A stretch of 64,000 nucleotides of DNA. It comes from Candidatus Omnitrophota bacterium (GTDB lineage Bacteria; Hinthialibacterota; Hinthialibacteria; OLB16). Within the stretch, counting starts at the first letter, position 1, and each line of letters starts with the position of its first letter. The stretch spans positions 2,849 to 66,848 of the forward strand of contig JACKFH010000020.1 in assembly GCA_020632575.1 (NCBI GenBank). The letters run 5' to 3'. The translations under genes were made by a program, and so were the position numbers. The notes under the pieces are model-generated. The model ran no database searches. It was not told the DNA's origin and saw only the letters and a list, made by a program, of their open reading frames with translations. Positions 1 to 64,000 of the stretch are shown piece after piece.

Positions 1-957
1 GAGAGGAGCCTGGATATCGATTCCAGCAGTGATCGTGTTGAGCGACACCGCGACTATTTGTCCGTCCGATTCGAAAAGGGCGTTTGGATGAAAGGTGCGA
101 ACCAACCCGGTGACCGGCTCGGGGTCGACTCGCACCCGATAATTACCGGGTAGCACAGGTCCGATTTGGTAGAACCCGGTCGCGGAGGTGGTGGCTCCGG
201 CCCGGACAAACGACCCTGTGTCCGTGAAGAGATCGAGGTCTTGGCCAGCGAGAGTGACTCCGGCGCCTTGTTGGGTGACCACTCCTTGAATCAACCCGCC
301 ACGTGGGATGCTGATGTCTATTCCCGTTTGATCATTGGTCCCCGTAATCTGAATCGGAGTCGCGGAGGCACGGTCCTCACCATTCAAATAGTAGCGACCA
401 ATCAAAAAGGACTCGGGAAGAGGATCAGCGCGCAGAAGGTAACTGCCAGGTGGGAAGGCTCCGATTTCATAGCTTCCTCCGACATCGGTTTTTGCATTGG
501 CAGAGGAAATGAATTCCCCACCCGCCGTAAATACATCCAAGTCGACCCCAGCCGCCGGGATTCCTTCGCCCGCCACTGTGATTTGCCCCGAAATGAGCGC
601 GCCGGGGGACAATGAAAAATCGAGCGTAACATCCCCGACACTTGGGACAATGACGAAAGTGGCTTCGGAGCGGAGAAAGACGCCTCCACTGTATTGGTCG
701 ACATAGCCTTGCTGAGCGGAAGGATCGGCGCGGACAATGTATTGCCCAGCTGGAACATTCTGGAGGATGTATTCCCCGGTAGCGCTCGAGGATCCATTCA
801 CCGCGACCGATTGGAAATTCTGATCAAGGATGTCCAAATCGATCCCAGGTATCGGAGTGCCCGTCCCGGATTCGGTAATGGAGCCACGAATCGTTCCTGC
901 TTCTCCCGCCATACACAGACAAATCAGCCATGCCAAAACCGTACAAACAGTTCTCAT
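1..957 (-). CDS. Secreted beta-sandwich (carboxypeptidase-regulatory-like) repeat protein, paralog of 1008..2915; runs off the left edge
   Basis: Not in the ORF track; translated by hand from ATG 957: MRTVCTVLAWLICLCMAGEAGTIRGSITESGTGTPIPGIDLDILDQNF...YIVRADPSAQQGYVDQYSGGVFL. Open to position 1 and colinear with the upstream paralog. Confidence 0.9.
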   Translation of the reverse strand, partial: MRTVCTVLAWLICLCMAGEAGTIRGSITESGTGTPIPGIDLDILDQNFQSVAVNGSSSATGEYILQNVPAGQYIVRADPSAQQGYVDQYSGGVFLRSEATFVIVPSVGDVTLDFSLSPGALISGQITVAGEGIPAAGVDLDVFTAGGEFISSANAKTDVGGSYEIGAFPPGSYLLRADPLPESFLIGRYYLNGEDRASATPIQITGTNDQTGIDISIPRGGLIQGVVTQQGAGVTLAGQDLDLFTDTGSFVRAGATTSATGFYQIGPVLPGNYRVRVDPEPVTGLVRTFHPNALFESDGQIVAVSLNTITAGIDIQAPL

Positions 958-1007
958 GAGTTTCTCCCTTTCAATGAGGAACGCCTCTCATTGTCTGAAA
1001 CCATTCA

Positions 1008-2915
1008 TTAGTAGAGATTCCAGTTCCAGACCGCCAAACTCCCACCATCGAGGAGGAATTCGATTCCCACAGTCTCCTGACTGACATTCACTGTGACCGG
1101 TGTCGCGGATCCGAGCGTGGTGGCGCCATCGTAGTATTCATCCATGTAACCGGAGGCATTTAGCGGATCCGCACGGATGATGTATTGCCCTGGCGGGAGT
1201 GGCCCCAATATAAATTGTCCAGCCAAATCGCTTCTAGCATCGATTGCGACCGGGGTTCCATCGGTGAGAAAAACATCGAGATCGATATCCGGGAGCGGTT
1301 GATTGTTCTGGGCCGCGCGTATTGTTCCCGAAATCGTACCACCAGCCTCCAGGCTGAAATCCACATCAGAGGTGGTTGAATTCGCACTTACCACGATCAA
1401 ATCCGCGGAGGCAAAAGTGGATCTCAGATTGAAGTATTGATCCACATATCCCTGCGCGGGTGTGGAATCCGCTTGGACCACCCAGTTTCCTGGCGCGATC
1501 GGTCCCAACCGGTAATACCCCGTCGAGGAGGAGACCGCGTCAACTGCTGAGATGAATGTTCCTGTTTCGGAAAATAGGTCGAGATCGATCCCTGGGAGAG
1601 GAGTTCCTCCCGATTGGGCAAGAACGAACCCTTCGATATATCCACCAGCGTCGAGGGTGAAGTCGATATTCATCGTTTCCATCCCTGTTGTAACCGACAC
1701 CAAAGTTGCCTGATCGCGAAGGGGCGTGCTGTTATAAAACTCAGTCGCCAAACCGAGCGCAGGTGCGGGATCAGCCCGGACTGTGTAATCACCCGCGGGC
1801 AAACCTCCCAATCGGTAGAAACCGACCGCGTCCGACTTAGCCGTGATTGGTAGGCGGTTGCCAAGCGAGTCATAAACATCCAGATCAATACCCGCGACTG
1901 GCATGGCGGTTCCGCTGTCAGTGATGGTCCCGGTGATCGTTCCCCCCAAGGGGACAGCGATATCGATAAGAGTGGTAACCATTCCCGCCGAAACAGAGAA
2001 GGGAGTCGCATCTGCCTGGAAAAGGACACTTGGATAGTAAGTCCTGACATACCCGGTCAGCGGATCGGGATCGACTCGGACTACGTATGACCCGGGGGGA
2101 ACCGCGCCGATCTCATAATAGCCTGTTGCGGAGGTCACCGCTCCGAATCGAACGAAGGATCCCGCGCTAGTGAAGAGGTCCAGGTCGAATCCCGCAAGGG
2201 GGAGACCCGACCCCTGCTCGGTGACCACTCCGGACAAAACGCCTCCCTGCTGAACTTGAAAATCGATCCCGGTCAGATTGCCTGATCCGGTAATCTGGAT
2301 CGGAGTTCCAGTCGCGACTGAGTTCCCGTTTAAATAGAATCTCTCCACCAGAAACTGGAAGGAATCAGGGTCGGCTCGAAGGAAATAAGTGCCCACCGGA
2401 AGCGAGCCAAGGAGATAGTTCCCCGTCCCGTCGGTCCTGTCGTTGACCGAACTAATGAGTTCCCCATTGGAGGCGAACAGGTCCAAATCGACATTGGTGG
2501 CCACGCTTCCCACACCCTCAATGGTAATCTGGCCCTGAATGCTGAATCCCGGATCGAGTGAGAAATCGACAATGACATCGCCGACAGAAGGAACAACCAC
2601 CGGTGTCGCTTGAGACTTCAGAAAAACTCCTCCGCTGTATTGGTCCACATACCCATCGGCTGCGCTGGGGTCGGCGCGCACATAGTAATTACCCGCGGGG
2701 AGTCCGGAAAACGTATAGTTTCCGGCGCCGTCAGTGGAGGCGTTAAGTGCGACACTGTTGAAATTGGAATCGAAAAGATCGAGGTCGATTCCAGATAATG
2801 GCGTCGACCCGACTGATTCGGTAATGGTTCCTAAGATGTTTCCGGCATAAGCAGTTGATCCCCATAAAATGATGGTGACCAAATAGAAAATACGGAATGG
2901 GCGATAATGATTCAC
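1008..2915 (-). CDS. Secreted protein with six ~100-aa carboxypeptidase-regulatory-like/Cna-B-type repeats and C-terminal AVWNWNLY tail
   Basis: Signal peptide; six repeats of G-x-I-x-G...DLD[LV][FY]...G-x-Y-x-[VL]-x-[AV]D. GTG start overlaps the TPR gene stop (GTGA). Confidence 0.88.
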   Translation of the reverse strand: MNHYRPFRIFYLVTIILWGSTAYAGNILGTITESVGSTPLSGIDLDLFDSNFNSVALNASTDGAGNYTFSGLPAGNYYVRADPSAADGYVDQYSGGVFLKSQATPVVVPSVGDVIVDFSLDPGFSIQGQITIEGVGSVATNVDLDLFASNGELISSVNDRTDGTGNYLLGSLPVGTYFLRADPDSFQFLVERFYLNGNSVATGTPIQITGSGNLTGIDFQVQQGGVLSGVVTEQGSGLPLAGFDLDLFTSAGSFVRFGAVTSATGYYEIGAVPPGSYVVRVDPDPLTGYVRTYYPSVLFQADATPFSVSAGMVTTLIDIAVPLGGTITGTITDSGTAMPVAGIDLDVYDSLGNRLPITAKSDAVGFYRLGGLPAGDYTVRADPAPALGLATEFYNSTPLRDQATLVSVTTGMETMNIDFTLDAGGYIEGFVLAQSGGTPLPGIDLDLFSETGTFISAVDAVSSSTGYYRLGPIAPGNWVVQADSTPAQGYVDQYFNLRSTFASADLIVVSANSTTSDVDFSLEAGGTISGTIRAAQNNQPLPDIDLDVFLTDGTPVAIDARSDLAGQFILGPLPPGQYIIRADPLNASGYMDEYYDGATTLGSATPVTVNVSQETVGIEFLLDGGSLAVWNWNLY

Positions 2916-5164
2916 TGAGAGTTCCCTCCTTTGGCTTTGAGTTGAGCCAGTTCCTGCATTCCCTTCTGGGCATCTTCATGGTGTGGATCGAGGGACAATA
3001 CTTTTTTAAAATTCTTTTCCGCTTGTTCGAGATTGCCGGATCTCATGTAGGCGTAGGCGAGGTTGTCCCAGGAAGAGACATGATCCGGCTTGAGTTCGAG
3101 AGCCTTTCGGTAGGCATCGATGGCTTCCCGATAACGCTCCAGTTTTCCAAGGATGACTCCCTGGTTGTAAAGGTAGAGATAGCTGTCCGGTGAAACTTCC
3201 GAAGCGCGGCGATAGTTTGCCAAGGCCCTCTCCAAATCTTCTTTCGAGGAGTAGGCGCGCGCGAGTCCCGAATACGCTTTGGCATAATCGGGATCGCGTC
3301 GAATCGCTTCTTCATATCCTTGAATGGCTTCGTCGTAGAGATCGAGACGGTCCGCGGTCCGCCCCCAGTTGTAGGGGGCTTTTTGGTTCTCGGGATCGAG
3401 GCGCGTTCCGTTGCGGTAGGCTTCGAGGGCGGATTGGTAATCTTCCAGTTCGGTGAGGACTAGGCCGAGGTTATACCAGGCATTCCCATTATTGGGATCG
3501 AGTTCAATGGCTCTTTGGAGACTATTCTTGGCTTGATCGATTTGACTCAGACGGTACTGGACAACCCCCTGGTTGTACCAGGCTTCCGGGTAATCCCCCC
3601 TTAAGGCGATGGCCGCGCCGTAGTCCTCGAGCGCTTTTTGAGGTTGGTCGAGGTTGGAAAAAGCCAAGGCGCGGTTGTAAAAAGCCTCCGGGTAGTTGGG
3701 TTGAAGTTGAATCGCTCGGGAGTACGCCTCGATCGCCGGTTCATAGTCCTCCAATTTCGAACGGAGCAAACCAAGATTATACTCGGCTTCCGGATAGTTC
3801 GGCTCCAAAGCAAGCGCTTGAGAGTAAGATTTTAGCGCCGATTGGCTTTGATCGAGTTTGACCTGGACCAGTCCCAGATTGTACCAGACTTGAGGTTGAT
3901 TAGGATCCAAGTCCAATGAGGTTTGATAGGCGTTAAGGGCCTCTTCCAGCTTGCCCTCCCGGGCCAAAACCACACCCAAGTTGAAAGCTGCTTTCGGGTT
4001 GGAGGGATCGGATCTCAGAGCAGCTTCGTATGCCTCAATGGATTCGTCTCCTTTCTCCATTCGGGATAGAAGGCGTCCTAAGTTGTATTGGGCCTTGGAC
4101 AAGGTGGGGTCATAGGCAACGGTAAGCTTATACCGGTCAATGGCTTCCTCATAGCGCTTCTCTTTATTGTAAAGCAGGGCCAGGTTAAAGCTGGCTTCCG
4201 CGTACCTTGGTTTTTTGGAAATCGCTTCGAGGTAAGCCTTTTCGGCTTCTTCGTTTCGCCCGAGTTCAGACAGGACCGTGCCGAGATTGTTCAACGCCTC
4301 GGGGTAATCCGGTTTCAGCGTCAATGCTTCCTGATAGGCATCTGCCGCCTCTTCCAGGTTCCCCGACTCGGAAAGAGCGAGGGCGTAGTTATACCAGGTC
4401 TCCGGTTTTTTGGGCGCTTGGGTTTGCGCCTGTTCGAAGGCTTTCGCCGCGCGATCGCTTTCCCCGATTCTTTGGAGAACCACTCCCAGATTGTAAGCGG
4501 CCTTCCAGTTCTCCGGCTCAAGCCGCAGAACTCGCTCATATTCCTCGATCGCCTTTTCGTTTTGCCCCGAGTTCGCGTAGGAGAGGGCGAGATTGTAACG
4601 AGCCGGTGTGTAGTCCGGCTTCAATAGGATCGCTTCCTCAAAGGACCTGATGGCCTCGGGGTAATCGCCCTCTCGCGTATAAAGAACCCCCAAATTGTGA
4701 TGCGCCTTATAGTATTTCTCGCTCGAATCGAGATCGATCACCTTCCGATAGGATTCCATCGCCTCTTCCCGATTGCCATTCCGTTCTTCCAGAATTCCGA
4801 GGTTGTACCAAGCCTCGGTGTAGGTGGGACGAATGCGGACCGCTTGCTTGTAGGCCTCGATGGCCTCATCCAGCGAATCGACCGCCACGAGGATGATGCC
4901 GAGGTTGTAATATCCGCGGGCGTATTCGGGATCGACCTCGACCGCTTTTCGCATCCATCGCACCGCTTCATCGGGTTTTCCCAAACGGTAGTAAAGGACG
5001 CCCAAATCATTGCAAGCCACGGAATCGTTTGGGTTGTCCGCAAGGGAGCGTTCGATCTCTTGGACTTTTTGTTCCAAATCTCGGGTTGTCTGAGAAAAAC
5101 CAGACAAAGAAGCAATGGTCAGATAAAAGATAGCGATGATTGAGATGAAAATCTTTTGGCTCAC
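2912..5164 (-). CDS. Exported tetratricopeptide-repeat protein (about 20 TPRs)
   Basis: Continuous 34-aa repeats (YNLG..L...G...EA...Y..A...P). Likely GTG start 5164 overlaps the upstream TGA and precedes a hydrophobic signal (KIFISIIAIFYLTIASLSG); the ORF-track extension to 5371 overlaps the ATP-grasp gene. Confidence 0.92.
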   Translation of the reverse strand: MSQKIFISIIAIFYLTIASLSGFSQTTRDLEQKVQEIERSLADNPNDSVACNDLGVLYYRLGKPDEAVRWMRKAVEVDPEYARGYYNLGIILVAVDSLDEAIEAYKQAVRIRPTYTEAWYNLGILEERNGNREEAMESYRKVIDLDSSEKYYKAHHNLGVLYTREGDYPEAIRSFEEAILLKPDYTPARYNLALSYANSGQNEKAIEEYERVLRLEPENWKAAYNLGVVLQRIGESDRAAKAFEQAQTQAPKKPETWYNYALALSESGNLEEAADAYQEALTLKPDYPEALNNLGTVLSELGRNEEAEKAYLEAISKKPRYAEASFNLALLYNKEKRYEEAIDRYKLTVAYDPTLSKAQYNLGRLLSRMEKGDESIEAYEAALRSDPSNPKAAFNLGVVLAREGKLEEALNAYQTSLDLDPNQPQVWYNLGLVQVKLDQSQSALKSYSQALALEPNYPEAEYNLGLLRSKLEDYEPAIEAYSRAIQLQPNYPEAFYNRALAFSNLDQPQKALEDYGAAIALRGDYPEAWYNQGVVQYRLSQIDQAKNSLQRAIELDPNNGNAWYNLGLVLTELEDYQSALEAYRNGTRLDPENQKAPYNWGRTADRLDLYDEAIQGYEEAIRRDPDYAKAYSGLARAYSSKEDLERALANYRRASEVSPDSYLYLYNQGVILGKLERYREAIDAYRKALELKPDHVSSWDNLAYAYMRSGNLEQAEKNFKKVLSLDPHHEDAQKGMQELAQLKAKGGNSQ

Positions 5165-6048
5165 GCTGAAACTCCATTCAGAGGGTGTTTTTCCACTTCC
5201 AGAAGAGGGCGAAGCGGGCAGGAATTTGCGAGTTGAATGGCCAGACCGGGACGTGCGTTGATTTCGAGCACGAGTGGACCTTTCTCTCGATCCACCATGA
5301 TATCGACTCCCGCGTAGCCGAGTGGGACAGCTGCGCAAGTAGCCTTCGCTATCTTCAGCACTTCTTCCCAATGAGGAATCCGGAGATCCTTTATCGGGAG
5401 GCCTGTATCGGGATGTCGGTCGATGAATCGGTTCTTCCAGGTGGCGGTAAGACCTTGCCCCGATTGCATATCGAGCCCCACTCCGATGGCTCCCTGGTGA
5501 AGGTTGGCCTTGCCACAGGATCGCCGAGTGGGAACTCGAGCCATCGCAAGGAGTGGATTTCCCCCCACACAGAGAACTCGGATATCGGGCGCTCCATCCT
5601 CATTGAGGGCGAGAATATCCGGATGCGACCGGACACGATCTTCGATGACCACTTTGTCCATCCCGGAACGAAGGGAATACTCGCCTGAAAGGACCGTCCG
5701 TAAATGGCGATCCACTTCGCACGAGGTCATCGTTCCTTTCCTTCCTCCCACAAATCCCCCATTGCCATCCGAGGTCAGAAACAAAATGCCGCGACCACCC
5801 GATCCCCAGTTGGGTTTCACCACCACCCCATTCTCCCAGTTTGAAATGCGTGCGAGTGTCGATTTGATTTCGAATAGCGTGACAACTCTCCCCAAAAGTA
5901 TCGGCATGGGGATGCCCACTTGTTCGAGCCTAGCTCGCGCCATCAATTTATCGTTGGCGATCCGAATGGTGTGACGGTCGTTGGATGGATAGACGAATCG
6001 ACGGTTGCGTGCATTCAGACCGAGAATCTCTTTCCAGGGGTGGCTCAT
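5161..6048 (-). CDS. Alpha-L-glutamate-ligase-like ATP-grasp protein (sugar-transfer-associated ATP-grasp family)
   Basis: LGLNARN N-terminus, VVKPNWGSGGRGI, DIRV, GKANLHQGAIGVG, GYAGVDIMVD...LVLEINARPGLAIQLAN motifs. Confidence 0.9.
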   Translation of the reverse strand: MSHPWKEILGLNARNRRFVYPSNDRHTIRIANDKLMARARLEQVGIPMPILLGRVVTLFEIKSTLARISNWENGVVVKPNWGSGGRGILFLTSDGNGGFVGGRKGTMTSCEVDRHLRTVLSGEYSLRSGMDKVVIEDRVRSHPDILALNEDGAPDIRVLCVGGNPLLAMARVPTRRSCGKANLHQGAIGVGLDMQSGQGLTATWKNRFIDRHPDTGLPIKDLRIPHWEEVLKIAKATCAAVPLGYAGVDIMVDREKGPLVLEINARPGLAIQLANSCPLRPLLEVEKHPLNGVSA

Positions 6049-6053
6049 TAGCG

Positions 6054-7676
6054 TTATGTCTCCTGCCCACTCATCTCATTTGGACCACGCAAATAGAGGG
6101 ATCGAAACCGGATAAACTCGGTCAGACGCAGCCCGGTCCAGGAGCCGAGGAGGAGGTTGACGCCGATCACCGACAGGAGCAGCTCTGGATAAGCAATGAT
6201 CAGGTTCTCGAGAAATGTCCATCGCATAACGAGATAGGCCGCGGTGGCCACAAGCAACGAAACGGCAAAGCGCTGTAAGGTTGGGCTCCAACCCTCTTCG
6301 ATGATGGATATGACAAACCTTTCAGTGGTGAGAGTGAGAACCGCCAGAGGAAAGAGGCTGATGGCGGCGGCCCTTTTGTACCCGAAGTTGATCGCCACCA
6401 ACGCGATACCCACGATGATCATCACCTCCAGGGTGAGGATGATGGCCATTCGGGGCACATGGAGGATTCCCGCTTTCTCGAGCAGAGGCCAAAAAAGACC
6501 GCAACTTAGAATCGTGATGGTGAAGAGAATGACGCCCCACGCCAATCCTGTGTCTCGGAAAGCCACAGCGATCAGGGCGGGCATGAAAGTGCCGAAAGGA
6601 ACCAGCCCGATAACATTTCTTGCAAAGGCGACAACAGTCGCCCCGATCGGAATGGTGAGAATGATGACCAAAAGATTTAGAGAGATCGATGCCTGCTCGA
6701 GAGTCGCCCAGAGCCGGAGGATGTTGAAATAATTGGTGGCGTTGGTGTAGAGAACCTCCTCTTCGCTGCTCCTTCTTTCCGAAACCTTCCAACGATAATC
6801 GAAATCGATGTTCTTCGTTCGGATAATGAAGGCTCGGTCTCCCTTATAGAGTTCCAGATAATGCGCGGGGATCTCGGCAAAGTAACCATTCGTGGGACAG
6901 AAGGGGACCCATTGGCCGTTGATATAAATCTCTGTCCAGGAATGCGTGGTCTTCTTGGTGATTGCCTCTTCCCGCTTTTTTTTGCTGAGAACCAACCCCC
7001 CCGCGACACGGGCGGGGATTCCTTGGGATCGGCACAACGCAACCAACAGCCGGTTCTTTCCATTGCAGGAGGCTTCTCTCAGCTTGAGTGCGGTGACCGC
7101 GCTTGTCTTGCCTTTGTAAGGTTTGTAAGCCACACCGGAGGAGACAAAATCATAGAAGACAGTGACCGCATGTTTGATGCGGCGATCGCCTTTCATGAGT
7201 TCCTCGGACTTGGCGAGGATCGCCGGATCGTCGGACTCGATATATTCCTCGGTCTCCAACCACCGTTTGAGATTGGATGGGCTGGTCGCTGGGATAATGG
7301 TCGCTTCAGGAAGGTTGAATTTCATTGAGGAGGTCTGCGCCCGAAACGAGTAAGTGATCGATTGTTCGCCTTTCAGGTTCTCCCCTCGAAAATTAGCGAT
7401 CCGGTTTCCATCTTCCCATTCGATGTCGTGGACAAAGCCTTCTTCGCGGTAGATCTCTTTCCGGATGGTTTGACGTTCATCCTCGAGGGGCAGAGTAACG
7501 TGGACATTGATGGGGGAGTCCGGGCTCTTGCTGGTCATGGTCATGACCAAACGGACATAATGGCCTGGCTCCTCGTCGATCATGGCCATGTGGTAATCGA
7601 GCGCGTAGACTTTGTAGACCACAATGGCCGCAGTGATGGCGAAGAGGACCAATGCGGCGAGAAATGGACCTTTCAT
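6054..7676 (-). CDS. Membrane transglutaminase-like protein (N-terminal TM, transglutaminase core, C-terminal 7TM domain)
   Basis: ASCNGKNRLLVALCRSQGIPAR and HSWTEIY core motifs; C-terminal multi-TM region with GLVPFGTFMPALIA; adjacent to the ATP-grasp gene as in known loci. Confidence 0.88.
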   Translation of the reverse strand: MKGPFLAALVLFAITAAIVVYKVYALDYHMAMIDEEPGHYVRLVMTMTSKSPDSPINVHVTLPLEDERQTIRKEIYREEGFVHDIEWEDGNRIANFRGENLKGEQSITYSFRAQTSSMKFNLPEATIIPATSPSNLKRWLETEEYIESDDPAILAKSEELMKGDRRIKHAVTVFYDFVSSGVAYKPYKGKTSAVTALKLREASCNGKNRLLVALCRSQGIPARVAGGLVLSKKKREEAITKKTTHSWTEIYINGQWVPFCPTNGYFAEIPAHYLELYKGDRAFIIRTKNIDFDYRWKVSERRSSEEEVLYTNATNYFNILRLWATLEQASISLNLLVIILTIPIGATVVAFARNVIGLVPFGTFMPALIAVAFRDTGLAWGVILFTITILSCGLFWPLLEKAGILHVPRMAIILTLEVMIIVGIALVAINFGYKRAAAISLFPLAVLTLTTERFVISIIEEGWSPTLQRFAVSLLVATAAYLVMRWTFLENLIIAYPELLLSVIGVNLLLGSWTGLRLTEFIRFRSLYLRGPNEMSGQET

Positions 7677-8047
7677 TTAACTGACTCCGGTGTTCAAGGT
7701 GAATCCTGATTCTCCGGATGGGATTCTCTTGAGCGGGAAAACTAGCAAAACAATACTTTCATCGCATCCGGAGAAACGATGGAATCAGAGGATTTCCTCA
7801 ACAAATTAAACAGAAGAGCCTGGTGAATAAACACACCTAGTCCAGTGGTTGAGAGTAAATCAGGCATCTCCAGGAGAGTAGGTGGCAATTGGCGAAGTTT
7901 TTTTTACAAGTTTTTATCCTAACCCTCCCGAAAACTCCTCCGAATTGCAAAAAGAGGATCTCGATTGTCGCTCTCAATTGACCGAATCAGGTTTCACTCC
8001 CCAGCATTTTCCGATCAAGAATGCCTCCTTCCACGTGGGGGAACCTA

Positions 8048-8431
8048 TCACGCCGCCTCTCGGTTCCCGTTGACGTAAGCCTGGCAAAGTTCTTCGAGAC
8101 TCTTCTTCTGGACTTTCTTCAGTTGCTTCCGGTCTCCTTGGATCTGTTTGTCCTTGTTGAGCGAGGTTTGGAGCCATTCGATGGCTTGAGTCACGATTTC
8201 CGGGACACCTTCATCCGGGAGGTAATAGTAGATCCAGCGACCCTTCTTTTTGGAATCGATCAATTCAGCCTGTTTGAGGATTGACAGGTGTTTCGATACA
8301 GTCGAGGGGGCCAAGCCCAAAAGTTCGATAATCTGGCAGACGCACAATTCATCCTCGGAAAGGAACATCATGATCCGAACTCGATTCTCGTCGGAAAGGG
8401 CTTTGGTGACCGCCATTAGATTGCGCAACAT
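8048..8431 (-). CDS. arsR: ArsR/SmtB family repressor with CVC motif
   Basis: KALSDENRVRI...ELCVCQIIELLGLAPSTVSKHLSILKQAELIDSKKKGRWIYY. Confidence 0.92.
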   Translation of the reverse strand: MLRNLMAVTKALSDENRVRIMMFLSEDELCVCQIIELLGLAPSTVSKHLSILKQAELIDSKKKGRWIYYYLPDEGVPEIVTQAIEWLQTSLNKDKQIQGDRKQLKKVQKKSLEELCQAYVNGNREAA

Positions 8432-9111
8432 GCTGAAACCGTTTCCTCCTCAAACAGGATTCGTCCCTCGACCAACTTCAGTGTCCTCGAAGTCCTCTCG
8501 GCGACCTGTGGGTCGTGGGTTACCAGTATAACCGTTTTTCCCTCGGCGTTGAGTTCCCCGAGGAACTCGACGATTTCGTCCCTGGTTTGAGGATCGAGAT
8601 TGCCGGTCGGCTCATCCGCCAAAACAATCTTCGGATCGTTCGCCAGCATCCTCGCGAGCGCGACACGCTGTTGTTGGCCGACGCTCAATTCCGAGGGTTT
8701 GTGGTCCATTCGATCCCCGAGGCCCACTCGCGTCAAGAGTTTCTCGGCCATGTCGAGTTGAGCCTTTTCATCCTTTCCATCTAAAAGGAGAGGGACCTGG
8801 ACATTCTCCAGTGCCGTCAAATAGGGGATCAAATTGAAAGTCTGAAACACGAAACCGATGTTCTTCCTTCGAAAGGCGGCCCGGTCTTCCACACTCAGAT
8901 CATAGAGCGACGTGTCTTCCACAAAAACCTTTCCAGCGGTAGGTGACAACATTCCGCCCATCAGCAGAAGCAACGTGCTCTTCCCACTTCCACTCGGGCC
9001 GACCATCGAAACAAATTCTCCCTCGCCGCACACGAAACTCGCATCGTTAATGGCGGAAACGTTGCTCCTTCGATGAGTGTATTTTTTCGAGACACCTTCC
9101 AATCGAAGCAT
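8416..9111 (-). CDS. ABC transporter ATP-binding protein (LolD/MacB-like)
   Basis: Walker A GPSGSGKST, signature LSVGQQQRV, Walker B VLADEPTGNLD, H-loop VTHD; C-terminal SACCAI. Confidence 0.95.
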   Translation of the reverse strand: MLRLEGVSKKYTHRRSNVSAINDASFVCGEGEFVSMVGPSGSGKSTLLLLMGGMLSPTAGKVFVEDTSLYDLSVEDRAAFRRKNIGFVFQTFNLIPYLTALENVQVPLLLDGKDEKAQLDMAEKLLTRVGLGDRMDHKPSELSVGQQQRVALARMLANDPKIVLADEPTGNLDPQTRDEIVEFLGELNAEGKTVILVTHDPQVAERTSRTLKLVEGRILFEEETVSACCAI

Positions 9112-9114
9112 CGA

Positions 9115-10329
9115 TTAAACCTCCTGAAGCGACTGGGACGGATCGATTCGAGCGGCGCGTCTCGCTGGAAAGTACGAGGCAGCCAACGCGATCAAGACAG
9201 AGATAACCACAGCCCATAGGGCAAGCATTGGCATGGGCAGAACTGGGACTCCCGCCAGACGAGGCCCCATCGTCACCGCCAGGAATGTCCCCACCAGATA
9301 ACCGCCGATACCACCGGCCAGGCCAAGCATGAGGGCTTTTAGCAGAAAGATCTTGAGGACGATTCGCGAACCCGCGCCGAGGGCCATCAAGGTTCCGATC
9401 TCCCTTCGGCGCTCATAGACATTTGCGTACATGTAGTTGGCAATACTCGCCCCGCCCACCAAAACAATGATGGCAAGGAAGATCAGGGAGAGGTTGCCCA
9501 TCATCTGGTTGGTCTTGATTTGGGTATCGATGATCTGCGTGATCGTGACCACCTTTGCATCGGGAAGGAGCTTGTTGAGCTTTTCGATCAAGCCCCCGGC
9601 GATCTCGTGACAGCAACCGATAACTTCTATCGCGTTCACGACAGCTCCTTTCCCCGCCATTTCCTGGACCGTGTGGAGGTGCGCGAATATCCGGGAATCG
9701 TCGATGGTTCCGGTTTGAGGAAGGGTAGCTGTGATTCGGAAGGTTCGCCCGAGAATTTCAAGAGAACCTCCCTCTTCGAGTCCCACCATTACGGCGACAT
9801 CCGAACCAACCAGGACCTCATCCGGAGCAAGATCCTCGATGACACGGGTTCGGACGAGCGTTTCGGTGACCGGAGCCTTCTCCAATCCCGGAACCGCCGC
9901 GCCGCATCCGATGGGGCGATTGAAGATTCCGGCTCCCGCCCATGCCGCTTTAGCGGCGAATTCGCTTTTCGGAAGGATTCCCGTCAGGATGAATTCTTTC
10001 TCGTTGAGCGAAATGGGTAAGGAGAGTTTCGGCGAAAGATTGTCCACGCCCTCGACATCGGACATCGCGATTTGAGCCACATACTGTTCGGGGAGTTCTT
10101 CGTTCTGCATGTCGGCGGTGTAGTAATCCTGAAGGGACACCGACTTGGGGAGAATGAGAACGTTGGCCCCCAAAGCATCCAGCTCCCGCGCCACCGCCAG
10201 TTCGGAGAAATAAGATATGTTCTTAATGGCGACGATGACGGTGATTCCCAGGAGAATCGCTAGAAAGCTCGTGACAAGCTGGTTCTTCCTCTCAAAGATT
10301 TCTTTCCAGACAAGGGTGCGGATCTTCAT
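9115..10329 (-). CDS. ABC transporter permease, MacB/FtsX type
   Basis: N-terminal TM, large periplasmic domain, ERRREIGTLMALGA motif, three C-terminal TMs, ending PARRAARIDP. Confidence 0.93.
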   Translation of the reverse strand: MKIRTLVWKEIFERKNQLVTSFLAILLGITVIVAIKNISYFSELAVARELDALGANVLILPKSVSLQDYYTADMQNEELPEQYVAQIAMSDVEGVDNLSPKLSLPISLNEKEFILTGILPKSEFAAKAAWAGAGIFNRPIGCGAAVPGLEKAPVTETLVRTRVIEDLAPDEVLVGSDVAVMVGLEEGGSLEILGRTFRITATLPQTGTIDDSRIFAHLHTVQEMAGKGAVVNAIEVIGCCHEIAGGLIEKLNKLLPDAKVVTITQIIDTQIKTNQMMGNLSLIFLAIIVLVGGASIANYMYANVYERRREIGTLMALGAGSRIVLKIFLLKALMLGLAGGIGGYLVGTFLAVTMGPRLAGVPVLPMPMLALWAVVISVLIALAASYFPARRAARIDPSQSLQEV

Positions 10330-10342
10330 TGGGCAGGCTCCT

Positions 10343-11290
10343 TCAGTTCCCGAACATCGACTTGACTTTAGCTACGATGCCCTTTTTCTGAGGTTGTGGT
10401 TGGGAGGAACTTGAAGCTGTGGGTCCTCCTTTGGCAGGACCGCAGCCACCGGGACCACAAACTCCACCCGGACCACAGGCCCCACTCGCTTGAATCTTCG
10501 AAAGGATCATCGATTTTGTCGTCCCCGCCATGAACTTCCCAAGAACACTTCCAGGGGGAACCATCATCACGGTCTGAGCGGCGGTTACTGTGGGATCGAT
10601 TTCAAGTTGCGCGAGGAATTTTGCTTCATTGGGGTCTGCGGGATTAAGGAAAACCACTTCGGTTGCTTGAGCGAACTGAGGATCTGCCTTGACCTCATTG
10701 ACACCATAAAGCGCGGCTTCGTTTGATTGGGTCTGCTGGTTTTGAATGCAGATGAAAACCAATTTCTGCATCTGAAGACCCCGAAGGACCTGCTCCATCG
10801 CCGGAGTGCCGAACGACCCCAGAAGTTGGGCCTCGGTGAATGAGGTTGGAAAACCTCCCATCACCGCCCCGTTGGGAGCCAATGCAATGACCAACGGCAT
10901 CGGCGCTCGGCTCACATTGAAGTATTTCACCACCGGTTGCTCGTTGGGATCGAGAATGTTGATCCCCAGTGCGTCGGCCCTATTCGCCACCTTTGACATC
11001 GTGGTCTGAAACACGTTCCACATGGCAAGCGTCGGTTCATCTTGGGCCGACAGAAAGAATAAAAAGAGATACCGATTACTACTTTGAGCGCGAGCGATAG
11101 CCGCCATGCCCTTGTTGGTATCGGGAAGCGGGGGTGGTTGCGGCGCCTGAACCACTGGCGCGGGTTGTTCCTCTGCTGGTTGAGAGGGTTCGACATCTTC
11201 GAACCAGGGATTGGCCTGTTGAGCGATTGCGGTAACCGGTACTAATAGAATCACAAGCGCGACAAGAATAACCGCCTTATCTTTTCTCAT
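10343..11290 (-). CDS. Exported protein with two thioredoxin-like (no CxxC) segments and a Cys/Gly-rich tail
   Basis: AGGAGG precedes ATG 11290; signal peptide MRKDKAVILVALVILLVPVTAIA; tail GACGPGGVCGPGGCGP. The fold call is inference. Confidence 0.7.
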   Translation of the reverse strand: MRKDKAVILVALVILLVPVTAIAQQANPWFEDVEPSQPAEEQPAPVVQAPQPPPLPDTNKGMAAIARAQSSNRYLFLFFLSAQDEPTLAMWNVFQTTMSKVANRADALGINILDPNEQPVVKYFNVSRAPMPLVIALAPNGAVMGGFPTSFTEAQLLGSFGTPAMEQVLRGLQMQKLVFICIQNQQTQSNEAALYGVNEVKADPQFAQATEVVFLNPADPNEAKFLAQLEIDPTVTAAQTVMMVPPGSVLGKFMAGTTKSMILSKIQASGACGPGGVCGPGGCGPAKGGPTASSSSQPQPQKKGIVAKVKSMFGN

Positions 11291-11322
11291 TGGAGAAGAC
11301 CTCCTGAAATCTGGGCGGCATG

Positions 11323-11368
11323 ACTTCGTTGATTGGCGAAGTATCAAGTATAGTTTCGTCCCTGTCAA
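11323..11368 (-). promoter_or_regulatory. Sigma70 promoter plus ArsR-type operator of the ABC/arsR operon
   Basis: Minus strand TTGACA (11368-11363), 17 nt, GATACT (11345-11340); inverted repeat ACTTCG-N8-CGAAGT at 11323-11342 overlaps the -10. Confidence 0.75.
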
Positions 11369-11615
11369 GGGAGACTCAACAGGGCAATTCAACAACTTCT
11401 AGACTTCTGAGTGGAATCAGACCGTGTGTCCATTGCGGCACGCCATTCGAGAAAGGTTGTACCGCCCCTCCTCGATTTCGCGATTCGTGTCGAAGACATC
11501 CAGCGCGGGGTGAACGTGTGTGAGGACAATAACCTCACGCGCCTGGTCCGTGAGCGACGTTTCCCATACCAACCGAGTTGATTGTCGATTTTGGTTAGTC
11601 AGGACAGGCGACGTA

Positions 11616-11930
11616 TCATGCTGCAACCTCGAGCAGCACTTCGGGATGACGCTCCGCGATCTTCAGCAGTGTCCGTGCCGCGCCCGATGGCTCGCGCCGG
11701 CCTTGCTCCCACTGCTGTAGGGTGCGTTTCGAAACGCCAAGAACCGACGCAAACTGGGCCTGAGAGAGCCCACTTTTCAGGCGCACACGAACCACGCGCG
11801 ACTTCGGCTCCACTTTCGTCCGCTTGCCTCCTCCCGCCTTGATTTCTCGCACGCCCTCCAAGACTTCCCGCCACACATCGCGCTCGGTCTCGAACTTTGC
11901 TAATGCCTTTCCGGTAAGTTTTTTACTCAT
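11616..11930 (-). CDS. higA: HigA-like Xre/HTH antitoxin
   Basis: RLKSGLSQAQFASVLGVSKRTLQQWEQGRREPSGAARTLL; overlaps the toxin stop. Confidence 0.85.
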   Translation of the reverse strand: MSKKLTGKALAKFETERDVWREVLEGVREIKAGGGKRTKVEPKSRVVRVRLKSGLSQAQFASVLGVSKRTLQQWEQGRREPSGAARTLLKIAERHPEVLLEVAA

Positions 11931-12237
11931 TTCGGAATGCCTCCAATAACTGCTTCAGTATATGCGCGGGCGCATCCTCGCGTTTGGCCTTGGCATAGAT
12001 CGTCAACATCCAAAACTCATTCGGTCCACGCCGCGCGAAATAGATGATCCGTAGACCGCCGCGTTTGCCCATACCTGGACGCGACCAACGTAACTTGCGA
12101 ATCCCACCCGACCCCGGAACAACCTGACCGGCATCCGGATTTTGTATCATGAACTGCTGCAATTCGGCGTACTCGTCGTCGTCCAAATACACGGGGCAAA
12201 TCCGTTCGAATATGGACGATTCGATGAATGTGAACAT
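11923..12237 (-). CDS. higB: RelE/HigB-2-like toxin
   Basis: FIESSIF...NPDAGQVVPGSGGIRKLRWSRPGMGKRGGLRIIYF...WMLTIYAK; toxin-first order. Confidence 0.85.
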   Translation of the reverse strand: MFTFIESSIFERICPVYLDDDEYAELQQFMIQNPDAGQVVPGSGGIRKLRWSRPGMGKRGGLRIIYFARRGPNEFWMLTIYAKAKREDAPAHILKQLLEAFRNE

Positions 12238-12343
12238 TCCCTAAACTATACTCCAGTGGCGTCTAGGCCGCAAGTCGCGCTCCAGGGGAAATGCGATAAT
12301 GGTCAGTCGGGAACTGAGATTCATGTCTCTGAATGCTCCCTAA

Positions 12344-13036
12344 TCAGAACACTTTGAAAATATGCACCAGGATTAAATAGATCCCGACCAAAATGAACAC
12401 GGTCCCCGTGATCCTTCTTCCCCACACTTCGATTTGAGTCATCCGGTCGAAAACCTTTCCAATCGTTCCAATTCCTGTCGCGATGACCACCGCGAATACC
12501 AGGACCGGAAGCGCGGTGCCGACCCCATACAGAAAGGGGATCAAAAAATAGGATTGGTATTGAACCGAGAGCGGGACCAGACTGCCGAAGAACAGGGCCG
12601 CGGAGACGGGGCAGAACGAAAGTGCGAAGAGAAAACCGAGGAAGGCCGCTCCCCAGATTCCCATCGCTTCGGCTCTTTTTTGGGTCTTCTCCCCAATACC
12701 CCCTCCAGTGAATCGGAATGAGATCAATTCCAAAAGAAACATTCCGACGATGATCAGGATGGGACCGAGCAATTGGTTCATGGAGTTCTGAAGAAACTCT
12801 GAAAGGACAGGGGCCGAGAGCAGACTTGTTACAAGCAGCGTCCCGACGAGCAGATAACTCAGGGTTCGACCAACGGTGTAGAGGGCGCCTGTCAGGAAAA
12901 CCAGTTTGGGATGACTGACTTTCTTCCCGATATAGGCGATGGCCGCGACGTTTGTGGCGAGAGGGCATGGACTGATCGAAGTCAAAATGCCCAGCCACAA
13001 GGCGGAGAGAAATCCGAGCGCGAATCCCCCGTCCAT
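12344..13036 (-). CDS. arsG: ArsG-family / CcdA(DsbD)-like membrane protein
   Basis: GILTSISPCPLATN and ALSFCPVSAALFFG motifs, about 6 TMs. ATG 13036 overlaps the upstream stop (TGATG). Confidence 0.8.
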   Translation of the reverse strand: MDGGFALGFLSALWLGILTSISPCPLATNVAAIAYIGKKVSHPKLVFLTGALYTVGRTLSYLLVGTLLVTSLLSAPVLSEFLQNSMNQLLGPILIIVGMFLLELISFRFTGGGIGEKTQKRAEAMGIWGAAFLGFLFALSFCPVSAALFFGSLVPLSVQYQSYFLIPFLYGVGTALPVLVFAVVIATGIGTIGKVFDRMTQIEVWGRRITGTVFILVGIYLILVHIFKVF

Positions 13037-13554
13037 CACAGTCGCTCCAGAAAAGGCTGAACCTCGGTTCGGATGTAATCGAAATAGGCTTCCTTTTCGT
13101 GAACCAGTTGCCAAACCTTGTGCAGGTTCTTCCATTCCACTGTTTCAGCCCCGCTGACTTCGGCGACAACAACCGAACTGGCGACGAGTTCGAAGTCCTT
13201 AACGTAATGAGAATTCCAAACCTCGTCCGTGTTGATCGTCTTCCATTCGAGCGATCCCGATTCGATCTCAGAGGGAAAAAATTCCCGCATTGCCTCGTGC
13301 GCTCCCTCTTCGATGGCCCGGCAAGTTGGGCATCGGACATCCCCGTGAAAGTAATAGGCGATGAGTCTTCGGTTGGGTAAATCCACTGGTGATTCCATCT
13401 CATCCAAGACAGGCTCTTGGATGTTGGCGGTCTCCACCACGGTTTCCGGCGTGTCCTCCGCTGTGATGTCTTCACTTTTACCGACGAGCAGGTATCCGAG
13501 GCTGGCCACTACGAAGACCAGAAGCGTGGTTGTAATTATTTGTTTGGTGGGCAT
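13036..13554 (-). CDS. arsF: ArsF-family thioredoxin-like protein
   Basis: N-terminal TM anchor; YYFHGDVRCPTCRAIE motif; context beside arsG- and arsE-like genes. Confidence 0.8.
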   Translation of the reverse strand: MPTKQIITTTLLVFVVASLGYLLVGKSEDITAEDTPETVVETANIQEPVLDEMESPVDLPNRRLIAYYFHGDVRCPTCRAIEEGAHEAMREFFPSEIESGSLEWKTINTDEVWNSHYVKDFELVASSVVVAEVSGAETVEWKNLHKVWQLVHEKEAYFDYIRTEVQPFLERL

Positions 13555-13629
13555 TTTCTCATCTCCTTCATTGACTTTTCATTATTGTGTTGATTCTGTC
13601 CGCCATTTCTGTTCCACCAATTCCGATCC

Positions 13630-13970
13630 GTGTCATTCCAACTCCAATCCCTGTCATTCCTCCAATCGTCCTAAGAAACATGAACTCAATAATCTCCCAA
13701 GAATTCTCCTTGGTGTCATTTCGAGAATTGTGCTTGGTGTCATTTCGACCGGAGGGAGAAATCTTTTGGGTGGCGAAATTTTCATTTCACCGTTCACTTA
13801 GAAGGGTGGGATCACTTCCCCCCTCCGCGGTTTTATTGGAACGATCAGACGGTTCGCTCCCACCAGATTTCTCCCTCCGGTCGAAATGACACTCAGTAAA
13901 GCATCCGAGAAAAGGAAGTTTCCTTCTCTCATCAGCGATCACCCCGCTCCACGCTCGGAATGACACCAAG
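13630..13970. repeat. REP-like repeat cluster with a perfect 28-bp inverted repeat
   Basis: GTGTCATTTCGACCGGAGGGAGAAATCT (13737-13764) and its exact reverse complement (13865-13892); CTTGGTGTCATTTCGA at 13709 and 13733; inverted variant 13955-13970; TGTCATTCC at 13631 and 13652. Confidence 0.85.
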
Positions 13971-14005
13971 TAGAGATTGCGGCGAAAATCAAATTCACTC
14001 ACCCA

Positions 14006-14251
14006 TCAAGAGACCACCGCCGACTCCAGAATCGACCGGATCTGGTCCGAGGTTGCAAGGCGTCCCTGAAGTTTGACTTCGCCCTCCACGACGAGTGCCG
14101 GGGTCATCATCACTCCGCGACTGGTGATTTCATCGATAGAGGTCACCTTTTCGAGGTCATACTCACAGCCGAGTTCGTCGGCGGCGGTCCTTGTGTTCGC
14201 CTCAAGTGCATGACACTTGGCGCATCCAGTTCCCAAGATTTCGATTTTCAT
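14006..14251 (-). CDS. arsE: MTH895/ArsE-family small thioredoxin-like protein
   Basis: MKIEILGTGCAKC...GVMMTPALVVEGEVKLQG. Confidence 0.85.
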   Translation of the reverse strand: MKIEILGTGCAKCHALEANTRTAADELGCEYDLEKVTSIDEITSRGVMMTPALVVEGEVKLQGRLATSDQIRSILESAVVS

Positions 14252-14286
14252 CTTTGTTTCCTCCTATGCTTTGTTTTTGATTGGCC

Positions 14287-14658
14287 TTACACGGTCAGGG
14301 ATCTTTTGACTTCATCCGCAATTCGCGCCGAGTCTTCCGCCATCCGGGGCGTCTCGGGTTTCTTTTCGATCCCGAGATCGGTCGCTGCGACATGGACATC
14401 CACGGGGAGTCCCGCTTTCTCCAGGACGATCTTGCAGCAATGGTCCTCGCATCCATCGATGGCGATTCGAGTTCCGGCGTTTCGTGCTCGCTCCATCTTT
14501 TCGGGACGGTCGGCGGCGATGGCCGCGATACAAAAAAGGTTTCCGAATTTTTCTCGGTGGAGTTGCACTCCGGCCTGATTCGAGGCTTGGCCGGAATAAG
14601 CCGCCCCGGCACAGGTGAAGACCAGGGTTTCTCCATTGGTTTGAACGGAATTCGACAT
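14287..14658 (-). CDS. DGC-domain putative zinc-binding protein
   Basis: FTCAGAAYSGQASN, FCIA, IAIDGCEDHCCK motifs. Confidence 0.85.
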   Translation of the reverse strand: MSNSVQTNGETLVFTCAGAAYSGQASNQAGVQLHREKFGNLFCIAAIAADRPEKMERARNAGTRIAIDGCEDHCCKIVLEKAGLPVDVHVAATDLGIEKKPETPRMAEDSARIADEVKRSLTV

Positions 14659-14679
14659 GACAGCAACCTCCTTTTTCTT

Positions 14680-15987
14680 CTAAACCAAAGCGCCGTACGC
14701 CATTCCGGTGATGGTGGCCATCACCACCACCAGCAAGGTGAAAACGGCGGTCTTCTTGAATCCGATGATCGAATGGATGACAAAAAGGCTGGGCAGCGAA
14801 AGCGCCGGTCCCGCGAGAAGCAGAGCTAGCGCCGGACCTTGCGCCATTCCATGCTCCATAAGGGCTTCCAGAATCGGGATCTCGGTCAGCGTCGCGAAAT
14901 AGAAAAGACAACCGATGAAAGAGGCGACAAAATTGGACAGCAGACTGTTACTCCCGACCCAAGCCGCGATCTGCTGATCTGGGAGGAGTGCGCCGATGAA
15001 ACCGACCAGGAAAACTCCCCCATACAGAAGGGGAATGAGGAGTTTCGCGAAATCCCAGGTGTTGTGCATCCATTCACCGATTTCGTCGCGGTCGAACCAA
15101 CTCCAGGTCATCAGAAGGACGATCAACCCCATTAAACCGGCCAGCCACCAGCGTATGTGGTAGATCGCCAACACCCAGGTCTTTGAGTCTTCCACACTTT
15201 GAATCTCCGGCTTCGACAAAGTGATTTTTTGTCCCACCGAGTATCCGGCCACCGGCTCCTCGACTTGGAAGAGGATTGCGTCGCGGGTTTCTTGGAGCTG
15301 AACCGCGTGGATGGTCTGTCCGTCGGCCGTCGTCACCGCCACGTCTCCGGGATTGTACCAATCGCTGAAGATGAGGAAGGCGATCATGGCGACAAAGAAC
15401 GCGAGGTTTTTCCACATCGCCCGTCGCGCGGGCGGCGGTTCGGGCAATTGCATCGCCGCGTCGTTCCTCTTGACCTCATCCCGTCGAAAGAATCGTTCCA
15501 TGAGGAGTCCAATGATGACCGCGAAGACAATCGCGCCGACCGCTCGGGCTAAGCCGATCTGGAACCCGAGGACACGCGCGGTGAGGAAGATGGCGAGGAT
15601 GTTGAGCGCCGGACCCGAGTAGAGGAACGCCGAGGCGGGGCCGAGGCCCGCACCCACACGGTAGATCCCTGCGAACATCGGGAGGACGCTGCATGAGCAA
15701 ACCGCGAGGACCGTCCCGGACACGGAGGCCACCGAATAGGCTTCGGCCTTTCTGGCCTTGGGTCCGAGATGTCGAAGAACCGCTTCTTGGGAAAGGAAAG
15801 TGACAATGGCCCCCGCGATGAACAGGGCCGGAACCACACAGGCTAGCGTATGATTCCGCGCGTACCATTGGAGCATTTTGAAAGCTTCGAGGATGGCAGT
15901 GGTGACTTTGGGGCTGGATAGTGGGAGATAGTAGGCCACGAGGAAAATGGCCGCGAACCAACTGAAGATTTTGAGTTCTTTGTTCAT
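14680..15987 (-). CDS. arsP: ArsP-family (DUF318) organoarsenical permease
   Basis: HTLACVVPALFIAGAI, VLAVCSCSVLPMFAG, FYFATLTEIPI, GPALALLLAGPALSLPS. Confidence 0.9.
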   Translation of the reverse strand: MNKELKIFSWFAAIFLVAYYLPLSSPKVTTAILEAFKMLQWYARNHTLACVVPALFIAGAIVTFLSQEAVLRHLGPKARKAEAYSVASVSGTVLAVCSCSVLPMFAGIYRVGAGLGPASAFLYSGPALNILAIFLTARVLGFQIGLARAVGAIVFAVIIGLLMERFFRRDEVKRNDAAMQLPEPPPARRAMWKNLAFFVAMIAFLIFSDWYNPGDVAVTTADGQTIHAVQLQETRDAILFQVEEPVAGYSVGQKITLSKPEIQSVEDSKTWVLAIYHIRWWLAGLMGLIVLLMTWSWFDRDEIGEWMHNTWDFAKLLIPLLYGGVFLVGFIGALLPDQQIAAWVGSNSLLSNFVASFIGCLFYFATLTEIPILEALMEHGMAQGPALALLLAGPALSLPSLFVIHSIIGFKKTAVFTLLVVVMATITGMAYGALV

Positions 15988-16042
15988 GACTCAATCCTTT
16001 GCTTTATGGCTAAATGACCATGCGATGGCGAAAAAAAATCGC

Positions 16043-16372
16043 TCATCCCCCCACTAACGCTTCCTCTCGTTCCAGATTCTCCTTGAGCACGTTCTCGATG
16101 CACATGAAAAAGCCCTCCAGACATTTCACCCGCAACCGGTAGAAAATCATGGGACCCTCCTTGCGGGTGTCCACCAGTCCGGCGTTCTTAAGCACCGACA
16201 GATGCCGGGATACCGTCGATTGATCGGCCCCCACAAGCTCGGTCAACTCGCAGACGCAGATCTCCCTTTCCTGGAGGGCGTCCACAATCATCAACCGGCT
16301 GGGGTGTCCCAGGGCCTTGGCGATGGCCGCGCGGCGTTCATAGAAAGAGATTTTCTTTGTCTTCATGGTCAT
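16043..16372 (-). CDS. arsR: ArsR family repressor with CVC motif
   Basis: AKALGHPSRLMI...EICVCELTELVGADQSTVSRHLSVLKNAG. Confidence 0.93.
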   Translation of the reverse strand: MTMKTKKISFYERRAAIAKALGHPSRLMIVDALQEREICVCELTELVGADQSTVSRHLSVLKNAGLVDTRKEGPMIFYRLRVKCLEGFFMCIENVLKENLEREEALVGG

Positions 16373-16406
16373 ATTGCAATATGACCTATTTAATGGCTCC
16401 TGTCAA
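16367..16406 (-). promoter_or_regulatory. Promoter and autoregulatory operator of the arsR-arsP operon
   Basis: Perfect 20-bp palindrome GGTCATATTGCAATATGACC (16367-16386) over the start codon; TTGACA (16406-16401), 17 nt, CATATT (16383-16378). Confidence 0.8.
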
Positions 16407-16512
16407 TGGCGCTTCTTCCGCAACTCAAATCCCCCGTGAGGTGCGGCGGGGGAAGGAACCACCCCCCAATCCCTTATCTTGGAAGGGCCTGAAGAGTGGC
16501 TAGAATTGATTC

Positions 16513-16698
16513 ATGACGAATGTACAAGAATTTGTTACGAGTTTCGAATCTCTTCCGACCACCGAGCGGCAGGAGGTGCTGGTCGAACTGCTCAGGCGAG
16601 TTCAGACCGAGTCGCATGATTTGCCCTCCGATGAGGATTTGACCGCGGTGGCGGACACGCTCTTTCTGGAACTCGACAAACGAGAACGAGGAACATGA
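16513..16698 (+). CDS. Small putative antitoxin
   Basis: 61 aa acidic helical protein; ATGA overlap with the PemK-like gene. Confidence 0.6.
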   Translation: MTNVQEFVTSFESLPTTERQEVLVELLRRVQTESHDLPSDEDLTAVADTLFLELDKRERGT

Positions 16699-16924
16699 GC
16701 GTTCCCCAACGAGGGGAAGTTTGGCTGGTGGATCTTGGCATGGTTGCCAAAGTCCGACCGGCCCTTGTCTTGAGCGTGCCCTCTTCGGATATAGACCGAG
16801 CATTAGCAACACTGGTCCCTCATGCCAAACTGCTCCGCCGCACGGGAAGATTGATTCGGAACAGCTATCCGAGGTTGAGCATGTGGTGAGATTGTGGCGT
16901 GGAATGGATCTCCCTGGGGAATAG
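16695..16924 (+). pseudogene. PemK/MazF-like toxin, internally deleted and frameshifted
   Basis: PQRGEVWLVDLGMVAKVRPALVLS N-terminus. The central part appears missing after TLVPH; the C-terminus (GKIDSEQLSEVEHVVRLW) lies in another frame. Confidence 0.75.
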
Positions 16925-16994
16925 ATCTTCCTTTCCGTCGCCGAAGGACCCAGACCGACACACAGATTAATCGGGATCTCCTCAATCAGTCGTT

Positions 16995-17243
16995 TCAGAA
17001 GCGCGAATGAAGAGCGTTTTCCAAAACAAATCTTGCCATCGACAGGTCGTAGCAGGACCGAAAGGATACACAATCCTGACACCGGTCCCATGCCTCATGA
17101 TCCGCTTCGATTTGTCGGTCCTGGATTCCGATTCCCTGGCTCCGGAGATTCACCGAGAAAACCGCGCTCTCCAGTGGCTTGTTGAATTCAAGTCGATCCA
17201 AATCCGGAAAGATCTTCCCGAAACATTCATTCTTTTCTGACAT
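16995..17243 (-). CDS. Small Cys-containing hypothetical protein downstream of acr3
   Basis: AGGAG RBS before ATG 17243; ECFGKIFPDL and WDRCQDCVSFRSCYDLS motifs. Confidence 0.7.
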   Translation of the reverse strand: MSEKNECFGKIFPDLDRLEFNKPLESAVFSVNLRSQGIGIQDRQIEADHEAWDRCQDCVSFRSCYDLSMARFVLENALHSRF

Positions 17244-17285
17244 GACAATCTCCTTCCTGGAGAGAGCGTTCACCTCTGGGGTGTT

Positions 17286-18365
17286 TTATTCAAACCAACT
17301 TCGTGTGCGGTTACAGAAGGCGCAAACCGAAAGCATGACCGGGACTTCGACAAGGACTCCAACGACTGTAGCCAGGGCCGCTCCCGATTCTGGGCCGTAC
17401 AGGGCGATGGCAGTCGCTACCGCGAGTTCGAAAAAGTTGCTGGCTCCGATCAATGCTCCGGGGGCGGCCACCGAATGCTCCACCCGAAACAACTTCATGA
17501 GGCCGTAGGCCAATGAGGAGTTGAAATAGACCTGAATCAAGATAGGGATGGCGATCAGGATGACATGAAAGAAACGTCCCGTGATGTTGTCGGCTTGAAA
17601 GGCGAAGATGAGGACCAGGGTGGCGAGGAGCGCCACCACCGCGACAGGATGGAATCTTGGGAGGAAGGTATCGTTGAACCAAGTTTCGCCCTTAGATTTG
17701 ATGAGCCAAATTCTGGAGATCGTTCCGGCGGCCAGTGGAATGACAATAAAACAGATGACCGCATAGATCAAAACCACAAACGGAACGGTCAGGGCCGAAG
17801 CCCCCGCGATCAAGAAGGTGACAATCGGGGCGAACAAGAACAGCATGATGAGATCGTTGACCGAGACCTGAACCAAGGTGTAAGCCGGGTCGCCATCGGT
17901 CAGATAACTCCAGACAAACACCATCGCGGTGCAGGGAGCCGCCGAAAGGATGATGACCCCGGCGATGTACTGATCCGCCAACTCCGGGCCGATCAGGGGA
18001 AGGAAAAGATGTTTGAAAAAGAGCCACCCCAGGAAAGCCATGCTGAAGGGTTTGACCAGCCAGTTGACGAAGAGAGTGATGAGTAATCCTTTGGGTCTCT
18101 TTCCCACCTCCACAATCGATGAGAAGTCCACCTTGAGCATCATGGGGTAGATCATCAGCCAGATGAGAATCGCGATGGGGATATTGATTTGGCTTCCGGC
18201 CCCAAACTCGATGTCCCGAAGGGTGTCCGTCAGACCGGGCAGCAGTTTCCCGACTCCCACACCCACAATCATGCAGAGGGCAACCCAAAGACTCAGGTAA
18301 CGTTCGAAGATGTTGAGCCGCTTTGTCGTCGGCCCAGCCATTTCAATCGCGGCATCGTCAATCAC
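17286..18365 (-). CDS. acr3: ACR3 family arsenite efflux transporter
   Basis: LNIFERYLSLWVALC, LIWLMIYPMMLKVDF, AAPCTAMVFVWS, IGASNFFELAVA, GVLVEVPVML. Confidence 0.96.
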   Translation of the reverse strand: MIDDAAIEMAGPTTKRLNIFERYLSLWVALCMIVGVGVGKLLPGLTDTLRDIEFGAGSQINIPIAILIWLMIYPMMLKVDFSSIVEVGKRPKGLLITLFVNWLVKPFSMAFLGWLFFKHLFLPLIGPELADQYIAGVIILSAAPCTAMVFVWSYLTDGDPAYTLVQVSVNDLIMLFLFAPIVTFLIAGASALTVPFVVLIYAVICFIVIPLAAGTISRIWLIKSKGETWFNDTFLPRFHPVAVVALLATLVLIFAFQADNITGRFFHVILIAIPILIQVYFNSSLAYGLMKLFRVEHSVAAPGALIGASNFFELAVATAIALYGPESGAALATVVGVLVEVPVMLSVCAFCNRTRSWFE

Positions 18366-18820
18366 ATGCTATCCCCCATATCCATGAGCGATTTCGGAAG
18401 TGTTTCCACAAACCTCCGGATTTCGTCGCGGACTCGACGATAGAGTTCGAACGCCTCTTCCTCGGTCCTGGCCTCTTTCGCCACACGTGGAGGGTCGTCG
18501 AACCCCCGGTGAATAACCCGCGCTTTTCCGGGGAAGACCGGACAGGTTTCGTGGGCGTGGTCACAGACCGTGACCACATAGTCGAAGGGAATGTCAACGA
18601 CTTCCTCCACTCGTTTGGAGCGGTGACCAGAGATGTCCACACCCACTTCGGCCATCGCCTTGACCGCACTCGGGTTCAGCCCATGCGTCTCGATCCCCGC
18701 TGAATGCGCCTCGACCAGATCCGACTTCAGATGTCTGGCCCACCCTTCGGCCATCTGGCTTCGGCAGGAGTTCCCGGTGCAGAGGAACAGAATATTCAAT
18801 CTTGAGTTGCTTTCACTCAT
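18362..18820 (-). CDS. arsC: Arsenate reductase (thioredoxin-coupled, LMW-PTP fold)
   Basis: LFLCTGNSCRSQMAEG P-loop; VTVCDHAHETCPVFPG; FDDP. Confidence 0.95.
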   Translation of the reverse strand: MSESNSRLNILFLCTGNSCRSQMAEGWARHLKSDLVEAHSAGIETHGLNPSAVKAMAEVGVDISGHRSKRVEEVVDIPFDYVVTVCDHAHETCPVFPGKARVIHRGFDDPPRVAKEARTEEEAFELYRRVRDEIRRFVETLPKSLMDMGDSM

Positions 18821-18859
18821 GGTTCCTTCTCAAGAGGGGTATTCATCATCCCTGAAAGA

Positions 18860-18910
18860 TTTATACTTCGTCAGATGGCGAAGTATAAAAGGAGTTTGAC
18901 AGAGTGTCAA
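18860..18910 (-). promoter_or_regulatory. Sigma70 promoter and ArsR-type operator of arsC-acr3
   Basis: TTGACA (18910-18905), 17 nt, TATACT (18887-18882); inverted repeat TTTATACTTCG-N8-CGAAGTATAAA (18860-18889). Confidence 0.85.
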
Positions 18911-19018
18911 TCCTAGGGATCGAGGCCACGGAATCGAAGGAAGGTATGAGATACCAAAGTGTTGGGATGTCTATATGAAGGTTCGAGCCCAGGGTGTTTC
19001 ATTGGCGACTTCCCACGT

Positions 19019-19180
19019 TTCCTCAATCAATCCTCTTCTGACCTCCACTTTGTTCCATCCCGACGAATCAATGTTCTGGCGAGCCTTGTCAATCATCTCA
19101 TCAGTCATGTCGATTCCGATGACGTGGCCTGTTGGGTCGACTTTCTTGGCCGCGATCAACAAGTCGATTCCAGCTCCGGA
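19019..19180 (-). pseudogene. arsM: Internal fragment of arsenite methyltransferase
   Basis: SGAGIDLLIAAKKVDPTGHVIGIDMTDEMIDKARQNI...EVRRGLIEE (SAM motif I region), truncated at both ends. Confidence 0.75.
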
Positions 19181-19300
19181 GGCAAATGCTGCCACGCATT
19201 ACATCCGGGAAGTCTTGAAGGCGCTTGAATCCGCTGGCAGCACAATTTGCGAGTCTCAATGGGGTTCATGCCGAGGAAGGACCTCGATGTGATTTTTAGA

Positions 19301-22300
19301 TCAATAGAGAAACCAATTTGAGACGGAAGAGGGGCCCGGATTTGGCGCGGGGCAGACACTGACTCCATCGTTCACGGATCCCGGCGTGCCGGTGTCCAAA
19401 TTCGACCCGAAGGCGCTTGTCTGGTAGGTCCATGTCGTGACTGGGCCCTCGCAGTAACCCTCGGACATTCCGATTCCGCGTCCTGGAGTGGCAGCCAAAG
19501 TGACCGGCGTCACAATGGTTATTCCGGAAGCCTCATAGTTCTCGTACCCAATAGAATGAATCACCACACCCGCATTTATGAGGATAATCTCGTCTCCGCC
19601 ATTTCCCAAAGTGATGTCTGTCCCATAGACGTAGTCCGGTGAGATGCCGCCATTCAGGTTCATGTCCCCAGATTCCGCGAGGACCGCGTGAGAATCACCC
19701 GGGATGATGAGAGGGCCTCCATTGTCGATCGTATGAGAATCGCTCTCATTGTCCCGAATCTCCCAACCATTGATGTCGATGCCGGATTCGGTCGTGTTGT
19801 AAATCTCAAACCATTCCTTACCTGCGTCATCGCCGTTAGCGTTCGCGAGAAACTCACTAATGATGATTTCCCCGGGTTGTGCGGTTTGAATCTGGAACAG
19901 TTTCTCATTTTGGGCGCTCCAGTTGTTTCCATTTTTGGTGCGCGCTCTGACGATTGTGTTTTGGGTGAACACGATTTGCGGATCGGCGTTCGGTCGAGTC
20001 GCCTCGAGATTCAAATCGAAACTGATATCCGAACTCGTGTCGGCAATCTGGTGGATTTCCACAGTAACGATGTTGTCGCCTTCATTCAGGAAGGTCGGCG
20101 AGATCCCACTGAAGGTCGTATTCGAATTCTCACCTTGGATATTGGCGCGAGTTTCGAAATTAATGGGTCCATCCGGCATGAAAATCCGATCGACTTCTTG
20201 GCCATTGATGTACACGACCGCGCCGTCATCGTGAACCAAATCAATGGAGAGGTCGATAATCTCTGAGACTTGCGACACAGTGAATTTGTGTCTGAAATAG
20301 GCCGTTCGTTGACCAATGACTCTCGGGCCGATGTTCGTGGTTTCGTCGCCCTCACCAAAACCAAGCTGGCTCGGACCAGATCCCCATGAACTATCATCGA
20401 AGTCATAGGCTCTCCATGCGGTTCCTTGGTCGGAGCCATCATAGAGGTATTTCCATATCGAATCTGACATCTGGACAATCGATTCGGTGATGGGACCTCC
20501 GGAAGGGTCATAAGTGATCGCATTGGGGTTGATCGCTCCTCCCTGTAGCCGAGGGTCCGATCCATCCAGAGTATAATAAATGGTTCCGAGCACCCCCGAT
20601 GGCTTACTGATTTCGAGCGATTCGCCCGGATCGACGGGACCCGCCGGGGGATTGAAGATTGGAGGTCGTTCCGCAAAACGATTGGCGATTTCGCCATCCA
20701 GCCAGTCCAGGCGATTGGCGATCCACGTTTTGAAAAGGTCGACTTCAGTCGGAAACGGATTCGGATAGAATTTGGTTTGCGGCCTGCTCATCGCTTCACT
20801 CATCAGGGCCGCTTTTTCATCGATATAGGCCAGGGTTCGTGCGGTATTCAAAGCATTTTCCCGATGCCCGAACCAACGATCGGCAAGCGCCATTTTGTAT
20901 TCGAGATATTCCTGAAGTCTTTGATGCCATTTCCCAAAAATTTCTCCGTTGAGTTTCCAGATGTCATAGGGTTTATCGTAATCGCCCGCGTTGTTGTGGA
21001 AGGAGCGATCAAAGTCCCAAGGAGGACCCGAATGAATTTTCCCATTACGGTCTTTATGAGCGAAATAACTCCCCCAGAAGGCGTCATTATCGAGACCGAT
21101 TTGTTCGACAAAACCGTGATCGATCCAGGACTCCACATCAACGTAATCGGAGTATTTGGGTCCCGCCCCGGGGTAATAAGCGCTTCCCGTATTTTGCCAA
21201 AGCACCGCATGAAATTCGTTGATATGGCTTTCGATCCAATCGATCTGCTGGTCCGTAACGTCGGAAGGGGAAGGCTCGGCAAGAATCGGTTTTCCGGCTC
21301 CGGCAGTGTGGATTCCATACGGGCCGGTTTCCAGACCATCAAGCAATGTGTCGCCAGGATCCAGTTTGTCGCTCTTAATGATGTACCCACCTGAGATTTC
21401 GGGCTTTTGATTATCAGTGGGATCGAGTTTCGCAACGTCAACTCGATTATTATCACGCTTGATTTTCTCACGGAGGACAAAAAGGCCTTTATAATCGTTT
21501 GGAGCAATGTCGCCGCCGTCTGTATTTAAATAAACTTCCGCATATCGCTGCCGCGGCGCGTAGTGTCCCATATCCCTGAACCACTTAAATGCGATTTCAT
21601 TCTTGAGTAATGAGTAGTCGATCACGTCGAACGAGACGATCCAGTCCGACTCAGCGGGCATCCCGAGAAGGGGCGTCTCATTGTCCTGTCGGTGTTCATC
21701 CTGTATCTCAAGCGCGTAATGACCCTGACCATAAGTGCTTTCCCCGCGCCTTCGGATTTCACCCCATCCCTCGAAATGTTCGGGACCGGTGATCTCAGCT
21801 CGGCCACTTTGGGCGTCGGTGTCGATAATCACGATTCGACAGTCGATGTATGGGTCAAGATCCGGATCGTCATTGAGATTGGGGAGGTCCTCGCCAAGCG
21901 TATCGAGGACGATGATCGGTAGGTTCGAGTTGAAAGAGGCCACGGATGGATCGATGAAGACATAGGTTTCAATCCGGGTGTCGGAAGGCTCATAGTCTGT
22001 CCTGAACCCAGTCGCGAGCAGAGTGGTCAAACTCTCGATATGAATGGGACTCGAGTAATCCGTCCCGTTAACGAGGCTGGGCACAGTCCCATCGGTTGTG
22101 TAACGAATAACGGCTCCGGCGGTTTCGCAAGTCAGGATCACATCGACAGCGTCAACATAGCAACCGCCTTTCACACTGACATCGGGTCGTGCAACCACCC
22201 CGAGAAACGGCCCGATCCCGGCGGAGTTGGCGGCTCCGGGTGTCGGGGTCTCCAATAACTCATAGAGACCCATCGCAAGTCCATAAGTGAGGTCCGTACC

Positions 22301-22741
22301 GATCGGCGGAAAACTGGGGTTGAACTCTTGTCCGATTGTCACCCCATCGGGCATCACCAGAGCGAGATACTCTCCTTCGCTTTTCAATTTAAAATTCGTA
22401 TGGAGTTCATTCCCCGGTGTCGCACGATTCTTGTCCGACGTGAAGACAACAAGATAGGAATCAGCCGCGATCGTTTCGGCGGGAAATCGCCATTTCACTA
22501 GATCCACTTGGCTATCGGTCATAAACCATCCGTCCAGATCGATGGATCCCGGGCCGGGATTATAGATCTCCACCCAATCAGGGTAGTCTCCATCCTCATC
22601 GGCTAGGGTCGCGGAGTTGGAAGCCATAATCTCATTGATCACGGGCGTCGATGCCTGAACATCGGGGTAACGGCAAGTAACCGCGAGAGCAATCGATATT
22701 GACAGAAGAGCAAGTGGGGAATAGTGCAATCGAATATTCAT
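19301..22741 (-). CDS. Secreted multidomain protein: lamin-tail domain, CotH kinase domain, beta-sandwich/CBM-like domain, second LTD, SVSNWFLY tail
   Basis: PVINEIMASN...DWVEIYN (LTD); IRRRGEST, GLFVLREKIK, GPPWDFDRSF (CotH); WKYLYDGSDQGTAWR; IIISEFLAN...EWFEIYN. Confidence 0.9.
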   Translation of the reverse strand: MNIRLHYSPLALLSISIALAVTCRYPDVQASTPVINEIMASNSATLADEDGDYPDWVEIYNPGPGSIDLDGWFMTDSQVDLVKWRFPAETIAADSYLVVFTSDKNRATPGNELHTNFKLKSEGEYLALVMPDGVTIGQEFNPSFPPIGTDLTYGLAMGLYELLETPTPGAANSAGIGPFLGVVARPDVSVKGGCYVDAVDVILTCETAGAVIRYTTDGTVPSLVNGTDYSSPIHIESLTTLLATGFRTDYEPSDTRIETYVFIDPSVASFNSNLPIIVLDTLGEDLPNLNDDPDLDPYIDCRIVIIDTDAQSGRAEITGPEHFEGWGEIRRRGESTYGQGHYALEIQDEHRQDNETPLLGMPAESDWIVSFDVIDYSLLKNEIAFKWFRDMGHYAPRQRYAEVYLNTDGGDIAPNDYKGLFVLREKIKRDNNRVDVAKLDPTDNQKPEISGGYIIKSDKLDPGDTLLDGLETGPYGIHTAGAGKPILAEPSPSDVTDQQIDWIESHINEFHAVLWQNTGSAYYPGAGPKYSDYVDVESWIDHGFVEQIGLDNDAFWGSYFAHKDRNGKIHSGPPWDFDRSFHNNAGDYDKPYDIWKLNGEIFGKWHQRLQEYLEYKMALADRWFGHRENALNTARTLAYIDEKAALMSEAMSRPQTKFYPNPFPTEVDLFKTWIANRLDWLDGEIANRFAERPPIFNPPAGPVDPGESLEISKPSGVLGTIYYTLDGSDPRLQGGAINPNAITYDPSGGPITESIVQMSDSIWKYLYDGSDQGTAWRAYDFDDSSWGSGPSQLGFGEGDETTNIGPRVIGQRTAYFRHKFTVSQVSEIIDLSIDLVHDDGAVVYINGQEVDRIFMPDGPINFETRANIQGENSNTTFSGISPTFLNEGDNIVTVEIHQIADTSSDISFDLNLEATRPNADPQIVFTQNTIVRARTKNGNNWSAQNEKLFQIQTAQPGEIIISEFLANANGDDAGKEWFEIYNTTESGIDINGWEIRDNESDSHTIDNGGPLIIPGDSHAVLAESGDMNLNGGISPDYVYGTDITLGNGGDEIILINAGVVIHSIGYENYEASGITIVTPVTLAATPGRGIGMSEGYCEGPVTTWTYQTSAFGSNLDTGTPGSVNDGVSVCPAPNPGPSSVSNWFLY

Positions 22742-22806
22742 GATTTAAATGTTCAGTGAAATTCTTCCAATAATGGCTCTTGAACCGGTCATCGTTTTTG
22801 TGTCAG

Positions 22807-24795
22807 CTAATCGAGATTTAGGGTTTGACAGATTTCGTTCAGTCGATCGGGCTCCTGGATATAACGGAGCCATGTAACGTAGAGACCGAGAAGCGCCACG
22901 AGGGCGATCGCGACACAAACAAGGGCGGCTGTCCAGTTTTGGATGACCATCAGCATCGGCGCGAGAAAAATCATGATCTGAAACGTGAGTGCGAATGGAA
23001 CGGCTGTCAGGTCGCGGCGGTGTTCGGCGCTTATCGCGTCGCGAATTCCCGGTTCGAGGCGTTTCTTAAGCGGACCCCAAAAACCGAAGGGCCGAGTTTT
23101 ACAGTAGAATTCTTCGAGCACTTCATCGGAGGTGGGCGGGGTGAGCAGAGCTCCCGTCACGGACCCGACAAGACCCACGGAGCCGATGGTCAATAATTGC
23201 CAGTTGGAGGTCAGGTCGGGCCAGAGGGCTCGTTGTGCGAGGGCGGCAATCAAACCCGCTGTCATCCCGATTGCAAAACCCCCGCCGTTGAAGCGCCACC
23301 AGTAAAGTCGCAGGATCAGGGGTAACATCATTCCTCCGCCAAGTCCCATAATGATCCAATCCCAGATGTCATTGATGCTTTTGATTGAGTAGGCAAAGAG
23401 AAACCCAATGCCCACTATCGCGGCGATGAAGATCCAGGTGGCGATGAGCATCTCTCTCATCCGAGCGTGGGGGCGCAGATGTTTCTGGTAGATATCGCGG
23501 ACAAACATACCGGCAGTGGTGTTGACCGTCGTGTCGAACGTCGACATGGATGCCGCCAAAAGAGCGATCAGCAAAAGGCCGCGCAGACCAGTCGGAATAT
23601 CGAAAAGGAGCACAGCGGGCATGATGCGTTCCGGATTGATGGAACCGTTGTAACTGACGAGGAGGAGTTTTTGTTTCCAATCTTCCCCAAGGATCTGAGA
23701 GAGAGAGGTGATGAGCTCTTTCGGGTAAGCCGCGGCATTGTAAATGATCCCAGAAGTCACTGCTTGCCAGTTTTCTTCAGTGACATTCTGAACATTTGCT
23801 TTGATGGTGTCCGCCGCGGAAACTATAGCGCTATGCTCTGGGAAGAGACTGCCAACAAGATAGATGCCGAGGACGGCGATCCCCATCATCATGGGCCAAC
23901 GAACCGAGATGAGGCAGGTCCAAAGGAATGAAAGTTTGGCGCATTCCGCGTCGTTCTTTGCTCCAAAATATTTCGGGTCATCGCCGGTCCCCATTCCGAA
24001 AAAGATGTTTCTCATGAGATAAATCGAAGCAAACAGAATCAACGATTCATAAGCCTCATATCCGACAGGCATGTAGGTGTGCCAATGTGGGGCGGCCTCT
24101 AACCATTGTGAGTTTCCGGTGACTCGCTCCGCAACCGCCGCCAAACTGGTCCCATCTTCGATGCGATTGACGGCCAATGCGGTGATGATGATCACTGCGA
24201 TGATGATGATGGCCGATTGAATAAAATCGGTGAGAACGACCCCATAGAAACCCGAAAACATGGTGTATATGGAAGCGACGAATACGAGCATGAAGGCGCA
24301 TTGAGGAGGCGTGAAAGGAAGGAACATGGAAAGGAAGAGACCGACGCCGACAATGAGGTATGCCAACATGCCAATGGTCATGATGATGGCGGAAATGGCT
24401 TTTACCAGTTGCGCAAAACGTCCACCGGGACCGTCACCGAAGCGGAAAATCATCCACTCGGCGCCCGTAAGGCAGCCGGAGCGACGGTGCCACTTTCCGG
24501 TCCACAGCATCATGGTCACTAGGACTAGAACAGCGCCGCCTCGGAACTCGATGAAGAGACCTCGGGGTCCGAGCATGTAAAGGAAGGAGACGATTACCAT
24601 GGTGCCGGCTACATCCAGGAAAGAAGCCATGCCGGAAACGCCTAGCACCCACCAGGGCAGGTTCCGACCGCCAACAATGTAGTCCTCAAGACTTTCCGAC
24701 GCCTTCTTCTTGAGCCAAAAACCTAATCCGAGTAGAAGAAAAAGGTAGAGGCCAATGATGAGATAATCGAAGTGATTCAGGTAATCAGTAGCCAT
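22807..24795 (-). CDS. Sodium:solute symporter family transporter
   Basis: YIVGGRNLPWWVLGVSGMAS, GFYGVVLTDFIQ, GLLLIALLAASMSTFD, LRLYWWRFNG. Confidence 0.93.
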   Translation of the reverse strand: MATDYLNHFDYLIIGLYLFLLLGLGFWLKKKASESLEDYIVGGRNLPWWVLGVSGMASFLDVAGTMVIVSFLYMLGPRGLFIEFRGGAVLVLVTMMLWTGKWHRRSGCLTGAEWMIFRFGDGPGGRFAQLVKAISAIIMTIGMLAYLIVGVGLFLSMFLPFTPPQCAFMLVFVASIYTMFSGFYGVVLTDFIQSAIIIIAVIIITALAVNRIEDGTSLAAVAERVTGNSQWLEAAPHWHTYMPVGYEAYESLILFASIYLMRNIFFGMGTGDDPKYFGAKNDAECAKLSFLWTCLISVRWPMMMGIAVLGIYLVGSLFPEHSAIVSAADTIKANVQNVTEENWQAVTSGIIYNAAAYPKELITSLSQILGEDWKQKLLLVSYNGSINPERIMPAVLLFDIPTGLRGLLLIALLAASMSTFDTTVNTTAGMFVRDIYQKHLRPHARMREMLIATWIFIAAIVGIGFLFAYSIKSINDIWDWIIMGLGGGMMLPLILRLYWWRFNGGGFAIGMTAGLIAALAQRALWPDLTSNWQLLTIGSVGLVGSVTGALLTPPTSDEVLEEFYCKTRPFGFWGPLKKRLEPGIRDAISAEHRRDLTAVPFALTFQIMIFLAPMLMVIQNWTAALVCVAIALVALLGLYVTWLRYIQEPDRLNEICQTLNLD

Positions 24796-24872
24796 GGATT
24801 CTGTGTTTTAATCAAAGTCGACCACTTTATTGGGCATTGGATCGGCACTTCCATCCTCGTGCCGGAATATGA

Positions 24873-26501
24873 TTAGGCCACTGGCCGCAATTTGATGCTC
24901 TTCAAATTCGGGTCTTCCACTTTCGCCATCCAGTCAACAAGCATCGACTTGAGTCGTTCTGCTTGGGTTTTGTATTCAAGTCGTTTCGGGTTGCGACCAA
25001 TGAGGTTGTCGATTTCGAGCGGATCTGATTCCAAGTCGTAGAGTCCGTCGAGCGATGGCATGTCCGCAGTGCGGCCAAACATGAGTTTCCAACGGCCATC
25101 GTAGACCATGTAGCCGGGAACCGCGCTTTGCTCCCACTCGCCAATCACATAATCGCGAGTCGCTTTTGGATCATCCACCAAGGAGCGCAAACTCTCTCCG
25201 TCAGTGGAGACAGGTGGCGCCTCCAGGTAATCAAGGATAGTGGCGTGCAAGTCAAGCAAACTGACCGGAGTATCAACGACACGTCCCGCGGGGATTTTGC
25301 CAGGCAGCCTCATGAGAAGTGGAATATGGGCCGACTCCTCATAGAACATGTTCTTCTCACGAAAGCCATGGGCTCCCAACATTTCACCGTGATCCGAGGT
25401 GAATATAACCAAGGTGTTGTCCGCCTCACCGATGGCCTCGAGTTTTTGGAGAATCTTGCCAATCCAATCATCGATCTCTCGAATCAGTCCGAAATAGTTT
25501 GACATCATATAACGAATTAATTTGGGATCGCTGTATTCGGGCGCCTGGTGATGTTTCGCTGAATCCTTGTAGGGAGAGTTCTCTTTAGAATCATTGAGGC
25601 TCTTCGATGGTCGCATCTCCTCCAATGGGTGCATCCCGTGGTAGGGCTTTGTGGGCGTCATCGGCGCATGGGGCAGATGAAAACTGCAAGTAATGGAGAA
25701 AGGTTTTCCTTTGGCTCGCTCTAGCGCATCGATCGTTTCCTTCGCTTGTTGCGCGGTGATGGAGAACTCCGCAGGGATATCCAGACGTCCATGGATATCC
25801 GGTTGAATGGGTTTGACCCTCTCACCCTTGGAATTCAAATAATATTCGGAAGGGGCCATGCCGTGACGCTTGTCGATGGGATCGGTCTTGTAAGGCCGAG
25901 CACTGTAAGTGTCGATCTGTTCACCCGGTTCGGCCTTCCTTCGGGGCACTTGATTCCGCTCTAAGAAATCCAAAAAATGCGTGCGCATCCCGGGCCCGAG
26001 AACTGTCCGCCCTTGTCCCGCAACAGTGACAGGATTCTTGTAGCATTTTGCTCGCATCTCGGGCGTGTGCCACTTCCCGAAAAACTCGGCATGGTAGCCA
26101 TGGTCGCTGAGGATTTCGTCATACGTGCGCAAATCACGGATCGGCGAGTTGGGTCCATGGGCAACGTCGTAAGCCTCTCGGTTGGAGGGGGTCGCCGTGT
26201 GCGAAAAGGCGCATCCGGTCAACAAACTTGTTCGAGCCGGACCACAGACGGCGCAATGGGTGTAGGCTTTGGTAAATCGAACGCCTTCCTTTGCAATACG
26301 ATCCATGTTTGGGGTCTGAAGCGGGGAGGAGCCGGCGCAACTCATGGCATCGAAACGCTGCTGGTCCGTGATGATGAAAAGCAGATTGGTTTTCCTGCCA
26401 GCCGGATTCGATAAAGCGGCGGTCGAAGAAAGGAGAGATGCACCCAGGCCGGCGCCGACGCTGTGTCGAATGAAGTTCCTACGATTGAGTTTGTCGGTCA
26501 T
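24873..26501 (-). CDS. Tat-exported sulfatase (S1 family)
   Basis: MTDKLNRRNFIRH twin-arginine leader; IITDQQRFD, CGPAR (CxPxR), FTSDHGEMLGAHG. The ORF-track extension overlaps lacI. Confidence 0.93.
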   Translation of the reverse strand: MTDKLNRRNFIRHSVGAGLGASLLSSTAALSNPAGRKTNLLFIITDQQRFDAMSCAGSSPLQTPNMDRIAKEGVRFTKAYTHCAVCGPARTSLLTGCAFSHTATPSNREAYDVAHGPNSPIRDLRTYDEILSDHGYHAEFFGKWHTPEMRAKCYKNPVTVAGQGRTVLGPGMRTHFLDFLERNQVPRRKAEPGEQIDTYSARPYKTDPIDKRHGMAPSEYYLNSKGERVKPIQPDIHGRLDIPAEFSITAQQAKETIDALERAKGKPFSITCSFHLPHAPMTPTKPYHGMHPLEEMRPSKSLNDSKENSPYKDSAKHHQAPEYSDPKLIRYMMSNYFGLIREIDDWIGKILQKLEAIGEADNTLVIFTSDHGEMLGAHGFREKNMFYEESAHIPLLMRLPGKIPAGRVVDTPVSLLDLHATILDYLEAPPVSTDGESLRSLVDDPKATRDYVIGEWEQSAVPGYMVYDGRWKLMFGRTADMPSLDGLYDLESDPLEIDNLIGRNPKRLEYKTQAERLKSMLVDWMAKVEDPNLKSIKLRPVA

Positions 26502-26562
26502 TCCATCCTTGCCTCTTCGATTATTACCGTGTTTTGTATGGATGCACTTTGGAACCGTGATT

Positions 26563-27588
26563 TCATTTTTGCTCGGGTCGTGGAGGTCCTGAAGATTCAC
26601 GGCGGATGAAGGTTTGTGGAATGTGATGACCGATTGGCGGCGCCTCGGGATCCTTGATCCGCTCTCTCAATGTTTCGAAAGCCAGCCGCGCCACCTCAGC
26701 ATTGTTCGGCACGCTTGTGGTCAAAGAGGGACGAATGAGTTCTGTCCAGAAATCGTCCTCAAAACTGACCATGGAAACGTCACGCGGGATTTCTATACCG
26801 ACTTCTTCAAGAGGGCGATAGAGCCTCAACGCAACACCATTGTTCATGGTTATGAGTGCAGTCGGTGCATCAGGATACTTGAACCACGAACAGACTTCCG
26901 GGATCCAATCTTCTTTCTCCCCATCCGCCCTGCGCAGTATTTTTGCAGCCTCTGGCGATTCCCGTTCCAGAACGCGTGTGACGCCTTCAAGTCGCTGCTC
27001 CGTACAACGGTTTCCTGGAAGCACTCCCACCACGCCAATCCGGCGATGTCCCAATTCAAGGAGATGTCGCGCAAGCACGCCGGATGATTCAATTTCTTCA
27101 CTTGTCACATAGTCGAAGTTATAGCCTCCGCTTTCACCCAATAGAACGAATGGCACTTTTCGGAGTTGCAGGTCGAGGAAATGACGATGTCCAGCAGAAC
27201 TATGATCGTCGGCGACCGGAAAGATGAGAAGACCATCGGCCCGATGTTCCAACATCGCTTTGATATGTTGTTTCTCGAGTTTAACATTCTCCTCGGAGTC
27301 CGCGATAAGCACCTGATAACCTTGGGCGCGACAGGAAGATTCGATACGGTGGAAAAAATCGATATAAGCCGGATTGCTGAGAGATGACACGATGTAGCCC
27401 AGCATGTGTTGCTTTTTCATCACGAGATTGCGGGCCAAAATGTTCGGACTATAACCAAACTGTTCTGCAAGTTTTTTTATGTCGGCTCGTCGCTTTTCAC
27501 TTACGCCCGGTTTGTTGTTAAGGACGCGGGAGACGGTGGCCACCGAAGTATTCGCAATTCGCGCAAGTTCTTCTATTGTTATGGACAA
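26563..27588 (-). CDS. LacI family transcriptional regulator
   Basis: TIEELARIANTSVATVSRVLNNKPGVSE HTH, hinge YSPNILARNL, periplasmic-binding-protein-like core, FIRREST-type end. Confidence 0.95.
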   Translation of the reverse strand: MSITIEELARIANTSVATVSRVLNNKPGVSEKRRADIKKLAEQFGYSPNILARNLVMKKQHMLGYIVSSLSNPAYIDFFHRIESSCRAQGYQVLIADSEENVKLEKQHIKAMLEHRADGLLIFPVADDHSSAGHRHFLDLQLRKVPFVLLGESGGYNFDYVTSEEIESSGVLARHLLELGHRRIGVVGVLPGNRCTEQRLEGVTRVLERESPEAAKILRRADGEKEDWIPEVCSWFKYPDAPTALITMNNGVALRLYRPLEEVGIEIPRDVSMVSFEDDFWTELIRPSLTTSVPNNAEVARLAFETLRERIKDPEAPPIGHHIPQTFIRRESSGPPRPEQK

Positions 27589-27607
27589 AGCTTTCCTCCA
27601 GATAAGG

Positions 27608-30430
27608 TCATAATGTCAGACGCAATGTTGAGATCTTGTTGGGACCCACATCAAGGGGAATTTCACCACCCTCGATTTCAATTTTACTCTCCAACTTTTC
27701 GTTTAAGTTAATCAATTCCGCTTTGGAAAACACCGCCTTCATCCGCAGTCTTCCAACGATCGATTGATTGGTAGGATTAAAAACCCTGGCGACTATGGCG
27801 GGGCCATCTTCTTCCTGTTTTAGGGCGCTTAGAACGAGTTCAGTCGGTTCAATTTCTAATAAACTCTCAACCAACCCTAAGGAACCTCCCTCGCCCCGAC
27901 CACACTGAATGGGGCGCACCGGAACGTTGAATCGTTGCGACTCCACAAAAACTCCACCTTCGTTCCAGTCTCCCGAATGAGGATATAGCGAAAAACGAAA
28001 GTCTTGCGGGCCCTGGCATTGCCCCCCCTTTTGCTTTGGATATTCCACTCCACGCGTATTTCCACTGCAAATCCAGTTCCGGACCGAACGTAGTAGTGTT
28101 ATCGCTATCGTGCGTTGAGGGTTATCCATCACCTCAAACTCGCACAGACCGTCATTGATGACGGCTAACCCATGATCACCATCCGACACATCCACGAAGG
28201 ATTGCATGGGTAATGTCTGCATGTTTTCCCAGTACCGGCCTTCGCCGAGGAATTTTTCTCGAGGCGAGATGGGACGCTCGTCGACACAGAAGTGGCCTTC
28301 GGCGCAGGAATGGGTGGCGAGTGAGATTCCAGAAGGAAAGAGCGCACGCAACCGGTGGTCTTCGATGTTATTATTGAATTGGACCCTGAGTTCAACCGAT
28401 TTCGCGCCTTTTCGCAAAGTCATGTAAGACCGAATCAGCAGATCACGGTTCGCATCGTCACGGGCCGATTTGTCCTTCAGCGCCCGCGCCGGCAGGGTCA
28501 TCGTGACTTCCGAAACGAATGTCGTTGACAAAGGACCATGCTCCTCAATCCAAGTTCGGACAGGACAGGTCTTGCTTTGGAATGTCTGGTTATTGAGGGG
28601 TTCTTGACGCACCCAATAGGTGCCCACGTCGCCACTATCCTCGTAAGAGAGCTGGTTCGGATATTCCCGGTTTGTGATCTTATTCAGAAGGTTGAACGTT
28701 CCATCAGCGTTCAGCGAAAATCTGAGAAACTCGTTTTCCATGACATCCGGCCCCTTCAGGAGGCTGCCCTCGATGGCTTCTGGCAAAGGCCATATGTCCA
28801 GTTTTTTTTCCTTCCGCGGGCACTTGCCAATACGGAGCGTTTTAAATCCTCCGGCAGGGACCTCGCCTGTTTCGAGAAAGAAAGTATGACGGGTGGAGGC
28901 GAATGCACGGGGCCGAGCATTTTTATCACATTCCATTGGCATTGCCTCTTCAATCGAAAGGCGCTGAACAGGCATCCGTCGACCATTCTCTTCAACCGTG
29001 ATAGCCGTGATTTCTTGTTCCGCTGGGGTGTCGGCAATCACCTTAATGATTTCCGACCGCGGGAAGGGCAAGGGATTGAATAGGACCAGGAAAACGTCTT
29101 CGGGGGAAGTCTCGCCAAAGTCGATCATTTTTAGGAATTCCACTGTGGCTGCATTCTCAACCACCTTGCTCAGTTCCTCTGCCTGATCGAGACGGTACAT
29201 GACATCGTTCGCGGTCTTATCCTGGGTTACACCGTTGATCGAGTCGTGCGGTTGGGACTTGAGGAGATAGTCCCAGGCCAAATCGAGGTAGGCTCTGGGA
29301 TAAGGCGCTCCTTGCGAATAAGCCAGGGCCGCAAGAGGTTCCGCCCGCTGAATCAAGCGATGCTGAACACGGCGATTTTTGTGCTTGATATAGGAGCGGG
29401 TGGCTAAGGCGTTGCAGGTTGTTTTCTCCACGGGGCCATCCCGCAGCTCGCCCTTCACCACCTTCAAATCATTGATGTTGACACCTTCTTTAAGAGCCTC
29501 CATAAACTCGGGCAATGAGCTATGCCTGAATTGACGAGATTCGTCGAGGCGATTGGCTTCTTCAATGATTTTCAAGACTGTGGGCTGTGGATAAATGAAG
29601 TCGCAACCGTCACCCATGAATCGATGGCTGGGAACAAGCGTCTCCTCTGTCGTATCCCAAGCATCCTCGAGAGCCTTCCTGAGCTTTTCCGCGTGGAATC
29701 CGTCACATGAATCGACACGAAAGTAGTCCAATTCCTGGCCTTCTTCATCTGCGGGTCGATAGGGCAGACCGCCCAGGTTCCACCGAAATGTCCAGTCATT
29801 GGGGACAATGTCCTCGCCAAAACAGACTGGAATAACACAAGTGAAGAAAAAGTTTTGACGGCCGAACATAATGCCCAACCGCGTCGTCAGTGCTTGGGTT
29901 CCATCCGGCGCTTCCCACAAAAATTCAGAATGGGGGGCCCGCTCGGAGTTTACCGTTTTACCAAAGAGAATCGTGTCGATTCCGAACCCGGCGTAAATCT
30001 GTGGCAACTGTGCCGTTTGGCCCCATCCGAAAACGGTATATCCGACGGTGAGAGTTCCCCCGTAACTATTTGCGACTCGAATTCCCTTGAGCAGATTCCG
30101 GACGAGACATTCGCCACTAACCGGGTGTTCGTCCGGAAGCGTGTACCAGGGCCCAATAAAGAGTCGACCATCCCGTACAGCCGTTTCGATCCGTGTGCGG
30201 TTTTCAGGTCGAATTTGCAGGTAATCCTCAATTGGCACCGCTTGGCCATCCATGAGGAAGGCGCGATAGGACGGATCGCGGTCGAATATTTCCAGAAGCA
30301 TATCCAGACACCCCACCAGCATTTCACGTGTCTGCCAAATTGGATACCGCCATTCCCTGTCCCAGTGAGTGTGTGTGATGACATGTGCAGTTTGGGTTGT
30401 GGTCGATTCGAGCATGCGATTTTCCATCAA
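27608..30430 (-). CDS. GH38 alpha-mannosidase
   Basis: THTHWDREW, FLMDGQ, IGPWYTLPDE, DVFGW-like segment, QPHDSING, ITLLRSV. Confidence 0.93.
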   Translation of the reverse strand: MMENRMLESTTTQTAHVITHTHWDREWRYPIWQTREMLVGCLDMLLEIFDRDPSYRAFLMDGQAVPIEDYLQIRPENRTRIETAVRDGRLFIGPWYTLPDEHPVSGECLVRNLLKGIRVANSYGGTLTVGYTVFGWGQTAQLPQIYAGFGIDTILFGKTVNSERAPHSEFLWEAPDGTQALTTRLGIMFGRQNFFFTCVIPVCFGEDIVPNDWTFRWNLGGLPYRPADEEGQELDYFRVDSCDGFHAEKLRKALEDAWDTTEETLVPSHRFMGDGCDFIYPQPTVLKIIEEANRLDESRQFRHSSLPEFMEALKEGVNINDLKVVKGELRDGPVEKTTCNALATRSYIKHKNRRVQHRLIQRAEPLAALAYSQGAPYPRAYLDLAWDYLLKSQPHDSINGVTQDKTANDVMYRLDQAEELSKVVENAATVEFLKMIDFGETSPEDVFLVLFNPLPFPRSEIIKVIADTPAEQEITAITVEENGRRMPVQRLSIEEAMPMECDKNARPRAFASTRHTFFLETGEVPAGGFKTLRIGKCPRKEKKLDIWPLPEAIEGSLLKGPDVMENEFLRFSLNADGTFNLLNKITNREYPNQLSYEDSGDVGTYWVRQEPLNNQTFQSKTCPVRTWIEEHGPLSTTFVSEVTMTLPARALKDKSARDDANRDLLIRSYMTLRKGAKSVELRVQFNNNIEDHRLRALFPSGISLATHSCAEGHFCVDERPISPREKFLGEGRYWENMQTLPMQSFVDVSDGDHGLAVINDGLCEFEVMDNPQRTIAITLLRSVRNWICSGNTRGVEYPKQKGGQCQGPQDFRFSLYPHSGDWNEGGVFVESQRFNVPVRPIQCGRGEGGSLGLVESLLEIEPTELVLSALKQEEDGPAIVARVFNPTNQSIVGRLRMKAVFSKAELINLNEKLESKIEIEGGEIPLDVGPNKISTLRLTL

Positions 30431-30484
30431 AGTGGGGCGGTTATTAACGCATCAAGAAGAGATGATAGCATGAAAAATGAGTAA

Positions 30485-30498
30485 CGCAAAGGTTTACA
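30485..30498. promoter_or_regulatory. Putative LacI operator 1, upstream of GH38
   Basis: CGCAAAGGTTTACA; its reverse complement shares a 16-mer (GTAAACCTTTGCGTTA) with site 5. Confidence 0.7.
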
Positions 30499-30595
30499 TT
30501 CAGGATTCATAGATAGTCAATTTTCGTCTCTCTTGATCCACATTGCAAGCGTCTTATCGCTTAAAATCCATCTCTCCAAAATCCTAGATTTAAAG

Positions 30596-30609
30596 AGTAA
30601 ACGTTTGCG
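30596..30609. promoter_or_regulatory. Putative LacI operator 2
   Basis: AGTAAACGTTTGCG. Confidence 0.7.
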
Positions 30610-30780
30610 TACTTTCAGCGTTGAGGCAATTCCTGAATGGCTTGCATGAAAATCAACTACCTTATCCCCTGTCTTGGGGAGATCATCAGAATTGCTCCGG
30701 GTTGATATCGAAACCATCTCAAGTTTTGGAGATGGGAGTGACATGCCCAAGCACTAACTAGAACTTTCCCGGTAACCTCT

Positions 30781-30806
30781 CCCCCCCCTCGAATCGAGGG
30801 TGGGGG
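30781..30806. terminator. GC-rich hairpin downstream of the GH71/99-like gene
   Basis: CCCCCCCCTC-GAATC-GAGGGTGGGGG; near-identical hairpin at 33089. No clear U-tract. Confidence 0.5.
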
Positions 30807-30840
30807 AATATCAATTGAGAGTTGTCCCACGCGCCACGGG

Positions 30841-32961
30841 TCAATAAAGCTGCCAGTTGGAAACTGATAGAGGTCCGGGCGTTGGAGTGGGAGTCGGCGC
30901 TGGTGGATCATTTGGATCGATGGGTATTGTGGAGGTGAGTGGAATTTCACCTCGAAGCATTTGGGTTCCAGCACCCACAAGACGAAGATACCAGTCATTT
31001 GGCAATTCTTCATAGGAGATCCAGTTGTCGGTCACCGGATGGTTATTGGTCACCTTGAAGATGGCGGTTGATTCATCGACTTCATCGAACATCGCAACGA
31101 AGATCATATTGACGCCAACGTCCTGAACGGCATGAAGCTGGTCCCAAATGAATTGACCGTCCTGTCGGGAGATGAGGGAAGTCCCAGGGGCCAGATTCAT
31201 GAGATTGTCCCAGCTGAACCCTGGCCACACGACGGGCAAATAATCGATGTTTAATGAGGTCGTCTCGGCCACATCGGGTATCCACACATTATTCTTGATG
31301 TTATTCATTCCCGTGGTATCGGAAAATCGACCCACCATCCAGGGATTGATCATGTCCCAGCTCCGATAAATTGTGGCCCATCCCGGATCGGACTCTGAGT
31401 CCGCGGTAAGAGTCCTCCAACGAGAAGGGACTCCACCGACCAGAAAATTTCCTCCATAAGTGGGATCGTTCCGGAAGAAATCGATGACCGCGGCGGCCGT
31501 GGCGGTGGTGTGACCGCGACCGTTAAAGCCCAACCCCCAGATCTCAACAACCGGCTTGCCGTCATGGTACAGGTAGCGGGGGTCATTGGTGATATCGTAA
31601 GTGTCGACGAGGTATTTCCAATCGTCGGTGAGTTTCTGCAACATATTGCTGTCGGACATTCCACTTGTGTCATATTCGAGAGCGAACACTCGACCGTGAG
31701 CGTTTGCGGAATCGCGGACATGTTCAAGGACTCTGTTGCGAATATTGAAGAAAGCCGGGTCTTGGACTTCGCCGATGAACCGCTGGAGAAATACCCCATC
31801 GATGCCATACTCTTCCATCCATCGGAAATGGACGTCGACCACCCCCGGCCTGAAGGAACTGAAGAGTTTTCCAGGAGAGCTATCCAAGAGGGTGACTCCC
31901 GGAACGGGGAAGAGATCCTCCTCCGCGTACTCGCTTACGTCCGGCCACATATCCACGCCGAACATGCCTGGCCCTATGGAATTTGAACCTTTCCCCCAGT
32001 GCCGCCAGCCAATCGCCGGGATGTTGCCATCGCCAGGAGCCATGAACCAACCCTGGTAGCCGCAGACGATTTTCGAATCCATCGTGTTCGCATCGACCAC
32101 CGCCACGGGGGTTGGTGTGGGACCCGGAGGAGTGGATGCGGTTACTATCGTTTGGTCGGTTCCCGTATTGTAAATGACATCGACATCCCCCACGATTCCA
32201 TTGCCAGCGAGATACCCAGCTGTGGAATAATCTCTCATCACCCCAACAAAATCTCCGGGAAGAGTGACTTGACCCGTTCCATTGATGTTGAGGAGAGAAC
32301 CGGGTTGGATAGAAGTTCCACTCGCGTGAATGTTGAACAAATTCAGAGCGCCGCCGTCGTTAACATTGACTGTGGCGACACCGCCCGATGGATTGACGGC
32401 GTCAATGGTGCCGAGACCAAGGATGCCTCCGGTCTGGTTGAGAGTTCCGTTAATGTTGACCGTTGCGACGCCGGCCGCTCCGGCGGAAAACCATAGGTGA
32501 CTGCCAACGTTGATAACCGCTCCGGCATCAATCGTTAGGTCACCGGTTACCTGAGCAGCGCTACCGTTACCGCCCACCCATAGAATATCGGCAACGTTGA
32601 TTATCGCGCCCGCCGCCACAGTCATCGTCCCGGCGGAATTGTTGTGTCCGACGTAGAGACGATTAAGGACGTTAAGAGTTCCTCCGGAACTGACTTCCAG
32701 ATTACTGTCCTCATCCTGACCGATGCGGACGTTCAGGACATCCGGAGCTGTACTGCCAAGAGTCACTGTGTTTCCGGCCCAATTCAAAATGGCGGTATCG
32801 CCTGAACTTGGAAGAACTCCACCCACCCAATTCGAGGCAGTTGTCCAAGAGCCGCTGCCCATATAGCGAATATCGGCGCAATTGGCTGAGCCGGCAATGC
32901 ATGCCAAAACAACCAATTTCAGGATCCCGGAGAAAGTGAAATTTCTGGTTATCATCTTCAT
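30841..32961 (-). CDS. Secreted protein: N-terminal IRYM..GxW repeat-family domain, GH71/GH99-like catalytic domain, PT linker, SVSNWQLY tail
   Basis: CGYQGWF, DMWPDVSEY, DGVFLQRF, EYDTSG, WMVGRF, VWPGFSWDN, AMFDEVDESTAIFK. In-frame alternative start at 33015. Confidence 0.85.
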   Translation of the reverse strand: MKMITRNFTFSGILKLVVLACIAGSANCADIRYMGSGSWTTASNWVGGVLPSSGDTAILNWAGNTVTLGSTAPDVLNVRIGQDEDSNLEVSSGGTLNVLNRLYVGHNNSAGTMTVAAGAIINVADILWVGGNGSAAQVTGDLTIDAGAVINVGSHLWFSAGAAGVATVNINGTLNQTGGILGLGTIDAVNPSGGVATVNVNDGGALNLFNIHASGTSIQPGSLLNINGTGQVTLPGDFVGVMRDYSTAGYLAGNGIVGDVDVIYNTGTDQTIVTASTPPGPTPTPVAVVDANTMDSKIVCGYQGWFMAPGDGNIPAIGWRHWGKGSNSIGPGMFGVDMWPDVSEYAEEDLFPVPGVTLLDSSPGKLFSSFRPGVVDVHFRWMEEYGIDGVFLQRFIGEVQDPAFFNIRNRVLEHVRDSANAHGRVFALEYDTSGMSDSNMLQKLTDDWKYLVDTYDITNDPRYLYHDGKPVVEIWGLGFNGRGHTTATAAAVIDFFRNDPTYGGNFLVGGVPSRWRTLTADSESDPGWATIYRSWDMINPWMVGRFSDTTGMNNIKNNVWIPDVAETTSLNIDYLPVVWPGFSWDNLMNLAPGTSLISRQDGQFIWDQLHAVQDVGVNMIFVAMFDEVDESTAIFKVTNNHPVTDNWISYEELPNDWYLRLVGAGTQMLRGEIPLTSTIPIDPNDPPAPTPTPTPGPLSVSNWQLY

Positions 32962-33088
32962 GATCTCGCTTTCTTGGTTGAATTCATTGGCAAGTGACGC
33001 AACCTCCAATACCAATGAACCTCTTTTCGGATGATTGACTTGGCGCCTACGATTATCGATTCAGAAGGGATCCCAGAAGGAAATTACC

Positions 33089-33115
33089 CCCCCACCCTCG
33101 AAAAGAGGGTGGGGG
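33089..33115. terminator. GC-rich hairpin between paralogous genes
   Basis: Perfect 11-bp stem CCCCCACCCTC-GAAAA-GAGGGTGGGGG. Confidence 0.55.
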
Positions 33116-33158
33116 ATCTGTTGTGTAGATCATTTAGCGCCCAAGGATGTAGCTGATT

Positions 33159-34781
33159 CTAATATAAACCCCAATCATTCACTGCTAGTGGAGCAACAAT
33201 GACCGTGGTAAATCCTGGATTTGACGTCAAATTTGTCTGGATGTTTCCGGGAACGCCATCACCGGCAATGTAGCCGTTGCTGGCATAGTCAGCAATAACG
33301 GCTTCGAAATCACCGGGAAGGGTGACCTGCCCGCTTCCATTTATGTTTAGGATTGACCCGGGCTGGATCGAGGTTCCGGCTGCATGGATATTAAATAAGT
33401 TTAGGACTCCCCCATCCTCAACGTTAAGGGTTGCCACTCCACCGGATGGATTAACCGCATCGATTGTGCCGAGCCCGAGGATACCCCCTGTTTGATTGAG
33501 AACTCCGCTGACATTTATTGTCGCGAGCCCCGCGGCGCCTGCGGCAGCCCAAAGATGATTGCTGAAGTTGACCTCGCCTCCGGCTTCAATGGTGAGCGTT
33601 CCAGTTACCGCTGCGGGACTCCCATTACCACCAACCCAGAGGATGTCGGTGACATTCACAACCGCTCCGTTGGCAACGAGCATTGTACCGGTTGAATTGT
33701 TATGGCCAACATAAAGGCGTTGCACGACGGTTAAGGATCCACCAGCGTTCACTTCGAGTGTGCTGTCCTCATCCTGACCGATTCTAACTTGATAAACATC
33801 GGGGGCCGCGCCATTCAATGTAACGGTGTTGTTTCCCCAATTGAGAATCGCGGTTTCCAATTCACAGGGAACATTCCCAGTCTGCCAATTGGAGGCGGTC
33901 AACCAATCACCGCTGTTCATATACCGAACGTTGCCTGCCATACAAACCGGAGCAGCCTGAACGACGGTGACCGTCGTGAAACCTGGATTAGTTGTGAGAT
34001 CCGCCTGAACATTTCCAACCACACCATCGCCGGCGAAATAACCGTTGCCCGCGTAGGTCCCAATCACACTGACAAAATCGCCCGGAATGGTCACCTGGCC
34101 GCTTCCGAAGATGTTGATAATCGAACCGGGTTGAATCGAACCTCCACTTCCCGAAATGTTGTTCAGAGCCAGAACACCGCCATCATTGACGTTAACGGTG
34201 GCAACACCCCCTGATGGGTTGGATGCATCGATCGTCCCGAGACCGAGGATACCTCCGGTTTGGTTGAGATTTCCGCTGATGTTGACCGTCGCGACTCCAG
34301 CAGCTCCGGCCGACCACCATAGATGGTTTCCGACGTTGACAATTCCACCCGCCTCGATCGTCAGCGTTCCGGTTACCGCTTGGGGGCTCCCATTCCCACC
34401 AACCCAAAGAATGTCAGTGACATTCACAACCGCTCCACTGGCGACCGTCATGGTCCCCGTGGAGTTGTTGTGCCCCACATAGAGGCGGTTTAGCACATTG
34501 AGGGTCCCGCCCGCGTTGACCTGAAGGTTACTGTTTTCGTCCTGTCCAATCCGAACATCTAGGACATCGGGAGCCTGAGCCGCCAGTGTAACCGTGTTGC
34601 CCCCCCAGTTAAGAATGGCCCTATCCATGTCACCGGGGATCGCACCCCCCACCCAACCGGATGCCGTGTTCCAGTCGCCGTTCGACATATACCGAATGTC
34701 CGCCGCGTCTGTGTGACTGGCGAGACAAGCCAGCAATGTCAATGAAATACAAGTCGAAATAAGAAAATTCCTGCTCCACAT
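33159..34781 (-). CDS. Secreted protein of two tandem IRYM..GxW domains with AVNDWGLY tail
   Basis: Signal peptide; units start IRYMSNGDW and VRYMNSGDW; each contains GGILGLGTIDAxNPSGGVAT. Confidence 0.88.
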   Translation of the reverse strand: MWSRNFLISTCISLTLLACLASHTDAADIRYMSNGDWNTASGWVGGAIPGDMDRAILNWGGNTVTLAAQAPDVLDVRIGQDENSNLQVNAGGTLNVLNRLYVGHNNSTGTMTVASGAVVNVTDILWVGGNGSPQAVTGTLTIEAGGIVNVGNHLWWSAGAAGVATVNISGNLNQTGGILGLGTIDASNPSGGVATVNVNDGGVLALNNISGSGGSIQPGSIINIFGSGQVTIPGDFVSVIGTYAGNGYFAGDGVVGNVQADLTTNPGFTTVTVVQAAPVCMAGNVRYMNSGDWLTASNWQTGNVPCELETAILNWGNNTVTLNGAAPDVYQVRIGQDEDSTLEVNAGGSLTVVQRLYVGHNNSTGTMLVANGAVVNVTDILWVGGNGSPAAVTGTLTIEAGGEVNFSNHLWAAAGAAGLATINVSGVLNQTGGILGLGTIDAVNPSGGVATLNVEDGGVLNLFNIHAAGTSIQPGSILNINGSGQVTLPGDFEAVIADYASNGYIAGDGVPGNIQTNLTSNPGFTTVIVAPLAVNDWGLY

Positions 34782-34855
34782 ATCCACAACCTCACTTTCT
34801 TTTGGACCGATTTTCTCCTATTCGTTCCGGAATAAATTCGGAAATGACCACAGAG

Positions 34856-34869
34856 AGTAAACGTTTACT
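34856..34869. promoter_or_regulatory. Putative LacI operator 3 (perfect palindrome)
   Basis: AGTAAACGTTTACT, just downstream of a minus-strand TTGAAA-N16-TAGAAT promoter. Confidence 0.85.
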
Positions 34870-34964
34870 AATCAATTCTAGCAGAACGGAACTCGATTTC
34901 AAGCGTTTTTTTCCTTTTTAGCACAATTCTCTGAACAATTCCGCATTTCTCCGGACCTTATGAA

Positions 34965-34978
34965 CGTAAACCTTTTCA
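34965..34978. promoter_or_regulatory. Putative LacI operator 4 (weak/auxiliary)
   Basis: CGTAAACCTTTTCA. Confidence 0.5.
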
Positions 34979-35160
34979 TATCACGCCCTTGCGGTGGCGG
35001 ACTTAATGGATCAAGTGCCTGCTTCCTTCTCCGCCACCCGGCCAAGGATCGGCCTCCCATCCTTGAAGTGATACGGGCATGGGAAGGATTTCCTTGAGAG
35101 GAAATCGCCCACTAAACCCACTCGCCTTCTAGAAAACAAGCCAAAAGTGGCGACACGCCT

Positions 35161-36030
35161 TTACCGATACAATCCCCACTCCGATACAGAGGAAGATGGA
35201 GAAGGCGGGGGCGCGACCACGACGGTGGTCTCATCGGCGCCAAGGTCATATGATACGGCTACGTTTCCGACAACGTCGTCACCGGATATGAACCCGGCCG
35301 CCGCGTAAGATTCCATAACTCCAACAAAGTCCCCGGGGAGAGTCACGCGGCCGCTTCCGTAGATATTCAGCATGGAACCAGGCTGAATCGAAGTCCCGGC
35401 CGCATGAATATTGTTCAACGCGAGAAGGCCGCCATCATTGACATTCAGCGTTGCGGTTCCACCCGATGGGTCCACCGCGTTAATCGTCCCGAGACCCAAG
35501 ATTCCATCGACGTTTCCGGTTTGGATAATGGCTCCTCCGCTGTTGATATTAACGACGCAGGAACCGGTGGAATCCGGGCCAAACCATAGGTGACTGAAGA
35601 CATTGATGACTGCCCCATCGTTCACATCGATAGTTCCGAAGGAACCCATTCGACCCGCCCAAAGTATCCGGCCCACGTTGACGACCGCGCCGCTGTTGAC
35701 CGTTAACGTTCCAGTGACCGAACCGTTGTTGCCAGCGGTCACATCCTGAAATGCTGAGAGCACGCCTCCATCTTCGATCACTAGGTTGCCGGATTCATCC
35801 ACACCGATCTGGACACGGTTCACCAGCGGCGCCTCGTAATCCAATGTCACCGTGTTGTTGGCCCAGTTGATTCGAGCGGTATCGAATTCACCGGGAATCG
35901 CACCACCGACCCAGTTTGCAGCTTCGCTCCAAGGCCCATCGCCCATATATCGTATATTCTGGGCCTTGGCCGGACTTCCCGCGTATAGCAACGCGATCAC
36001 CACGATCCATCCAAATCTTCCTAAAATCAC
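35161..36030 (-). CDS. Secreted single IRYM..GxW-domain protein with SVSEWGLYR tail
   Basis: Signal peptide; IRYMGDGPWSEAANWVGGAIPG; GILGLGTINAVDPSGG; Pro/Ser linker. Confidence 0.88.
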   Translation of the reverse strand: MILGRFGWIVVIALLYAGSPAKAQNIRYMGDGPWSEAANWVGGAIPGEFDTARINWANNTVTLDYEAPLVNRVQIGVDESGNLVIEDGGVLSAFQDVTAGNNGSVTGTLTVNSGAVVNVGRILWAGRMGSFGTIDVNDGAVINVFSHLWFGPDSTGSCVVNINSGGAIIQTGNVDGILGLGTINAVDPSGGTATLNVNDGGLLALNNIHAAGTSIQPGSMLNIYGSGRVTLPGDFVGVMESYAAAGFISGDDVVGNVAVSYDLGADETTVVVAPPPSPSSSVSEWGLYR

Positions 36031-36282
36031 CTTAAAAACCTCTCTTTCTCTCCACCCTAATCAGGGGAATGGAATGAATTGAGCACTCATGCATATCTCG
36101 TCCACAAAGTCGCTCTTTTTCCCGAGGCCTTCCATCTAGCCTACTTGTGGAATTCGAGACCCTTTCGATCATCCGACACGGCCTGAGACCAATCCCCCAA
36201 TCAGAAACGGACTGTCGCGTGCCTTTATACGCCTCCGAATCCGTTCAAAACGCTTGAGTCTCAGTCGCCAGTCGGGCAACAA

Positions 36283-36296
36283 CGTAAACCTTTGCG
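36283..36296. promoter_or_regulatory. Putative LacI operator 5 (divergent promoter region)
   Basis: CGTAAACCTTTGCG. Confidence 0.7.
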
Positions 36297-36390
36297 TTAG
36301 AGGCTATCAATTCAAAAACCCGATGACAAGACATTTTTTAGTTTTAATTCCACTTTTTCCAGAAGTTAAAGAGAATCAGGAAGTTTATAG

Positions 36391-36404
36391 AGTAAAGGTT
36401 TACA
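36391..36404. promoter_or_regulatory. Putative LacI operator 6, upstream of the pseudopilin
   Basis: AGTAAAGGTTTACA. Confidence 0.7.
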
Positions 36405-36519
36405 CATAAGGCCGATCCTGTTAGAGTGGTTTCCAGTTGTGGGACAAATTGCGATGGAGGATGGCTGTTGGGTTCTTTTTGAGTCTGCCCCATCCAACCG
36501 CGAAACGAGGAGGCAATTC

Positions 36520-37203
36520 ATGTGGAGAAGAGAGAGGGCCTTTACGCTAATTGAGCTGCTGATCGTGATTGCGATCATCTTAATCCTGATTGCAATCGCG
36601 CTTCCTAACTTCTTGGAAGCTCAGATCCGCGCCAAGGTGGCGAATGTAAGCGCTGAATTGAAAACCATTGAGACCGCCGTCACATCCTATCGATTGGAGC
36701 GGGGATTTGATCCAGCCGATGGGACCACGCTTGGAGGGGCTGGGTATGTGGCCGGATCCGAGGGAAATCCATTTGTTTGGTCCCAGCTGACCACACCCGT
36801 CCAATACCTAACATCCATCCCGATCGACGAGTTTCTGCCGGCGGATTATGCGGTGGACGGAGGCGGCAACGGAAGCGGTGTCCGAGACCCGAACAACAAC
36901 GTTTATCGTTATTACGCAGCCGGGTGGCGGTGCCAAGCGGCGGGATTCTCCCTCATCGAACCGCGGCGTCTCGAGTGTCGGGTCAATCCGGCGATTCGGG
37001 GGCAAATTTATTCTCACCCCTTTGATCCCGATAAAGGCTTTTTGGGGTCTTGGATCGCTCTCTCCGCCGGGCCCGATCAGAGCCATGGCTATGGCGAGTG
37101 GGAATTACGTGTCACGGCCCAGAGCAATGGTTACCCGCGCACCTATTCTCCCACCAACGGCACCAGGAGCTACGGCGACATCGTCCAAACTGGCGGTGGT
37201 TGA
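36520..37203 (+). CDS. Prepilin-type N-terminal cleavage/methylation (PulG-like pseudopilin) protein
   Basis: MWRRERA|FTLIELLIVIAIILILIAIALPNFLEAQIRAKV; C-terminal SAGPD...YSPTNGTRSYGDI. Confidence 0.9.
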   Translation: MWRRERAFTLIELLIVIAIILILIAIALPNFLEAQIRAKVANVSAELKTIETAVTSYRLERGFDPADGTTLGGAGYVAGSEGNPFVWSQLTTPVQYLTSIPIDEFLPADYAVDGGGNGSGVRDPNNNVYRYYAAGWRCQAAGFSLIEPRRLECRVNPAIRGQIYSHPFDPDKGFLGSWIALSAGPDQSHGYGEWELRVTAQSNGYPRTYSPTNGTRSYGDIVQTGGG

Positions 37204-37348
37204 TCCTGTAGGTGGGTATAAAGCCCGCAGTTTTCGGGTTTCAGAACCTGCTCAGCCATGCCTGTCCCTTTTTTGTGACGGTTTAGCGCGTATGGAATTC
37301 TAACAAGCGAATGTGGCCAGAGTGCCTCCGAAAAAGAGGAGGCGTCTC

Positions 37349-37944
37349 ATAAGAAGATCTTTGACAAGAAGGGGAGTGATCAAAGTCGGCGTGTATGGGA
37401 TCACTCAGCGGAAGCACAATTTGATGTCCGTGGAGTCGCTCCCGAAAATATGGGGCACAAGTTTTCCCTCTGGGAAATAGAGCCCGGTCGGTGGAGAGCC
37501 GACTTGAACGACTCGACCGGAAGGCATCGCAAGAAGTTCAAGGCGGGGTTTTTGGTCGAGGTGGTTGAGAAATCTGCTCATCATTTTTTCGAGATCGAAG
37601 AGCCGCGTCCAGCATCGCATATCACGATCTCGGACTATTTTGTCGAATGGCGGAAACGGCTGTCCTGTAGTGAAGCCACCATCAAGACGGATTACTGGCC
37701 CCGAGTTCGGCAGTTTGTCCGATGGGCGGATTCGCACGGCCTTACATTATGGAGCGATCTCCGGCTTCAGCATCTTCAACAGTACGCGAACGAGGCAGCG
37801 GAATCGGGAAACTTACGGGCCACCATCAACTTGAAAACTCGTGTCGTTTCGATGGCTGCAAGATGGGCCGCGCTAAATTGGCCCGAGCAATGTCATGACT
37901 TCACTCAGGGTTTCCGGTTGCCAAAAGGACAAGAGGGAAAGTGA
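37349..37944 (+). pseudogene. Tyrosine integrase N-terminal remnant, copy 1
   Basis: Arm-binding-like GRWRADLNDSTGRHRKKFKA and core-binding-like segment (ATIKTDY...F...W...LQQY...ATIN); no catalytic domain. Relative to copy 2 the start is ATA and there is a 1-nt deletion upstream of ATG 37450. Confidence 0.65.
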
Positions 37945-37956
37945 CTTGGGCGTAGG

Positions 37957-39759
37957 CTACCCCTCTTTCTTCGTGCTGTCGGGAAAGCTGAGTAACGCCA
38001 GTTGCCCCGCTGGTATGTTCAACCGAACTTCACTTGGACCGCTGTTCAAGATGTATTCGCTTCCGTAAATTGGTTCAAGACCATGACAGTCCCCTGAAAC
38101 GACAACCTCTTGCGTGGCCGAGGAATCTGCAATTTCTCCGTTTTCGACGGTCTTTGAGATCCCTAGGTTATTGAATACACCCACCAAGCAACGCTCATCG
38201 CCTCGCGACTGAATGCACCCCACTCGTCCGGTGACCAAAAAGGGGAGTCTGGTTTGAAGTCGCGAAATACATTCGGCCACAAATTCTGGCGTATCTTCAA
38301 AAACAAGCCCCCGATCTTTTGTCAAACCAGACTCCGCGGCCTGCTTCTGGTCAAAGTAAATGAGGAGTGGATACCTCTTCAGCAGCGCATCCGGAGCATC
38401 CGCCGACAGCACATCAAAACATCCTATCCACGGGGACGGCGTCAGGTTTCTCGAGTCTTCTCCCGGAATTCTTGGCTGCGGTGCATAGAAACTCCGCGCA
38501 AAAGATCGCAACCGGATATGAAACAAATCCGGCGGAGCCAATCGCCACACATTGTCAGTAGCACCCGCCACATAGCGAATATCAATTCCAAATGCATCGG
38601 GTGGCATTACCAGAGCGGCAGGCGTAATGGGGGTTGGGCGGGGGAAGCGCCGATTGACTGTCACAAACTCCTTGACAATGGCCCCGTACTCCGTCAAGGG
38701 ATAGTCGTCCCAATTGCTGAAGCAGCACTCAGCGCCCCATTCTTCAGCGAAAAACGCGGCCCCGCTCAGCCAACTGAAATAGAGCAAGCGGCGTTGCAGC
38801 GATCGACTGCTTCCGAATTTTGGCCCGAGATTGAATCCACTGAGCTGTGTCAAATCAGGAGTGCCGGGAGCCCACGGAGAGAAAGACAGCGCACAATACC
38901 CTCCCATCGGCGAACCGCCCCAAGGCTCGTAGTATGCTCCGAACGGTTTCCCGTATTCTCTTGCCGCGCCTCGCGCAAACGCTATTTGTAGTGCCGTCAA
39001 CGGCACTTGGTTCCCGATCTCCGGCATGACATTTTTTGCGCCCAACCGGAGTGCAGCATGATGAAGCTGGCCGAAGCCTGTTACCGAAAGGATTTGCCCC
39101 GACGCCAATGTTACATACTTTTGGAAATACTGCTCAAGGTATCGCTCAACATCATCGAGGCTCTCCAATTCCCTGAAGATGTCACGATAGGTGTTGAAGT
39201 CACCCGCTGAAAAGAATGGTCGATCAATACGACCCTCGAATCTTGCAAAGTGGGCTGCGTCGAAAGGCTCGTCATTGCTAAGAATAAGTTCGTGAACTCG
39301 CTCATAATCATGAATGGGCGAATTCCCCCATTCATGAACCTGAAAGCCGAGGAAGTTTGGGTCATTCTTCAGCGAGGTTGCGATCTGGGCCAGCCCATCC
39401 AACGACTGGTAAGGCATGCCACCACAAACCCGGTCGAAATAATAGAGCTGCCCTGATTCTCTTGCCTCGGCCAGCAAAGGAGAACCTGACCATTGGTCGC
39501 CGAAATGGTGCTTTATGGAGCCCGTGTTATGAAGGCGGTAGCCCGTCCCTTCGAGCAATCCATGTTGACGTAGACCTTCTCGAAACCTGGGTTCTGCATG
39601 TCGAAGGAAAACCATGGGCCTATCCTGGCTCTCCAGAGCAAGTTTCGATCGAGAGCCTGCAGTCTCCGACTCGCTCCGAGCAAGTCCATCGAGTGAGCAT
39701 GCCACAGAACCCAGTGCTAAGGCGCGCCCGGAAGCCTCGAGAAATTCTCGTCTCTTCAT
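37957..39759 (-). CDS. Tat-exported hypothetical protein, possibly glycan-active
   Basis: MKRREFLEASG leader; QIAFARGAAREYGKPFGAYYEPWGG segment. The function is a weak inference. Confidence 0.75.
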   Translation of the reverse strand: MKRREFLEASGRALALGSVACSLDGLARSESETAGSRSKLALESQDRPMVFLRHAEPRFREGLRQHGLLEGTGYRLHNTGSIKHHFGDQWSGSPLLAEARESGQLYYFDRVCGGMPYQSLDGLAQIATSLKNDPNFLGFQVHEWGNSPIHDYERVHELILSNDEPFDAAHFARFEGRIDRPFFSAGDFNTYRDIFRELESLDDVERYLEQYFQKYVTLASGQILSVTGFGQLHHAALRLGAKNVMPEIGNQVPLTALQIAFARGAAREYGKPFGAYYEPWGGSPMGGYCALSFSPWAPGTPDLTQLSGFNLGPKFGSSRSLQRRLLYFSWLSGAAFFAEEWGAECCFSNWDDYPLTEYGAIVKEFVTVNRRFPRPTPITPAALVMPPDAFGIDIRYVAGATDNVWRLAPPDLFHIRLRSFARSFYAPQPRIPGEDSRNLTPSPWIGCFDVLSADAPDALLKRYPLLIYFDQKQAAESGLTKDRGLVFEDTPEFVAECISRLQTRLPFLVTGRVGCIQSRGDERCLVGVFNNLGISKTVENGEIADSSATQEVVVSGDCHGLEPIYGSEYILNSGPSEVRLNIPAGQLALLSFPDSTKKEG

Positions 39760-39828
39760 TGTTGAATCTCCTCCAGTTCTCTCCAGACTTCCCGCCCGAG
39801 TTTGTAGGCTACCGCCCCGGCATCTCCT

Positions 39829-40100
39829 TCACTCAGGTGCGCCCAGCATGAGCACCCAGCCATTACCGTTACCCACATGTCCCGGAGGGTCGAATTCCCC
39901 TACTACGGGAGCGCGGCCGCTGGGAATGTTGTCCACGAAAGGCTTCATTTCATCATGGTCTGCATCTTTGACGTGCCACTTGCCGTTGCGAGGGTTGAAC
40001 CAGTACGCATTCATCAGCTTTCGAGAGGTGGTCCATGTTGACGCGAATTGTGCGACCATTCGCGCTGTAAATCATCGCATAGCCCTGTTGTTCCCGAAAA
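39829..40100 (-). pseudogene. Frameshifted C-terminal remnant of a DUF4038/putative collagen-binding-domain protein
   Basis: GYAMIYSANGRTIRVNMDHLS in one frame continues as AYWFNPRNG...EFDPPG...WVLML in another. Confidence 0.55.
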
Positions 40101-40405
40101 CTCATCTGCGCGGAGATCGGGGCCTAAGGCACACCTTTTTATCATTGGATAAAACTCTTCGGGAGATAGGGGAAGGGCAATGGATCGACCCACCTTTAAT
40201 TCCATGGTTGTTTGCTCCTTGCGGCATGGCACGCCACCAAGTGCTGCCATGCTTCCTCATTTTCCACCAACATGCAATTTGCGGACACCCAAATAGTAAG
40301 CATGGGATTCTCCAACACCGACCGATTGCGCTCTTGATTAGCGATACTCATTCCTTTGTTCGCTAATGCCGAAACCCTTTCCTAAACATCGGAAGGGGTC
40401 AACCT

Positions 40406-40720
40406 ATGAAGACCATACCTCAGGATACATTTCTGAATACTGTTGAATTGAAAGGTCTTTTGAAGGAGAAAATCAAACTTGAAAGACTTGTCCGAGATTT
40501 TGGACTGAGCGGATTGGCAAAGGGCTATTGGTCGAATGCCGTGATAGTGGCGTTGGATCGGGCCTGTGGTATCCTTCCTACCGAACGTGGCCAGGGAGCC
40601 TCCGAAAATCAGGAGGTATCTCATGGGAAGATCTGTGACAAAAAGGGTAAGAATCAGAATCGGCGATTATTGGGTCACTCAGCGGAAGCGCAATTATTCA
40701 GTCCGAGGAGCGACTCCTGA
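40406..40720 (+). CDS. Small hypothetical ORF overlapping the integrase start (possible excisionase-like protein)
   Basis: Its C-terminal half is also conserved in the copy-1 region (GILTSECGQSASE vs GILPTERGQGASE). Confidence 0.35.
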   Translation: MKTIPQDTFLNTVELKGLLKEKIKLERLVRDFGLSGLAKGYWSNAVIVALDRACGILPTERGQGASENQEVSHGKICDKKGKNQNRRLLGHSAEAQLFSPRSDS

Positions 40721-41088
40721 AACCATTGGCCGCAAGTTTTTCCCTCTGGGAAATGGAGTCCGGTCGGTGGAGAGCCAACTTGAACGACTCGACCGGAAGG
40801 CATCGCAAGAAGTTCAAGGCGGGGTCTTTGGTCGAGGCGGTTGAGAAGGCGGCTCACCATTTCTTCGGAAGCAAAGGCATCAATCCGGCATCGCATATTA
40901 CGATTTCGGATTGCTTTCTCGAATGGCGGAAACGGTTATCCTGTCGCGAAGCCACCATCAAGAGGCTATCTCAAAACCTGACCCGAAGGAATCGACGGTG
41001 CCAGATCAACGCCGATGCGAGTGGGATCAAACCGAATAAATTTCTTCAGTTTTTGTCATATCGAACGAGGATGGCCCGACACTTTTGA
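40623..41088 (+). pseudogene. Tyrosine integrase N-terminal remnant, copy 2
   Basis: AGGAGG-ATG 40623; +1 frameshift in the T5 tract 40737-40741; similarity to copy 1 stops at ATCAAG 40962. Confidence 0.65.
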
Positions 41089-41335
41089 AGCCAGGAAATA
41101 GTTCGTTCCACCACCCGGGTTTGATCTCCACGGGAATGAATGGAGACCGCGAATCGACCTCCCTCTCTGCGCGCAACCGGCGATCCCAATTACAGAAAGT
41201 CAAATACCGGACTTCCATTTTCGTGCTTTGATTTGACATGGAAAGTCCACCTCCGGGGCAAATCATCGCAAAGACGGTAGTCACACTTGGAGGTGGGGTT
41301 TACAGGAAGGTTACCGAGAGCACCCCTTCCCCGGC

Positions 41336-41355
41336 TTCGAATCCCGCCCCCGCTA
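41336..41355 (+). mobile_element. att-like scar resembling a tRNA (fMet-type) 3' end
   Basis: TTCGAAT-CCCGC-CCCCGCT-A = T-loop, T-stem 3' strand, acceptor 3' strand, discriminator; the 5' half is absent. Confidence 0.5.
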
Positions 41356-41382
41356 GAAACGCGGGATAGGGTCCTTGCTTTT

Positions 41383-43017
41383 TTACGCCGGACGCTCGAG
41401 CCGCTGTCCCAGCGCGAGCAGTTTTTCGCGCAACTTGCTGTACGCAACGTCTTGTACGCTCATGCTCTCTCGCGCTGCAATGGCCGCCGCCGCGCCCGCA
41501 GATTCGCCGAGAATCATCCAGACCGGCTCCATGCGCAGGGAAGTCATCGCGATATGGCTTGCGGAGCAGCAGACCGGCACAAGCAGGTTTTCGCATTGAC
41601 TGCGCCGAGGGGTGATGGCGTCGTAGGGTATCTTGTAGATGCCTCTGAGCTTCTCGTCCAGATAGAGAATGGAAAACTCGCCGCCGCTCAAGGCCACCTT
41701 GCCGTCGACGGCGATGGTCGCGTAGGGCCAGTCGTCTACGCCGTACGAAGCCAGGCCGATTGAGCGCTCGGGGTCGGTTTTGCCTTCGAGGTCCGTCTGC
41801 GTAATAACATAGTCGGAAACCATGCGCCGCGCCTCGCGCACATACAGCTGATGCGGCCAGCCCTGTGTATCGTCGAAGATGCCGCGCTGAAACGACGCGC
41901 GCAAAGCCAGTTCTTTCAACGTTTCAGGCACGACTGAATCGGTTCGCAGGAAATGGGTGAGGTCCCGGAAGAAGTCCTGGTGAAACTTCCAGATTCGCGC
42001 CCGTGTTTCCCAATTTCCGTCGGGGTACTCGGCGTTGCTTCCGAAAACCGTCGTCGTCAGCAAGGCCCGAAAGGTGTTTCCCTGCCCCTCCTTGTAGACG
42101 TGGCCGTTGCCCTCGACAATTTCGCCGAGGCGCGGCATCTTGCGCGAGCGCTGCAGATCGATGCCCTGCGCGAGACCCCTGCGATAGACCTCAAACTGAG
42201 AAGGGTCATAGGTCCCCGTGGGTTCGATAGGGAAGCCCGTGCCTGAGAGGTCGAGTTTGTAGCGAAAGCAGTAGCCCATGCTGAGTTTGTCGGCGGCGCC
42301 AAGCGGCGGCATTTCGCGGTCCTGAATACAGGGCAGCAGGCCGCTCGCGGGCTCGCCTGGCCGCACGTAGGGGTCGATGTCGTATACCCACAGATTTGGA
42401 CGCACGCCCGACAGGGATTCGCCGTATTGCTCAACCGACTCGCGCCCGTATGTGTATTCGACCCCGCTCTTCGCCATAAGGTCGCCTTCGTAGGAGCAGT
42501 CGATGAAGACGGCCGCCTCCACCACAACGGATTCGCGTTCTTTCGGCTGCGGCGAGGGGCAGCCTAACCCATCGGGTGGCGCATAATCGAGCGTGATTTG
42601 TGCAATGCGCGAGCCGTCGCGGCGAACGGAATTGAGACGGTGTTCGAAGACAACCTCTATGCCGTGCTCCCCGACAAGCGCCTGAAATGCGTCGCGGTAC
42701 TGAGCGTTGTCGTAGCGATGCTCAAGAATTGTGCGCGCCGTGCCCCCGACAGCCTCCTCGCGGCCCCAGTCGATGCGGCTGATGCCGCCTCCAGTCATGC
42801 CGCCGAGCCAGCGGCTGGGCTCTACAACGATGACCGCACATCCTTCGCGCGAAGCCGCGACCGCCGCCATGATCCCGCTTGCCGTCGCGCCGTACACGCA
42901 CACGTCAGCTGTTTTCAGTGGCGAAGGCTCTTTCGCGGCTGTAATTGTGACGCCCGCCGCGAGTCCCGCACCCAAGGCAACGAATTGCCTTCTTGAGATT
43001 GCTGAAAAATTTTGCAT
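41383..43017 (-). CDS. Tat-exported FAD-dependent oxidoreductase (FAD_oxidored/xanthan-lyase-associated type)
   Basis: ISRRQFVALGAG leader; ADVCVYGATASGIMAAVAA, FIDCSYEGDLMA, LYVREARRM, SASHIAMTSLRMEPVWM. Confidence 0.92.
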   Translation of the reverse strand: MQNFSAISRRQFVALGAGLAAGVTITAAKEPSPLKTADVCVYGATASGIMAAVAASREGCAVIVVEPSRWLGGMTGGGISRIDWGREEAVGGTARTILEHRYDNAQYRDAFQALVGEHGIEVVFEHRLNSVRRDGSRIAQITLDYAPPDGLGCPSPQPKERESVVVEAAVFIDCSYEGDLMAKSGVEYTYGRESVEQYGESLSGVRPNLWVYDIDPYVRPGEPASGLLPCIQDREMPPLGAADKLSMGYCFRYKLDLSGTGFPIEPTGTYDPSQFEVYRRGLAQGIDLQRSRKMPRLGEIVEGNGHVYKEGQGNTFRALLTTTVFGSNAEYPDGNWETRARIWKFHQDFFRDLTHFLRTDSVVPETLKELALRASFQRGIFDDTQGWPHQLYVREARRMVSDYVITQTDLEGKTDPERSIGLASYGVDDWPYATIAVDGKVALSGGEFSILYLDEKLRGIYKIPYDAITPRRSQCENLLVPVCCSASHIAMTSLRMEPVWMILGESAGAAAAIAARESMSVQDVAYSKLREKLLALGQRLERPA

Positions 43018-43177
43018 AGGGTTTGACCTCCGGTTCGCACGGCCAGTCGACGATATGCCCCAACTCCGAATCTGTAAATAGCGGCCAAAAAGTGAGGCGG
43101 GTGGCAGTGTAGAAGTGGAGCACCCGCGGGAGTGGGGTCCGCGTCCTAGGGTGGTTTGGTCAAGGCGTAGGGTTAGC

Positions 43178-43304
43178 AGACCGTTGAAAAACACCTCGGA
43201 CGATCTATTTTCGTAGCCCGTCAACTCACTTGCCGGGATGCGGGGAGCCTATCGGTCTATTCACACGGCAAATGAGTTGCCGGGCTACAGTTTTTCAACG
43301 GGCT
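43178..43304. mobile_element. MITE-like nested inverted-repeat element
   Basis: Outer arms AGACCGTTGAAAAAC (43178-43192) / GTTTTTCAACGGGCT (43290-43304); inner 23-bp arms 43213-43235 / 43266-43288 with 2 mismatches; TA close outside both ends. Confidence 0.65.
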
Positions 43305-43683
43305 CTAAGGAAATTCAGCCAATGCTCACAGCCTTGTGAGACGGGCCGTCGAAGGCCAATTGTTGGCTTGATTCTCGATCGTTAATTGGCGCCATTCACT
43401 ACACCGTTTGTGGTTGACCGATGAGGGCTATGAACGTCTACCCGGAGTATCCACGATCGAAACATCACAAGCCGGTCTCCCCCTTGCATAATCGCCAAGT
43501 TCAATCGACGTTTCAAAGGGAGGAAATGGACCCCGGTCACTGGGGCAGGTTGAATCTCAGTTTCATAGCGGCTGTTCGGAATGCTCATTCGTTCTTTTTG
43601 GGCACGGCCAAATAACCGTCTCCAGCCAAGTGGCAGAACGTTTTATTCTTGGCGTCGTGAGCAATCAACGCCGCCTCGGTGAG

Positions 43684-46059
43684 TTACTCCGTAAAAAGGG
43701 GCAACGCCAGAACTTTGATGGAAAAGGGAGGAAGAACCTCACTTGACTCTTCCTTCAGTAGGATCCGCGCGGATTCATCTGAGTAATTGAGAGCGAGCAC
43801 CTGGCCATCCTCCAGGATACTGAAGAATACTCTGGGAGGATGCTGGATCTTCATCGCCTGTTTTGTCCAAGGGTGCAATTGGGGAACTTCCTTAAGGACT
43901 CCTTCGATGAAATCTCCGTAAAGTGAAATAGGCTCCATGTCTCCCGGAAAACGGAAGAACGAACCGTCCCCCGTGTCCCCTCGCTCCCACGACAAGAAGA
44001 CCGAGGTGTCCCCTTCCACGGTTTCATAGGGACCCCGGGGATAGGATGGGAAAATAACCGTACCACCAGCTCGCAGCCATCTGTCGACAATTTGTTCGAC
44101 ATCAGATGGAATGACTTTTCCCCAGCAAAACACAAGGACGGAATAACGATCCAGGAAACCCTCGCGTATCAAACGTTCGTCCAGGTAATCCACATCCACC
44201 CGGCGCCTCACTTCCGCGGCACGGGAATTGAAACCCCAGGCGTACAAATGACGGAACGTCCCATCATCAAGTTGATTCATCGTTTCCGGATAGTAGACCG
44301 CGACATCGATGACCGGAGACTGGCGTAGATCCAAGAGGTGATAATACCGAAGCCAATTCTCCACCGCGTAATCGTCGTTGAAAAGGACGCTATGGCGCGT
44401 GTAAAGGTTGGAGCCATTCGTGCTTGCGGTGCTGAAGAAACGGGCAACCACTCCGCGTGCGCTGTGGAATCCTGCTGGTTCATATCCAAGACCGATCCCG
44501 TAGAGCCGTGCAGCGGTGGCGGCAAGACGCGTGGCATAAACGTTTTGTTCAAAACTGTCTGTTTCGTTGGTGAGGCGAATCCCACCAGAAATTCCTTTCA
44601 TGGACTTTGCCTGAGCAGTGAAATCGGTCCCGGCTTCCCGATATCCCCATCCCCCGGAAGACTGGTAAATTTGTGTTTTTGGCATCGCCTTACGAGCTTC
44701 TTGGGCCCAAAAGTCGCACCATTTGGTCATGGAATCCGTGTACCATTCCGTCATGTCCAATCTGCCACGAGAGGTGCGATAGGTTTCCGGAAGCTGGGGC
44801 TTAATCTCTTGAAAGGAAACGAAATTTGTCTCCCACGCCTGATTCAAGGTCTGGATCGATCCATGCCGCTCGTTCAGGAATTCCTGGAATTCTTCCTGTG
44901 CGTAGGCGTCTCCGGCCCACCAGCCGATGTGGGCGTGCATCGATATTCCTTGATGCCCGAGCGATTTTCCGGCTCCCGCCGGATATTGAGCCTCCCCGAA
45001 ATTCCCGCTCGGACCCAATCGAACGGCTTCAAGAACGCCCATCGGCTCGTAGTGTTCACCGAAGGCTTTCAAGACCCGAGTGACATGATCCCGATTCCGG
45101 GAGTTCCAAATGCTCGGGACCTGATTTGATTCGCCATGCTCGAGACAGGTGAAACCGAGATTCGATGCGTCTTCAAAATACCAGCCGGGCAGAGCGAAGG
45201 CGGAAGTGATAACCAAGTTCGGATACCACTTGAGACCATATTCTTGGATCGCTTCGACTATTTGGTCGTAATGGGAGAAATCGAAATGGCCGGGACCTGG
45301 TTCCAGCATGTCCCATCGAACAAAACACTCAATGGAAGTGAAGCCGAGCACCTTGGCCAGAGGCGCGTATTCACGGATGTTATCCAATGAGTTTGAAAGA
45401 GATGGCGGATTCCCTACGTCCTCGATGCCCACGGTGCATGTTATTTCCATGGGCCGTTCCAGCTTCACGATCGGGGTCACTTCTATCGGTACTGCGGCGG
45501 CCAATTCTTCCCACTCCAAATCTTGCGTTACCGTAAGCAGACGCATCGATTTCAAGTATTGGAGACCCACGATTTTCAGATGGGGGTTCCTGGCATTTTG
45601 CCAATCTACACTGGGAATCTCAAACTCGAATAGGGCACGGCGCACCTTTCGCGTGTTAAGCCTTGTAAATGAAACGCTACGGGAAGGCCTCATCCACTCC
45701 CCCGTAAACCGGTCATCCCGGAGCAACATCGGCTGAATCACCCCGGCTCCCTCATCGAAGAACTCGATTTCCAAAACCAGTCTCTCCTCTTCTTGAGACA
45801 GAGGGTTCTTCAAGCGAAAAAGCCATTCGACTTTCTTGTAGGGATCGTTACCCCGTTCAATTTCGATTGCGGGTTCGCCATTTCTGACCACTTCCCGGAC
45901 CATGTCCGGATTAAGGAGTTCAACTACCCCAGAGGGCCGACCATGCCCAAATTCAATCAACAGGTTTCCCTTTTCCTCTTCCAGGGAATATCCAGGCGAT
46001 AAAGCGCTAAACAAAAAGAGAAAGCCGAGCATCGAACCTCCGCTCACTTCAAACGGCAT
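43684..46059 (-). CDS. Secreted glycoside hydrolase, GH42/GH14-like TIM barrel
   Basis: FVRWDMLEPGPGHFDFSHYD, LGPSGNFGEAQYP, C-terminal class-I-GATase-like VDVDYLDE segment. Confidence 0.75.
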   Translation of the reverse strand: MPFEVSGGSMLGFLFLFSALSPGYSLEEEKGNLLIEFGHGRPSGVVELLNPDMVREVVRNGEPAIEIERGNDPYKKVEWLFRLKNPLSQEEERLVLEIEFFDEGAGVIQPMLLRDDRFTGEWMRPSRSVSFTRLNTRKVRRALFEFEIPSVDWQNARNPHLKIVGLQYLKSMRLLTVTQDLEWEELAAAVPIEVTPIVKLERPMEITCTVGIEDVGNPPSLSNSLDNIREYAPLAKVLGFTSIECFVRWDMLEPGPGHFDFSHYDQIVEAIQEYGLKWYPNLVITSAFALPGWYFEDASNLGFTCLEHGESNQVPSIWNSRNRDHVTRVLKAFGEHYEPMGVLEAVRLGPSGNFGEAQYPAGAGKSLGHQGISMHAHIGWWAGDAYAQEEFQEFLNERHGSIQTLNQAWETNFVSFQEIKPQLPETYRTSRGRLDMTEWYTDSMTKWCDFWAQEARKAMPKTQIYQSSGGWGYREAGTDFTAQAKSMKGISGGIRLTNETDSFEQNVYATRLAATAARLYGIGLGYEPAGFHSARGVVARFFSTASTNGSNLYTRHSVLFNDDYAVENWLRYYHLLDLRQSPVIDVAVYYPETMNQLDDGTFRHLYAWGFNSRAAEVRRRVDVDYLDERLIREGFLDRYSVLVFCWGKVIPSDVEQIVDRWLRAGGTVIFPSYPRGPYETVEGDTSVFLSWERGDTGDGSFFRFPGDMEPISLYGDFIEGVLKEVPQLHPWTKQAMKIQHPPRVFFSILEDGQVLALNYSDESARILLKEESSEVLPPFSIKVLALPLFTE

Positions 46060-46105
46060 GAAGACACCTCTTGATGATCATGAATGAGTCAGCACCTCAT
46101 AGATT

Positions 46106-46504
46106 TTAGGTCCGCGCTGCCCCGAATTCTATTCGATCCGATCTGGAAACCGGGGCGCCCAAGACATGTATTTCACCATCCAGACCACTTGTGGCGATCC
46201 TCTTGTTGTCTGGGCCGAAAGGGATATCGCGGACATCACGATCTTGACCCGTCAGAGTGCCATTCTCGCCGTCAGATGAGCCGTCCAGAACCTTCGCGAC
46301 ATTCCATTCGTTTCCTGGGGCTACGATAGTTCCCGTTGGACCGAAACTGATTGGGCCAGATCCTACCAAATATTCCAAGTTTCGGATTAGTTTTTCACTA
46401 CTTGCATCCCATATCGTGGCTTGCTTGTCGGCTCCCGATGCAATTAGGCGTCCATCCGCGTTGAACGACACGATTTCGACTCCACCGATCCAAGCAGCAT
46501 CCAC
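46106..46504 (-). pseudogene. Degenerate WD40-repeat fragment
   Basis: VSFNADGRLIASG..ATIWD and LTGQDRDVRDIPFGPDNKRIATSGLDG; too short for a propeller. Confidence 0.5.
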
Positions 46505-46567
46505 TCCAAATGTATATGAGACCTTTCTGGCTCTCGCGAACCAGGGAATATCCCATGGGATACAGCC

Positions 46568-48415
46568 TTACTGGGAAAGGACGTACTCCACCAAATCGGC
46601 GATCTGGTCCTGGTTTAAACCCGAGGTTTCGCCGTGTCGGTCGTTGGGGTTATGCCAGGTCAACACATCTTCGATGGTGGCGGCGCGTCCATCGTAAAGG
46701 TAAGGCGCAGTTCGCCAGACCTCGACCAGAGTCGGGGTGTCGAACAGTTGGTTTTCTTCGTTCCCCACACCGGTGCCGACATCGTATTGTTTCAGATCGG
46801 TGAAAAGCGGGGCCGGGTGGCAAACGGTGCATCGAGCTTTTTCGAAGATGGCCTTGCCCCTCTCCGCGGATTCGGACAGCTCGCCATCGACCAGATAAGG
46901 ACTCGGAATGGGCTCGAGCGATTTTAGGTACGCGTCGATTGCCTCGGCATCTGTTTCCGGCCGTACTACGAAGAAGATAAAACGGATTCCCGCTCGGACC
47001 GCTGTTTCGGCGTCCCCACGAATTCCTGTCGACATCGCTGGCGGCGTTTGGTGGGCCAGCAGCATATTCTTCGTGTTCTTCGGATTCCCCATTCCATCGT
47101 TCAATAGGTCCCAGTTCAACCCGTCGACGCGAGCATCCGGGTGACAACTTGAGCAACTTTGCCAATGCTGAAAACAAGCGGTGGCATCGTGGAAAAGCAT
47201 TTCTCCGCGACGAACTTCCGATATTGGAGCGGTGGGCTTCAAAGAAACCGACTTCGCTCGCGGGTGATTATCCGGGTCGATGTCCAAGATTCCGAGGCTA
47301 TCCGTAAAGTATTCCGCCGCGTAGACACGAGACCCGATCACCGCCAACCCTCGTGGCCCCTCTCCCTCCAGTTTCAACCTTCTCCGAATCGAAACCAGGA
47401 AGGCGAGATCGTTGGGAACATCCTCGGGGGAGATCGAAACTTCGGTCACCGGCTCCCCCGAAGTGACCTTCGCAAGTTTCTCGTGCAAGGAGCTCCGATC
47501 AATCACACTCACTTCATGAGTTCCCGCATGGGAGACACAGAGGAAACGGCCATCGGAAGTGCATACGACACCCCAGGGATTCGCGGCGCCGAGGTCGACA
47601 TTGTCGAGAAGGACGGTGTTCAACAATTCCATCTTCTCCAAGTCGATCACGCTGAGTGCGTTCGTGTTCATCCAGCCGCGCTCAAGCTGAGTGGTGGGGA
47701 GGTGGAACCGTCCGAGGATATGGGTCACATAAGCGTATTTTCCATCCGGCGACACACAGGCCCCTCGGAGGGACGTGCTTCCGTTGGGAAGTTGAATGTT
47801 GGCTGAAACGTTATTGGATTGAGTGTCGATCAAAGTCACTTTGGCCGCCACATACTCGCCATCGCCCGGACCCGTAGGGAGGTGGTTGGCGACTACCAGG
47901 ATTGAGCCATCTGGAGTGAGCGCACATGCCACGGGCTCTCTTAAGACGGGAATCGTTGCGAGATTCTGTTTCGTTTCGGTGTCGATCACGGCGACTTCGT
48001 TGTCGAAACGATTGCAGACATACAGATTTGACCCATCGGGACTCAATGCCAAGTCTTGGGGGGTATGACCGACCGGAATACTGTCGATGATTTTAGAATT
48101 CTGTATGTCAATGACCGCCACCTGGTCTTTGGGGGAGGCGGTTGCAACATAAAGACGATTGCCATCGTGAGTGAGAGCAAGGCTTGTTGGTGGGGCGTTC
48201 AGTGGAATCTTTTCCGTAACCGTCTCCGATTCGATATCGAAAATCGCAACCTGTTGGCCGGTGTCCTCGGCAATGTAGAGGGCGCCTCCAGATGGATCGG
48301 CGATCAGGGAAAGGGGTGACGCATAATCGGAAGCCGACCCGGCGCCAAGGTTCCACAATCCAGCCAGCGTGAGGACCATCACCGACCATTTCAATTGTTT
48401 CATCAATCCAACCAT
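46568..48415 (-). CDS. YVTN beta-propeller fused to a di-heme cytochrome-c-peroxidase-like domain (HzsB/HzsC-like architecture)
   Basis: Signal peptide; repeats such as IPVGHTPQDLALSPDGSNLYV; heme motifs CSSCH and CTVCH; FDTPTLVEVWRTAPYLYDGRA. Confidence 0.88.
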   Translation of the reverse strand: MVGLMKQLKWSVMVLTLAGLWNLGAGSASDYASPLSLIADPSGGALYIAEDTGQQVAIFDIESETVTEKIPLNAPPTSLALTHDGNRLYVATASPKDQVAVIDIQNSKIIDSIPVGHTPQDLALSPDGSNLYVCNRFDNEVAVIDTETKQNLATIPVLREPVACALTPDGSILVVANHLPTGPGDGEYVAAKVTLIDTQSNNVSANIQLPNGSTSLRGACVSPDGKYAYVTHILGRFHLPTTQLERGWMNTNALSVIDLEKMELLNTVLLDNVDLGAANPWGVVCTSDGRFLCVSHAGTHEVSVIDRSSLHEKLAKVTSGEPVTEVSISPEDVPNDLAFLVSIRRRLKLEGEGPRGLAVIGSRVYAAEYFTDSLGILDIDPDNHPRAKSVSLKPTAPISEVRRGEMLFHDATACFQHWQSCSSCHPDARVDGLNWDLLNDGMGNPKNTKNMLLAHQTPPAMSTGIRGDAETAVRAGIRFIFFVVRPETDAEAIDAYLKSLEPIPSPYLVDGELSESAERGKAIFEKARCTVCHPAPLFTDLKQYDVGTGVGNEENQLFDTPTLVEVWRTAPYLYDGRAATIEDVLTWHNPNDRHGETSGLNQDQIADLVEYVLSQ

Positions 48416-48449
48416 CGCAAAAAAGTTCTCCTTCTGGAAATTCGTCTTA

Positions 48450-51400
48450 TCAGGGTCGCTCGATAATCGGGGCGTTCATGCAAAGCGGTCGGATGGGAAG
48501 CTCCTCGATACCCGCAAAGTCCGGATCGGGTATGGAGCGGAGGTCCTCCTCGCCACGATAAACACAATTTGCGTCGACCCAAGCAATGAGCCTTCTCAGA
48601 TCGACCGGATCCATCTTCCGACCGAGGTGCTCCTCATCCATGGCGACATCAATAAGCTGACTTGTATATGAAAGATGTTGCAGTGGTCGAAAAGTCTTGT
48701 AACTCTCCGGGTCTCTTTGATCGAAATCCTCGACTAACATCGCGCCAGCGATGCCTCCCATCACCAGTGAGGCATAGGGTTCGTTGAAAACGCCCGTACC
48801 GGGCCGGAAGGTCAAGTCGATTTTTTCCTTGGCTTCTCCTTCGCCTTGGTGACATTCCGCGCAATAGCGGTCCAGAACTGGTTGAACAAACTTTGTGTAG
48901 CTGATGGTCTCCGTTCCCCATGGTGGAGGGGTGAGTTCGGCCGGAGTTTGTTGAGTCATAGTATACGGACGATTGATCGGGGCGCGGCTGTGGCTTTCAT
49001 GACAACCGACACAGCTGCGACGTTCGCCTGGCATCAGCCCGGAAAAAGAGCGCATCGTTTGAAGGGCTCGGTATTGCTCGTCAAGCAATTGGAAATGGAG
49101 CGCTTTCCCTGCAGGAACTTGGAAGTACACAGAGCCATCCGGTTGAACAGGAACAGTTCCAAGAATTCTTTTAACCCCATCCGCCTGAAGAATCGAGACG
49201 ACGGGTCCGGAATACCAGTTGGGGGAGATGTCCCTGGTCCAGGTGGTCGCGGTTTTTGAATCCATTTGGATGACTCGGAGGTGTTTGACCATGCCTTGCG
49301 GAAGGTCGGGAACTCCCTCATAAATGTTGGGACTGAAAAAGATCCCGGGTTGCGGGTCCTGACGATCCGCTCCTGTTCCTGGCCAGGCCACTTGGTCGCT
49401 CTGGGTGAGAGGCTTTTGGCGTGGCCGCACTGGCATCGCGTGCCAGATGTGGTGGGCCCCCTGATAGATTAACTCCCGGTTGCCATGGACATCCATCAGA
49501 TAGAGACGGTACTTCCCGTCTCTTCGGGCGGAAACGAGAAAATCCTCCTCACCTAGGGGGAACGGGGACTTGTAAGCGTCATAAGCCCCCGCTGTGTGAT
49601 AAGACAGAGACTCGATCGGATCCAAAGGCGGCTCGCCACACTCTGGCCAGGGGACATCGGCGGTGATTTTCGTAAGCCCCTCCGGAAAATTGAAACCCTT
49701 GTTCGGATCAACGATGCCGATGCTCCCATCAAACCAGTTGTGATGAGCGGCGCCGGTGAACATGACCCGGTTGCTATTCGGAATTGGACGCGGCTCGACA
49801 AGCATGTCCGGCCAGACACTTTGGTTTCCCCAGAACACGCTGGTGTTGGTTCCATCCTGATTCACTGTCCAAAGACTCTGGATTCGCCAGAGGGCTTTGT
49901 CGGTGTATTCCCAGCGGGTGTAGATGACACGCCCGTCATTGAGAAGAGTCGGCAGCCAGTCCGGTTCGTTCCCATGACTGACCAGATAAATGTTGTCGCC
50001 GTCAGGATCGCATCGCGCCAGCACATAGGCGTAAGTGTATGGCATGCACCGGATGTAAGTGTTGCAGCGAGATGTCGAGAACATGATGTGGCCATCGGGG
50101 AGATAGATCGGATCGAGATCGTCGTAATCGCCAAATGTTAGCTGTTTAAGGCCGGTCCCATCGATGTTGATTTCGTAGAGATGGAACGATTTTTCATCGT
50201 GCGGCTTGAAGGAGGCGAGAACCCGTGTGGCGTCGAAGGAGAGATCGGGGCGCCAAAAACTCCCCGGTTTCTCCGGCATGAGTTTGCGGATGGTTCCGCC
50301 GGGATGAAGCCCCTTCAATACAAGGAGCCTCCCTCCGGGGACCGCCATCATCCCATTCCGGTGGCGAGCCTCATGGGGCCATTCCGCCCCTTCGGGGTAG
50401 GGGTTGTCAATGAAGAGGATCTCATCGAAATCGATCAGTGGGTTTTTGAACGCAATCTCTCGCTTGACTCGGCGGACCGCGAGGTAAAGGTCTTTTGAAT
50501 CGTGTTGGCCTAAGGTCAGTTGCGATTGCAGGCGTTCCAATCGATCGAGTTCATCCGACAGATCGGGAAGCTGGGACATCTTTCCAATCCGTGAAGCGAG
50601 GTCTCGCGCCCACCCGATTTCTTGCTGAGTCCGGTCATCCCAGTTCTTCCCCTCAGATTGGAACAGCCAATCTTCTTCTAGAACCAGGGTGGCTTCCTCT
50701 TTGGTCAAGGTCCGTGTTTCAGGCTCGGTCGGTTCGACATGGAGGGCGGGGGGATGCGGGATCGAGGCTCGTGTCAATTTCTGTTTGAGACGCTCGGGTT
50801 CGGAGAAGGATGGCCACTCCTCAAAGGGGAGGCCGGATCCCTTTCGTAGCCGGCTCTCGGAAGCCCAGACCCCGGAATAACCGAAGCTCGGCCGCTCGAC
50901 CGCGGTCATGCTCACGCACGCTCCCGTGGGTCCATCCACCACGAGCACACCTTTCAGAGCCGGGTCCAAAACGCTGTAATCGTTATCGGAATCATGGGCG
51001 GATTCGAGATTGGAGTAGACGCTCAGGCGAACATCCCTCAAGGTGACTTGAGAAGAGTTGGTGAGTGAGAACTCGATCCGCGCATCGGTTCCCTTCCCCA
51101 TTCTTGCGACAATTTGGAGAGTGAGTTGTTCATCCTGGTTTGCAGTTGGACGGAAATCTCTGTCTCGGACAGTTTTTGGAGAGGTTTCTGATTTGAAGGT
51201 TCTCAATGGTTCGAGGATCCTTGATTGAGATAACCGCCAGCTGGGGTTCGCCGTTATCGTAGTTGATCGAATAGCTGAATCGGCTGAGTTGTCCACCTTT
51301 GGGGGAGTTCAGCGCCTGACGGTTTCCCTCCCAGAAGAAGGCGCCCCACTCGTTCAGAGCAAGGTCGGTGATGCCATTGTCGATCCAACGAGTTCCCGGT

Positions 51401-51696
51401 GAACCTCGTTCTTCAACGCTCTCTTCGGACGCCGATGATGTTGAGGCTTCCTTCGTCGCTTCTTGGATAAGCGAAAGGAGTTTATCTCTCGATTCAGCGT
51501 AAGCGAACAAAACCGTCCTGTTCATCTCTTCGCCTGGCGCTAGTTGATCGATTTGCCAAGTCAGGATCCCGTCAGTGTTACCGAGCGATTCCAGCCCCTC
51601 TTGAACCGTTAATCCCGCGTGAAGGGCGCTCCCACCATAGAATAATAGGAATGCGAATCCCCCAACGAGGATGGTTCGGATGTGTGCTCTGATCAT
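48450..51696 (-). CDS. HzsA-like protein (propeller, hydrazine-synthase-alpha middle domain, two CxxCH), split by one frameshift near 51170-51200
   Basis: ORF 51130-51696 carries the signal peptide; ORF 48450-51296 carries LTFGDYDDLDPIYLPDG, LGTVPVQPDGSVYFQVPAG, CVGCH, CAECH. Confidence 0.8.
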
Positions 51697-51718
51697 GATG
51701 AATGATTCTCCCGGCTTT

Positions 51719-54700
51719 TCATTCGAGACTCGACACCCGAGTTCCCAAATGTTTCCTCAGTGTCCGGTCCACATAGTCCGGCCAGAGTGGGCAGTTCATG
51801 TCGATCCAGGTCTTGAAGCGACGCACCTCGTCAGTGGTCAGTTTGACTTCGTAGTGGCCCGCGTTCAGAACATCCCAGACTTTGCTCTTGACTGTTCCGA
51901 ATGTGAGGGGTTCCAGCTTTTCGCAGCCGCCTGAATTCCATCCGCAATCGCAATAGTGGACCCAGCCCTGGGAGACCAGGGTTCGGTAGGAGGCGGGAAT
52001 TCCATGTTCGTCCTGTTGTCCCGAAAGGTTCAGAGTCTCCCTTGTCTTGGCGTTGTGGCAAGAAACACAGTGCTTTTCGAGAACAGGTTGAACAATCTCC
52101 TGATAAGAAAACGGTTTTCCGCCCCAAGAGGGTGTGTCGAGTTCACGGGGGCCGCTTGCCAAGGGTTTGCGGAGGTTGGGGAGCCATCTGACGGTGTTCG
52201 TGACATCCGATGCAACTTCTTTTCTCACCGGGTTGTAGCTGGACCACGCTGCGCATCCGCTGAATCTCATTGAAATTCTCATCCAGGATTTCGAAGTACA
52301 AAACCTTTCCGGCGGGGGCATAGAAATGCGCGAGCCATCTTCTTCGACTGGAACGATTCCGAGCGGGCTTTGGCGACATAAGTGGGCCATCCGGCGGGAC
52401 CGCTCACCAAGTCGACCGGTGACACATAGAAATTCATAAAAGGCTCATGGTCGTTTCGATAAGCCCCGTTGGACAGTTGTTCGAGTTCATCCTTGACCTC
52501 TTCAACGACGCGGAGGTATTTGACCGTTCCTCTTTCGACAGCATGGTCGACTCCTTCGTAAACATCGGTCAGAAAGAACTCGCCTTGGTCGCTCGCGGAC
52601 TCCACTCGATCGGCGATCAAGGGGCTGCGGATCCTCATGATGGAAAAGGGTCGGGCAGACCGAGGAAATTTCCGGGTCGAGGTGGAGGACCTCACGATTC
52701 CCATAACGGTCGATCACATAGATCCCAAAACGTTTACGGGGAGCATGCGAGCAAAGGAAATAATCCTTGGCAACCGGAACCGGGTCACGGAAACATTCCT
52801 CTTTGGGAGGCGCACCCGGCCAAGGAACCTCGGGAGTCAAGCAGGTGATCGCTTCCGGATTGAACCGTCCCTTGTCGATGTCCACGAGAGCGATGGGACC
52901 ATTGAGGTCGCGAAATGAGAGATGAACGTGCAGCAAATCTCGTTGGTCTCCGGAACTTCCTGACCGTTTGCATAACCATTCGGCTGGATGATGTCGTTTC
53001 CAAAACCAGTTCCGGTTTCGTGCCATCGGGACGGATGCTCCAGAGGGTGTGCCCGAAATCGGCCCCTTGTCCTGGTACTCGAGCGGGTCCAGATGATTCG
53101 GCCATCGTTCATCACCGATGGGGCCCACTCGGTCAGGTTCGCGTAGGAGAGCGGGCGGATGCCTGTGCCGTCCGTGTTCATCCGGAACAGCACCGCAGCC
53201 TGCGGACGCCAGCAGAGGAACCGTTCCTTGCATCGGGTGGTGATGAACGCGAGGCCACCATCCGGCAAAGGGCATGGCCAGTAATCGTGGAAGGGACCAT
53301 CGGTCAATTTCCTCAGAGACCCGCCATCGGGATCCATGACCATGATGTGATAATAACCTCTTCGGAGGGCGGTAGGCGAAGTAGATTTGCGACAGGTCGG
53401 GGTTGGCCATCGGTGTCCGTGCGATCCCTCCCGGCTTCGAAGAGAGTCTTTACTTGAGCGCGCCCGGATCCAAACGGCCAGAGTTTGAGGGAATCTCCAA
53501 TAGGTGAATGCCTCCTCCGGGACGAAATCGTGCATCCAAATTGACGCTGTAGTTATGGGAGGGTTCAAAGGGGTGACGCTTGGCGAATAAGATCCTTTGC
53601 ATACGGGAGAGCTCCGGGTCTTTGAAAAAAAGATTCCTCTTGGCGCGGCGAACCTCGAAGAAGAAATCACGTCCCGCGCGAGAGTTCTGAAGGTTCAATG
53701 ATCCGAATCGTGAGTGTTTTTCCCGGAAGGCGCTCAACAATTCGCGTTCGCCTTGAATGTTGACCCCCTTGGATGCGAGTCGTTCGATCATTTCTTCCAT
53801 CAGATTTAGTGAACGTTTGGCGGGATCGTAGTGGAAGAGATGGAGTGAATAATCTTTGCCGTCTTCCTGGACATGGAGATCATATTCAGGCCCGATGGCG
53901 CCTTCCTGTGGAGCAATGGAGAGGATTCTCAATTCTCCCGGAGCCAATGTGAGTCCATCTTTAAGGTCAGCGGTGTTTCCTTTGAACTGAATCTCTTCGG
54001 TGGACGAAGCGACCAGACGGATCTGAAACCGACCGTTCTGATCATCTTCGATCTGTCCCATCGCAAAGTTTGAAAAAAACAAGTTAATGGGTCGGCCCGT
54101 GGGGCTCGTGTGTTTGCCACCCATGCCAAGACCCATGCGGATGCCCTTTGCCGTGCATTCGGGAATGAGGTTGAGCGGAATCTTTATTTCAAAGGCGGTC
54201 AGGTAATCGTCATAACCTCCCTCAAGCGGGGTCGTTTCCACGACATTTCCATTGCCATCGTAGGTGAGAAAAGCAAGTTCTTCTTTTTGGTAGGCGACCA
54301 CTCCGATCCCATCGCCATCGGAATTCGAGATCACGGCGAGGTGACTAGAGAGCAATCGGTCAATCCTCAGGAACAAGAACAAATTGCCGTCATGTCGGCC
54401 CGCATAAAGCATGTGTTCGACACAGGGAGACTGATTGAATCCAGCCATGTGAGCCACTCTAACCACGCCTCTCGAAGATCGCTCCCAGCATTCATCATCT
54501 GGGCTTCCATCAAGGATTGGCGCCGACTCCAGATTTGGAAGTGGAATGGTGTCATCGCCACGGTGTCTTGGGTATTCCTTGACTCGGCCGTTGTAAGGGA
54601 CCAGCTCGGAACTCAGGTCGGCGCGTCCGTGGGTTTTCAACCAAGCGTGTTCCTCTCCGAGGAAGGCATAACGTAGGAGCGAATCCTCATCCCGGATAGT

Positions 54701-55345
54701 CGATTCCAGCGTGGGAGTCTCAGTGTCTTCTTTCGAAGGCGGAGGCGGAACAGGTATTTTGCTGGGACCCGCGGAAGATGGTGCGGGAGAACGGACTTTG
54801 CGAACCGATTTCCATTCCCGACCATCGATGGATAGCAGGATTTCGAAACCGATCGGCGTCCGATCCCGATAGACTCCAGTCCGGTCGCGGGAGAAGACAA
54901 CTTCTTCGATGAGAGTGGCTTCGGGAAGTTCTATCTGAGCCCACTCATCAACCGTCCCAGCGGCGATCCAACTGTGACCGTTGCCGACCTGCCCATCATT
55001 CAGGTGGGGGATGCGATGAATGGCGTGTCCAGGAAGGCAGGAGGAGGCGGTCGCTTCGGATCCCGCCGTCGCCAGGGCCAAGTTTGTCTCCTTATCCTCG
55101 CCATAGAGTTCAATTTCATCGATGCAAGGCTCTCCGCCATTGGTGGAGGTGATCAGAAACCTGATGAATTTCGCTTCCAGTTGAGGGAAGGTGATGACAT
55201 TGGCCTTGTCGGGATGGACGGAGAGGGTGTCCACTCCGAATGCGCCGGTCAACGCCAGAAAGATGACCAGAGATCCAACCAAACTCATCGCATTCGTGTG
55301 TTTCCTCATCTGCGTCGGACTCACTCTTTTAACATGTCCCGCCAT
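51719..55345 (-). pseudogene. HzsA-like protein with N-terminal discoidin (F5/8 type C) domain; about ten frameshifts in 52140-53470 (pseudogene or sequence error)
   Basis: Conserved motifs (MANPDLS, GYYHIMVMDPDG, DFGHTLWS, GIVPVEEDG, CIGCH, CVSCH) are spread over alternating frames. Confidence 0.8.
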
Positions 55346-58149
55346 TTGTGGCGCATAGCCACCAATTCGTTTTCCTGCTCGGGGCTGAAGGATCCAGCTC
55401 GTTGCGCGTAGGTGTCGATCCAGACAATGAATCGCTCGAGGCTTTCGTCATCCAGAAAGACTCCTTCATGACCCTCAGGATCCATGACCATTGAGAGCAA
55501 GGCGCTTGTTCTGGCGGCCCCCTCGCCGGCTATCGAGCGCCCCTCCAGATAGCGGTTTTTGACATGGTCGTTCAGGCTGGGAGTTCCGAAATTCACCAGC
55601 GAATCGTAAGCGCTGGCGGAGGCTAGGTTAAAAGACGCCGCCTTGGGATCCTCTCCTTCCTGATTGTGACAACTCACGCAATGTTGATCGAGGACGGGTT
55701 GAATCAACCGATCGAACCGGAGTGGCCAAGAGCCTTCCGGTCCCGGTTCGATCTTCGAGGGCACCCGCAATGAAGCGAGCGCTTGCTTCACTGGGGGCGC
55801 CTTGAGACGCGGTTCGTGGCAACCAATGCAACTCAGAGTTTGCCCGGGTTGGACATGAGTGGTGGTCCTCATCGTTTGAATCGCCATTCCCTGCCGGTCC
55901 AAAACCTGAAAGAAAACGATGACTCCGGCGGGAACTTCGAAGTAAGCGGAACCATCCTTCTCGACAGGGACTGTCCCCAGGACGCATTTACCCGGATCGT
56001 CCTTGGTGATCCCCAACTTGGGCGAGTCCATCGTGGGCTGCGTTTTCGCGGGAACGGCAACCACCCGAAGGTTTTGGATCTCCCCTTCCTCTACATTCGG
56101 CAATCCGGAGTAAACATCGGAAATGAGGAATCTCCCCTTCATGTCCGAGTTCGGCCCGGAGCCACTCGCAAGGACTGGCGGGGTTTCGCGGGGACGAATC
56201 GGGATGGGGCACTCGGAACCGATCTCCGGGTCTCGGTGAAGGAGTTCCATGTTCCCTTCCGCGTCGAAAAGATACAGTCCCATTCCGTTGGGAGAACGGA
56301 GTTGCCCCTCACGGACTACTCGCTCTCGCGCCCAGGAAACCAAGTAGTAGCGCTCGGAAAGCGGCCATGGGCTCGCGTAGAAAGAGTCCGGCCAGTCTTC
56401 GATTTCGGGGAACGGAACCTCCGGGGTTAAACGGGTGATGGGGTCATCGCCCTCGGTTCCCACCGAGGGATCGAGAAGGACCAAACTGCCCATCGTTTGG
56501 GCATGGTGACCGGATGCGGTGAAGATGATTTTTTCTGAGCCCGGAATCGATCGGGGTTCGAATGTGCAATGCGGGGCCCGGGTAAAATTGCCGTAGACAA
56601 TCCGGGCGTTGGAGCCATCGGGGTTCGTCCTCCACAACCCCATGTAGGGCATGTTGTAACGGTCGACATAATCCCAGCGCGAGTAGAGCAGAGTCCCGTC
56701 ATTGGCCACGCTCGGGGTCCATTCAAAGTTTTCAAATGGAGAAATGGCGCATAGGTTGCCGCCATCCGGATCCATGGCGTGGAGTGTGTAGACCGCGACC
56801 GGCCGCTGGGGGCCACCGCCGCAACGGACGTAACTGTCGGGCAGGTCTGGAGTCTCAAGCGTTTTTTGGGCGCTATCATAACCGCACTGAAGAGACTGCC
56901 CTCTGCGTGTGGAAAGAAAAACGATTCTGCCGTCGGGGAGATACCTGCCATCAAAGTTGTCATACTTTCCATGGGTGAGCTGACGCGGATTGGAGCCATC
57001 GAGATCCATCTCGTAGAGGTGGTAGAAGGCGTCTTCGGGGATGTTGTCTTTGTTCAGTTTATCTGGCTCATCGGCGAGTCCCGGATATTGCTTGCACCAG
57101 GCGAAGAGGACTTTGTTCGCGTCGTAAGAAAGCATCGGCCTTAGGAAACTTCCCGACTCGGTGAACCTCTCACTGATACACTCGACCCTCGGGGAGTCAC
57201 TCTGGAAATCCCGGAGAATGTAGAGGCCGCCGCCGGGGCGCGACCACCAACCATAGTATTGATCGGACATGTGGCTGTAACTGCCCGGCACACGTTTCAC
57301 AAAGAGGATCGAATCGAAATCGAGCAAGGGATTCCGAAGGGTCAGGGATCGTTGAAGCCAAAGGGCCGCAAAGTAGTCTTTTTCTCCCACCTCCCTCGGA
57401 GGTTCGGCGTCCAACTTCGCTTGCATCTCCTCGACCTCAAACAGATCTTGGCCGACATCCAGGCCAGATTCTTTGAGGTCGGCAACCAAGCCCCGCGAGT
57501 GAACGAGAATCTCCACGACACGTTTTCGCCAATCGATTGATTGTACGGAGTCTTTTCCGGCCGACCACTGAGAGATCGAACTCTGGTTGGCGGGCTGGTT
57601 CAGCGCCAGGTTCTTGGCAGGTTCATGGGGACCGAAAACCTCGATCTCATCCAGGTGCAGAAAATCGTTATCCTGAAGCTGAATTCGAACGAACCGGGTT
57701 TCTATCTCATTGATCTCGACTTCGAGTGGCTGGTTATCGCTGAAGCCATAGAACTTTGTTCCGTCGTGGTAATAAACGGTTTTCCATTCTTTGCCGTCCT
57801 CGGACAAAAGGACCATGAGACGGAAAGCGCGTGGCGCCACGCCATCGCAGCGGTTCCAGATGACAACCCTGGAAACAGGTTGAACCTCACCAAGGTCGAC
57901 TTGCCACCAAGGCCTGCCCTGCCTGTCCGTGTGAAATCCCCAGCCGCCATCGACGATTCCATCGCAGCCACCGGCAGCGTCGGATCGGGTGCTGGTTCCC
58001 AGATTTTCCCTGAGTAGCCAGTCGTTCTCGACCTGATTACGGAACAATAGGTCCCTCTCGTTTGGAGAAGCCCAAGCGAATAGGGCGAAGAAAACGGCCC
58101 CGTATAAAAAATAAAATGGTACTATTTTATGATTAATAGGGTGCATCAT
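55321..58149 (-). CDS. Intact HzsA-like protein with N-terminal discoidin domain and two CxxCH
   Basis: WWQVDLGEVQPVSRVVIWNR, LTHGKYDNFDGRYLPDG, SRWDYVDR, LGTVPVEKDGSAYFEVPAG, CIGCH, CVSCH. Confidence 0.9.
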   Translation of the reverse strand: MMHPINHKIVPFYFLYGAVFFALFAWASPNERDLLFRNQVENDWLLRENLGTSTRSDAAGGCDGIVDGGWGFHTDRQGRPWWQVDLGEVQPVSRVVIWNRCDGVAPRAFRLMVLLSEDGKEWKTVYYHDGTKFYGFSDNQPLEVEINEIETRFVRIQLQDNDFLHLDEIEVFGPHEPAKNLALNQPANQSSISQWSAGKDSVQSIDWRKRVVEILVHSRGLVADLKESGLDVGQDLFEVEEMQAKLDAEPPREVGEKDYFAALWLQRSLTLRNPLLDFDSILFVKRVPGSYSHMSDQYYGWWSRPGGGLYILRDFQSDSPRVECISERFTESGSFLRPMLSYDANKVLFAWCKQYPGLADEPDKLNKDNIPEDAFYHLYEMDLDGSNPRQLTHGKYDNFDGRYLPDGRIVFLSTRRGQSLQCGYDSAQKTLETPDLPDSYVRCGGGPQRPVAVYTLHAMDPDGGNLCAISPFENFEWTPSVANDGTLLYSRWDYVDRYNMPYMGLWRTNPDGSNARIVYGNFTRAPHCTFEPRSIPGSEKIIFTASGHHAQTMGSLVLLDPSVGTEGDDPITRLTPEVPFPEIEDWPDSFYASPWPLSERYYLVSWARERVVREGQLRSPNGMGLYLFDAEGNMELLHRDPEIGSECPIPIRPRETPPVLASGSGPNSDMKGRFLISDVYSGLPNVEEGEIQNLRVVAVPAKTQPTMDSPKLGITKDDPGKCVLGTVPVEKDGSAYFEVPAGVIVFFQVLDRQGMAIQTMRTTTHVQPGQTLSCIGCHEPRLKAPPVKQALASLRVPSKIEPGPEGSWPLRFDRLIQPVLDQHCVSCHNQEGEDPKAASFNLASASAYDSLVNFGTPSLNDHVKNRYLEGRSIAGEGAARTSALLSMVMDPEGHEGVFLDDESLERFIVWIDTYAQRAGSFSPEQENELVAMRHKWRDMLKE

Positions 58150-58308
58150 CCCGCCTCCTCAAACCAAGACCAAGCCGATTTTCAGCCTTTTTTGCGGTCT
58201 CGGCTACCCCATTTCTTTCGCGTTTCTAGCTCGCAGGTTGGAGGAATCGAGTTCTTCTTCTAAACCGGGGCCATGAGGACTGTTGATTCCATTGACCTTC
58301 TCGGCATC

Positions 58309-60771
58309 TCAGTGGACGGGGATGGGACCGCTGAAACGGAATCGGTGGACCGGGAGGGGACACTCCGAGTCGACCCCTTTGACGCTTTTCCAGATGATCT
58401 CATTGAGCGCGAACATCGGTGCACGGTCGTATTCGGAAAAGTCCATACGCAGAGATTCCTCCGCTCCCCAGGCGGTTTTGGGATTCTTCTCATCGAGATC
58501 GATATTTGGCTTGAGGTGGGCGTACTCCACCGGGTGGGCCTGGTCGGTGAACGCGGCATACATCGGTGTCGCGGCCGCATCGTACTGGCTCATCGGTTGT
58601 AACCCCAATAGGAGTTCAATGGTGCGAAGGACGGAACAGGTGGTGTAATGGGTGCTGTCCACATACCCGCGTCGAGCATAAGGACTGGCAAGCAATCCCA
58701 CCGTTCGGCGAGCGTCGACATGATCCGGACCGTCCTGGGCGTCATCCTCAATGGTGAAGACCGCCATCTCTGGCCAGTAATGGCTGTGTGAAACGCGGTC
58801 CAGAATCTGGCCCAATGCATAGTCATTGCTGGCGACACAGGCCCGTGTCGTGGGTTTATCCGGTGAGGTCCCATGTGTGTGGTCTTCGGGTAGGGCCAAC
58901 ACAATAAAATTCGGGAGACGTTTTTCCGGGTCTGGGTTGTCGAAATTCTTGTCGTATTCGTCGAACTCACGAATGAATTCGGCGGCGTTTTCCGTATCGC
59001 GCGCGCCCCACGACAAGTAATTGGGAGCGATGTGCCCCTCCAATCGAGCGAAGGCGGCGTTTATGGGTTTCATCGTGCCTTTTTCGCTTTGGCGTTCGGC
59101 AAACTCACCATAGGTCCGATAAGTGAGGCCTTTCATGGCGCATTGGTCCCAGAGATAACCAGAGGGGGGAATCATCGCCTCGGAGCGTGGAGCCAAACTC
59201 TTCCCGCCATAAGCGGCGGGCCAGGATTTCTCCACATAATCGGTGGCGTAAGCGGCGTTGGACCATTGGTGTCCATCGGCGCTGACCTCGGCATCGCAAT
59301 AGAGATTGTCGAATAACACAAACTGTTCGGCGATGGCGTGATGGTTCGGTGTGGTCTCCTTTCCGAAAAGGCACAAGTTGGGATCGCCGTTGCCCTGGGG
59401 AAGATCGCCAAAAACCTGATCGTAGGTGCGATTCTCTTTGATGATGTAGAGCACATGTTTGATGGGTGACCCGGCCCCAACAACACTGGGAACCACGGAG
59501 GGTGTGCCTGAGGTTGGCGCCGCTTGCGCCAATAGTTCGTCGTTGTAAGGACAGTTTGCATAGACCTGTCGTGTCAGTTCAGGAAGCCGGGACCGATACT
59601 CATCGATTTCGAGGGTGTTGACCGCTCCCTCCATCAGAGTCTTGATCGTTTCGGTTTTCTCGTTCTCTTTGGGGTTTGGTCGCCTGGGCCCCTGGGGAGT
59701 GGGATAGGACCCGAGGCCTTTGGAATTTCCAATAAAAAGTTTCTCGCCATCCGGGCTGACAGCCAGGGCGGATGGGTACCAACCTGCCGGAATGAATCCC
59801 AAAACCGTGGTTTCCTCGGGCTCCTCGACGTCCACGACACAGATGTTGTTGTTATCCGCGTTGGCGACATACAAAGTCTCCTCTTCGGGATCGAGACAAA
59901 GCGCATTGGGTGTCGAACCTTCCGGGGCGCGTTCGTAGAGCGAGGTCACGATGGTTCCGATGGCTCTTCCTTTCTCCGTATCAACCAGAGTGACTGCGTT
60001 ATCGTTGGAGCAGCACACATACAGGATCCCTTTACTCGATAAGACCATGTCGGTGGGATTGTCCCCGACTCCGATGGTTGCCGTGGTTTTCAGGGAATTC
60101 GTGTCGATGACACTGACTGTGTCCGCGGCCCAGTTCGAACAGTACAGAGTTTTTCCATCGGAGGTCAGGACAAGGTCGCAGGGATTTCTTTCGACTCCGA
60201 CACGACCCACCGACTCCCCAGTCTTGGTATCGAAAACAACGACCTCGTTGCGCTCGCGGTTGGCGGCGTACAGCAAATCTTTCTGGGGATGGTGCGCGAG
60301 GCCCGACCAGAAGATCTCCGCCTGCGGGAGATCTTGCTTGAGGTGGGCAAGCGGGGTTTCGCTGAGGATTTCATCCCGATACTCGAAAACGTAGATGGGG
60401 GCGCGGCTCTCCTTGCTCCTCTTGTCGTTTCCGCCCGAGACGTAAAGTTTGGAACCATCGGGACTCCAGGCCAATCCGAACCAGGCGGTGGGGACCGGCA
60501 CTTGTTGCCGAACCTCTCCCGAGGCAGCGTCGATGATCACGAGACTGTGTGGGTTGTACCCGCAGGTGAGCGCAACCACTCCCCGTCCATCCGGGGTGGG
60601 AACGAGATTAAGAATCAGGTCGTTGGTTTCGACAGACTTCCCGACCGGTGTGATCCTCCACCCATTCGGCAGTTCATAACCCTCCTTTGTGGGACCCGGC
60701 CACTCCGCGGAAAAGGTCGAAGGGCTGATCACCAAGAGGAGTAATAGGGAAATTGAATGGATGTGTCTCAT
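58309..60771 (-). CDS. Secreted YVTN beta-propeller plus phosphoesterase/alkaline-phosphatase-superfamily protein
   Basis: LPNGWRITPVG; IKHVLYIIKENRTYDQVFGD; SADGHQW; EDDAQDGPDHVDARR. Confidence 0.9.
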   Translation of the reverse strand: MRHIHSISLLLLLVISPSTFSAEWPGPTKEGYELPNGWRITPVGKSVETNDLILNLVPTPDGRGVVALTCGYNPHSLVIIDAASGEVRQQVPVPTAWFGLAWSPDGSKLYVSGGNDKRSKESRAPIYVFEYRDEILSETPLAHLKQDLPQAEIFWSGLAHHPQKDLLYAANRERNEVVVFDTKTGESVGRVGVERNPCDLVLTSDGKTLYCSNWAADTVSVIDTNSLKTTATIGVGDNPTDMVLSSKGILYVCCSNDNAVTLVDTEKGRAIGTIVTSLYERAPEGSTPNALCLDPEEETLYVANADNNNICVVDVEEPEETTVLGFIPAGWYPSALAVSPDGEKLFIGNSKGLGSYPTPQGPRRPNPKENEKTETIKTLMEGAVNTLEIDEYRSRLPELTRQVYANCPYNDELLAQAAPTSGTPSVVPSVVGAGSPIKHVLYIIKENRTYDQVFGDLPQGNGDPNLCLFGKETTPNHHAIAEQFVLFDNLYCDAEVSADGHQWSNAAYATDYVEKSWPAAYGGKSLAPRSEAMIPPSGYLWDQCAMKGLTYRTYGEFAERQSEKGTMKPINAAFARLEGHIAPNYLSWGARDTENAAEFIREFDEYDKNFDNPDPEKRLPNFIVLALPEDHTHGTSPDKPTTRACVASNDYALGQILDRVSHSHYWPEMAVFTIEDDAQDGPDHVDARRTVGLLASPYARRGYVDSTHYTTCSVLRTIELLLGLQPMSQYDAAATPMYAAFTDQAHPVEYAHLKPNIDLDEKNPKTAWGAEESLRMDFSEYDRAPMFALNEIIWKSVKGVDSECPLPVHRFRFSGPIPVH

Positions 60772-60932
60772 TTTCTCATTCCAGTCTTTATTTGAAGGTG
60801 GGACAAACTTGCACCATTATACCACAGCCTGAAATAAGAGCGTTCCCTTTTGCATGTGAATCCGTGTGCCGGGCCAGGATCTCGAGGGTGAATTCCTTAT
60901 GATGCTTGACGCGGCGTAATCCAGTTGCTCGC

Positions 60933-61328
60933 TCAGTCTGTGACTGCAATTAGGAAGACTGCGGTAATTACTCCTGCGACGGCGATTAGCGCTGATAGAA
61001 GAAGGCTCAATAATCCACTCCCGACAGGAAGTTCGTCTTCCTCATTTCCAATAAGAAGTCGGAAACGCGCATATATGAATCCAGCAGCCGCACTGGTTAG
61101 AGATCCAAGGACAACCAAGCCGGTTCCCATCCAAAAAGTGAACGGTTTGGGAAGCCAGCCGGCTACCAATTTCACGTCATTCATCCGCAAAACGAGTCCA
61201 AATCGATCAAGAACGAACCCAATCCCCATGAGAGTCAAACACAACCTGAGCCATGACAACATCGTGCGCTCGGCGGACAAGATGGTGAGTCGTGGGCCCA
61301 GTTTCTCCAGTTCGGAATCGTTTTTCAT
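60933..61328 (-). CDS. DUF202/YidH family membrane protein
   Basis: LSAERTMLSWLR motif, three TMs; AGGAG RBS before ATG 61328. Confidence 0.85.
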   Translation of the reverse strand: MKNDSELEKLGPRLTILSAERTMLSWLRLCLTLMGIGFVLDRFGLVLRMNDVKLVAGWLPKPFTFWMGTGLVVLGSLTSAAAGFIYARFRLLIGNEEDELPVGSGLLSLLLSALIAVAGVITAVFLIAVTD

Positions 61329-61612
61329 TGATTCTTCTCCTTTCAAATATCTGTGACTCTTACTCTTCAAAATATCTGCTCTGGGAGATTTGGATCAAGA
61401 GTGTCTAGTTCTAAGACCAGGCAAGCCAGAAAAAGATTTACACTCGGAACTTGAATTATTGAGGCGCTTTGCGATAGGTAATTTTTGAATTTTCAGGGAT
61501 TCCCCGATACCCAAACGCCCGATGGTTCGTTAATCCTTAGAGGATAACGGTCGCTTAAGAATGAAGGGGTCTGCCCTTCTGGAAGCAACTCTGAAAAGGT
61601 TCGCATCGACCC

Positions 61613-62269
61613 GTGCCTCAAATCTTTCACCAAAGCGCGAATGTCCTCGCAAGATTCCTGATCGTCTCTTTGGTTATCCTTATATTCACAGTAAGCGCGG
61701 TCGCAGTTGCGTACTATCGATCTTCTTATTCCACCAAAGTCGGGGTGACCATCGACCAACCCGTTCCTTTCAGTCACCAACACCATGTTCAAGTCCTTGG
61801 TGTCGATTGCCGTTTTTGTCACAACTCGGTTGAAACCAGCAAAACGGCCAGCCTCCCCGCCACTGAGATATGCATGAAGTGTCACTCCCAGTTGTGGACC
61901 AACGCAAATCTCCTCGCTCCGGTGCGGGAGAGTTTCGAGAACAACGAACCGATTCATTGGAATCGAGTTCACAAACTTCCCGACTTCGTTTTCTTCAATC
62001 ACAGCATCCATGTCTCCAAAGGGATCGGATGTTCGACATGCCATGGAAGGGTGGATCGAATGCCGCTGATGGCCAAGGCCGAATCCCTCCACATGCAGTG
62101 GTGCCTACAGTGTCACCGCAACCCGGAGATTTTTGTCCGCCCGAAGGATCAGGTTTTCGAGATGACCTACCCGCTGGAACCCAACCCTGAGCAAGCGGGA
62201 CAACAACTCGTGGAGACGAATCAAATCCAAACGAGAGGATTGACCGACTGTCAGACATGCCACCGTTAA
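61613..62269 (+). CDS. actA: Alternative complex III pentaheme cytochrome c subunit
   Basis: MPQIFH N-terminus, TM anchor, QPVPFSHQHH, five CxxCH motifs (CRFCH, CMKCH, CSTCH, CLQCH, CQTCH). Confidence 0.92.
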   Translation: MPQIFHQSANVLARFLIVSLVILIFTVSAVAVAYYRSSYSTKVGVTIDQPVPFSHQHHVQVLGVDCRFCHNSVETSKTASLPATEICMKCHSQLWTNANLLAPVRESFENNEPIHWNRVHKLPDFVFFNHSIHVSKGIGCSTCHGRVDRMPLMAKAESLHMQWCLQCHRNPEIFVRPKDQVFEMTYPLEPNPEQAGQQLVETNQIQTRGLTDCQTCHR

Positions 62270-64000
62270 CCGCCCCAAATCCCCCGCCCACCGGGTTTGA
62301 AAACTGTCACAGTGAGGCGATGGGGGAACGCGATCCCTCGCGTCGGAGGTTCCTCCACTGGATGTCCTCCTCCCTCGCGCTGACCGGATTGGTCGGTTGT
62401 GGGAGCCAGCCGGAAAATCTGCTGCCCTATGTCCATCAACCCGAGGAGATTGTTCCGGGCAAGCCGCTTTATTACGCCACGACGCTCCCATTCGCAGGAT
62501 TCGCCCAAGGAGTTCTGGCGGAATGCCACATGGGGAGGCCGACCAAGATCGAAGGGAATCCCCTTCACCCCGCGAGCACCCAGCGGGTCGAGGAGTTTGA
62601 GGCCCCACAGAGATGGGGGGCGACCACTGTCCATTCTCAGTCCGCGGTGCTCGACCTCTACGACCCCGACCGTTCCAAGAGTATTCAACACCGCGGAAGG
62701 GTTGGAACGTGGGAGCCTTTTCTGGATTGGGTCCAAACAAAGATCGACGCCTACGACGGGAACGGGGGGAAAGGTTTTCGCATCCTGACGAGAACGTTCA
62801 CCTCGCCAAGTTTGACTTCTAAATTTCAAGAGTTATTGAATCGTTATCCCCAAGCAAAGTGGATTCTTTACGATCCGATCGGGGACGATTCGATTCGTCA
62901 GGGCGCCCAACTCGCCTTCGGCGAACGGGTCGACACGATTCATCATTTCGACCGGGCCGAGGTGGTGGTCGCTCTCGATTCCGATTTTCTCACCACCGGT
63001 CCGGCCTCGGTCCATGACGCGCACGCTTTCATGACCCGACGCCGCGAGGGAGTGGAAAGTGGCGCCATGAATCGACTCTATTCCATCGAGACCAGTTCCA
63101 CGCCAACGGGCGTGGTGGCCGATCATCGACTCCCTTTAAAACCTTCTCAATTCGAAACCTTTGTTTGGGCATTGGCTCAGCGTGTGGGCGTGAACATCGA
63201 ACCGGTCGACGAATCCGGTTTGGACCAAGAATTTTTGGATCGCTTGGTAAACGACCTCAAGGATCATCGGGGAAGTTCCCTCTTCATTGCTGGTTCCTGG
63301 ACCTCGGCGAGAACGCATGCGCTCGTTCACGCGATGAACCAGGTTCTCGGCAATGTGGGCAAGACGGTCGTCTATACCGAACCGGTTGTTCCTTTCGAGG
63401 AAGATCCCTCGCAGTCTCTCGCCGAACTTGTCCAAGAGATGAACGATGGCGAGGTCGAGACCCTCCTGGTTTTCGATGGCAATCCCAATTACGACACACC
63501 AGCCGATCTGAAATTCGCGGAGGCCTACGAAAAAGTCCCCGAGAGGATCCACTACGGTCTCTACCACAACGAGACCGCCCTCCGTTCGCATTGGCACATC
63601 CCGGCCGCGCACCCGCTGGAGTCCTGGGGGGACGCGCGAGCTTATGATGGAACGGCGAGTCTTTCGCAACCGACCATCGCGCCACTCTATGGCGGCCGGA
63701 CTCCGCAAGAGGTGTTGGCCGCCTTTCTGAAACGCCCCGCGCATACTCCGCTTCAACTCGTCCAGGATTATTGGCGAACTCGTCTTGGAGAGGAGTCGGA
63801 TTTCACGATCCAATGGAACCGGGCTCTGCGCGACGGAGTCATCCCCGACACTCGATCTCCCTCGAAAGAGGTTTCGCTCCGATCTCTCGATCTGGAGCCA
63901 CCAAAGCCAAATAAAGATGATTCGCTCGAAGTGGTGTTCCGCCCCGATCCCTCGGTTTGGGACGGAAGCCTCTGCAACAACGGTTGGCTTCAGGAACTCC
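62257..64000 (+). CDS. actB: Alternative complex III ActB (molybdopterin-oxidoreductase-like, Tat variant); runs off the right edge
   Basis: Translated by hand: SRRRFL, PYVHQPEEIVPGKPLYYAT, GRPTKIEGNPLHPAS, VLDLYDPDRS, ESWGDARAYDG, NNGWLQEL. ATG at 62257 overlaps the actA end; alternative ATG at 62320. Confidence 0.9.
   Translation, partial: MPPLTAPNPPPTGFENCHSEAMGERDPSRRRFLHWMSSSLALTGLVGCGSQPENLLPYVHQPEEIVPGKPLYYATTLPFAGFAQGVLAECHMGRPTKIEGNPLHPASTQRVEEFEAPQRWGATTVHSQSAVLDLYDPDRSKSIQHRGRVGTWEPFLDWVQTKIDAYDGNGGKGFRILTRTFTSPSLTSKFQELLNRYPQAKWILYDPIGDDSIRQGAQLAFGERVDTIHHFDRAEVVVALDSDFLTTGPASVHDAHAFMTRRREGVESGAMNRLYSIETSSTPTGVVADHRLPLKPSQFETFVWALAQRVGVNIEPVDESGLDQEFLDRLVNDLKDHRGSSLFIAGSWTSARTHALVHAMNQVLGNVGKTVVYTEPVVPFEEDPSQSLAELVQEMNDGEVETLLVFDGNPNYDTPADLKFAEAYEKVPERIHYGLYHNETALRSHWHIPAAHPLESWGDARAYDGTASLSQPTIAPLYGGRTPQEVLAAFLKRPAHTPLQLVQDYWRTRLGEESDFTIQWNRALRDGVIPDTRSPSKEVSLRSLDLEPPKPNKDDSLEVVFRPDPSVWDGSLCNNGWLQEL

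Follow-up and report, generated by a model that had tools for sequence, protein, structure and literature searches.

Analysis of a 64,000-nucleotide stretch of DNA (the window) from a Candidatus Omnitrophota bacterium of the Hinthialibacterota lineage OLB16 has revealed five exported proteins that end in the same short tail, [SA]-V-x-[NDE]-W-x-L-Y(-R), and about 25 such proteins have been identified in the source genome. The tag is terminal, modular and conserved at the protein level. It is practically certain that this W-x-L-Y tag is real, and an address or docking function for it is probable. The preferred reading, to which a probability of roughly 40% is assigned, is that the tail acts as a non-covalent export or docking handle, probably read by a pseudopilin or type II secretion (T2SS)-like system; the genes encoding tail proteins are linked with pseudopilin genes.

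The five open reading frames (ORFs) for which a first-pass annotation of the window had proposed a common C-terminal tail are all confirmed on the minus strand at the coordinates of Table 1, begin with signal-peptide-like N-termini and, when translated, do share this ending; no further ORF of the window contig (C33) has it. The same annotation was right to regard the passengers as members of unrelated families. According to Pfam, the 1008-2915 product carries six CarboxypepD_reg (transthyretin-like) repeats and the 19301-22741 product combines LTD, CotH and CHB_HEX_C/Fn3_assoc domains, while the products of 30841-33015, 33159-34787 and 35161-36030 are three paralogues with a beta-helix N-domain containing T5SS/PEP-CTERM-associated repeats. 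The 30841-33015 product additionally has a weak GH99-like C-domain and a PT linker upstream of the tail, and the true start of its gene is probably an ATG near 32955-32961. In the AlphaFold2 model of the 35161-36030 product (mean pLDDT 92) the beta-helix extends to about residue 272 and is followed by a coil linker, after which residues 283-288 form a detached short helix with a pLDDT of about 57. A GspG-like pseudopilin gene is divergent from this last tail gene across a gap of 408 nt; its product, which begins as a prepilin (FTLIELLIVIAIILIL) and whose globular part has YSPTNGTRSYGDI at its end, belongs to a hyper-expanded pseudopilin family. Conserved synteny of this particular pair was rejected, since two close orthologues of the pseudopilin, in two relatives, have no adjoining tail genes.

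Table 1. Tail genes, tail codons and the pseudopilin gene of the window (positions of the whole stretch)
Feature	Coordinates	Strand	Description	Basis
Tail gene	1008-2915	minus	635 aa exported protein; C-terminus ...GGSLAVWNWNLY	translation, Pfam
Tail AVWNWNLY of 1008-2915 gene	codons 1011-1034; stop codon 1008-1010	minus		
Tail gene	19301-22741	minus	1146 aa exported protein; C-terminus ...PGPSSVSNWFLY	translation, Pfam
Tail SVSNWFLY of 19301-22741 gene	codons 19304-19327	minus		
Tail gene	30841-33015	minus	exported protein; C-terminus ...PGPLSVSNWQLY	translation, Pfam, database cluster P0002 (704 aa)
Tail SVSNWQLY of 30841-33015 gene	codons 30844-30867	minus		
Tail gene	33159-34787	minus	exported beta-helix, ~540 aa; C-terminus ...APLAVNDWGLY	translation, NCBIfam
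Tail AVNDWGLY of 33159-34787 gene	codons 33162-33185	minus		
Tail gene	35161-36030	minus	exported beta-helix paralogue, 289 aa; C-terminus ...SSSVSEWGLYR	translation
Tail SVSEWGLY of 35161-36030 gene	codons 35167-35190; extra Arg codon 35164-35166 after it	minus		
GspG-like pseudopilin gene	36439-37203	plus	GspG/PilA N-terminal matches in NCBIfam; N_methyl only in Pfam	NCBIfam, Pfam

The tail is not restricted to these five genes, as a regex search over the proteome has demonstrated. In the source genome, represented by a rough, greedy set of 4167 non-overlapping ORFs obtained without a gene caller (1.69 million residues), the pattern [SAD][VAIN]..W.[LIVM]Y has 20 C-terminal matches, 0-1 extra residue being allowed, versus 5 internal ones; about 0.03 terminal cases would be expected, and the C-terminal enrichment is about 800-fold. 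A position profile of 76 tails from five genomes, in which Trp was fixed by the selection regex, revealed the following features: (i) Val in 92%, D/E/N in 72%, L/I/V in 95% and Tyr in 96% of the tails; (ii) the consensus [P/G/T]-[S/T/A]-[A/S]-V-x-[D/E/N]-W-x-[L/I/V]-Y-COOH; (iii) an end exactly at Tyr in 87%, with one extra, charged residue after Tyr in 13%, which makes a strict free-carboxylate reader unlikely; (iv) in most cases, a distance of 5-10 residues from the last strand of the folded domain. A strongly P/T/S-rich stretch precedes just 4 of the 76 tails, and the Pro/Ser/Thr linker described in the first-pass annotation, common in the window, is therefore not a general feature. Synonymous codons vary freely at the conserved positions (Val GTT/GTC/GTG/GTA = 25/17/14/7; Tyr TAT/TAC = 37/27), which places the conservation at the protein level and led to the rejection of a conserved DNA element at the gene ends; all three stop codons are used. 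The tag is confined to signal-peptide proteins, 64 of the 76 passing a crude test, and, in agreement with the link to export proposed for it, was not found on cytoplasmic proteins. Most of the remaining 12 have a visible signal peptide or are cut off at a contig end. The passengers include CarboxypepD_reg, CotH/LTD, beta-helix, GSDH propeller, discoidin and FG-GAP domains, and two more were judged subtilase-like from sequence alone.

The C-termini of the five window proteins gave no match to Pfam or, at E<=1, to NCBIfam. No characterised CTERM model of these collections covers the tail, and the first-pass opinion that it is not an LPXTG, PEP-CTERM, GlyGly-CTERM or T9SS signal is upheld by the lack of a transmembrane (TM) segment, a basic cluster and a model match. 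Like PEP-CTERM (TIGR02595, PF07589), it is a C-terminal add-on of signal-peptide proteins that belong to numerous unrelated families, and is frequently preceded by a Pro/Thr spacer; unlike PEP-CTERM, it has no PEP motif, TM helix or Arg/Lys cluster and comprises 8 residues versus about 25, so that the tails, 8-9 residues long and matched by no model, do not qualify as exosortase substrates. Sequence reading and NCBIfam likewise revealed no tripartite organization of the LPXTG, GlyGly-CTERM or MYXO-CTERM type. The T9SS C-terminal domains (TIGR04183 / PF18962) are also located at the C-terminus, and serve as the signal by which exoenzymes cross the outer membrane and are attached to the surface; unlike the tail, however, they are 70-100 residues long and fold as a beta-sandwich, and the sole match to them was internal, at residues 127-183 of the 635-aa protein, where it overlaps a PPC domain. 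The WxL cell-wall-binding domain of Firmicutes (PF13731) is C-terminal, about 150-200 aa long and carries two WxL motifs; the 8-residue tail gave no Pfam match to it and resembles it in the letters W-x-L only. An analogy with a terminal beta-signal, also raised at the outset, fails. The beta-signal of outer-membrane proteins shares a terminal aromatic residue with the tail, but has hydrophobic residues at 0, -2, -4 and -6 in the last barrel strand, whereas those of the tail stand at 0, -1, -3 and -6, without alternation, on soluble domains, the modelled passenger being a soluble beta-helix from which the tail is detached. Dockerins (PF00404) and the single-repeat dockerin-like tails of the same genome are, like the tail, C-terminal modules of secreted enzymes that follow PT linkers. 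Dockerins, however, consist of Ca-binding F-hand repeats (D-x-N-x-D-G-x-V...DLL) of 25-70 residues and bind cohesins, and no such motif is present in the tail; the single-repeat class gives a weak Dockerin_1 match and the W-x-L-Y tail itself none.

The address or docking role originally suggested receives direct comparative support from positional swaps between modules. In 75 of the best 120 database homologues of the 33159-34787 product, a PEP-CTERM is found at the same junction (...NPGFTTAYVAIPEP...RRR versus ...NPGFTTVIVAPLAVNDWGLY with the tail); these PEP-CTERM-bearing homologues are from planctomycetes (Pirellulales). In same-genome paralogues of 30-53% identity, half-dockerin-like tails take the place of the W-x-L-Y tail. 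The neighbour paralogue of the 1008-2915 product (53% identical; C33 1610-3805, extending left of the window, where it appears as ORF 1-957) has a dockerin-like C-terminus and not the W-x-L-Y tail. A paralogue of the 19301-22741 product on contig C28 (842 aa) ends in ...DVSNWWMYD. Since the tail takes the exact PEP-CTERM place in homologues and the half-dockerin place in paralogues, its behaviour is that of an address module that is portable and interchangeable with both. A decayed PEP-CTERM was rejected, because 16 intact, classical PEP-CTERM proteins form a separate class in the genome besides the tail proteins. The CotH orthologue at the syntenic locus of Bythopirellula was discarded as a comparison, its C-terminus being neither the tail nor PEP-CTERM.

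The distribution of the tail was scored by a strict DNA pattern, which under-calls, versus a control pattern. All 35 species genomes of Hinthialibacterota (OLB16) are positive, with 309 tail-pattern matches versus 14 for the control. In Sumerlaeota 45 of 75 genomes are positive (matches not summed), and the metagenome-assembled genome (MAG) G039 of this phylum has 16 matches versus 1. The 121 genomes of Planctomycetota, with 16 matches versus 30 for the control, and 24 genomes of other phyla, with 0-1 matches each, are not above background. Sumerlaeota also possess an Arg-extended tail variant; G062, negative by the strict pattern, has ...DWALYR tails, and some genomes of this phylum are negative for both tail patterns. 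Among the phyla sampled, the tag is confined to these two. Literature searches on Hinthialibacterota, on Sumerlaeota with pseudopilin and on new C-terminal sorting signals yielded no account of it.

Pseudopilins are the sole recurrent family near 77 tail genes, with 22 genes within +-3 of 24 tail genes, while the next-best neighbour family touches at most 6. A pseudopilin gene is immediately adjacent to 28% of the tail genes, 12% of the half-dockerin genes, 2.3% of other signal-peptide-like genes (n=738) and none of the 16 PEP-CTERM genes; in a permutation test, 5 tail-pseudopilin adjacencies were observed versus 0.7 expected. Adjacent pairs are present in both phyla; 13 of 16 are co-directional, their two genes being -4 to 189 nt apart. 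About 70% of the tail genes are without a pseudopilin gene in their vicinity. Copies of the family, counted by a profile of the globular domain, number 76, 107 and 135 in three Hinthialibacterota genomes and 61 in Sumerlaeota G039, and every sampled tail-bearing genome also has this hyper-expanded GspG-like family (60-135 copies). The profile has matches in 75/75 Sumerlaeota genomes and none in the 121 Planctomycetota or the 24 genomes of other phyla; the co-distribution of tail and family in two phyla only may reflect a single common ancestry. The pseudopilins are also abundant in Sumerlaeota genomes with neither tail pattern, which indicates that the family is not dependent on the tail, and their presence in all 75 means that they do not discriminate tail-bearing from tail-free genomes. 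A contrast of tail presence and absence within Sumerlaeota therefore failed to point out a reader, pseudopilins being found in every genome and cohesin not tracking the tail. Part of the linkage may reflect the type of operon and not the tail, as the PEP-CTERM homologue of Rubripirellula also has a DUF1559-type pseudopilin gene at a distance of 0.5 kb. A natural pseudopilin-cargo fusion (Rosetta-stone) was rejected, the long ORFs being adjacent genes. The predicted structure of the pseudopilin globular part is of moderate quality (pLDDT 75.5), with no significant PDB match and no obvious groove, and does not allow a binding site to be proposed.

The first-pass annotation envisaged an undescribed machine as the reader of the tail. 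The pseudopilin linkage, the sole lead towards such a machine, points instead to a type II secretion or type IV filament system, which is favoured over a wholly unknown translocon or peptidase, and a pseudopilin or T2SS-like reader is proposed tentatively. In the proposed mechanism, the tail carriers would be exported by Sec to the periplasm, where the passenger would fold and the tail, held on a short spacer, would remain free and flexible at the end of the chain. The reader would bind the invariant Val/Trp/Tyr face non-covalently, directing the carrier out of the cell or onto its surface; we infer both the binding and its non-covalent nature. The likeliest reader would be a type II secretion-like or type IV filament system of the lineage-specific, hyper-expanded GspG-like pseudopilins, and the tail would then be a handle loading cargo on a pseudopilin or pseudopilus, for secretin passage or display. 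A further-reaching claim, considered rather unlikely, is that the tail represents the first linear, portable T2SS-like secretion signal, a universal handle joining dozens of different folded exoproteins to members of a cargo-adaptor pseudopilin family of 60-135 copies, which would take them through the secretin or present them on a pilus-like fibre.

A related arrangement is known for TcpF of V. cholerae and CofJ of ETEC, whose disordered, portable and aromatic-dependent export signals bind a minor pilin (PMC10120004, PMC6048534), in each case the one at the tip, TcpB and CofB respectively (PMC10120004, PMC9565799, PMC6048534). The proposed likeness relates to a short disordered terminal peptide, a Sec-exported cargo and a key aromatic residue; in the AlphaFold2 model the tail and spacer are indeed detached and of low pLDDT. 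There are also differences, which relate to position and partner. The TcpF/CofJ signals are N-terminal, with one cargo per pilus, whereas the tag is strictly C-terminal and found on at least ~25 cargoes per genome. They bind a specialised minor pilin, whereas the tail is linked through its genes to GspG-like (major-pseudopilin-like) paralogues. As to gene organization, the cargo gene of the TcpF/CofJ type is encoded with the pilin genes; 28% of the tail genes adjoin a pseudopilin gene, versus a background of 2.3%, mostly in the same direction and with short gaps, and most do not adjoin one.

Other explanations of the tail have been considered. A periplasmic or outer-membrane sorting enzyme could cleave it or use its terminal Tyr, and so establish a covalent bond between the protein and a polymer or lipid of the surface. 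Such an enzyme would correspond to exosortase, PorU or sortase, but with a signal that does not span the membrane. This explanation accords with the PEP-CTERM position of the tail in homologues and its strictly terminal, strong conservation, and a lineage-restricted tail would suit a lineage-specific enzyme. To our knowledge, however, all known sortase-type signals require a TM helix and a basic cluster, by which the substrate is retained at the membrane, and both are missing from the tail; moreover, no recurrent peptidase or transpeptidase family adjoins the 77 tail genes, and the genome already has a separate PEP-CTERM system. Covalent sorting is regarded as unlikely. Somewhat less credit is given to docking of the tail on a cohesin-type or other scaffold, by which enzymes would be assembled on the surface, although some homologous passengers of the genome bear the tail and others a dockerin-like module of one repeat, and both tail classes are enriched beside pseudopilin genes. 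The tail lacks the Ca-binding F-hand, and its 8 residues compare with about 25-70 in dockerins. Within Sumerlaeota, furthermore, Pfam Cohesin is not distributed like the tail, being present in the tail-free G063-G067, G085 and G126-G129 and absent in the tail-bearing G104, G090, G062, G074 and G075, a test weakened by MAG incompleteness.

An equally improbable proposal dispenses with a protein reader: the Val/Trp/Leu/Tyr cluster would itself enter the outer-membrane interface or bind LPS or glycan, and thereby tether the enzymes to the cell or the substrate. Trp and Tyr are typical of membrane interfaces and carbohydrate stacking, the tail is modelled as a short detached amphipathic turn, and many passengers are carbohydrate-active or carbohydrate-binding. 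The conservation is nevertheless sharply position-specific (relative to Trp, a small residue stands at -4, Val at -3 and an acidic residue at -1), which favours a specific protein partner; one 8-residue peptide would also confer little membrane affinity, and the pseudopilin linkage would be left unexplained. Very improbable, finally, is a quality-control tag, on which a PDZ-type protease or chaperone (Prc/Ctp-, DegS-like or GspC-type PDZ) would time degradation or act as a checkpoint. Most tails do have a hydrophobic or aromatic free C-terminus resembling a PDZ ligand (87% end at Tyr), and a precedent exists in Vibrio, where the GspC-type PDZ domain helps select substrates (PMC12369372). However, 13% of the tails have an extra charged residue after Tyr, the conserved positions (-1, -3 and -6 from the end) do not match the PDZ registers (0, -2), and a degradation tag on dozens of exoenzymes in two phyla is hard to rationalise. 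No PDZ protein was identified in the pilus/T2SS clusters, which were inspected without a domain scan.

The known C-terminal address signals either are tripartite and membrane-spanning, with cleavage by sortase-like enzymes, or consist of an entire folded domain (T9SS, dockerin). If the address role is true, an 8-residue tag without a TM segment would be a different solution to the addressing of exoproteins, and a phylum-wide one. The tail carriers include glycan- and protein-degrading exoenzymes, and the tail would provide a rule of exoproteome prediction for two uncultured polymer-degrading phyla, Hinthialibacterota and Sumerlaeota, whose habitats are wastewater reactors, lakes and sediments. 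The pseudopilin linkage offers a concrete hypothesis for T2SS-like substrate choice, a question open even in model bacteria. The tag is short enough to be of use as a secretion or display handle, provided that its reader is transplantable. Should reading of the tail by pseudopilins be true, an 8-residue peptide would permit a direct test of T2SS-type substrate recognition.

Five open reading frames of the window, listed in the first-pass annotation as ending in a common [SA]-V-x-[NDE]-W-x-L-Y tail, were found on the minus strand with the ends described there (see table). According to NCBIfam and Pfam scans, the passenger parts of these proteins are unrelated: one consists of six CarboxypepD_reg repeats, another combines LTD, CotH and CHB_HEX_C/Fn3_assoc domains, and three paralogues possess a common beta-helix N-terminal domain with T5SS/PEP-CTERM-associated repeats, with a weak GH99-like part additionally in one of the three. 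No NCBIfam or Pfam model covers the five C-termini, and the tail is in no described C-terminal signal family, as the annotation had proposed; the sole T9SS-tail match among the window proteins lies within the chain, where it overlaps a PPC domain. A literature search found no paper describing the tail. In the AlphaFold2 model of the 289-residue window protein (40-sequence alignment, mean pLDDT 92), a confident beta-helix extends to about residue 272 and is followed by coil and, at residues 283-288, a detached short helix with a pLDDT of about 57. The tail is thus predicted to be a free terminal peptide.

Tail proteins, putative partner genes and related loci. All five tail proteins have signal-peptide-like N-termini; C-termini are from translation. 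Positions without a contig or locus refer to the window
Feature	Position	Strand	Remarks
Tail protein 1	1008-2915	minus	...GGSLAVWNWNLY
Tail protein 2	19301-22741	minus	...PGPSSVSNWFLY
Tail protein 3	30841-33015	minus	...PGPLSVSNWQLY
Tail protein 4	33159-34787	minus	...APLAVNDWGLY
Tail protein 5	35161-36030	minus	...SSSVSEWGLYR
Pseudopilin	36439-37203	plus	65-76 more copies genome-wide
Pseudopilins, examples	contig C27: 31604, 32285, 34886; contig C109: 148952-156050		
Half-dockerin gene	contig C33: 1610-3805		N-terminal part lies in the window as ORF 1-957; 24 others elsewhere in the genome
Tail/half-dockerin pair	1008-2915		versus its 53%-identical neighbour
Tail/half-dockerin set	contig C67 (13096)		versus C76 (27217) and C1 (281079)
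Tail/half-dockerin pair	contig C51 (31500)		versus C51 (29060)
PEP-CTERM genes, examples	contigs C96 (2260-6249), C34 (16522-23460)		
Loci syntenic with the window	19301-36030		L145 (Bythopirellula goksoeyrii), L146 (B. polymerisocia); CotH-LTD/beta-helix/sulfatase
Arg-extended tails, Sumerlaeota	L085 (10061-11047, 11342-11866), L087 (4759-6342), L147 (3457-4701)		
Cohesin region, Sumerlaeota genome G068	C3:323001-324306		DWTLYR and stop 323896-323916; cohesin 324013-324306

The window spans positions 2849-66848 of contig C33. Its genome (5.55 Mb, 119 contigs, 55% GC, about 69% complete) was represented by a rough set of 4167 genes, taken as greedy non-overlapping ORFs without a gene caller. 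Across the 1.69 million residues of this set, [SAD][VAIN]..W.[LIVM]Y matches 20 C-termini (with 0-1 extra residue) versus five internal sites, a roughly 800-fold terminal enrichment. A DUF1501 protein ending in WELF was rejected as a false positive of the regular expression; its domain extends to the protein end. The annotated tail is thereby confirmed, and its reach grows to about 25 proteins (210-1150 residues) of the genome and to hundreds of proteins in the two phyla named below. A protein of 1490 residues (contig C87, from 802) ends in ...RELPFSVEFWSLYDSKLD, a perfect motif plus five further residues, which might be explained by a recent extension, by a shifted stop codon, or by a terminality that is not absolute.

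The pooled profile of 76 tails from five genomes, in which Trp is invariant by construction of the selection pattern, shows P/G/T at position -6 relative to Trp, S/T/A at -5 (79%), A/S at -4 (84%), V at -3 (92%), D/E/N at -1 (72%), S/E/Q among others at +1, L/I/V at +2 (95%) and Y at +3 (96%). The Tyr is the very last residue in 87% of tails, the others adding a single E, D, N, Q or R, and the motif usually lies 5-10 residues past the last strand of a domain. The Pro/Ser/Thr linker reported ahead of the tail is frequent in the window but rare overall (4 of the 76 tails). Since synonymous codons interchange freely at the conserved positions and the tails end in any of the three stop codons, selection acts on the peptide and not on a DNA element.

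The distribution was surveyed with a DNA pattern for [SA]-V-x-x-W-x-Φ-Y-stop, the reversed pattern serving as control. All 35 Hinthialibacterota species genomes match, with 1-24 occurrences each (309 matches versus 14 in the control). Among 25 genomes of other phyla, reached via RecA loci, 24 yielded 0-1 matches and the remaining one, the Sumerlaeota MAG G039, yielded 16. The pattern was found in 45 of 75 Sumerlaeota genomes, with up to 23 per genome, and in 121 Planctomycetota genomes at background level (16 matches versus 30 control). In some of the Sumerlaeota genomes scored "negative", the tail is present in an Arg-extended form (...DWALYR) missed by the strict pattern; in a further set neither form was found. 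Two candidate phyla thus share the tag, which is universal in Hinthialibacterota and patchy in Sumerlaeota. The Arg-extended ends (...[VD]DWALYR, ...SWQIYR, ...TDWNLYR) belong to a Sumerlaeota subgroup, and the S/A-V preceding them is less conserved.

The strongest evidence that the tail may be an address label is its interchange with two module types already accepted in surface sorting or docking. Among the 120 best database homologues of tail protein 4, 75 carry PEP-CTERM at the exact junction of the tail (...NPGFTTAYVAIPEPAALLLLGLSLGGILISKRR in a homologue versus ...NPGFTTVIVAPLAVNDWGLY in the window protein); these are mostly proteins of about 300 residues from Pirellulales, e.g. Bythopirellula, Rubripirellula and Botrimarina. 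Synteny between the Bythopirellula locus and the window comprises a CotH-LTD protein, the beta-helix protein and a sulfatase, and the Pirellulales loci contain CotH-LTD, VTC, DUF4956, the PEP-CTERM beta-helix protein, AP_endonuc_2 and sulfatase, which hints at a polymer-utilisation module that has been conserved and possibly transferred. Two other groups of homologues of the beta-helix protein have recurrent C-termini of their own, ...F-Y-R-T-V-S-P (P0017-P0021 and similar, about 800 residues) and ...V-F-F-R-V-E-R-x-x-x (P0005/P0033 and similar, about 370 residues); each may represent either another end motif specific to a lineage or simply the last strand of a domain.

Within the genome itself, paralogous passengers end in either the tail or a half-dockerin, a single-repeat module (...D-x-N-x-D-G-x-V-D-x-x-D-L-L-x-L-L-x-x-W-G...) present in about 25 secreted proteins, often preceded by long PT linkers and matched by Pfam Dockerin_1 over half its model only. 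Classical PEP-CTERM proteins number 16, are small (185-311 residues) and several form tandem arrays. Hence three C-terminal module types coexist: about 25 W-x-L-Y tails, 25 half-dockerins and 16 PEP-CTERM signals. In terms of these sequence comparisons, the tail is a well-supported candidate for a new sorting or docking tag on exported proteins.

Neighbours within three genes were clustered around 77 tail genes of the genome and of 40 fetched loci (two other Hinthialibacterota and three Sumerlaeota genomes). GspG-like pseudopilins stand out, with 22 genes near 24 tail genes; the runners-up (LacI regulators, ABC ATPases, SSS transporters and sulfatases) each neighbour at most six. In the genome of the window, a pseudopilin is immediately adjacent to 28% of tail genes (44% within three genes), 12% of half-dockerin genes (16%), 0 of 16 PEP-CTERM genes (6%) and 2.3% of 738 other signal-peptide-like genes (7%); a permutation test gave 5 adjacencies observed versus 0.7 expected. 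Of 16 adjacent pairs, 13 read in the same direction and are separated by -4 to 189 nt; either gene order occurs. Because the adjacent passengers differ in family, the linkage is not tied to one of them. The pairing recurs in Sumerlaeota, although two phyla represent few independent events. A module common to both comprises a tail protein of about 300 residues, whose N-terminal sequences are alike by eye (unaligned), and then a pseudopilin; at the two Sumerlaeota loci a ROK-kinase-like gene, assigned by motif only, comes next. The majority of tail genes lack such a neighbour, no tail gene adjoins two orthologues of the window pseudopilin, and in Rubripirellula the PEP-CTERM homologue likewise lies 0.5 kb from a DUF1559-type pseudopilin.

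The pseudopilins possess a canonical prepilin N-terminus (GFTLIELLIVIAIILILIAIALPNF) and a globular part with the motifs LTTPxAYxTxxPxDPF, GPD and YSPTNGTxSxGDI. Neither Pfam nor NCBIfam has a model for the globular part, and the PDB yielded no significant fold match. The profile of this part detects 76 copies in the genome of the window, 107 and 135 in the Hinthialibacterota genomes G012 and G003, and 61 in the Sumerlaeota genome G039; it matches all 75 Sumerlaeota genomes and none of 145 others (24 of other phyla, 121 Planctomycetota). Every sampled genome with the tail also has the family, which is abundant too in those Sumerlaeota genomes where no tail was detected. Walker-motif pattern and gene length alone identify at least five GspE/PilB-type and three PilT-type ATPases in the genome of the window, beside genes resembling platform and minor-pseudopilin genes in N-terminal motif and length.

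Judged by their signal peptides, the tail proteins are exported via Sec. In the one model, the passenger folds and leaves the tail as a flexible terminal peptide. A reader would then bind, non-covalently, the face made up of Val(-3), Trp and Tyr(+3) together with the small -4 and acidic -1 residues. Other readings are a sortase-like processing pathway acting on the tail, a reader-free aromatic anchor, a PDZ/protease tag, or a mini-dockerin for cohesin or another scaffold. The presence of cohesin, an alternative candidate reader, does not follow that of the tail among the Sumerlaeota genomes. In G068, DWTLYR and a stop lie just below a cohesin-containing ORF, a candidate for a cohesin protein ending in the Arg-variant tail.

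The putative reader belongs to the pseudopilin / type II secretion-like system, with a probability of about one in three; the tail would load cargo onto a pseudopilin, to be passed through the secretin or displayed on the surface. Among working systems, the nearest analogue is the export signal of TcpF/CofJ, which is disordered, portable and Tyr-dependent and binds the tip minor pilin of the type IVb pilus (PMC10120004, PMC6048534, PMC9565799). In contrast to that signal, the tail is C-terminal, serves many cargoes and is linked to partners of the GspG-like type, not to minor pilins. The tail has a realistic chance of being the first linear cargo signal of a type II secretion-like machine.

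Follow-up and report, generated by a model that had tools for sequence, protein, structure and literature searches.

The known mechanisms of bacterial arsenic resistance are located in the cytoplasm or act across the inner membrane (ArsC, Acr3/ArsB, ArsA/ArsD, ArsM, ArsP). In the cytoplasmic ArsD-ArsA system, which is under ArsR control, As(III) is bound by a small protein with a cysteine triad and handed over via thiol exchange to the cysteine triad of an ATP-driven machine. The type VII ABC systems YbbAP-TesA and HrtBA take hydrophobic compounds or haem out of the membrane, and their class includes non-transporting mechanotransducers such as FtsEX-EnvC, too. YbbAP operates with a dedicated periplasmic partner (PMC12646458). 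The window analysed here, a stretch of 64,000 nucleotides from a Candidatus Omnitrophota bacterium, contains a tightly packed operon running from 11290 to 8048 and encoding an exported protein, a permease, an ATPase and the repressor ArsR1. In the literature we found neither a published description of this cassette nor a published ars component of such kind. As it has its operator in common with the arsenic-resistance genes arsC-acr3, the cassette probably serves, in an arsenic-induced and hitherto undescribed manner, to deal with arsenite in the cell envelope.

The permease (404 aa, 9115..10329, minus strand) is of the FtsX/MacB/LolC-like type, with four transmembrane helices and a periplasmic domain, and matches PF02687 with 66.4 bits (cutoff 25.5). 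In the AlphaFold2 model, which is of moderate confidence (pLDDT 69.6), the helices comprise residues 15-53, 263-306, 321-359 and 368-393, and the periplasmic domain (about 54-262) lies between the first two. The MacB_PCD domain (PF12704) is precomputed on nearly all homologs, but the permease of the window itself stays below the Pfam threshold. Profile matches in the PDB were MacB, LolE, YtrF and FtsX. Foldseek returned LolE as top match as well as MacB, HrtB and YbbP, and the periplasmic domain matched LolC, LolE and MacB. The ATPase (231 aa, 8416..9111, minus strand; PF00005, 120.8 bits) resembles LolD and the nucleotide-binding domain of MacB, and its Walker A, signature, Walker B and H-loop motifs are all intact by eye. 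Its best NCBIfam matches are LolD (TIGR02211, 227 bits), YbbA, MacB and FtsE, every one of them below the equivalog cutoff. With an FtsX-type transmembrane domain, a periplasmic domain and a cognate ATPase, the predicted pair belongs to the type VII ABC systems (MacB/LolCDE/FtsEX/YbbAP superfamily).

Within this superfamily, the cassette resembles LolCDE-LolA in its four-helix FtsX-fold permease, large periplasmic domain, LolD-like ATPase and soluble periplasmic partner. However, there is a single permease gene, whose product is probably a homodimer, instead of the LolC/LolE pair, and in place of the LolA barrel the partner has two thioredoxin folds followed by a cysteine tail. The invariant thiol triad of the permease, the predicted ArsR control and the surrounding ars genes are further differences. 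A function as LolCDE lipoprotein release system was rejected, the permease model TIGR02212 giving 37 bits against a cutoff of 362 and the partner having a thioredoxin fold; all NCBIfam Lol models score far under their cutoffs on the window proteins. The FtsX domain finds its best sequence match in MacB (PDB 5nik, 5lil), and MacAB-TolC would have the mechanotransmission principle and the withdrawal of substrates from the periplasm in common with the cassette, whose nucleotide-binding domain, in contrast, is a separate polypeptide and whose partner is unrelated. Membership in the MacAB-TolC systems was rejected because neither a MacA adaptor nor a TolC duct was found in the operon or in the annotated ORFs between 8 and 19 kb. 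At the related locus L095 a separate MFP-MacB pair adjoins the cassette; its permease is only distantly related. YbbAP-TesA and HrtBA contain structural neighbours of the permease according to Foldseek, but they have no metal-binding thiols or ArsR control, and their partner is another kind of protein. The likeness to ArsD-ArsA is one of concept, a Cys-triad capture protein serving the Cys triad of an ATP-driven machine under ArsR control; the folds are unrelated, both thiol sites of the window system would be extracytoplasmic and its motor is of the type VII ABC class. The selenoprotein ABC system SAO (Haft and Gwadz) was rejected as well, since the SAO permease is MetI-like.

GCC and GCG motifs had been claimed for the periplasmic domain of the permease by a first-pass annotation of the sequence. 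Both are present, C142 in PIGCGA within an unmodelled loop and C239-C240 in IGCCHE, and the three cysteines are unchanged in 120/120 close homologs. The CC pair is also kept in all of the 36 more distant homologs and is the only Cys feature invariant over the whole family. The ATPase does end in SACCAI as described, but as a Cys motif this did not hold up: it is missing even in the closest relatives, indicating that the ending is incidental.

The exported partner, here called TrxTail (315 aa, 10343..11290, minus strand), has a signal peptide (cleavage between AIA and QQ by eye), two thioredoxin folds, a disordered cysteine tail and a basic C-terminal extension. No sequence match was found in Pfam, NCBIfam or the PDB. 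The AlphaFold2 model consists of two beta-alpha-beta-alpha-beta-beta-alpha units with pLDDT of at least 94 (94-98 for about residues 60-270, below 60 for the tail), and Foldseek matched AhpF-NTD, QSOX, PfPDO, PDI and single thioredoxins with probability 1.0. Neither thioredoxin domain contains a CxxC redox site; the conserved cysteines are C181 and, in the tail CGPGGVCGPGGCGP, C272, C278 and C283. This tri-Cys tail with the pattern CGPGGxCGPGGC is kept across the family. Contrary to the earlier description, the protein continues beyond the Cys motif for about 30 residues (...KKGIVAKVKSMFGN).

The promoters of the cassette and of arsC-acr3 are 7.5 kb apart and carry the same dyad over the -10 box. 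Operator 1 (11321..11344, no strand assigned) is a 24-bp dyad, TGACTTCG-TTGATTGG-CGAAGTAT, reading ATACTTCGCCAATCAACGAAGTCA in gene orientation, and overlaps the predicted transcription start of the cassette operon as well as its -10 box. The promoter (11340..11368, minus strand) is sigma-70-like and consists of a -35 box TTGACA (11368-11363), a 17-nt spacer and a -10 box GATACT (11345-11340), matching 10 of 12 consensus positions, and this architecture is repeated in the relatives L018, L019, L094 and L095. Operator 2 (18863..18886, likewise unstranded) reads ATACTTCG-TCAGATGG-CGAAGTAT (given as ATACTTCGTCAGATGGCGAAGTAT) and overlaps the -10 box of the arsC-acr3 promoter (18882..18910, minus strand; TTGACA, 17-nt spacer, TATACT, 11/12 consensus matches). 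The first-pass annotation had proposed a common operator overlapping the -10 of TTGACA-N17 promoters, and this was seen at both sites on the minus strand. The arsR2 promoter and these two rank as the top three promoter-like sites in 7700-19400. The window contains the 20-bp core dyad ACTTCG-N8-CGAAGT twice without mismatch, where 0.27 would be expected even with one mismatch, and these copies are the only exact ones in the whole 5.55-Mb assembly. By eye, the two promoters resemble each other little beyond -35, -10 and dyad, which argues against a recent promoter duplication.

ArsR1 (127 aa, 8048..8431, minus strand), whose start overlaps the ATPase gene by 16 nt, is an ArsR/SmtB repressor with a winged HTH_5 domain (PF01022, 65.5 bits; NF033788, 93.6 bits, cutoff 55). 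It is predicted to bind operators 1 and 2. The CVC motif attributed to it earlier lies in ELCVCQ, and C30, C32 and C116, candidates for an As(III)-type thiol site combining the CVC of alpha3 with a third Cys, are conserved in six orthologs. An assignment as TsoR equivalog was rejected (NF045707, 62 bits, cutoff 115). Related loci yielded the extended 24-bp consensus ATAyTTCGCCAT followed directly by ATGGCGAArTAT, to which operator 2 is identical at 22 of 24 positions. Such a site precedes the cassette in every fetched locus encoding an ArsR1 ortholog with C30, C32 and C116, in two phyla: in L018, L019 and L020 of the same family, in the metagenomic loci L093, L094/L095 and L029, and in L067 of the Planctomycetota. 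In L020 the operator is also found in front of arsC. Fetched cassette loci without an ArsR1 ortholog contain no site matching at least 17 of the 24 consensus positions, and TTCG-N8-CGAA cores number just 18 in about 655 kb of fetched loci. Tracking the ArsR1 orthologs and preceding arsC in a relative, the operator supports ArsR1 rather than ArsR2 as the common repressor, in line with the earlier proposal that ArsR1 controls both operons. Of the refuting conditions set for the first-pass reading, two were accessible to computation, on the conservation of the Cys motifs and on that of the operator, and neither refuted it. Co-regulation of the cassette and arsC-acr3 is well supported in silico. 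We infer that ArsR1 represses both promoters and is released by As(III) or Sb(III) binding to the putative thiol site C30/C32/C116, which would make the cassette part of the arsenic regulon.

The further ars genes analysed are on the minus strand, too. The arsC gene (18362..18820; PF01451) encodes a thioredoxin-coupled arsenate reductase of the LMW-PTP type (TIGR02691, 147.8 bits, under the equivalog cutoff of 174.3), and acr3 (17286..18365), overlapping the arsC stop by 4 nt, encodes an arsenite efflux permease (TIGR00832, 383.8 bits, cutoff 282.8). The first-pass annotation had stated that arsC-acr3 has no arsR of its own; indeed none is adjacent, but arsR2 lies 2.4 kb away, heading a separate operon. 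This second ars unit (14006..16386) comprises arsR2 (16372..16043), an ArsP_1 permease (15987..14680), a DGC protein (14658..14287) and an ArsE-type thioredoxin-like protein (14251..14006). The palindrome of arsR2, GGTCATAT-TGCA-ATATGACC at 16367-16386, differs from operators 1 and 2 and occurs nowhere else in the genome. The cassette is immediately preceded, at this locus as at L067, L068 and L095, by a gene pair (12344..13554; NF040494, 104 bits, cutoff 60; NF040495, 286 bits, cutoff 200; PF13386) encoding a membrane-anchored ArsF-like CPTC thioredoxin-like protein (13554..13036) and a DsbD_2/CcdA-like membrane protein of the ArsG family (about 13036..12344), likely a periplasmic reductant supply. 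As in classical arsRBC or arsR-arsC-acr3 operons, there is a CVC-type ArsR/SmtB protein, a predicted autoregulation via an inverted repeat at the -10 box and a co-regulated arsC-acr3; the autoregulated operon of the window differs in opening with the ABC machine and its exported partner as its first three genes.

Synteny ties the cassette to ars genes in other genomes as well. An uninterrupted string of cassette, arsR, arsC and acr3 was found in the closest relatives L093, L019 and L029, and a contiguous cassette-arsR-arsC in L020. In the clade whose permeases are at least 56% identical, 12/16 evaluable loci have an ArsR gene next to the cassette (L021, L027, L066 and L070 are the four without) and nine of 15 have arsC and/or acr3 at most 10 kb away. 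Distant family members have Cys/His tails and RND, P-type ATPase or CbiM genes as neighbours, indicating that the linkage to arsenic is restricted to one clade and that the scaffold is not intrinsically arsenic-specific. The type of the tail co-varies with that of the permease loop: CGPGGC occurs with GCG, CCDDxNCKHH with GCC, and SSCC with a deleted loop. The arsenic-linked cassettes are one clade of a larger type VII ABC family that handles metals and has no name.

The explanation of the whole that we cautiously prefer, and hold to be somewhat probable, is an ArsR1-switched operon encoding an ATP-driven periplasmic thiol relay for trivalent arsenicals. Permease and ATPase would not pump across the inner membrane; ATP hydrolysis would move the periplasmic domain, as in MacB, LolCDE, FtsEX and YbbAP. 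This domain would offer a thiol triad consisting of C142 on a flexible loop and the C239-C240 pair. TrxTail, as the dedicated periplasmic protein of the system, may catch trivalent arsenicals with its flexible C-x5-C-x4-C tail, be it from outside, from Acr3 or ArsP efflux into the periplasm or from the outer leaflet. Thiol-to-thiol transfer would swap the arsenical between this tail and the permease triad, and the ATP-driven conformational change would break the As-S bonds and release it outward, protecting periplasmic thiol proteins. The adjoining ArsF-like CPTC protein and the CcdA-like ArsG may keep the cysteines of the system reduced.

Alternatively, the cassette might handle another thiophilic metal (Hg(II), Cd(II), Cu(I), Sb(III) or Bi(III)), with ArsR1 as a broad soft-metal sensor and arsC-acr3 merely on the same switch. 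CVC-type sites are present in Cd/Pb sensors such as CadC, too, and the Cys/His tails of distant members next to an RND pump, a P-type ATPase or a CbiM gene point in the same direction. Nevertheless we regard this as unlikely: the same operator governs an arsenate reductase, of use solely against arsenic, ArsR1 has neither the N-terminal Cys pair of CadC nor the alpha5 His site, and the neighbours found in the clade are arsC, acr3, arsEFG and ArsP-type genes (mer, cad and cop genes were not searched for). Similarly improbable is an arsenic-induced protection or repair of periplasmic thiols without transport, in which the ABC pair mechanically activates or recycles TrxTail in the manner of FtsEX-EnvC, a member of the same class, and TrxTail acts as a sacrificial As(III) sponge or as chaperone for As-poisoned thiol proteins, e.g. 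apocytochromes c. It would fit an operon that encodes no outer-membrane channel or adaptor as exit duct, and a partner with PDI-like b/b' domains lacking CxxC, a type of domain that binds substrates. The invariant thiol triad of the permease and its co-variation with the tail type, however, point to direct contact of the permease with the metal.

Still less probable, in our view, are trivalent organoarsenicals (methyl- or aryl-As(III)) as the substrate, extracted from the outer leaflet like haem by HrtBA or hydrophobic compounds by YbbAP. Two thiols would suffice for these and could be supplied by the family-wide CC pair; the structural neighbours of the permease include HrtB and YbbP, and the organoarsenical genes arsEFG and ArsP_1 flank the cassette here and in L018, L019, L020, L067 and L068. 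But the tri-Cys tail together with C142 suits three-coordinate inorganic As(III), and inorganic arsenic is what the co-regulated arsC and acr3 work on. Finally, the common dyad might be the site of ArsR2 or of some unrelated factor, or the remnant of a promoter duplication, as both ArsRs are encoded in the window and binding by ArsR1 is a prediction. This is very improbable, given the low similarity of the promoters outside their shared elements, the loci L029, L067, L093 and L094, where the dyad is present and just an ArsR1-type gene was found, and the distinct palindromes that arsR2 genes carry in four genomes.

If the preferred thiol relay exists, an ATP-powered periplasmic arsenic system would add a new compartment and a new class of machine to arsenic resistance; arsenic would be the first metal(loid) substrate of a type VII ABC system and TrxTail the fifth kind of dedicated periplasmic partner. 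More tentatively, and with some doubt, the trio could be a programmable extracytoplasmic metal(loid)-extraction machine whose specificity is set by co-evolution of tail and permease loop, with CGPGGC tail and GCG loop dedicated to arsenic, and other metals served by CCDDxNCKHH or SSCC tails. The arsenic clade of this machine might then form a third, so far unrecognised tier of resistance after reduction and cytoplasmic efflux, with ATP hydrolysis in the cytoplasm pulling periplasmic As(III) off thiols. The family comprises about 900 clusters of the partner at 50% identity and more than 3,200 clusters of the permease at 90% identity, and with the 24-bp operator common to the cassette and arsC-acr3 this large unnamed family gains a concrete regulatory handle. 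Sec encoding in the G009 copies was rejected, their TGA codons arising from frameshifts.

The cassette and arsR1 comprise four genes arranged head-to-tail on the minus strand, and this operon structure is established in silico. The gene of the exported partner (11290..10343, 315 aa, signal peptide ending between AIA and QQ, AGGAGG 8 nt 5' of the ATG) is followed after 13 nt by the permease gene (10329..9115, 404 aa) and this after 3 nt by the ABC ATPase gene (9111..8416, 231 aa); arsR1 (8431..8048, 127 aa) starts 16 nt inside the latter. ArsR1 scored over the cutoffs for HTH_5 and the ArsR/SmtB model (Pfam, NCBIfam). The ATPase matches ABC_tran, with LolD, YbbA, MacB and FtsE as nearest NCBIfam models. 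The permease matches FtsX in Pfam, and its top NCBIfam models (MacB, LolC/E, DevC) each stayed far under the equivalog cutoff. For the partner no match was found in Pfam, NCBIfam or PDB sequences.

An AF2 model of the partner, built on 110 sequences, exhibits two thioredoxin folds (pLDDT 94-98 over about residues 60-270) and a disordered tail. Its best Foldseek matches were two-Trx-domain proteins, namely the N-terminal domain of AhpF, QSOX, Pyrococcus PDO and PDI b-b'; neither domain of the partner contains a CxxC. The permease model (mean pLDDT 69.6) has a periplasmic domain in addition to four TM helices; C142 lies in an unmodelled loop (122-164), and a CC pair begins helix 240-254. Structurally, the permease comes closest to LolE, MacB, the pneumococcal MacB-like transporter, HrtB and YbbP. 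From these predicted folds we classify the cassette as a type VII ABC system whose dedicated periplasmic partner is of a new kind. A link to the SAO selenoprotein ABC system of Haft and Gwadz was rejected because the SAO permease is of the MetI type. An identity with TsoR was rejected, too, the TsoR match being far under cutoff, and we found no paper joining TsoR to ArsR.

The first-pass annotation had proposed one operator common to the promoters of the cassette and of arsC-acr3, and this was borne out. The window contains ACTTCG-N8-CGAAGT at two places only, 11323-11342 and 18865-18884, against 0.27 occurrences expected even with one mismatch permitted, and there is no third exact copy across the 5.55-Mb assembly. 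In gene orientation, the promoters read TTGACA-N17-GATACT-TCGCCAATCAACGAAGTCA (cassette) and TTGACA-N17-TATACT-TCGCCATCTGACGAAGTAT (arsC-acr3). Together with the promoter of arsR2 they are the top three sigma-70-like sites within 7700-19400. By eye they have little in common outside the -35 and -10 boxes and the dyad, and since the similarity is mostly confined to these elements a recent promoter duplication appears unlikely. A different, perfect 8-4-8 palindrome at 16367-16386 (GGTCATAT-TGCA-ATATGACC), found only once in the assembly, covers both the -10 box (CATATT) and the start codon of arsR2, implying that the arsR2 mRNA would be leaderless or nearly so.

Related loci were drawn from the relatives of the genome, a Planctomycetota 400-genome sample and metagenome contigs. 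An operator-like site over a (G/T)ATACT -10 box was detected at the same placement 5' of the cassette in L018, L019 and L020 (same family as the window genome), in the closest metagenome relatives L093 and L094/L095 (85-87% permease identity), in the metagenome locus L029 and in a Planctomycetota genome (L067). The cross-locus consensus is a 24-bp palindrome with the halves ATAyTTCGCCAT and ATGGCGAArTAT. Each operator-bearing locus long enough to show one encodes an ortholog of ArsR1, the identity being 53-60% or higher; the L018 and L095 contigs stop short of its position. L020 carries an additional site between arsR1 and arsC, and L024 two sites 5' of two ArsR1-like genes. No site matching at least 17 of the 24 positions was found at cassette loci with another ArsR type or without a regulator, and TTCG-N8-CGAA cores number just 18 in about 655 kb of fetched loci. 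In the genomes of four relatives, a degenerate operator pattern proved uninformative, its counts not exceeding the control. The arsR2 genes of relatives carry the palindrome ATATGG...CCATAT, unlike the ArsR1 dyad. As the operator co-occurs with ArsR1 orthologs and not with other regulators, it tracks ArsR1, which supports ArsR1 as its predicted binder. The initial assignment of ArsR 8048..8431 to both operators thereby gains support, as the sites accompany ArsR1 orthologs and the arsR2 palindrome differs.

The cysteines of ArsR1, C30 and C32 (ELCVCQ) and C116 (EELC), are kept in the orthologs of L019, L020, L029, L067, L093 and L094. The CVC motif aligns to Cys58/Cys60 of CadC and to CVG of SmtB; an alpha5 His/Asp zinc site and an N-terminal Cys pair are absent from the sequence. 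The predicted three-thiol site is consistent with sensing of As(III)/Sb(III), which does not in itself prove specificity. Binding of As(III) to ArsR1 would derepress the cassette as well as arsC-acr3.

Permease C142, C239 and C240 are invariant in all of 120 homologs (68-100% identical, from contigs labelled Planctomycetota, Omnitrophica and Thermodesulfobacteriota). The CC pair is likewise invariant in 36 further permeases with identities down to 42%, in which C142 is mostly there. The partner tail is Cys-rich in nearly all members (CGPGGCGPGGCGP in the close clade), and among the best 148 representatives of the partner family 127 have at least 2 Cys in the last 45 residues. Tail and permease loop vary together: CGPGGC-type tails go with a GCG loop, CCDDxNCKHH with GCC, SCNCEKCK with NCTGRTC, and SSCC with a loop deletion. 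Conservation of the extracytoplasmic thiols and their co-variation between partner and permease are established in silico. The Cys motifs pointed out initially thus hold for the permease and the partner tail, but not for the ATPase, whose SACCAI ending is not conserved even at 87% permease identity; the C-terminal CC was for this reason rejected as part of a thiol relay.

Permease copies of the relative genome G009 were flagged for an in-frame TGA. A selenocysteine reading was rejected on translation: these copies are frameshifted or a decayed pseudogene, and the three sites carry normal Cys codons. One of the two G009 cassette copies (L023, G009:C1, 8175-9387), with a frameshifted permease and a fragmented arsR, is decaying within an arsR-arsC-acr3 cluster.

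The partner family comprises 914 clusters at 50% identity (E <= 1e-3); at 90% identity, the permease search gave over 3,200. The permease is present in 5 of 35 genomes of the small phylum to which the window belongs and in 25 of 401 genomes of the Planctomycetota sample, where the order partner-permease-ATPase is retained at 26 of 29 places. In locus L027, which belongs to a 706-kb metagenome contig, the permease and ATPase genes of the cassette are separated by an inserted group II intron reverse transcriptase (RVT_1 and GIIM, 11663-12991). The window's own genome encodes a stand-alone paralog of the partner (G000:C32:272641-273276; locus L017, 9707-10363; 42% identical); its tail reads GGCGADCKC and is accompanied by a basic C-terminal extension like that of the partner. 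No FtsX permease or ATPase is adjacent to it, and a same-genus relative (L022) has its counterpart.

Judging from gene neighbourhoods, the arsenic linkage of the cassette is clade-specific. In the clade with 56% permease identity or more, 12 of 16 evaluable loci have an ArsR gene next to the cassette, and 9 of 15 have arsC and/or acr3 at most 10 kb away. In the permease tree, 10 loci linked to ars genes or ArsR fall into a 14-member clade and one into its 15-member sister clade. Members of the latter have Cys/His tails, and among the genes near them are those for an AcrB/CzcA-type RND pump together with a P-type ATPase, or for CbiM. That the cassette of the window acts on another soft metal we consider improbable. 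We rather propose that its targets would be trivalent arsenicals, in the periplasm or the outer leaflet; that it prefers organoarsenicals seems more doubtful still.

Under the proposed action on trivalent arsenicals, mechanotransmission would drive a thiol-to-thiol transfer between the partner tail and the permease triad, and ArsF and ArsG would provide the reductant holding these cysteines reduced. No adaptor or duct gene is encoded at the cassette; a protective device that does not transport at all is nevertheless an unlikely reading. In L095, a CzcB/RND-type membrane-fusion adaptor is encoded between arsF-arsG and the cassette (1588-4687), together with a second MacB-like permease-ATPase pair that is very divergent, and this putative set could offer an outer-membrane crossing route in some hosts. 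A full-text literature search (FtsX/MacB with ars, ArsR or hgcA; type VII ABC with metals) returned neither an account of this cassette nor an FtsX/MacB-type component of an ars operon.

The arsenic island spans about 8.0 to 18.9 kb and contains, in coordinate order, arsR1 and the cassette, a RelE/MqsA-like pair, arsG and arsF, the genes for ArsE, DGC and ArsP_1 with arsR2, toxin-antitoxin remnants, and acr3 and arsC. The arsG-family DsbD_2 and arsF-family CPTC proteins both scored over NCBIfam cutoffs, and the ArsE-type thioredoxin-like protein, DGC protein, ArsP_1 permease and arsR2 were assigned by Pfam/NCBIfam. In the second unit, arsC (18820..18362) overlaps acr3 (18365..17286; TIGR00832, 384 bits, cutoff 283) by 4 nt. 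No anomaly in composition was found, the GC content (0.51-0.57) being equal to that of the flanks. In L093, the closest long contig, partner, permease, ATPase, ArsR, ArsC and Acr3 follow each other uninterrupted; this order is kept in L019 and L029, and in L020 up to ArsC. The island looks like a rearranged form of the contiguous order in which arsC-acr3 retains its own operator copy. ArsF-ArsG-cassette order occurs in L067, L068 and L095, too.

Between arsG and the cassette promoter lie genes for a RelE-like toxin and an MqsA/HTH_3 antitoxin (11616-12237, minus strand); because arsF-arsG directly abuts the cassette in L067, L068 and L095, the pair looks like an insertion. A small antitoxin-like ORF and a truncated PemK/MazF-like ORF (weak Pfam match, E 0.004) between arsR2 and acr3 (16510-16889, plus strand) resemble a decayed toxin-antitoxin module. 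Just 5' of the arsC promoter, a 75-aa open frame (18971-19198, minus strand, start codon not required) matches class-I SAM methyltransferases (Methyltransf_31, E 5.5e-11) in what we take to be a likeness to the SAM-binding region of ArsM. This frame, probably what is left of a truncated arsM, points to rearrangement of the island. A 92-aa ORF with several cysteines (CFGK..., RCQDCVSFRSC), which has no Pfam or NCBIfam family, begins 13 nt past the acr3 stop (16995-17273, minus strand) and may belong to the arsC-acr3 unit as its third gene. Finally, the 450-nt non-coding gap from arsE to arsF (13555-14005) contains two opposite-strand hairpins (13697-13713, plus; 13909-13892, minus), each followed by an identical TGTCATTTCG, which may constitute a small inverted-repeat element.

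Follow-up and report, generated by a model that had tools for sequence, protein, structure and literature searches.

In Escherichia coli, LacI has an auxiliary operator pair, O1/O3, and loops DNA via a C-terminal tetramerisation segment (a heptad helix), while the GalR operators OE and OI lie about 113 bp apart and the operator of PurR (the PurR box) is ACGCAAACGTTTGCGT. A survey of 1303 LacI-family regulators found that their sites are typically central-CG palindromes 30-140 bp 5' of start codons, with 72% of the surveyed regulators autoregulated and a degenerate site centre in 29 of the 1303; its text does not mention pili (PMC4052901). Links between type IV filaments and polysaccharides come from elsewhere. 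Akkermansia muciniphila uses a type IV pilus-like system, MUL2 (Amuc_1099-1102), for mucin/fucoidan acquisition (PMC13174399), and the type IV pilin CbPilA of Caldicellulosiruptor bescii is xylan-induced and binds xylan (bioRxiv 10.1101/614800). Planctomycetes have DUF1559 (SBP_bac_10) prepilin-type paralogs and dextran-binding fibres of crateriform structures, and their pili-like fibres bind polysaccharide ahead of uptake (PMC2754498, PMC5394234). In the literature we found no paper tying DUF1559 genes to CAZyme loci or to a regulator.

Here we analysed a window of 64,000 nucleotides from a Candidatus Omnitrophota bacterium. Co-regulation of a mannan-type degradation set, three surface proteins, one pilin-like gene and one local LacI is well supported by computation. 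Taken as a whole, the best explanation, and one that we consider likely, is that six operator-like sites of the form GTAAA[CG][CG]TTT[AGT]C are the operators of this LacI at three promoters (Table 1).

Table 1. Features of the glycan locus and its candidate regulatory sites (window coordinates)
Feature	Position	Strand	Details
CotH protein	19301..22741	-	LTD + CHB_HEX_C domains; C-terminus SNWFLY
Sodium:solute symporter (SSS/SSF)	22807..24795	-	
Sulfatase, S1-type	24873..26600	-	
LacI/GalR-family regulator	26563..27588	-	HTH + periplasmic-binding-protein fold; recognition helix NTSVATVSR
GH38 alpha-mannosidase	27608..30430	-	GH38 N, middle, C, C2 domains
Operator, GH38-proximal	30486..30497		GCAAAGGTTTAC on +; 25.5 bits
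Promoter-like TTGCAA-17-GAAAAT	30520..30548	-	between two GH38 operators; by eye, weak consensus match
Operator, GH38-distal	30597..30608		GTAAACGTTTGC; 25.2 bits; 111 bp from proximal
724-aa exported protein	30841..33015	-	beta-solenoid + GH99-like catalytic domain; C-terminus SNWQLY
GC-rich hairpin	33087..33115		between 542-aa and 724-aa genes
542-aa exported protein	33159..34787	-	two beta-solenoid domains; C-terminus NDWGLY
Operator, proximal to 542-aa gene	34857..34868		perfect palindrome AGTAAACGTTTACT
Promoter-like TTGAAA-16-TAGAAT, TG extension	34875..34902	-	consensus match, 10/12 positions
Operator, 542-aa-distal	34966..34977		GTAAACCTTTTC; 109 bp from proximal
289-aa exported protein	35161..36030	-	one beta-solenoid domain; C-terminus SEWGLYR; divergent from pilin
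Operator, pilin-distal	36284..36295		GTAAACCTTTGC
Operator, pilin-proximal	36392..36403		GTAAAGGTTTAC
Pseudopilin	36520..37203	+	prepilin leader MWRRERA/FTLIELL

The number, rarity, pairing and position of the sites relative to gene starts were computed. Searching the window with GTAAASSTTTDC gives eight strand-matches that represent six sites, the same six named in the preliminary description, whose coordinates are one base lower because a flanking base was counted in. The whole 5.55-Mb assembly holds 17 GTAAASSTTTDC sites, and six of the 17 fall here, inside 5.9 kb. In a genome-wide matrix scan, which had been suggested earlier, the six score 23.9-25.5 bits and take the top six places, a rank that is partly circular since the matrix (20-bp, palindromic) was derived from these same sites. 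They are also the only matches in the genome that are paired at a distance of 60-200 bp with each partner at 20 bits or more, and a scan of positions 19000-40000 returned no weaker extra site in the three regulatory regions (next best, 6.6 bits). As had been claimed, all six are intergenic and paired and resemble LacI-family operators; by a crude ORF map 91% of the genome is coding. Each is an inverted repeat around GTAAAC/GTTTAC, with a CG centre in two and a CC/GG centre in four, half-sites GCAAAC and GTAAAC being mixed among them, and the site described as a perfect palindrome is one over 14 bp (34856-34869). The regulon does not stop at six, however: a seventh site, a single one, is found on contig C85 before a second GH38 operon, in a locus that also encodes a PfkB-kinase and a 2-hydroxyacid-dehydrogenase. 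Related sites of the TGCAAACGTTTGCA type occur at at least eight other loci in the genome and could be bound by the same LacI or by another protein.

Each pair lies just upstream of one transcription unit, with site centres 64-230 nt 5' of the three first-gene ATGs, and the gene order is that given in the preliminary description. The first unit opens with the GH38 alpha-mannosidase, which has no signal peptide and a likely start at ATG 30427, 64 nt from the centre of its proximal operator; no other gene start is close to the distal site, which is hence probably an auxiliary operator. lacI is the second gene of this unit, inside the operon that it is proposed to repress, and the CotH gene closes the same-strand block. 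In front of the second unit the proximal operator begins approximately at the transcription start predicted from TTGAAA-16-TAGAAT, and in front of the third it overlaps the -35 of a promoter-like TTTACA-17-TAGAGT (36399-36427). The promoter-like hexamers put proximal operators over -35 or +1, but they are consensus matches no commoner than in shuffled DNA (3 found, 5.6 expected). The hairpin between the 542-aa and 724-aa genes has a near copy at 30781-30806, after the 724-aa gene, and both are probably attenuators or terminators.

The enzymes of the locus fit a glycan-utilisation set. The 724-aa protein scores 22.2 bits against the GH99 model PF16317 (cut-off 33) and weakly matches PDB 4acz (E = 0.01 over 90 residues), and a 38%-identical homolog, L074, reaches 33.2 bits with the same model. 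The symporter is 68% identical to that of the syntenic locus L126, and the CotH domain architecture is found again in the Pirellulales-type locus L129. SusD (PF07980) has no match anywhere in the genome, with Bacteroides thetaiotaomicron positive as control genome, which bears out the earlier view of a PUL-like system without SusCD.

The LacI itself gives 51.1 bits with PF00356 and 100.9 bits with PF13377 and aligns to RbsR, PurR and CcpA over residues 3-332 (HTH and core). The recognition helix NTSVATVSR is kept by its homologs in one Victivallales MAG and in three species of the sister genus, which also have near-identical palindromes. In the three sister-genus species TGGAAACGTTTCCA, TTGGAAACGTTCTC and TGGAAACCTTTCCA lie between lacI and a divergent homologous pseudopilin, at spacings of 112 and 38 bp that are identical in all three; the CC-centred site is about 44 nt before the pilin ATG, and LacI and pilin are 45-47% and 50-54% identical to their window counterparts. 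The Victivallales MAG has CGTAAACGTTTACG and CGTAAAGGTTTGCG upstream of an operon with lacI as its last gene. CC-centred partner sites recur in homologous systems. An ortholog of the window LacI is lacking in a same-genus genome, the 84%-complete MAG G001; the locus is thus either accessory or went unrecovered there. Computation shows that motif and recognition helix are conserved in homologs, which makes the adjacent LacI, as had been proposed, the best candidate and likely binder of the six sites.

The centre-to-centre spacings of the three pairs are 111, 109 and 108 bp, and when two sites per intergenic region are placed at random, the three spacings agree to within 3 bp at P of about 4e-4. 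Since alignment of the spacers gives nothing above shuffles (z = -0.4 to -1.8), the spacing of about 110 bp is not a relic of a duplicated promoter block. We infer cooperativity or looping between the paired sites. DNA looping, part of the earlier proposal, is plausible in view of the conserved spacing, but the window LacI has 341 residues and can be aligned with E. coli LacI only as far as residue 329 of the latter's 360, and the C-terminal tetramerisation segment is absent, so that a loop would need GalR-like dimer-dimer contacts.

This absence is also what one would expect if the sites were real operators acting independently, without loop or cooperativity, the proximal site blocking initiation and the distal one serving as a read-through roadblock or as a means of local repressor enrichment. 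Such independent action is possible, though we think it the less probable arrangement. It would accommodate the fact that two of the three promoters have their distal site downstream of a further minus-strand gene, as well as the varied spacings elsewhere (60 bp in L025 and 81 bp in L024, which are homologous systems, and 21 and 119 bp at paralogous loci). Yet the pilin promoter has no co-directional gene upstream and still shows the 108-bp spacing, three unrelated spacers fall within 108-111 bp, the sister genus holds O1-O2 at 112 bp in three species, and the spacers are AT-rich (31-38% GC compared with 52% for intergenic DNA).

The pilin start at ATG 36520 is confirmed by a strong Shine-Dalgarno sequence, AGGAGG, 7 nt upstream, whereas the mechanical ORF starts at 36439. 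The protein scores 41.7 bits with PF07963 and 31.2 bits with TIGR02532, and its structure model has a helix at residues 10-61. The preliminary description had called it PulG-like, a label that we drop: against the GspG equivalog TIGR01710 it gives 46.6 bits (cut-off 88.85), and the gene stands alone next to glycan genes, outside any gsp operon. The most fitting name, judged by its sequence, is prepilin-type (type IV filament family) protein. It has no DUF1559 domain match, and its globular domain is represented by only about 20 database clusters.

It was correctly noted before that one of the three pairs lies in the pseudopilin promoter. The region that holds this pair, 36031-36519, is common to two divergent genes, however, and the pair could control the 289-aa gene, which belongs to the same protein family as the clearly regulated 542-aa and 724-aa genes, with the pilin incidental. 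We regard this as very improbable. Distances to the pilin ATG are 122 and 230 nt, those to the start of the 289-aa gene longer (254-373 nt); the proximal site overlaps the pilin-oriented promoter-like element, the CC-centred site precedes the homologous pilin in all three sister-genus species, and at two other LacI loci pilins are inside the operons. The claim that the tailed paralogs are under these sites stands for the 542-aa/724-aa unit; for the 289-aa gene, with no site near its own start, control is uncertain.

The genome has five LacI loci, and the four other paralogs differ in recognition helix. Three of the four have their own nearby palindromes, among them AGAAAACATTTTCT and ATAAAACGTTTTCT, 119 bp apart, at the C27 locus and AAGTAACGTTACTT and CAGTAACCTTACTG at the C1 locus. 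Both of these loci also contain pseudopilins, W-x-L-Y-tailed proteins and CAZyme-type genes. The expectation that other pilins share such a setting is therefore borne out at two further LacI loci and in relatives, but most of the approximately 80 pilin paralogs of the genome have no LacI-type site: 6 of 80 have a LacI-like palindrome upstream against a background of 4.5%, so the pilin-LacI link is locus-specific rather than a general rule. Close pilin paralogs (55-61% identical) are found in non-glycan contexts, and sister-genus paralogs from the same pilin subfamily have no such palindromes. The pilin machinery of the genome comprises five GspE/PilB-size ATPases, one prepilin peptidase and three secretins.

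Could the binder instead be one of the four paralogs, or else a global factor of the CcpA or PurR kind that the 69%-complete assembly lacks, with the neighbouring lacI a bystander? The TGCAAACGTTTGCA-type sites at unrelated loci do suggest a broader regulon somewhere, and the six sites mix two kinds of half-site. We nevertheless find this very improbable, given that the motif travels with homologs of the window LacI across two phyla, that the recognition helices of all four paralogs differ and three have palindromes of their own, and that every top-scoring site clusters around the window lacI. Chance matches or repeated-element remnants without a regulatory role have a negligible probability: 8 matches were observed against a mean of 0.08 in shuffled windows (0 of 100 shuffles reach 8), which already contradicts chance, and the sites are all intergenic and paired, with non-homologous spacers and an arrangement kept in relatives.

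We thus return to operators of the local LacI at three promoters. The identity of the binder, repression as the effect and the identity of the effector are what we infer in the following model. With the sugar effector absent, repressor dimers would occupy the proximal operator, which covers the -35 or transcription start or sits just downstream, together with the auxiliary operator about 110 bp upstream, and the two bound dimers would probably stabilise each other over the AT-rich spacer. This would shut off (i) the GH38 alpha-mannosidase-lacI-sulfatase-SSS symporter-CotH unit, (ii) the two beta-solenoid proteins of 542 and 724 aa, the latter with an endo-mannanase-type GH99-like domain, and (iii) one pseudopilin. 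The single C85 operator would bring the second GH38 locus into the regulon, and the repressor would also regulate itself. Its release would be brought about by a breakdown product, either of an alpha-mannoside or of a glycan of the sulfated-mannan type. The pilin would most likely serve as a subunit specific to the locus, entering a type IV filament or T2SS-like machine of the genome, for glycan capture or for display or export of the co-induced tail-sorted proteins, a role suggested by the conserved gene neighbourhood.

This neighbourhood extends to planctomycetes. Homologs of the window beta-solenoid protein led to eight Pirellulales-type loci, of which seven have GH99-like genes and seven have sulfatases, some also with GH38 or GH92, SSF or CotH; their regulators differ from ours, being a sugar-binding regulator or an ECF sigma. 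Six of these loci have a pseudopilin (N_methyl + DUF1559) directly downstream of a beta-solenoid gene, and such pilins number only about 80 genes in a 6.5-Mb genome. Computation shows that the pseudopilin, the beta-solenoid protein and enzymes of the mannan type stay linked, and recurrence of pilin and enzyme set in planctomycetes hints at a reason for dozens of pilin-like genes. We speculate, with considerable reserve, that each Hinthialibacterota/Pirellulales-type glycan locus has its own pseudopilin for shared filament or T2SS-like machines and forms a substrate-specific fibre, whose partner may be the beta-solenoid protein, sorted by its C-terminal tag (W-x-L-Y here, PEP-CTERM in planctomycetes). 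If so, the fibre would capture or reel in glycan or display locus enzymes as a pilus-based counterpart of SusCD, it would be clear why pseudopilin and DUF1559 paralogs run to dozens in these phyla, and expression would be set per locus by LacI, GntR-PBP or ECF-sigma sensors.

Among known systems, the locus shares with LacI/GalR systems an HTH and periplasmic-binding-protein-fold regulator within its own catabolic locus, 14-16 bp palindromes with an AAAC/GTTT core (close to the PurR box) 60-230 nt before starts, and two operators per promoter about ten helical turns apart. It differs in the missing tetramerisation tail and in a regulon with a pilin-like gene and tail-sorted surface proteins. 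A CC/GG centre, shown by four of the six, departs from what is usual in the family (PMC4052901); in the pairs the CG-centred member is likely of high affinity and its CC-centred partner weaker. As in Bacteroidota SusC/SusD PULs, enzymes, transporter, surface glycan-binding proteins and regulator for one glycan are co-localised and co-regulated, but this genome lacks SusD, an SSS symporter provides uptake, and the surface parts are W-x-L-Y-tailed beta-solenoid proteins and a pseudopilin. MUL2 (PMC13174399), likened here by description, likewise ties a type IV filament-like component to glycan acquisition without SusCD-type uptake; it is one conserved machine locus (PilM, archaeal-type pilin) outside individual CAZyme operons, whereas ours is a bacterial prepilin-type paralog inside a substrate-specific LacI-controlled locus. 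CbPilA is a polysaccharide-induced pilin that binds its inducer, as the window pilin may be; CbPilA belongs to one complete T4P locus of a Gram-positive thermophile, its regulator not defined, whereas here a single orphan pilin gene has identifiable operators. The planctomycete DUF1559 pilins differ in the domain that the window pilin lacks but are likewise a large prepilin-leader paralog family of unassigned role in glycan-degrading bacteria, and they adjoin homologs of the window beta-solenoid proteins in syntenic loci.

The pattern GTAAASSTTTDC occurs at six places in the window, compared with a mean of 0.08 matches in dinucleotide shuffles of the same DNA, and at 17 places in the whole assembly (5.55 Mb in 119 contigs, 69% complete), these six included. 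In this assembly the window is C33:2849-66848. None of the six sites falls inside a gene, although a crude ORF map marks 91% of the genome as coding; they form three pairs with centre-to-centre spacings of 111, 109 and 108 bp; three such similar spacings would arise by random placement with P ~4e-4. The six paired intergenic sites reported in the preliminary description are thus confirmed. In the genome-wide scan it had suggested, using a palindromic 20-bp matrix, the same six are the best positions (23.9-25.5 bits), a ranking that is partly circular because the matrix derives from these sites. They are also the sole matches that pair at 60-200 bp with both members at 20 bits or more, and the matrix finds no weaker extra sites in the three regulatory regions and none near the 289-aa or 724-aa starts. 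The spacers between paired sites have a GC content of 31-38% versus 52% for intergenic DNA and cannot be aligned with one another, so we rejected an origin of the three promoter modules as duplicated blocks; as the distances are similar all the same, the spacing is kept without sequence homology.

Each pair precedes the lead gene of a unit, namely the GH38-lacI-sulfatase-SSS-CotH block, the two larger tailed proteins (exported proteins with a C-terminal W-x-L-Y tail) and the pseudopilin. A promoter-like TTGAAA-16-TAGAAT would place the transcription start at the proximal operator of the 542-aa gene, TTTACA-17-TAGAGT has its -35 under the proximal pilin operator, and a weaker TTGCAA-17-GAAAAT is followed just downstream by the proximal GH38 operator; these hexamers are consensus matches only, with no enrichment over shuffles. 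No site lies within 250 nt of the 289-aa start, which makes that gene only a possible member of the regulon. Two near-identical GC-rich hairpins, of a pattern essentially restricted to this locus genome-wide, follow the 724-aa and 542-aa genes; they are likely terminators or attenuators, duplicated together with these paralogous genes. The 600-aa ORF close behind the pilin gene matches no Pfam or NCBIfam family.

Features of the locus and of related loci (window positions unless a contig, C, is named)
Feature	Position	Strand	Remark
Tailed protein	1008-2915		
CotH-LTD protein, tailed	19301-22741	minus	ends SNWFLY; compact same-strand block with SSS symporter, sulfatase, LacI and GH38
LacI	26563-27588	minus	same block
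Cytoplasmic GH38 alpha-mannosidase	to 30430	minus	same block
Site pair, GH38	30486, 30597		centres 64 and 175 nt upstream of ATG
Hairpin CCCCCACCCTCGAnnnGAGGGTGGGGG	30781-30806		after 724-aa gene
724-aa protein, tailed	30841-33015	minus	beta-solenoid and GH99-like domains; ends SNWQLY
Hairpin CCCCCACCCTCGAnnnGAGGGTGGGGG	33087-33115		after 542-aa gene
542-aa protein, tailed	33159-34787	minus	two beta-solenoid domains; ends NDWGLY
Site pair, 542-aa gene	34857, 34966		centres 81 and 190 nt upstream of ATG
Perfect palindrome AGTAAACGTTTACT	34856-34869		
289-aa protein, tailed	35161-36030	minus	one beta-solenoid domain; ends SEWGLYR
Site pair, pilin	36284, 36392		centres 230 and 122 nt upstream of ATG
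Prepilin-type protein	real start ATG 36520	plus	leader MWRRERA/FTLIELL; AGGAGG 7 nt upstream
600-aa ORF	37957-39759	minus	
Palindromes, C27 locus	C27:38722, 38841		AGAAAAC/GTTTTCT type, 119 bp apart
Palindromes, C1 locus	C1:276252, 276273, 276398		AGTAAC/GTTACT type
Seventh site GAATGTAAACGTTTGCAATA	C85:5147-5166		23.6 bits
Single TGCAAACGTTTGCA-like palindromes	C29:62565, C45:6467, C71:2158, C2:79888, C65:166749, C49:39961, C107:5847, C50:29577		16-20 bits
Other pseudopilin	C50:29627-30271		TGCAAACGTTTGCA-like palindrome directly upstream
LacI-like site AAATGCAAACGTTTAGGAAG	C87:187762-187781		16 bits
Prepilin peptidase	C87:187193-187513		sole copy
ECF sigma locus	C98:8014-12662		genes in one direction
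Pilin homolog, OLB16 genome	G002:C98:18793-19374		57% identical; one in-frame TGA

The regulator in the window is a complete LacI/GalR-family protein. A scan of homolog loci with a five-sequence LacI alignment gave the closest relatives (45-47% identical) in three sister-genus species, which share a family with this genome and with ‘Candidatus Hinthialibacteria bacterium OLB16’, and more distant ones (40-43%) in Hydrogenedentota, Lentisphaerae and Victivallales MAGs. All of these keep the recognition helix NTSVATVSR. In all three sister-genus species lacI is divergent from a pseudopilin gene, and the intergenic region carries three sites at the same distances: TGGAAACGTTTCCA, then TTGGAAACGTTCTC 112 bp away and TGGAAACCTTTCCA 38 bp further, about 44 nt upstream of the pilin ATG. 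In the Victivallales MAG, CGTAAACGTTTACG and CGTAAAGGTTTGCG lie ahead of an operon whose last gene is the lacI homolog. The recognition helix differs in the four other LacI paralogs of the genome, three of which possess palindromes of their own. The motif hence travels with this homolog group. Within the group, and also for one of the paralogs, CG-centred sites are again paired with CC-centred ones; at C27 the centres are CG and CA. Motif, helix and sister-genus site layout together support the reading of the sites as a LacI regulon.

Over the entire globular domain, the window pilin shares 50-54% identity with the sister-genus pilin that adjoins lacI; no palindrome accompanies other paralogs of this pilin subfamily in those genomes. 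The design of pilin plus tailed protein is repeated at two of the four other LacI loci of the genome. On C27, lacI is divergent from an operon encoding a CBM32-like protein (C-terminus NWELY), a DHDPS-family lyase, a pilin, a GH78-like enzyme and two further pilins; on C1 a tailed protein with the C-terminus GWELYQ comes first, followed by a pilin and lacI, and three palindromes lie ahead of them. The LacI paralogs at both loci would each control an operon with pseudopilins and W-x-L-Y-tailed proteins. Operator position, the sister-genus pilin, these two loci and the Pirellulales loci described below argue that the pilin is a real member of the regulon.

The preliminary description asked whether other pseudopilins sit in LacI and glycoside hydrolase loci with tailed proteins, and C27 and C1 are two such cases. 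A general rule that pilins carry LacI sites was rejected, since a LacI-like palindrome lies upstream of 6/80 pilins in the genome against a background of 4.5%. We likewise rejected the view that the pilin subfamily always occurs in glycan loci, as paralogs with 55-61% identity to the window pilin have SpoIIE/STAS or two-component genes as neighbours. AlphaFold, given an alignment of 19 sequences, modelled the pilin poorly (pLDDT 50.5). The in-frame TGA of the best pilin homolog in the OLB16 genome may reflect a pseudogene, a sequencing error or recoding. The ECF sigma locus on C98 encodes the sigma factor, a putative anti-sigma, a pseudopilin and an FG-GAP protein of 850 aa with the C-terminus RWNLYD, a pilin and tailed-protein pair under another regulator class.

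The seventh site, on C85, has a divergent 2-hydroxyacid dehydrogenase gene on one side; on the other is an operon comprising a URO-D-like gene, a second GH38 and a PfkB kinase. A beta-helix protein ending DDWDLYE is encoded 3 kb from it. Most of the dispersed TGCAAACGTTTGCA-like palindromes lie between divergent genes. Homologs 38% identical to the GH99-like part of the 724-aa protein occur at the lacI loci of Lentisphaerae and Victivallales, and one of them attains the GH99 cut-off. From the combination of GH38, GH99-like enzyme, sulfatase and SSS symporter we infer a substrate of the alpha-mannoside or sulfated-mannan type.

About 26 exported proteins of unrelated families in the genome, including CotH, subtilase, FG-GAP, beta-helix, CBM32-like and GH99-like proteins, end in [SA]V-x-[DNE]-W-x-[LIVM]-[YF] plus 0-1 residue; the same expression shifted 30 residues upstream gave 5 matches. 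Sister-genus proteins have a C-terminal SV-x-DW-x-x-Y. The tailed proteins are enriched beside pilins, though not always adjacent (6/26 within 1 kb versus 4.3% of all long genes). The genome also encodes an exosortase with at least 17 PEP-CTERM proteins.

The ~240-aa domain repeated in the three tailed paralogs at 30841-36030 is a beta-solenoid in a confident model of the 289-aa protein (pLDDT 91.4). A Foldseek search of the PDB returned no match with E below 0.09, the weak best ones being the autotransporter passengers Ag43, EspP and Hbp. The domain has at least 242 homologs, and those with a source name are from Pirellulales planctomycetes. Among the homologs listed, around a quarter carry a precomputed PEP-CTERM match. 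At the end of the alignment consensus a PEP-CTERM anchor takes the place that the W-x-L-Y tail has in the window proteins, and this tail therefore resembles an alternative tag for sorting or anchoring.

We inspected eight Pirellulales-type loci of beta-solenoid homologs. GH99-like genes are present in seven, sulfatases also in seven, and some have GH38 or GH92, an SSF up to 68% identical to that of the window, or the window CotH architecture. In 6/8 a beta-solenoid gene is immediately followed by a prepilin-type gene (N_methyl + DUF1559); as the 6.5-Mb Bythopirellula genome has ~80 DUF1559 pilin genes, chance adjacency would be a few percent per locus. The GTAAAC-type motif is absent from these syntenic loci, whose regulators are a PBP-type sugar regulator (GntR-HTH/PBP) or an ECF sigma. 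The gene set of this LacI regulon, with its pilin, therefore forms a conserved module under varying regulators.

Bacteria of the PVC superphylum and allied candidate phyla play a large part in the breakdown of sulfated algal glycans; to our knowledge they lack SusCD, and we know of no established route by which they bind and import the polymers. Prepilin-type paralogs number ~80 in this genome and tens to hundreds in these phyla, with 74 reported in R. baltica, and we know of no function assigned to them. Our literature search found no paper that connects CAZyme loci or a sugar repressor with paralogs of the prepilin or DUF1559 type, two recent CAZyme-cluster surveys leave pilins unmentioned, and the Hinthialibacterota description has a single ‘pilin’ match and no mention of pseudopilins or LacI regulators. 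LacI regulons are well known (PMC4052901), and a pilus role in glycan acquisition has precedents in Akkermansia MUL2 (PMC13174399), xylan-induced CbPilA (10.1101/614800) and the planctomycete fibres that bind dextran (PMC5394234). What appears new here, and is supported by comparison of the loci, is a local LacI regulon with an unusual, conserved pilin and surface-protein module. The proposed substrate-specific function of the pilin is plausible; its membership in the regulon is upheld by operator position, relatives and recurring loci. The locus offers a concrete link between a defined repressor, its operators, one pilin gene, partner proteins and a likely alpha-mannan-type substrate, and syntenic loci exist in cultivated planctomycetes, among them Bythopirellula goksoeyrii and Rubripirellula obstinata; genetic tools are available in this phylum, as in Planctopirus limnophila. 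If the pilin were needed for growth on or uptake of its cognate glycan, this would account for the many paralogs as modules each specific to one substrate.

The genome encodes five PilB/GspE-size ATPases, five shorter PilT-size homologs, one prepilin peptidase and three secretins, so the locus pilin could be processed and assembled. The LacI-like site on C87, ~250 nt upstream of the prepilin peptidase gene, may be due to chance.

The most likely mechanism is classical LacI-type repression with an auxiliary operator. A LacI-family dimer, released by sugar, would repress at the promoter-proximal operator, and the auxiliary operator ~10 helical turns upstream would aid repression. The spacing of 108-112 bp is similar to that of gal OE-OI, roughly 113 bp, and corresponds to ~10 turns at the in-vivo helical repeat of about 11 bp reported for lac loops. 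Unlike E. coli LacI, the regulator in the window lacks the tetramerisation tail, so that any bridging of paired operators would have to be GalR-like.

Follow-up and report, generated by a model that had tools for sequence, protein, structure and literature searches.

Within the window (the whole stretch of 64,000 nucleotides analysed here), three HzsA-like genes followed by one fused HzsB-HzsC-like gene were located on the minus strand at 46568-58149, and these three alpha-like genes and one beta-gamma-like gene are whole-length homologues of the hydrazine synthase (HZS) subunits HzsA and HzsB plus HzsC. The locus as a whole is very likely best explained as one of two HZS-like haem clusters of a glycan degrader that is rich in sulfatases and is not an anammox organism, and its sequences indicate that the cluster almost certainly does not make hydrazine. 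All alpha-like and beta-gamma-like proteins of the cluster possess c-type haem motifs and an N-terminal signal peptide that predicts export. The features discussed below are as follows, all on the minus strand.

58309-60771, minus strand: exported 820-aa protein with a YVTN propeller and a phosphoesterase domain (PF04185), 159 nt upstream of alpha1
55321-58149, minus strand: alpha1, 942 aa, the sole intact HzsA-like frame of the three
57631-57981, minus strand: F5/8C (F-type lectin-like) domain of alpha1, residues about 56-173, motif H-x26-R-x-D-x4-R
55816-55830, minus strand: CIGCH of alpha1, counterpart of the haem alpha-I motif, aligning with HzsA CSGCH-YGSY and followed by EPRL
55666-55680, minus strand: CVSCH of alpha1, counterpart of the haem alpha-II motif, aligning with HzsA CAMCH
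51719-55345, minus strand: alpha2, HzsA-like with a discoidin N-terminus, its 3' half broken by 9-12 single-base indels
51135-53463, minus strand: contiguous 2.3-kb block holding all frame-breaking indels of alpha2 and alpha3
48450-51696, minus strand: alpha3, HzsA-like, next gene upstream of beta-gamma across a gap of 34 nt
46568-48415, minus strand: beta-gamma-like fusion, 615 aa, with signal peptide, YVTN propeller and di-haem CCP/MauG/HzsC-like domain
43684-46059, minus strand: exported GH14/GH42-like (beta/alpha)8 glycosidase, 791 aa (Pfam Glyco_hydro_14 53.2 bits, Glyco_hydro_42 48.1 bits)

A preliminary description of this DNA had proposed a full architectural counterpart of HzsA and fused HzsBC, and comparisons by sequence, by profile and by fold with the A, B and C chains of HZS (PDB 5C2V) concurred in showing that the correspondence is evolutionary as well as architectural. 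A profile built from 25 alpha-like proteins matched 5c2v_A with 161 bits (E 3e-46) in four stretches that fall in the propeller and middle domain and on the two CxxCH motifs. The alphas share the HzsA fold and its domain order of propeller, haem I middle domain and haem II C-terminal domain. In alpha1 this order was extended to a signal/anchor peptide, an F-type-lectin/discoidin domain, a TolB-like propeller, the HZS_alpha middle domain and the C-terminal haem domain (Pfam HZS_alpha 81.9 bits against a cut-off of 26.6, F5_F8_type_C 57.1 bits, PD40 weak), and Foldseek comparison of its AF2 model (pLDDT 75) returned 5c2v_A as the top PDB match (E 5e-27, TM 0.60, 834 columns) with TolB as the runner-up at 1e-9. 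HZS_alpha scored 92.1 bits in alpha3 (cut-off 26.6), where the two haem motifs are CVGCH at 48999-49013 and CAECH at 48849-48863. The discoidin N-termini reported earlier for two of the paralogues were recovered in alpha1 and in alpha2, the latter with an F5_F8_type_C score of 33.5 bits in an intact N-terminal ORF of 631 aa (53450-55345). Alpha1, alpha2 and alpha3 have only about 30% mutual identity and belong to separate deep clades, which identifies them as ancient subfamilies and rules out a recent tandem duplication.

The beta-gamma protein comprises a 7-bladed YVTN propeller (residues ~25-381) and a di-haem domain (~400-612) with exactly two CxxCH motifs, CSSCH at 47141-47155 and CTVCH at 46817-46831. 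It matched 5c2v_B with 131.9 bits and 5c2v_C with 100.6 bits (phmmer), and 5c2v_B was the top PDB match of its model (TM 0.83), in which the di-haem domain was of low confidence, insufficient for judging the geometry of its ligands. CCP_MauG (PF03150) scored 33.2 bits against a cut-off of 25.6 in a match limited to the first ~40 model residues. The order of YVTN propeller and di-haem CCP-like domain in one gene is as previously described. The C-terminal 215 residues resemble the di-haem CCP/MauG/MbnH superfamily (PF03150) in having two CxxCH motifs at CCP-like spacing, but differ from it in being fused to a YVTN propeller, in having a HzsC-like C-terminal ligand region unlike the Met or Tyr regions of CCP/MauG, and in having Ser instead of the conserved inter-haem Trp, a position that is equivalent to gamma-His144 according to PMC12758564. 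Database homologues of about 615 aa numbered more than 7692.

The genes, their order and their coordinates were given correctly in the preliminary description, but the frame breaks in alpha2 and alpha3 and the ancient divergence of the three alphas had been overlooked. The DNA of alpha2 retains the propeller, an HZS_alpha remnant (48.7 bits), CIGCH at 52200-52214 and CVSCH at 52055-52069, and alignment with a 1216-aa orthologue in another genome (G014; tblastn and frameshift-aware alignment) showed 51% identity and no in-frame stop once 9-12 single bases had been corrected between 53463 and 52160. In alpha3, two single-base deletions, one near 51188 and one near 51135, separate a 188-aa ORF with the signal peptide (51130-51696) from a 948-aa ORF (48450-51296), while the alpha3 orthologue in a Hydrogenedentota locus (L007) is a single 1100-aa ORF of 62-71% identity that adjoins its own beta-gamma gene. 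The indels of 51135-53463, at least 11 in number, lie nearly all in homopolymers, are mostly deletions and form one block that spans the alpha2/alpha3 boundary; the corrected frames contain no in-frame stops and their identity to orthologues (51-64%) equals that of the intact parts. Because the breaks are confined to one block, fall in homopolymers and leave no in-frame stops, they resemble a local assembly error, and we consider assembly error rather than gene death the rather likely cause. A cluster decaying in this strain, where alpha2 and alpha3 would be true pseudogenes and only alpha1 and beta-gamma functional, is a possibility of some substance without being a likely one: the number of frame-breaking single-base indels across the two genes favours it, as does the mostly intact state of the reading frames of about 50 sulfatase genes and others, by which the assembly is not indel-riddled throughout, but the confinement to 2.3 kb across a gene boundary, the homopolymer and deletion bias and the stop-free, normally conserved corrected frames argue against it.

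Conserved synteny of the alpha-like and beta-gamma-like genes, whose absence would have spoken against a joint system, was evident across genomes. A same-strand alpha-like gene was found less than 2 kb upstream of beta-gamma in 37 of the 55 loci having upstream sequence, and 14 of those 37 had 2-3 alpha-like genes. This arrangement of alpha-like genes directly preceding one beta-gamma gene was found in many phyla with gaps commonly under 350 nt, and one alpha subfamily adjoined beta-gamma in 10/10 cases. Among 35 species genomes of the window's phylum, 24 had both types, 1 had alpha only, none had beta-gamma only and 10 had neither (Fisher p about 6e-8, with no correction for phylogeny). The beta-gamma type was counted in at least 598 species genomes, and the alpha-like proteins run into thousands; from phylum to phylum the family retains about 60% identity, and it is present in hundreds of ordinary heterotroph genomes. 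Carriers in culture include Anaerohalosphaera lusitana, Victivallis vadensis and Opitutus terrae, and a control search pointed to a homologue in Bacteroides thetaiotaomicron. Copies per genome ranged from 1 to 16 for alpha versus 1 to 3 for beta-gamma, and alpha1 orthologues are often solitary, with no neighbouring beta-gamma gene. In a relative of the same family, orthologues of alpha1, alpha5 and alpha4 (the latter two from the second cluster described below) flank a single beta-gamma gene, and the closest named orthologues of alpha3, alpha4 and alpha5 are from Hydrogenedentota.

These associations, together with the HZS structure as an analogue, suggest that alpha and beta-gamma subunits probably form a periplasmic complex as in HZS, in which several alphas would act as exchangeable substrate-recognition or catalytic subunits sharing one beta-gamma, and the di-haem CCP/MauG-like module would receive electrons from a cytochrome or activate peroxide. 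Co-regulation without a complex, with beta-gamma as a periplasmic H2O2-removing peroxidase and the alphas as independent lectin-tagged cytochromes or binding proteins, seems improbable. It would accommodate the CCP_MauG match above cut-off, the frequently solitary alpha1-type orthologues and the unequal copy numbers, but not readily the near-perfect co-occurrence in the phylum with beta-gamma alone in 0 genomes, nor the tight adjacency (34 nt in the window) that includes the invariably adjacent alpha subfamily, and the Ser at the CCP electron-transfer Trp position of beta-gamma argues against a peroxidase. We regard as quite improbable a MauG-like protein modification, by which beta-gamma would oxidatively mature the alpha cofactor or modify clients such as the sulfatases that abound in this genome. 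Matches to the MbnH, MauG and His-Xaa-Ser-associated MauG-like families point in that direction but are weak (34-39 bits, far under their cut-offs), and an FGE-sulfatase domain is fused to 15/40 beta-gamma-adjacent alphas elsewhere but was found on none of alpha1 to alpha5; nothing in the sequence indicates a client protein.

Neither gene immediately flanking the cluster appears to belong to the system. The GH14/GH42-like gene, which had been counted as part of the set, is indeed present 508 nt downstream of the beta-gamma gene but had 0 matches in 80 related loci (tblastn), and the YVTN-phosphoesterase had 1 match among the same 80 (L068). In other loci the conserved neighbour met most often is a Rid/FkbO-like gene for a cytoplasmic protein, located 3' of beta-gamma in 27/66 related loci and in the second cluster of this genome but missing from the window, where tblastn detected no Rid-like gene or remnant, the 508-nt gap after beta-gamma included. 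Members of the Rid/FkbO-like family handle reactive nitrogen or enol intermediates, and this neighbour points toward small-molecule rather than glycan chemistry.

Evidence for a carbohydrate connection came from alpha1 and from the remainder of the genome. The lectin domain of alpha1 matched the fucose-binding lectins 4gwi/3le0 with E 4e-10 (phmmer; 4gwi_A 3.8e-10) and also matched FBP32 and a fucolectin-related protein, and its F-type-lectin motif can be read as H73...RCDGVAPR, a pattern that is strictly conserved in 45/117 full-length alpha1 homologues. Alpha1 therefore shares both sequence match and fucose-binding motif with F-type lectins such as the lectin domain of Streptococcus mitis Sm-hPAF (PDB 3LE0/4GWI) but differs in that the domain, a putative binder, forms the N-terminus of a haem protein of 942 aa; the discoidin domain of alpha2 was found by inspection to lack the motif. 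The second cluster, on contig C32 of the same genome, has the order alpha4-alpha5-BC2 in an operon that opens with an esterase-GH29 fucosidase-F5/8C protein. Along with its sulfatases the genome has about 14 FGE-domain genes, and the window also holds GH38, GH99-like and PF12831 genes. The link to carbohydrates made in the preliminary description is thus plausible in view of the alpha1 motif, the GH29 gene of the C32 operon and the sulfatases. Counting against a glycan reading are the Rid/FkbO-like association and the flanks of the 80 related loci, which are heterogeneous, with glycan genes that occur but do not dominate. Our search found no literature joining hydrazine synthase with fucoidan, or YVTN/CCP/RidA with Planctomycetes.

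We tentatively suggest, while considering it doubtful, that the enzyme acts on a substrate derived from glycans, probably one bearing fucose or sulfate. The lectin and discoidin domains at the N-termini of alpha1 and alpha2 would recognize this substrate, and the reaction would be a redox conversion beyond the reach of glycoside hydrolases. A wider and more speculative proposal, which we consider unlikely, is that alpha(n)-betagamma, often followed by a Rid/FkbO-like gene, represents a hitherto undescribed type of periplasmic c-haem enzyme used by glycan degraders. One di-haem beta-gamma 'engine' would be combined with a set of interchangeable alphas whose lectin, laminin-G or FGE-like modules select the substrate, and peroxide- or cytochrome-driven oxidation would act on hydrolase-resistant fucosylated, sulfated and amino sugars; such enzymes would also constitute the pool behind anammox HZS.

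Comparison with the Kuenenia stuttgartiensis enzyme (PDB 5C2V; NF052339-NF052342) showed a shared domain order and fold for all three subunits, alignment of both alpha and both gamma haem motifs with the cluster proteins, and a D-x-H-G-x-T-S motif near the gamma C-terminus common to both, while fusion of beta and gamma is shared with HzsBC of Ca. Scalindua. Identity to the K. stuttgartiensis subunits is only 17-26%, and the cluster further differs from HZS in having alpha genes before beta-gamma, extra N-terminal lectin modules, no hdh/hao partners and a non-anammox host. The haem alpha-I ligand of HzsA is Tyr591, four residues past the CxxCH His (CSGCHYGSY). The comparison of haem ligands that had been suggested as a check revealed that the Tyr591-type ligand is missing from all three alphas, as the first CxxCH continues as CHEPRL in alpha1, CHEHRQ in alpha2 and CHESHS in alpha3 versus CHYGSY in HzsA; with EPRL following CIGCH, alpha1 has no Tyr at H+4. 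The alpha1 subfamily has more than 3356 database homologues, and in the best 120 of these (60-94% identical) Tyr was absent from the common variants at the equivalent position. In HzsC, gamma-Cys165 provides a third covalent bond to haem gamma-I. This residue falls in a gap of the beta-gamma protein when aligned with 5c2v_C (phmmer), gamma-His144 aligns with Ser (PPAMSTG), and the gamma-His144 column is variable across 20 beta-gamma homologues. The Zn site of HzsA is formed by alpha-Cys303 and His587, and the alignment of the alpha-like profile in the propeller stretch around Cys303 is unreliable; C422 of alpha1 (motif STRC) is nearly invariant among homologues and may or may not be the counterpart of Cys303.

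Scores for the NCBIfam HzsA equivalog NF052339 (cut-off 800) were 46.8 bits for alpha1, 43.9 for alpha3, 56.6 for alpha4 and 74.2 for alpha5, and the beta-gamma protein reached 203.4 bits against a cut-off of 1250 for hydrazine_BC (NF052342), 138.4 against 560 for beta and 94.2 against 625 for gamma. A CxxCH census of ORFs of at least 100 aa, combined with NCBIfam scans, found no HAO/HDH-like octahaem gene in the ~69%-complete assembly. A single ORF contains 8 CxxCH motifs and is of the tetrathionate-reductase octahaem type, and the 7-haem ORFs are DmsE/GSU2203-like; PF13447, used as an HAO/HDH probe, had no match in the assembly but was silent in control genomes too. Since marker counts put the completeness of the genome at about 69%, hao/hdh could still have escaped detection; the genome is not that of an anammox organism, the alternative that the preliminary description had itself named as refuting its reading. 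The plain alpha-I CxxCH motifs with no Tyr, the missing gamma-His144 and gamma-Cys165 and the lack of a hydrazine/hydroxylamine oxidoreductase are the reasons for our view that hydrazine is not synthesized, and the N-N chemistry previously contemplated loses its footing with these same residues. A cryptic hydrazine synthase or other N-N-forming enzyme, joining NO or hydroxylamine to an amine, perhaps an amino sugar, is thus highly improbable, for the presence in a single operon of whole-length homologues of every HZS subunit and the recurrent Rid/FkbO-like gene are outweighed by the missing ligands, scores at 4-16% of NCBIfam equivalog cut-offs, the lack of an HAO/HDH-like octahaem protein and the spread of the family through ordinary heterotrophs, and a published analysis concludes likewise (PMC12758564).

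To our knowledge, hydrazine synthase was long believed to have no relatives. The HZS-like family is large, widely conserved and predicted to be exported and haem-binding, and its chemistry, if solved, could uncover a novel redox reaction in the turnover of polysaccharides and also the ancestral activity from which hydrazine synthase evolved. To this the locus adds circumstantial clues in its ancient alpha subfamilies sharing one beta-gamma, lectin-type modules, GH29 operon link and sulfatase-rich host.

The novelty implied by the preliminary description was not sustained, since non-anammox clusters of HZS-like alpha and beta-gamma genes have been published. Hagglund et al. (2025, Genome Biol Evol; PMC12758564) described non-anammox alpha and fused beta-gamma homologues in clades I-IV and likewise judged them not to be hydrazine synthase, and Suarez et al. 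(2023; PMC10732223) reported hzsABC-like genes in Phycisphaerae UBA1845; the locus itself repeats a published observation. As in the Hagglund clusters, an HZS_alpha protein with two haem motifs lies upstream of a fused YVTN/di-haem beta-gamma homologue, key HZS residues are unconserved and the hosts are of PVC type or other heterotrophs; alpha1 and alpha3 score above the PF18582 gathering score, have two CxxCH motifs each and accompany an adjacent fused beta-gamma gene. The window cluster differs from clades I-III in having no FG-GAP/CRTAC1 gene between or beside its genes, from clades I and III in the absence of extra haem motifs in beta-gamma, and from clades II and III in that every alpha keeps the haem alpha-II motif. 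With clades I-III unmatched, it most resembles the loosely described clade IV, and it appears clade-IV-like by exclusion on described features. Further differences from the published clusters are the three alphas of different ancient subfamilies preceding one beta-gamma and the discoidin or F-type-lectin N-termini on two of them; the main text of PMC12758564 mentions neither discoidin nor Rid. Alpha homologues are called 'few' in that paper, in contrast to the size of the alpha1 subfamily alone. The nearest public alpha1 and beta-gamma proteins (94-96% identity) bear the submitter label 'Candidatus Omnitrophica bacterium'.

Six exported proteins were found to be encoded consecutively on the minus strand of the window at 43684-60771:

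58309-60771, minus strand, YVTN-propeller/phosphoesterase protein, exported
55321-58149, minus strand, HzsA-like alpha1, 942 aa (Pfam HZS_alpha 81.9 bits, F5_F8_type_C 57.1 bits)
51719-55345, minus strand, HzsA-like alpha2 (Pfam F5_F8_type_C 33.5 bits; HZS_alpha 48.7 bits on a fragment)
48450-51696, minus strand, HzsA-like alpha3 (Pfam HZS_alpha 92.1 bits)
46568-48415, minus strand, beta-gamma, a propeller/di-haem fusion of 615 aa (Pfam CCP_MauG and YVTN-type propeller families)
43684-46059, minus strand, GH14/GH42-like protein, exported, separated from beta-gamma by a 508-nt gap

The Pfam cut-off for HZS_alpha (PF18582) is 26.6 bits. Intergenic distances from alpha1 through alpha2 and alpha3 to beta-gamma were only -25 to 34 nt and these four genes therefore form one tight unit, in which each alpha carries two CxxCH motifs spaced about 50 residues apart and beta-gamma likewise carries two. 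The gene set of the preliminary description was essentially right, except that two of its genes are frame-broken in the assembly.

The frames of alpha2 and alpha3 were examined by tblastn and frameshift-aware alignment to full-length orthologs, namely a 1216-aa frame from genome G014 and, from a Hydrogenedentota locus (L007), an uninterrupted ORF of 1100 aa. alpha2 required 9-12 single-base corrections from 53463 to 52160 and alpha3 required two, near 51188 and 51135. Every frame-breaking indel lies within one contiguous 2.3-kb block (51135-53463) that runs from the 3' part of alpha2 into the 5' part of alpha3, and nearly all fall in short homopolymers, three to five bases long. Gene decay would be the other reading of these breaks; the alignment to orthologs showed no in-frame stops after correction, corrected-frame identity held at 51-64%, and frames in the rest of the assembly are mostly intact, including those of about 50 sulfatase genes. 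The breaks are probably the product of a locally poor or unpolished assembly stretch.

Sequence and model comparisons show that the cluster is truly homologous to hydrazine synthase (PDB 5C2V), and the architectural counterpart proposed in the preliminary description was borne out. Plain phmmer gave beta-gamma 131.9 bits against HzsB and 100.6 bits against HzsC, and the top PDB match of its AF2 model was HzsB (E 3e-27, TM 0.83). As a single sequence alpha1 matched HzsA weakly (28 bits), while a profile built from 25 alpha-like proteins reached E 3e-46 (161 bits), its four matching stretches taking in the propeller and middle domain as well as both haem motifs. The alpha1 model (pLDDT 75) had HzsA as its top PDB match (E 5e-27, TM 0.60 over 834 columns), followed by TolB at 1e-9.

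The window cluster is nevertheless not a hydrazine synthase, and the N-N chemistry suggested earlier for it was not supported. Scores against the NCBIfam equivalogs were 47 and 44 bits for alpha (cut-off 800) and 203 bits for the BC fusion (cut-off 1250). HzsA has CSGCH-YGSY with Tyr591 as haem ligand, whereas the window alphas have CIGCH-EPRL, CIGCH-EHRQ and CVGCH-ESHS, and a Tyr591-type ligand is absent in all three. In alignment to HzsC, beta-gamma has Ser at gamma-His144 and a gap at gamma-Cys165. A CxxCH survey of every ORF in the assembly (5.55 Mb) recovered many multihaem cytochromes and no HAO/HDH-like protein; the sole ORF with eight haem motifs is a member of the tetrathionate-reductase family.

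Clusters of this kind are already published and the family is functionally uncharacterised. Co-located alpha and fused beta-gamma homologs are known in non-anammox bacteria as clades I-IV, in which key residues are unconserved and function was left open by the authors (Hagglund et al. 2025, PMC12758564), and a wider HZS-like enzyme family with other substrates was proposed by Suarez et al. 2023 (PMC10732223). The window cluster resembles clade IV, as it lacks the FG-GAP gene, extra haems and truncated alpha that mark clades I-III.

More than 3356 relatives were found for the alpha1 type, proteins of about 950 aa that combine discoidin and HZS_alpha domains; the best 120 had 60-94% identity and came from Hydrogenedentes, Phycisphaerae, Planctomycetes and Verrucomicrobia. 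The beta-gamma type (about 615 aa) had more than 7692 relatives and was carried by at least 598 species genomes. Synteny is conserved in other genomes: 80 related loci were fetched, and among the 55 with sufficient upstream sequence, 37 had a same-strand alpha-like gene less than 2 kb upstream of beta-gamma, with two or three alphas in 14 of these 37. Across 35 species genomes of the window's phylum, HZS_alpha occurred in 25 and beta-gamma in 24 (both in 24, alpha only in 1, beta-gamma only in 0, neither in 10), with 1-16 alpha copies per genome versus 1-3 of beta-gamma. A tree of 65 alpha-like sequences contained several deep subfamilies; alpha1, alpha3 and alpha4 (the last from a second cluster described below) fell in a clade whose alphas mostly do not adjoin beta-gamma, and a subfamily of roughly 850 aa with three CxxCH motifs was beta-gamma-adjacent in 10/10 cases. 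A second beta-gamma subtype was also seen in phylum genomes as 950-1000-aa frames of 32-33% identity (for example G025:C208:6525-11963 and G013:C124:20966-26308), with a short (~700 aa) alpha-like gene a few kb away, and is probably the published clade I/II type with extra N-terminal haems.

The same genome encodes a second HZS-like cluster as a tight operon at C32:6113-18738 (locus L090:1113-13738), comprising:

C32 operon, ceramidase-like gene
C32 operon, esterase (BD-FAE)-GH29 alpha-L-fucosidase-F5/8C fusion
C32 operon, alpha4, 837 aa
C32 operon, alpha5, 956 aa
C32 operon, BC2, beta-gamma-like, 598 aa, 60% identical to the window beta-gamma
C32 operon, FkbO-N/Rid-like protein, 382 aa

In a same-family relative (L016, genome G003), one beta-gamma gene is surrounded by orthologs of alpha1, alpha5 and alpha4, and alphas have therefore been reshuffled among beta-gamma clusters. 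By far the top non-alpha neighbour was a gene (about 375 aa) that combines two domains, FkbO/Hyg5-N and Ribonuc_L-PSP (Rid), and lies directly downstream of beta-gamma in 27/66 loci (for example L005:11802-12932, L016:11833-12912 and L043:11839-12999). It is absent from the window, and the C32 copy, the one inspected, has no N-terminal signal peptide.

Other clues concern glycans. Residues 56-173 of alpha1 match fucose-binding F-type lectins (E 4e-10) and contain an H-x26-R-x-D-x4-R motif. Window and genome are both geared to glycans: GH38, GH99-like, PF12831 and sulfatase genes lie in the window, and genome-wide there are about 50 genes for sulfatases and about 14 with an FGE domain. Elsewhere, an FGE-sulfatase (SUMF1-like) domain was found in 15/40 beta-gamma-adjacent alphas, in fusions of 1130-1470 aa (for example L020:3746-7765, L032:5434-9684 and L043:5842-9936; also L002 and L003), and laminin-G in 2/40. 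The reaction is fixed by none of the lectin, glycan, FGE or Rid clues.

The PF12831 FAD-dependent oxidoreductase (613 aa, 260 bits; 41383-43224, minus strand) lies just downstream of the GH14/GH42-like gene and has paralogs on contigs C29 and C98; its family was seen twice in flanks of related HZS-like loci. Four ORFs at 37957-41088 (600, 250, 104 and 120 aa) had no Pfam or NCBIfam match. A respiratory operon of the Qrc/alternative-complex-III type begins at 61613-63999 (plus strand) and extends beyond the window; this part encodes a pentahaem QrcA/ActA-like cytochrome (218 aa, 5 CxxCH) and, after it, a QrcB/ActB-like subunit of the molybdopterin family. Multihaem cytochromes of very large size are also encoded in the genome: one ORF each has 43, 19 and 15 CxxCH motifs, three have 13 and two have 10, on contigs such as C54 (1882-aa ORF, minus strand), C1, C79, C40 and C116. 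Such cytochromes are unusual in a glycan degrader and suggest extracellular or metal-linked electron transfer.
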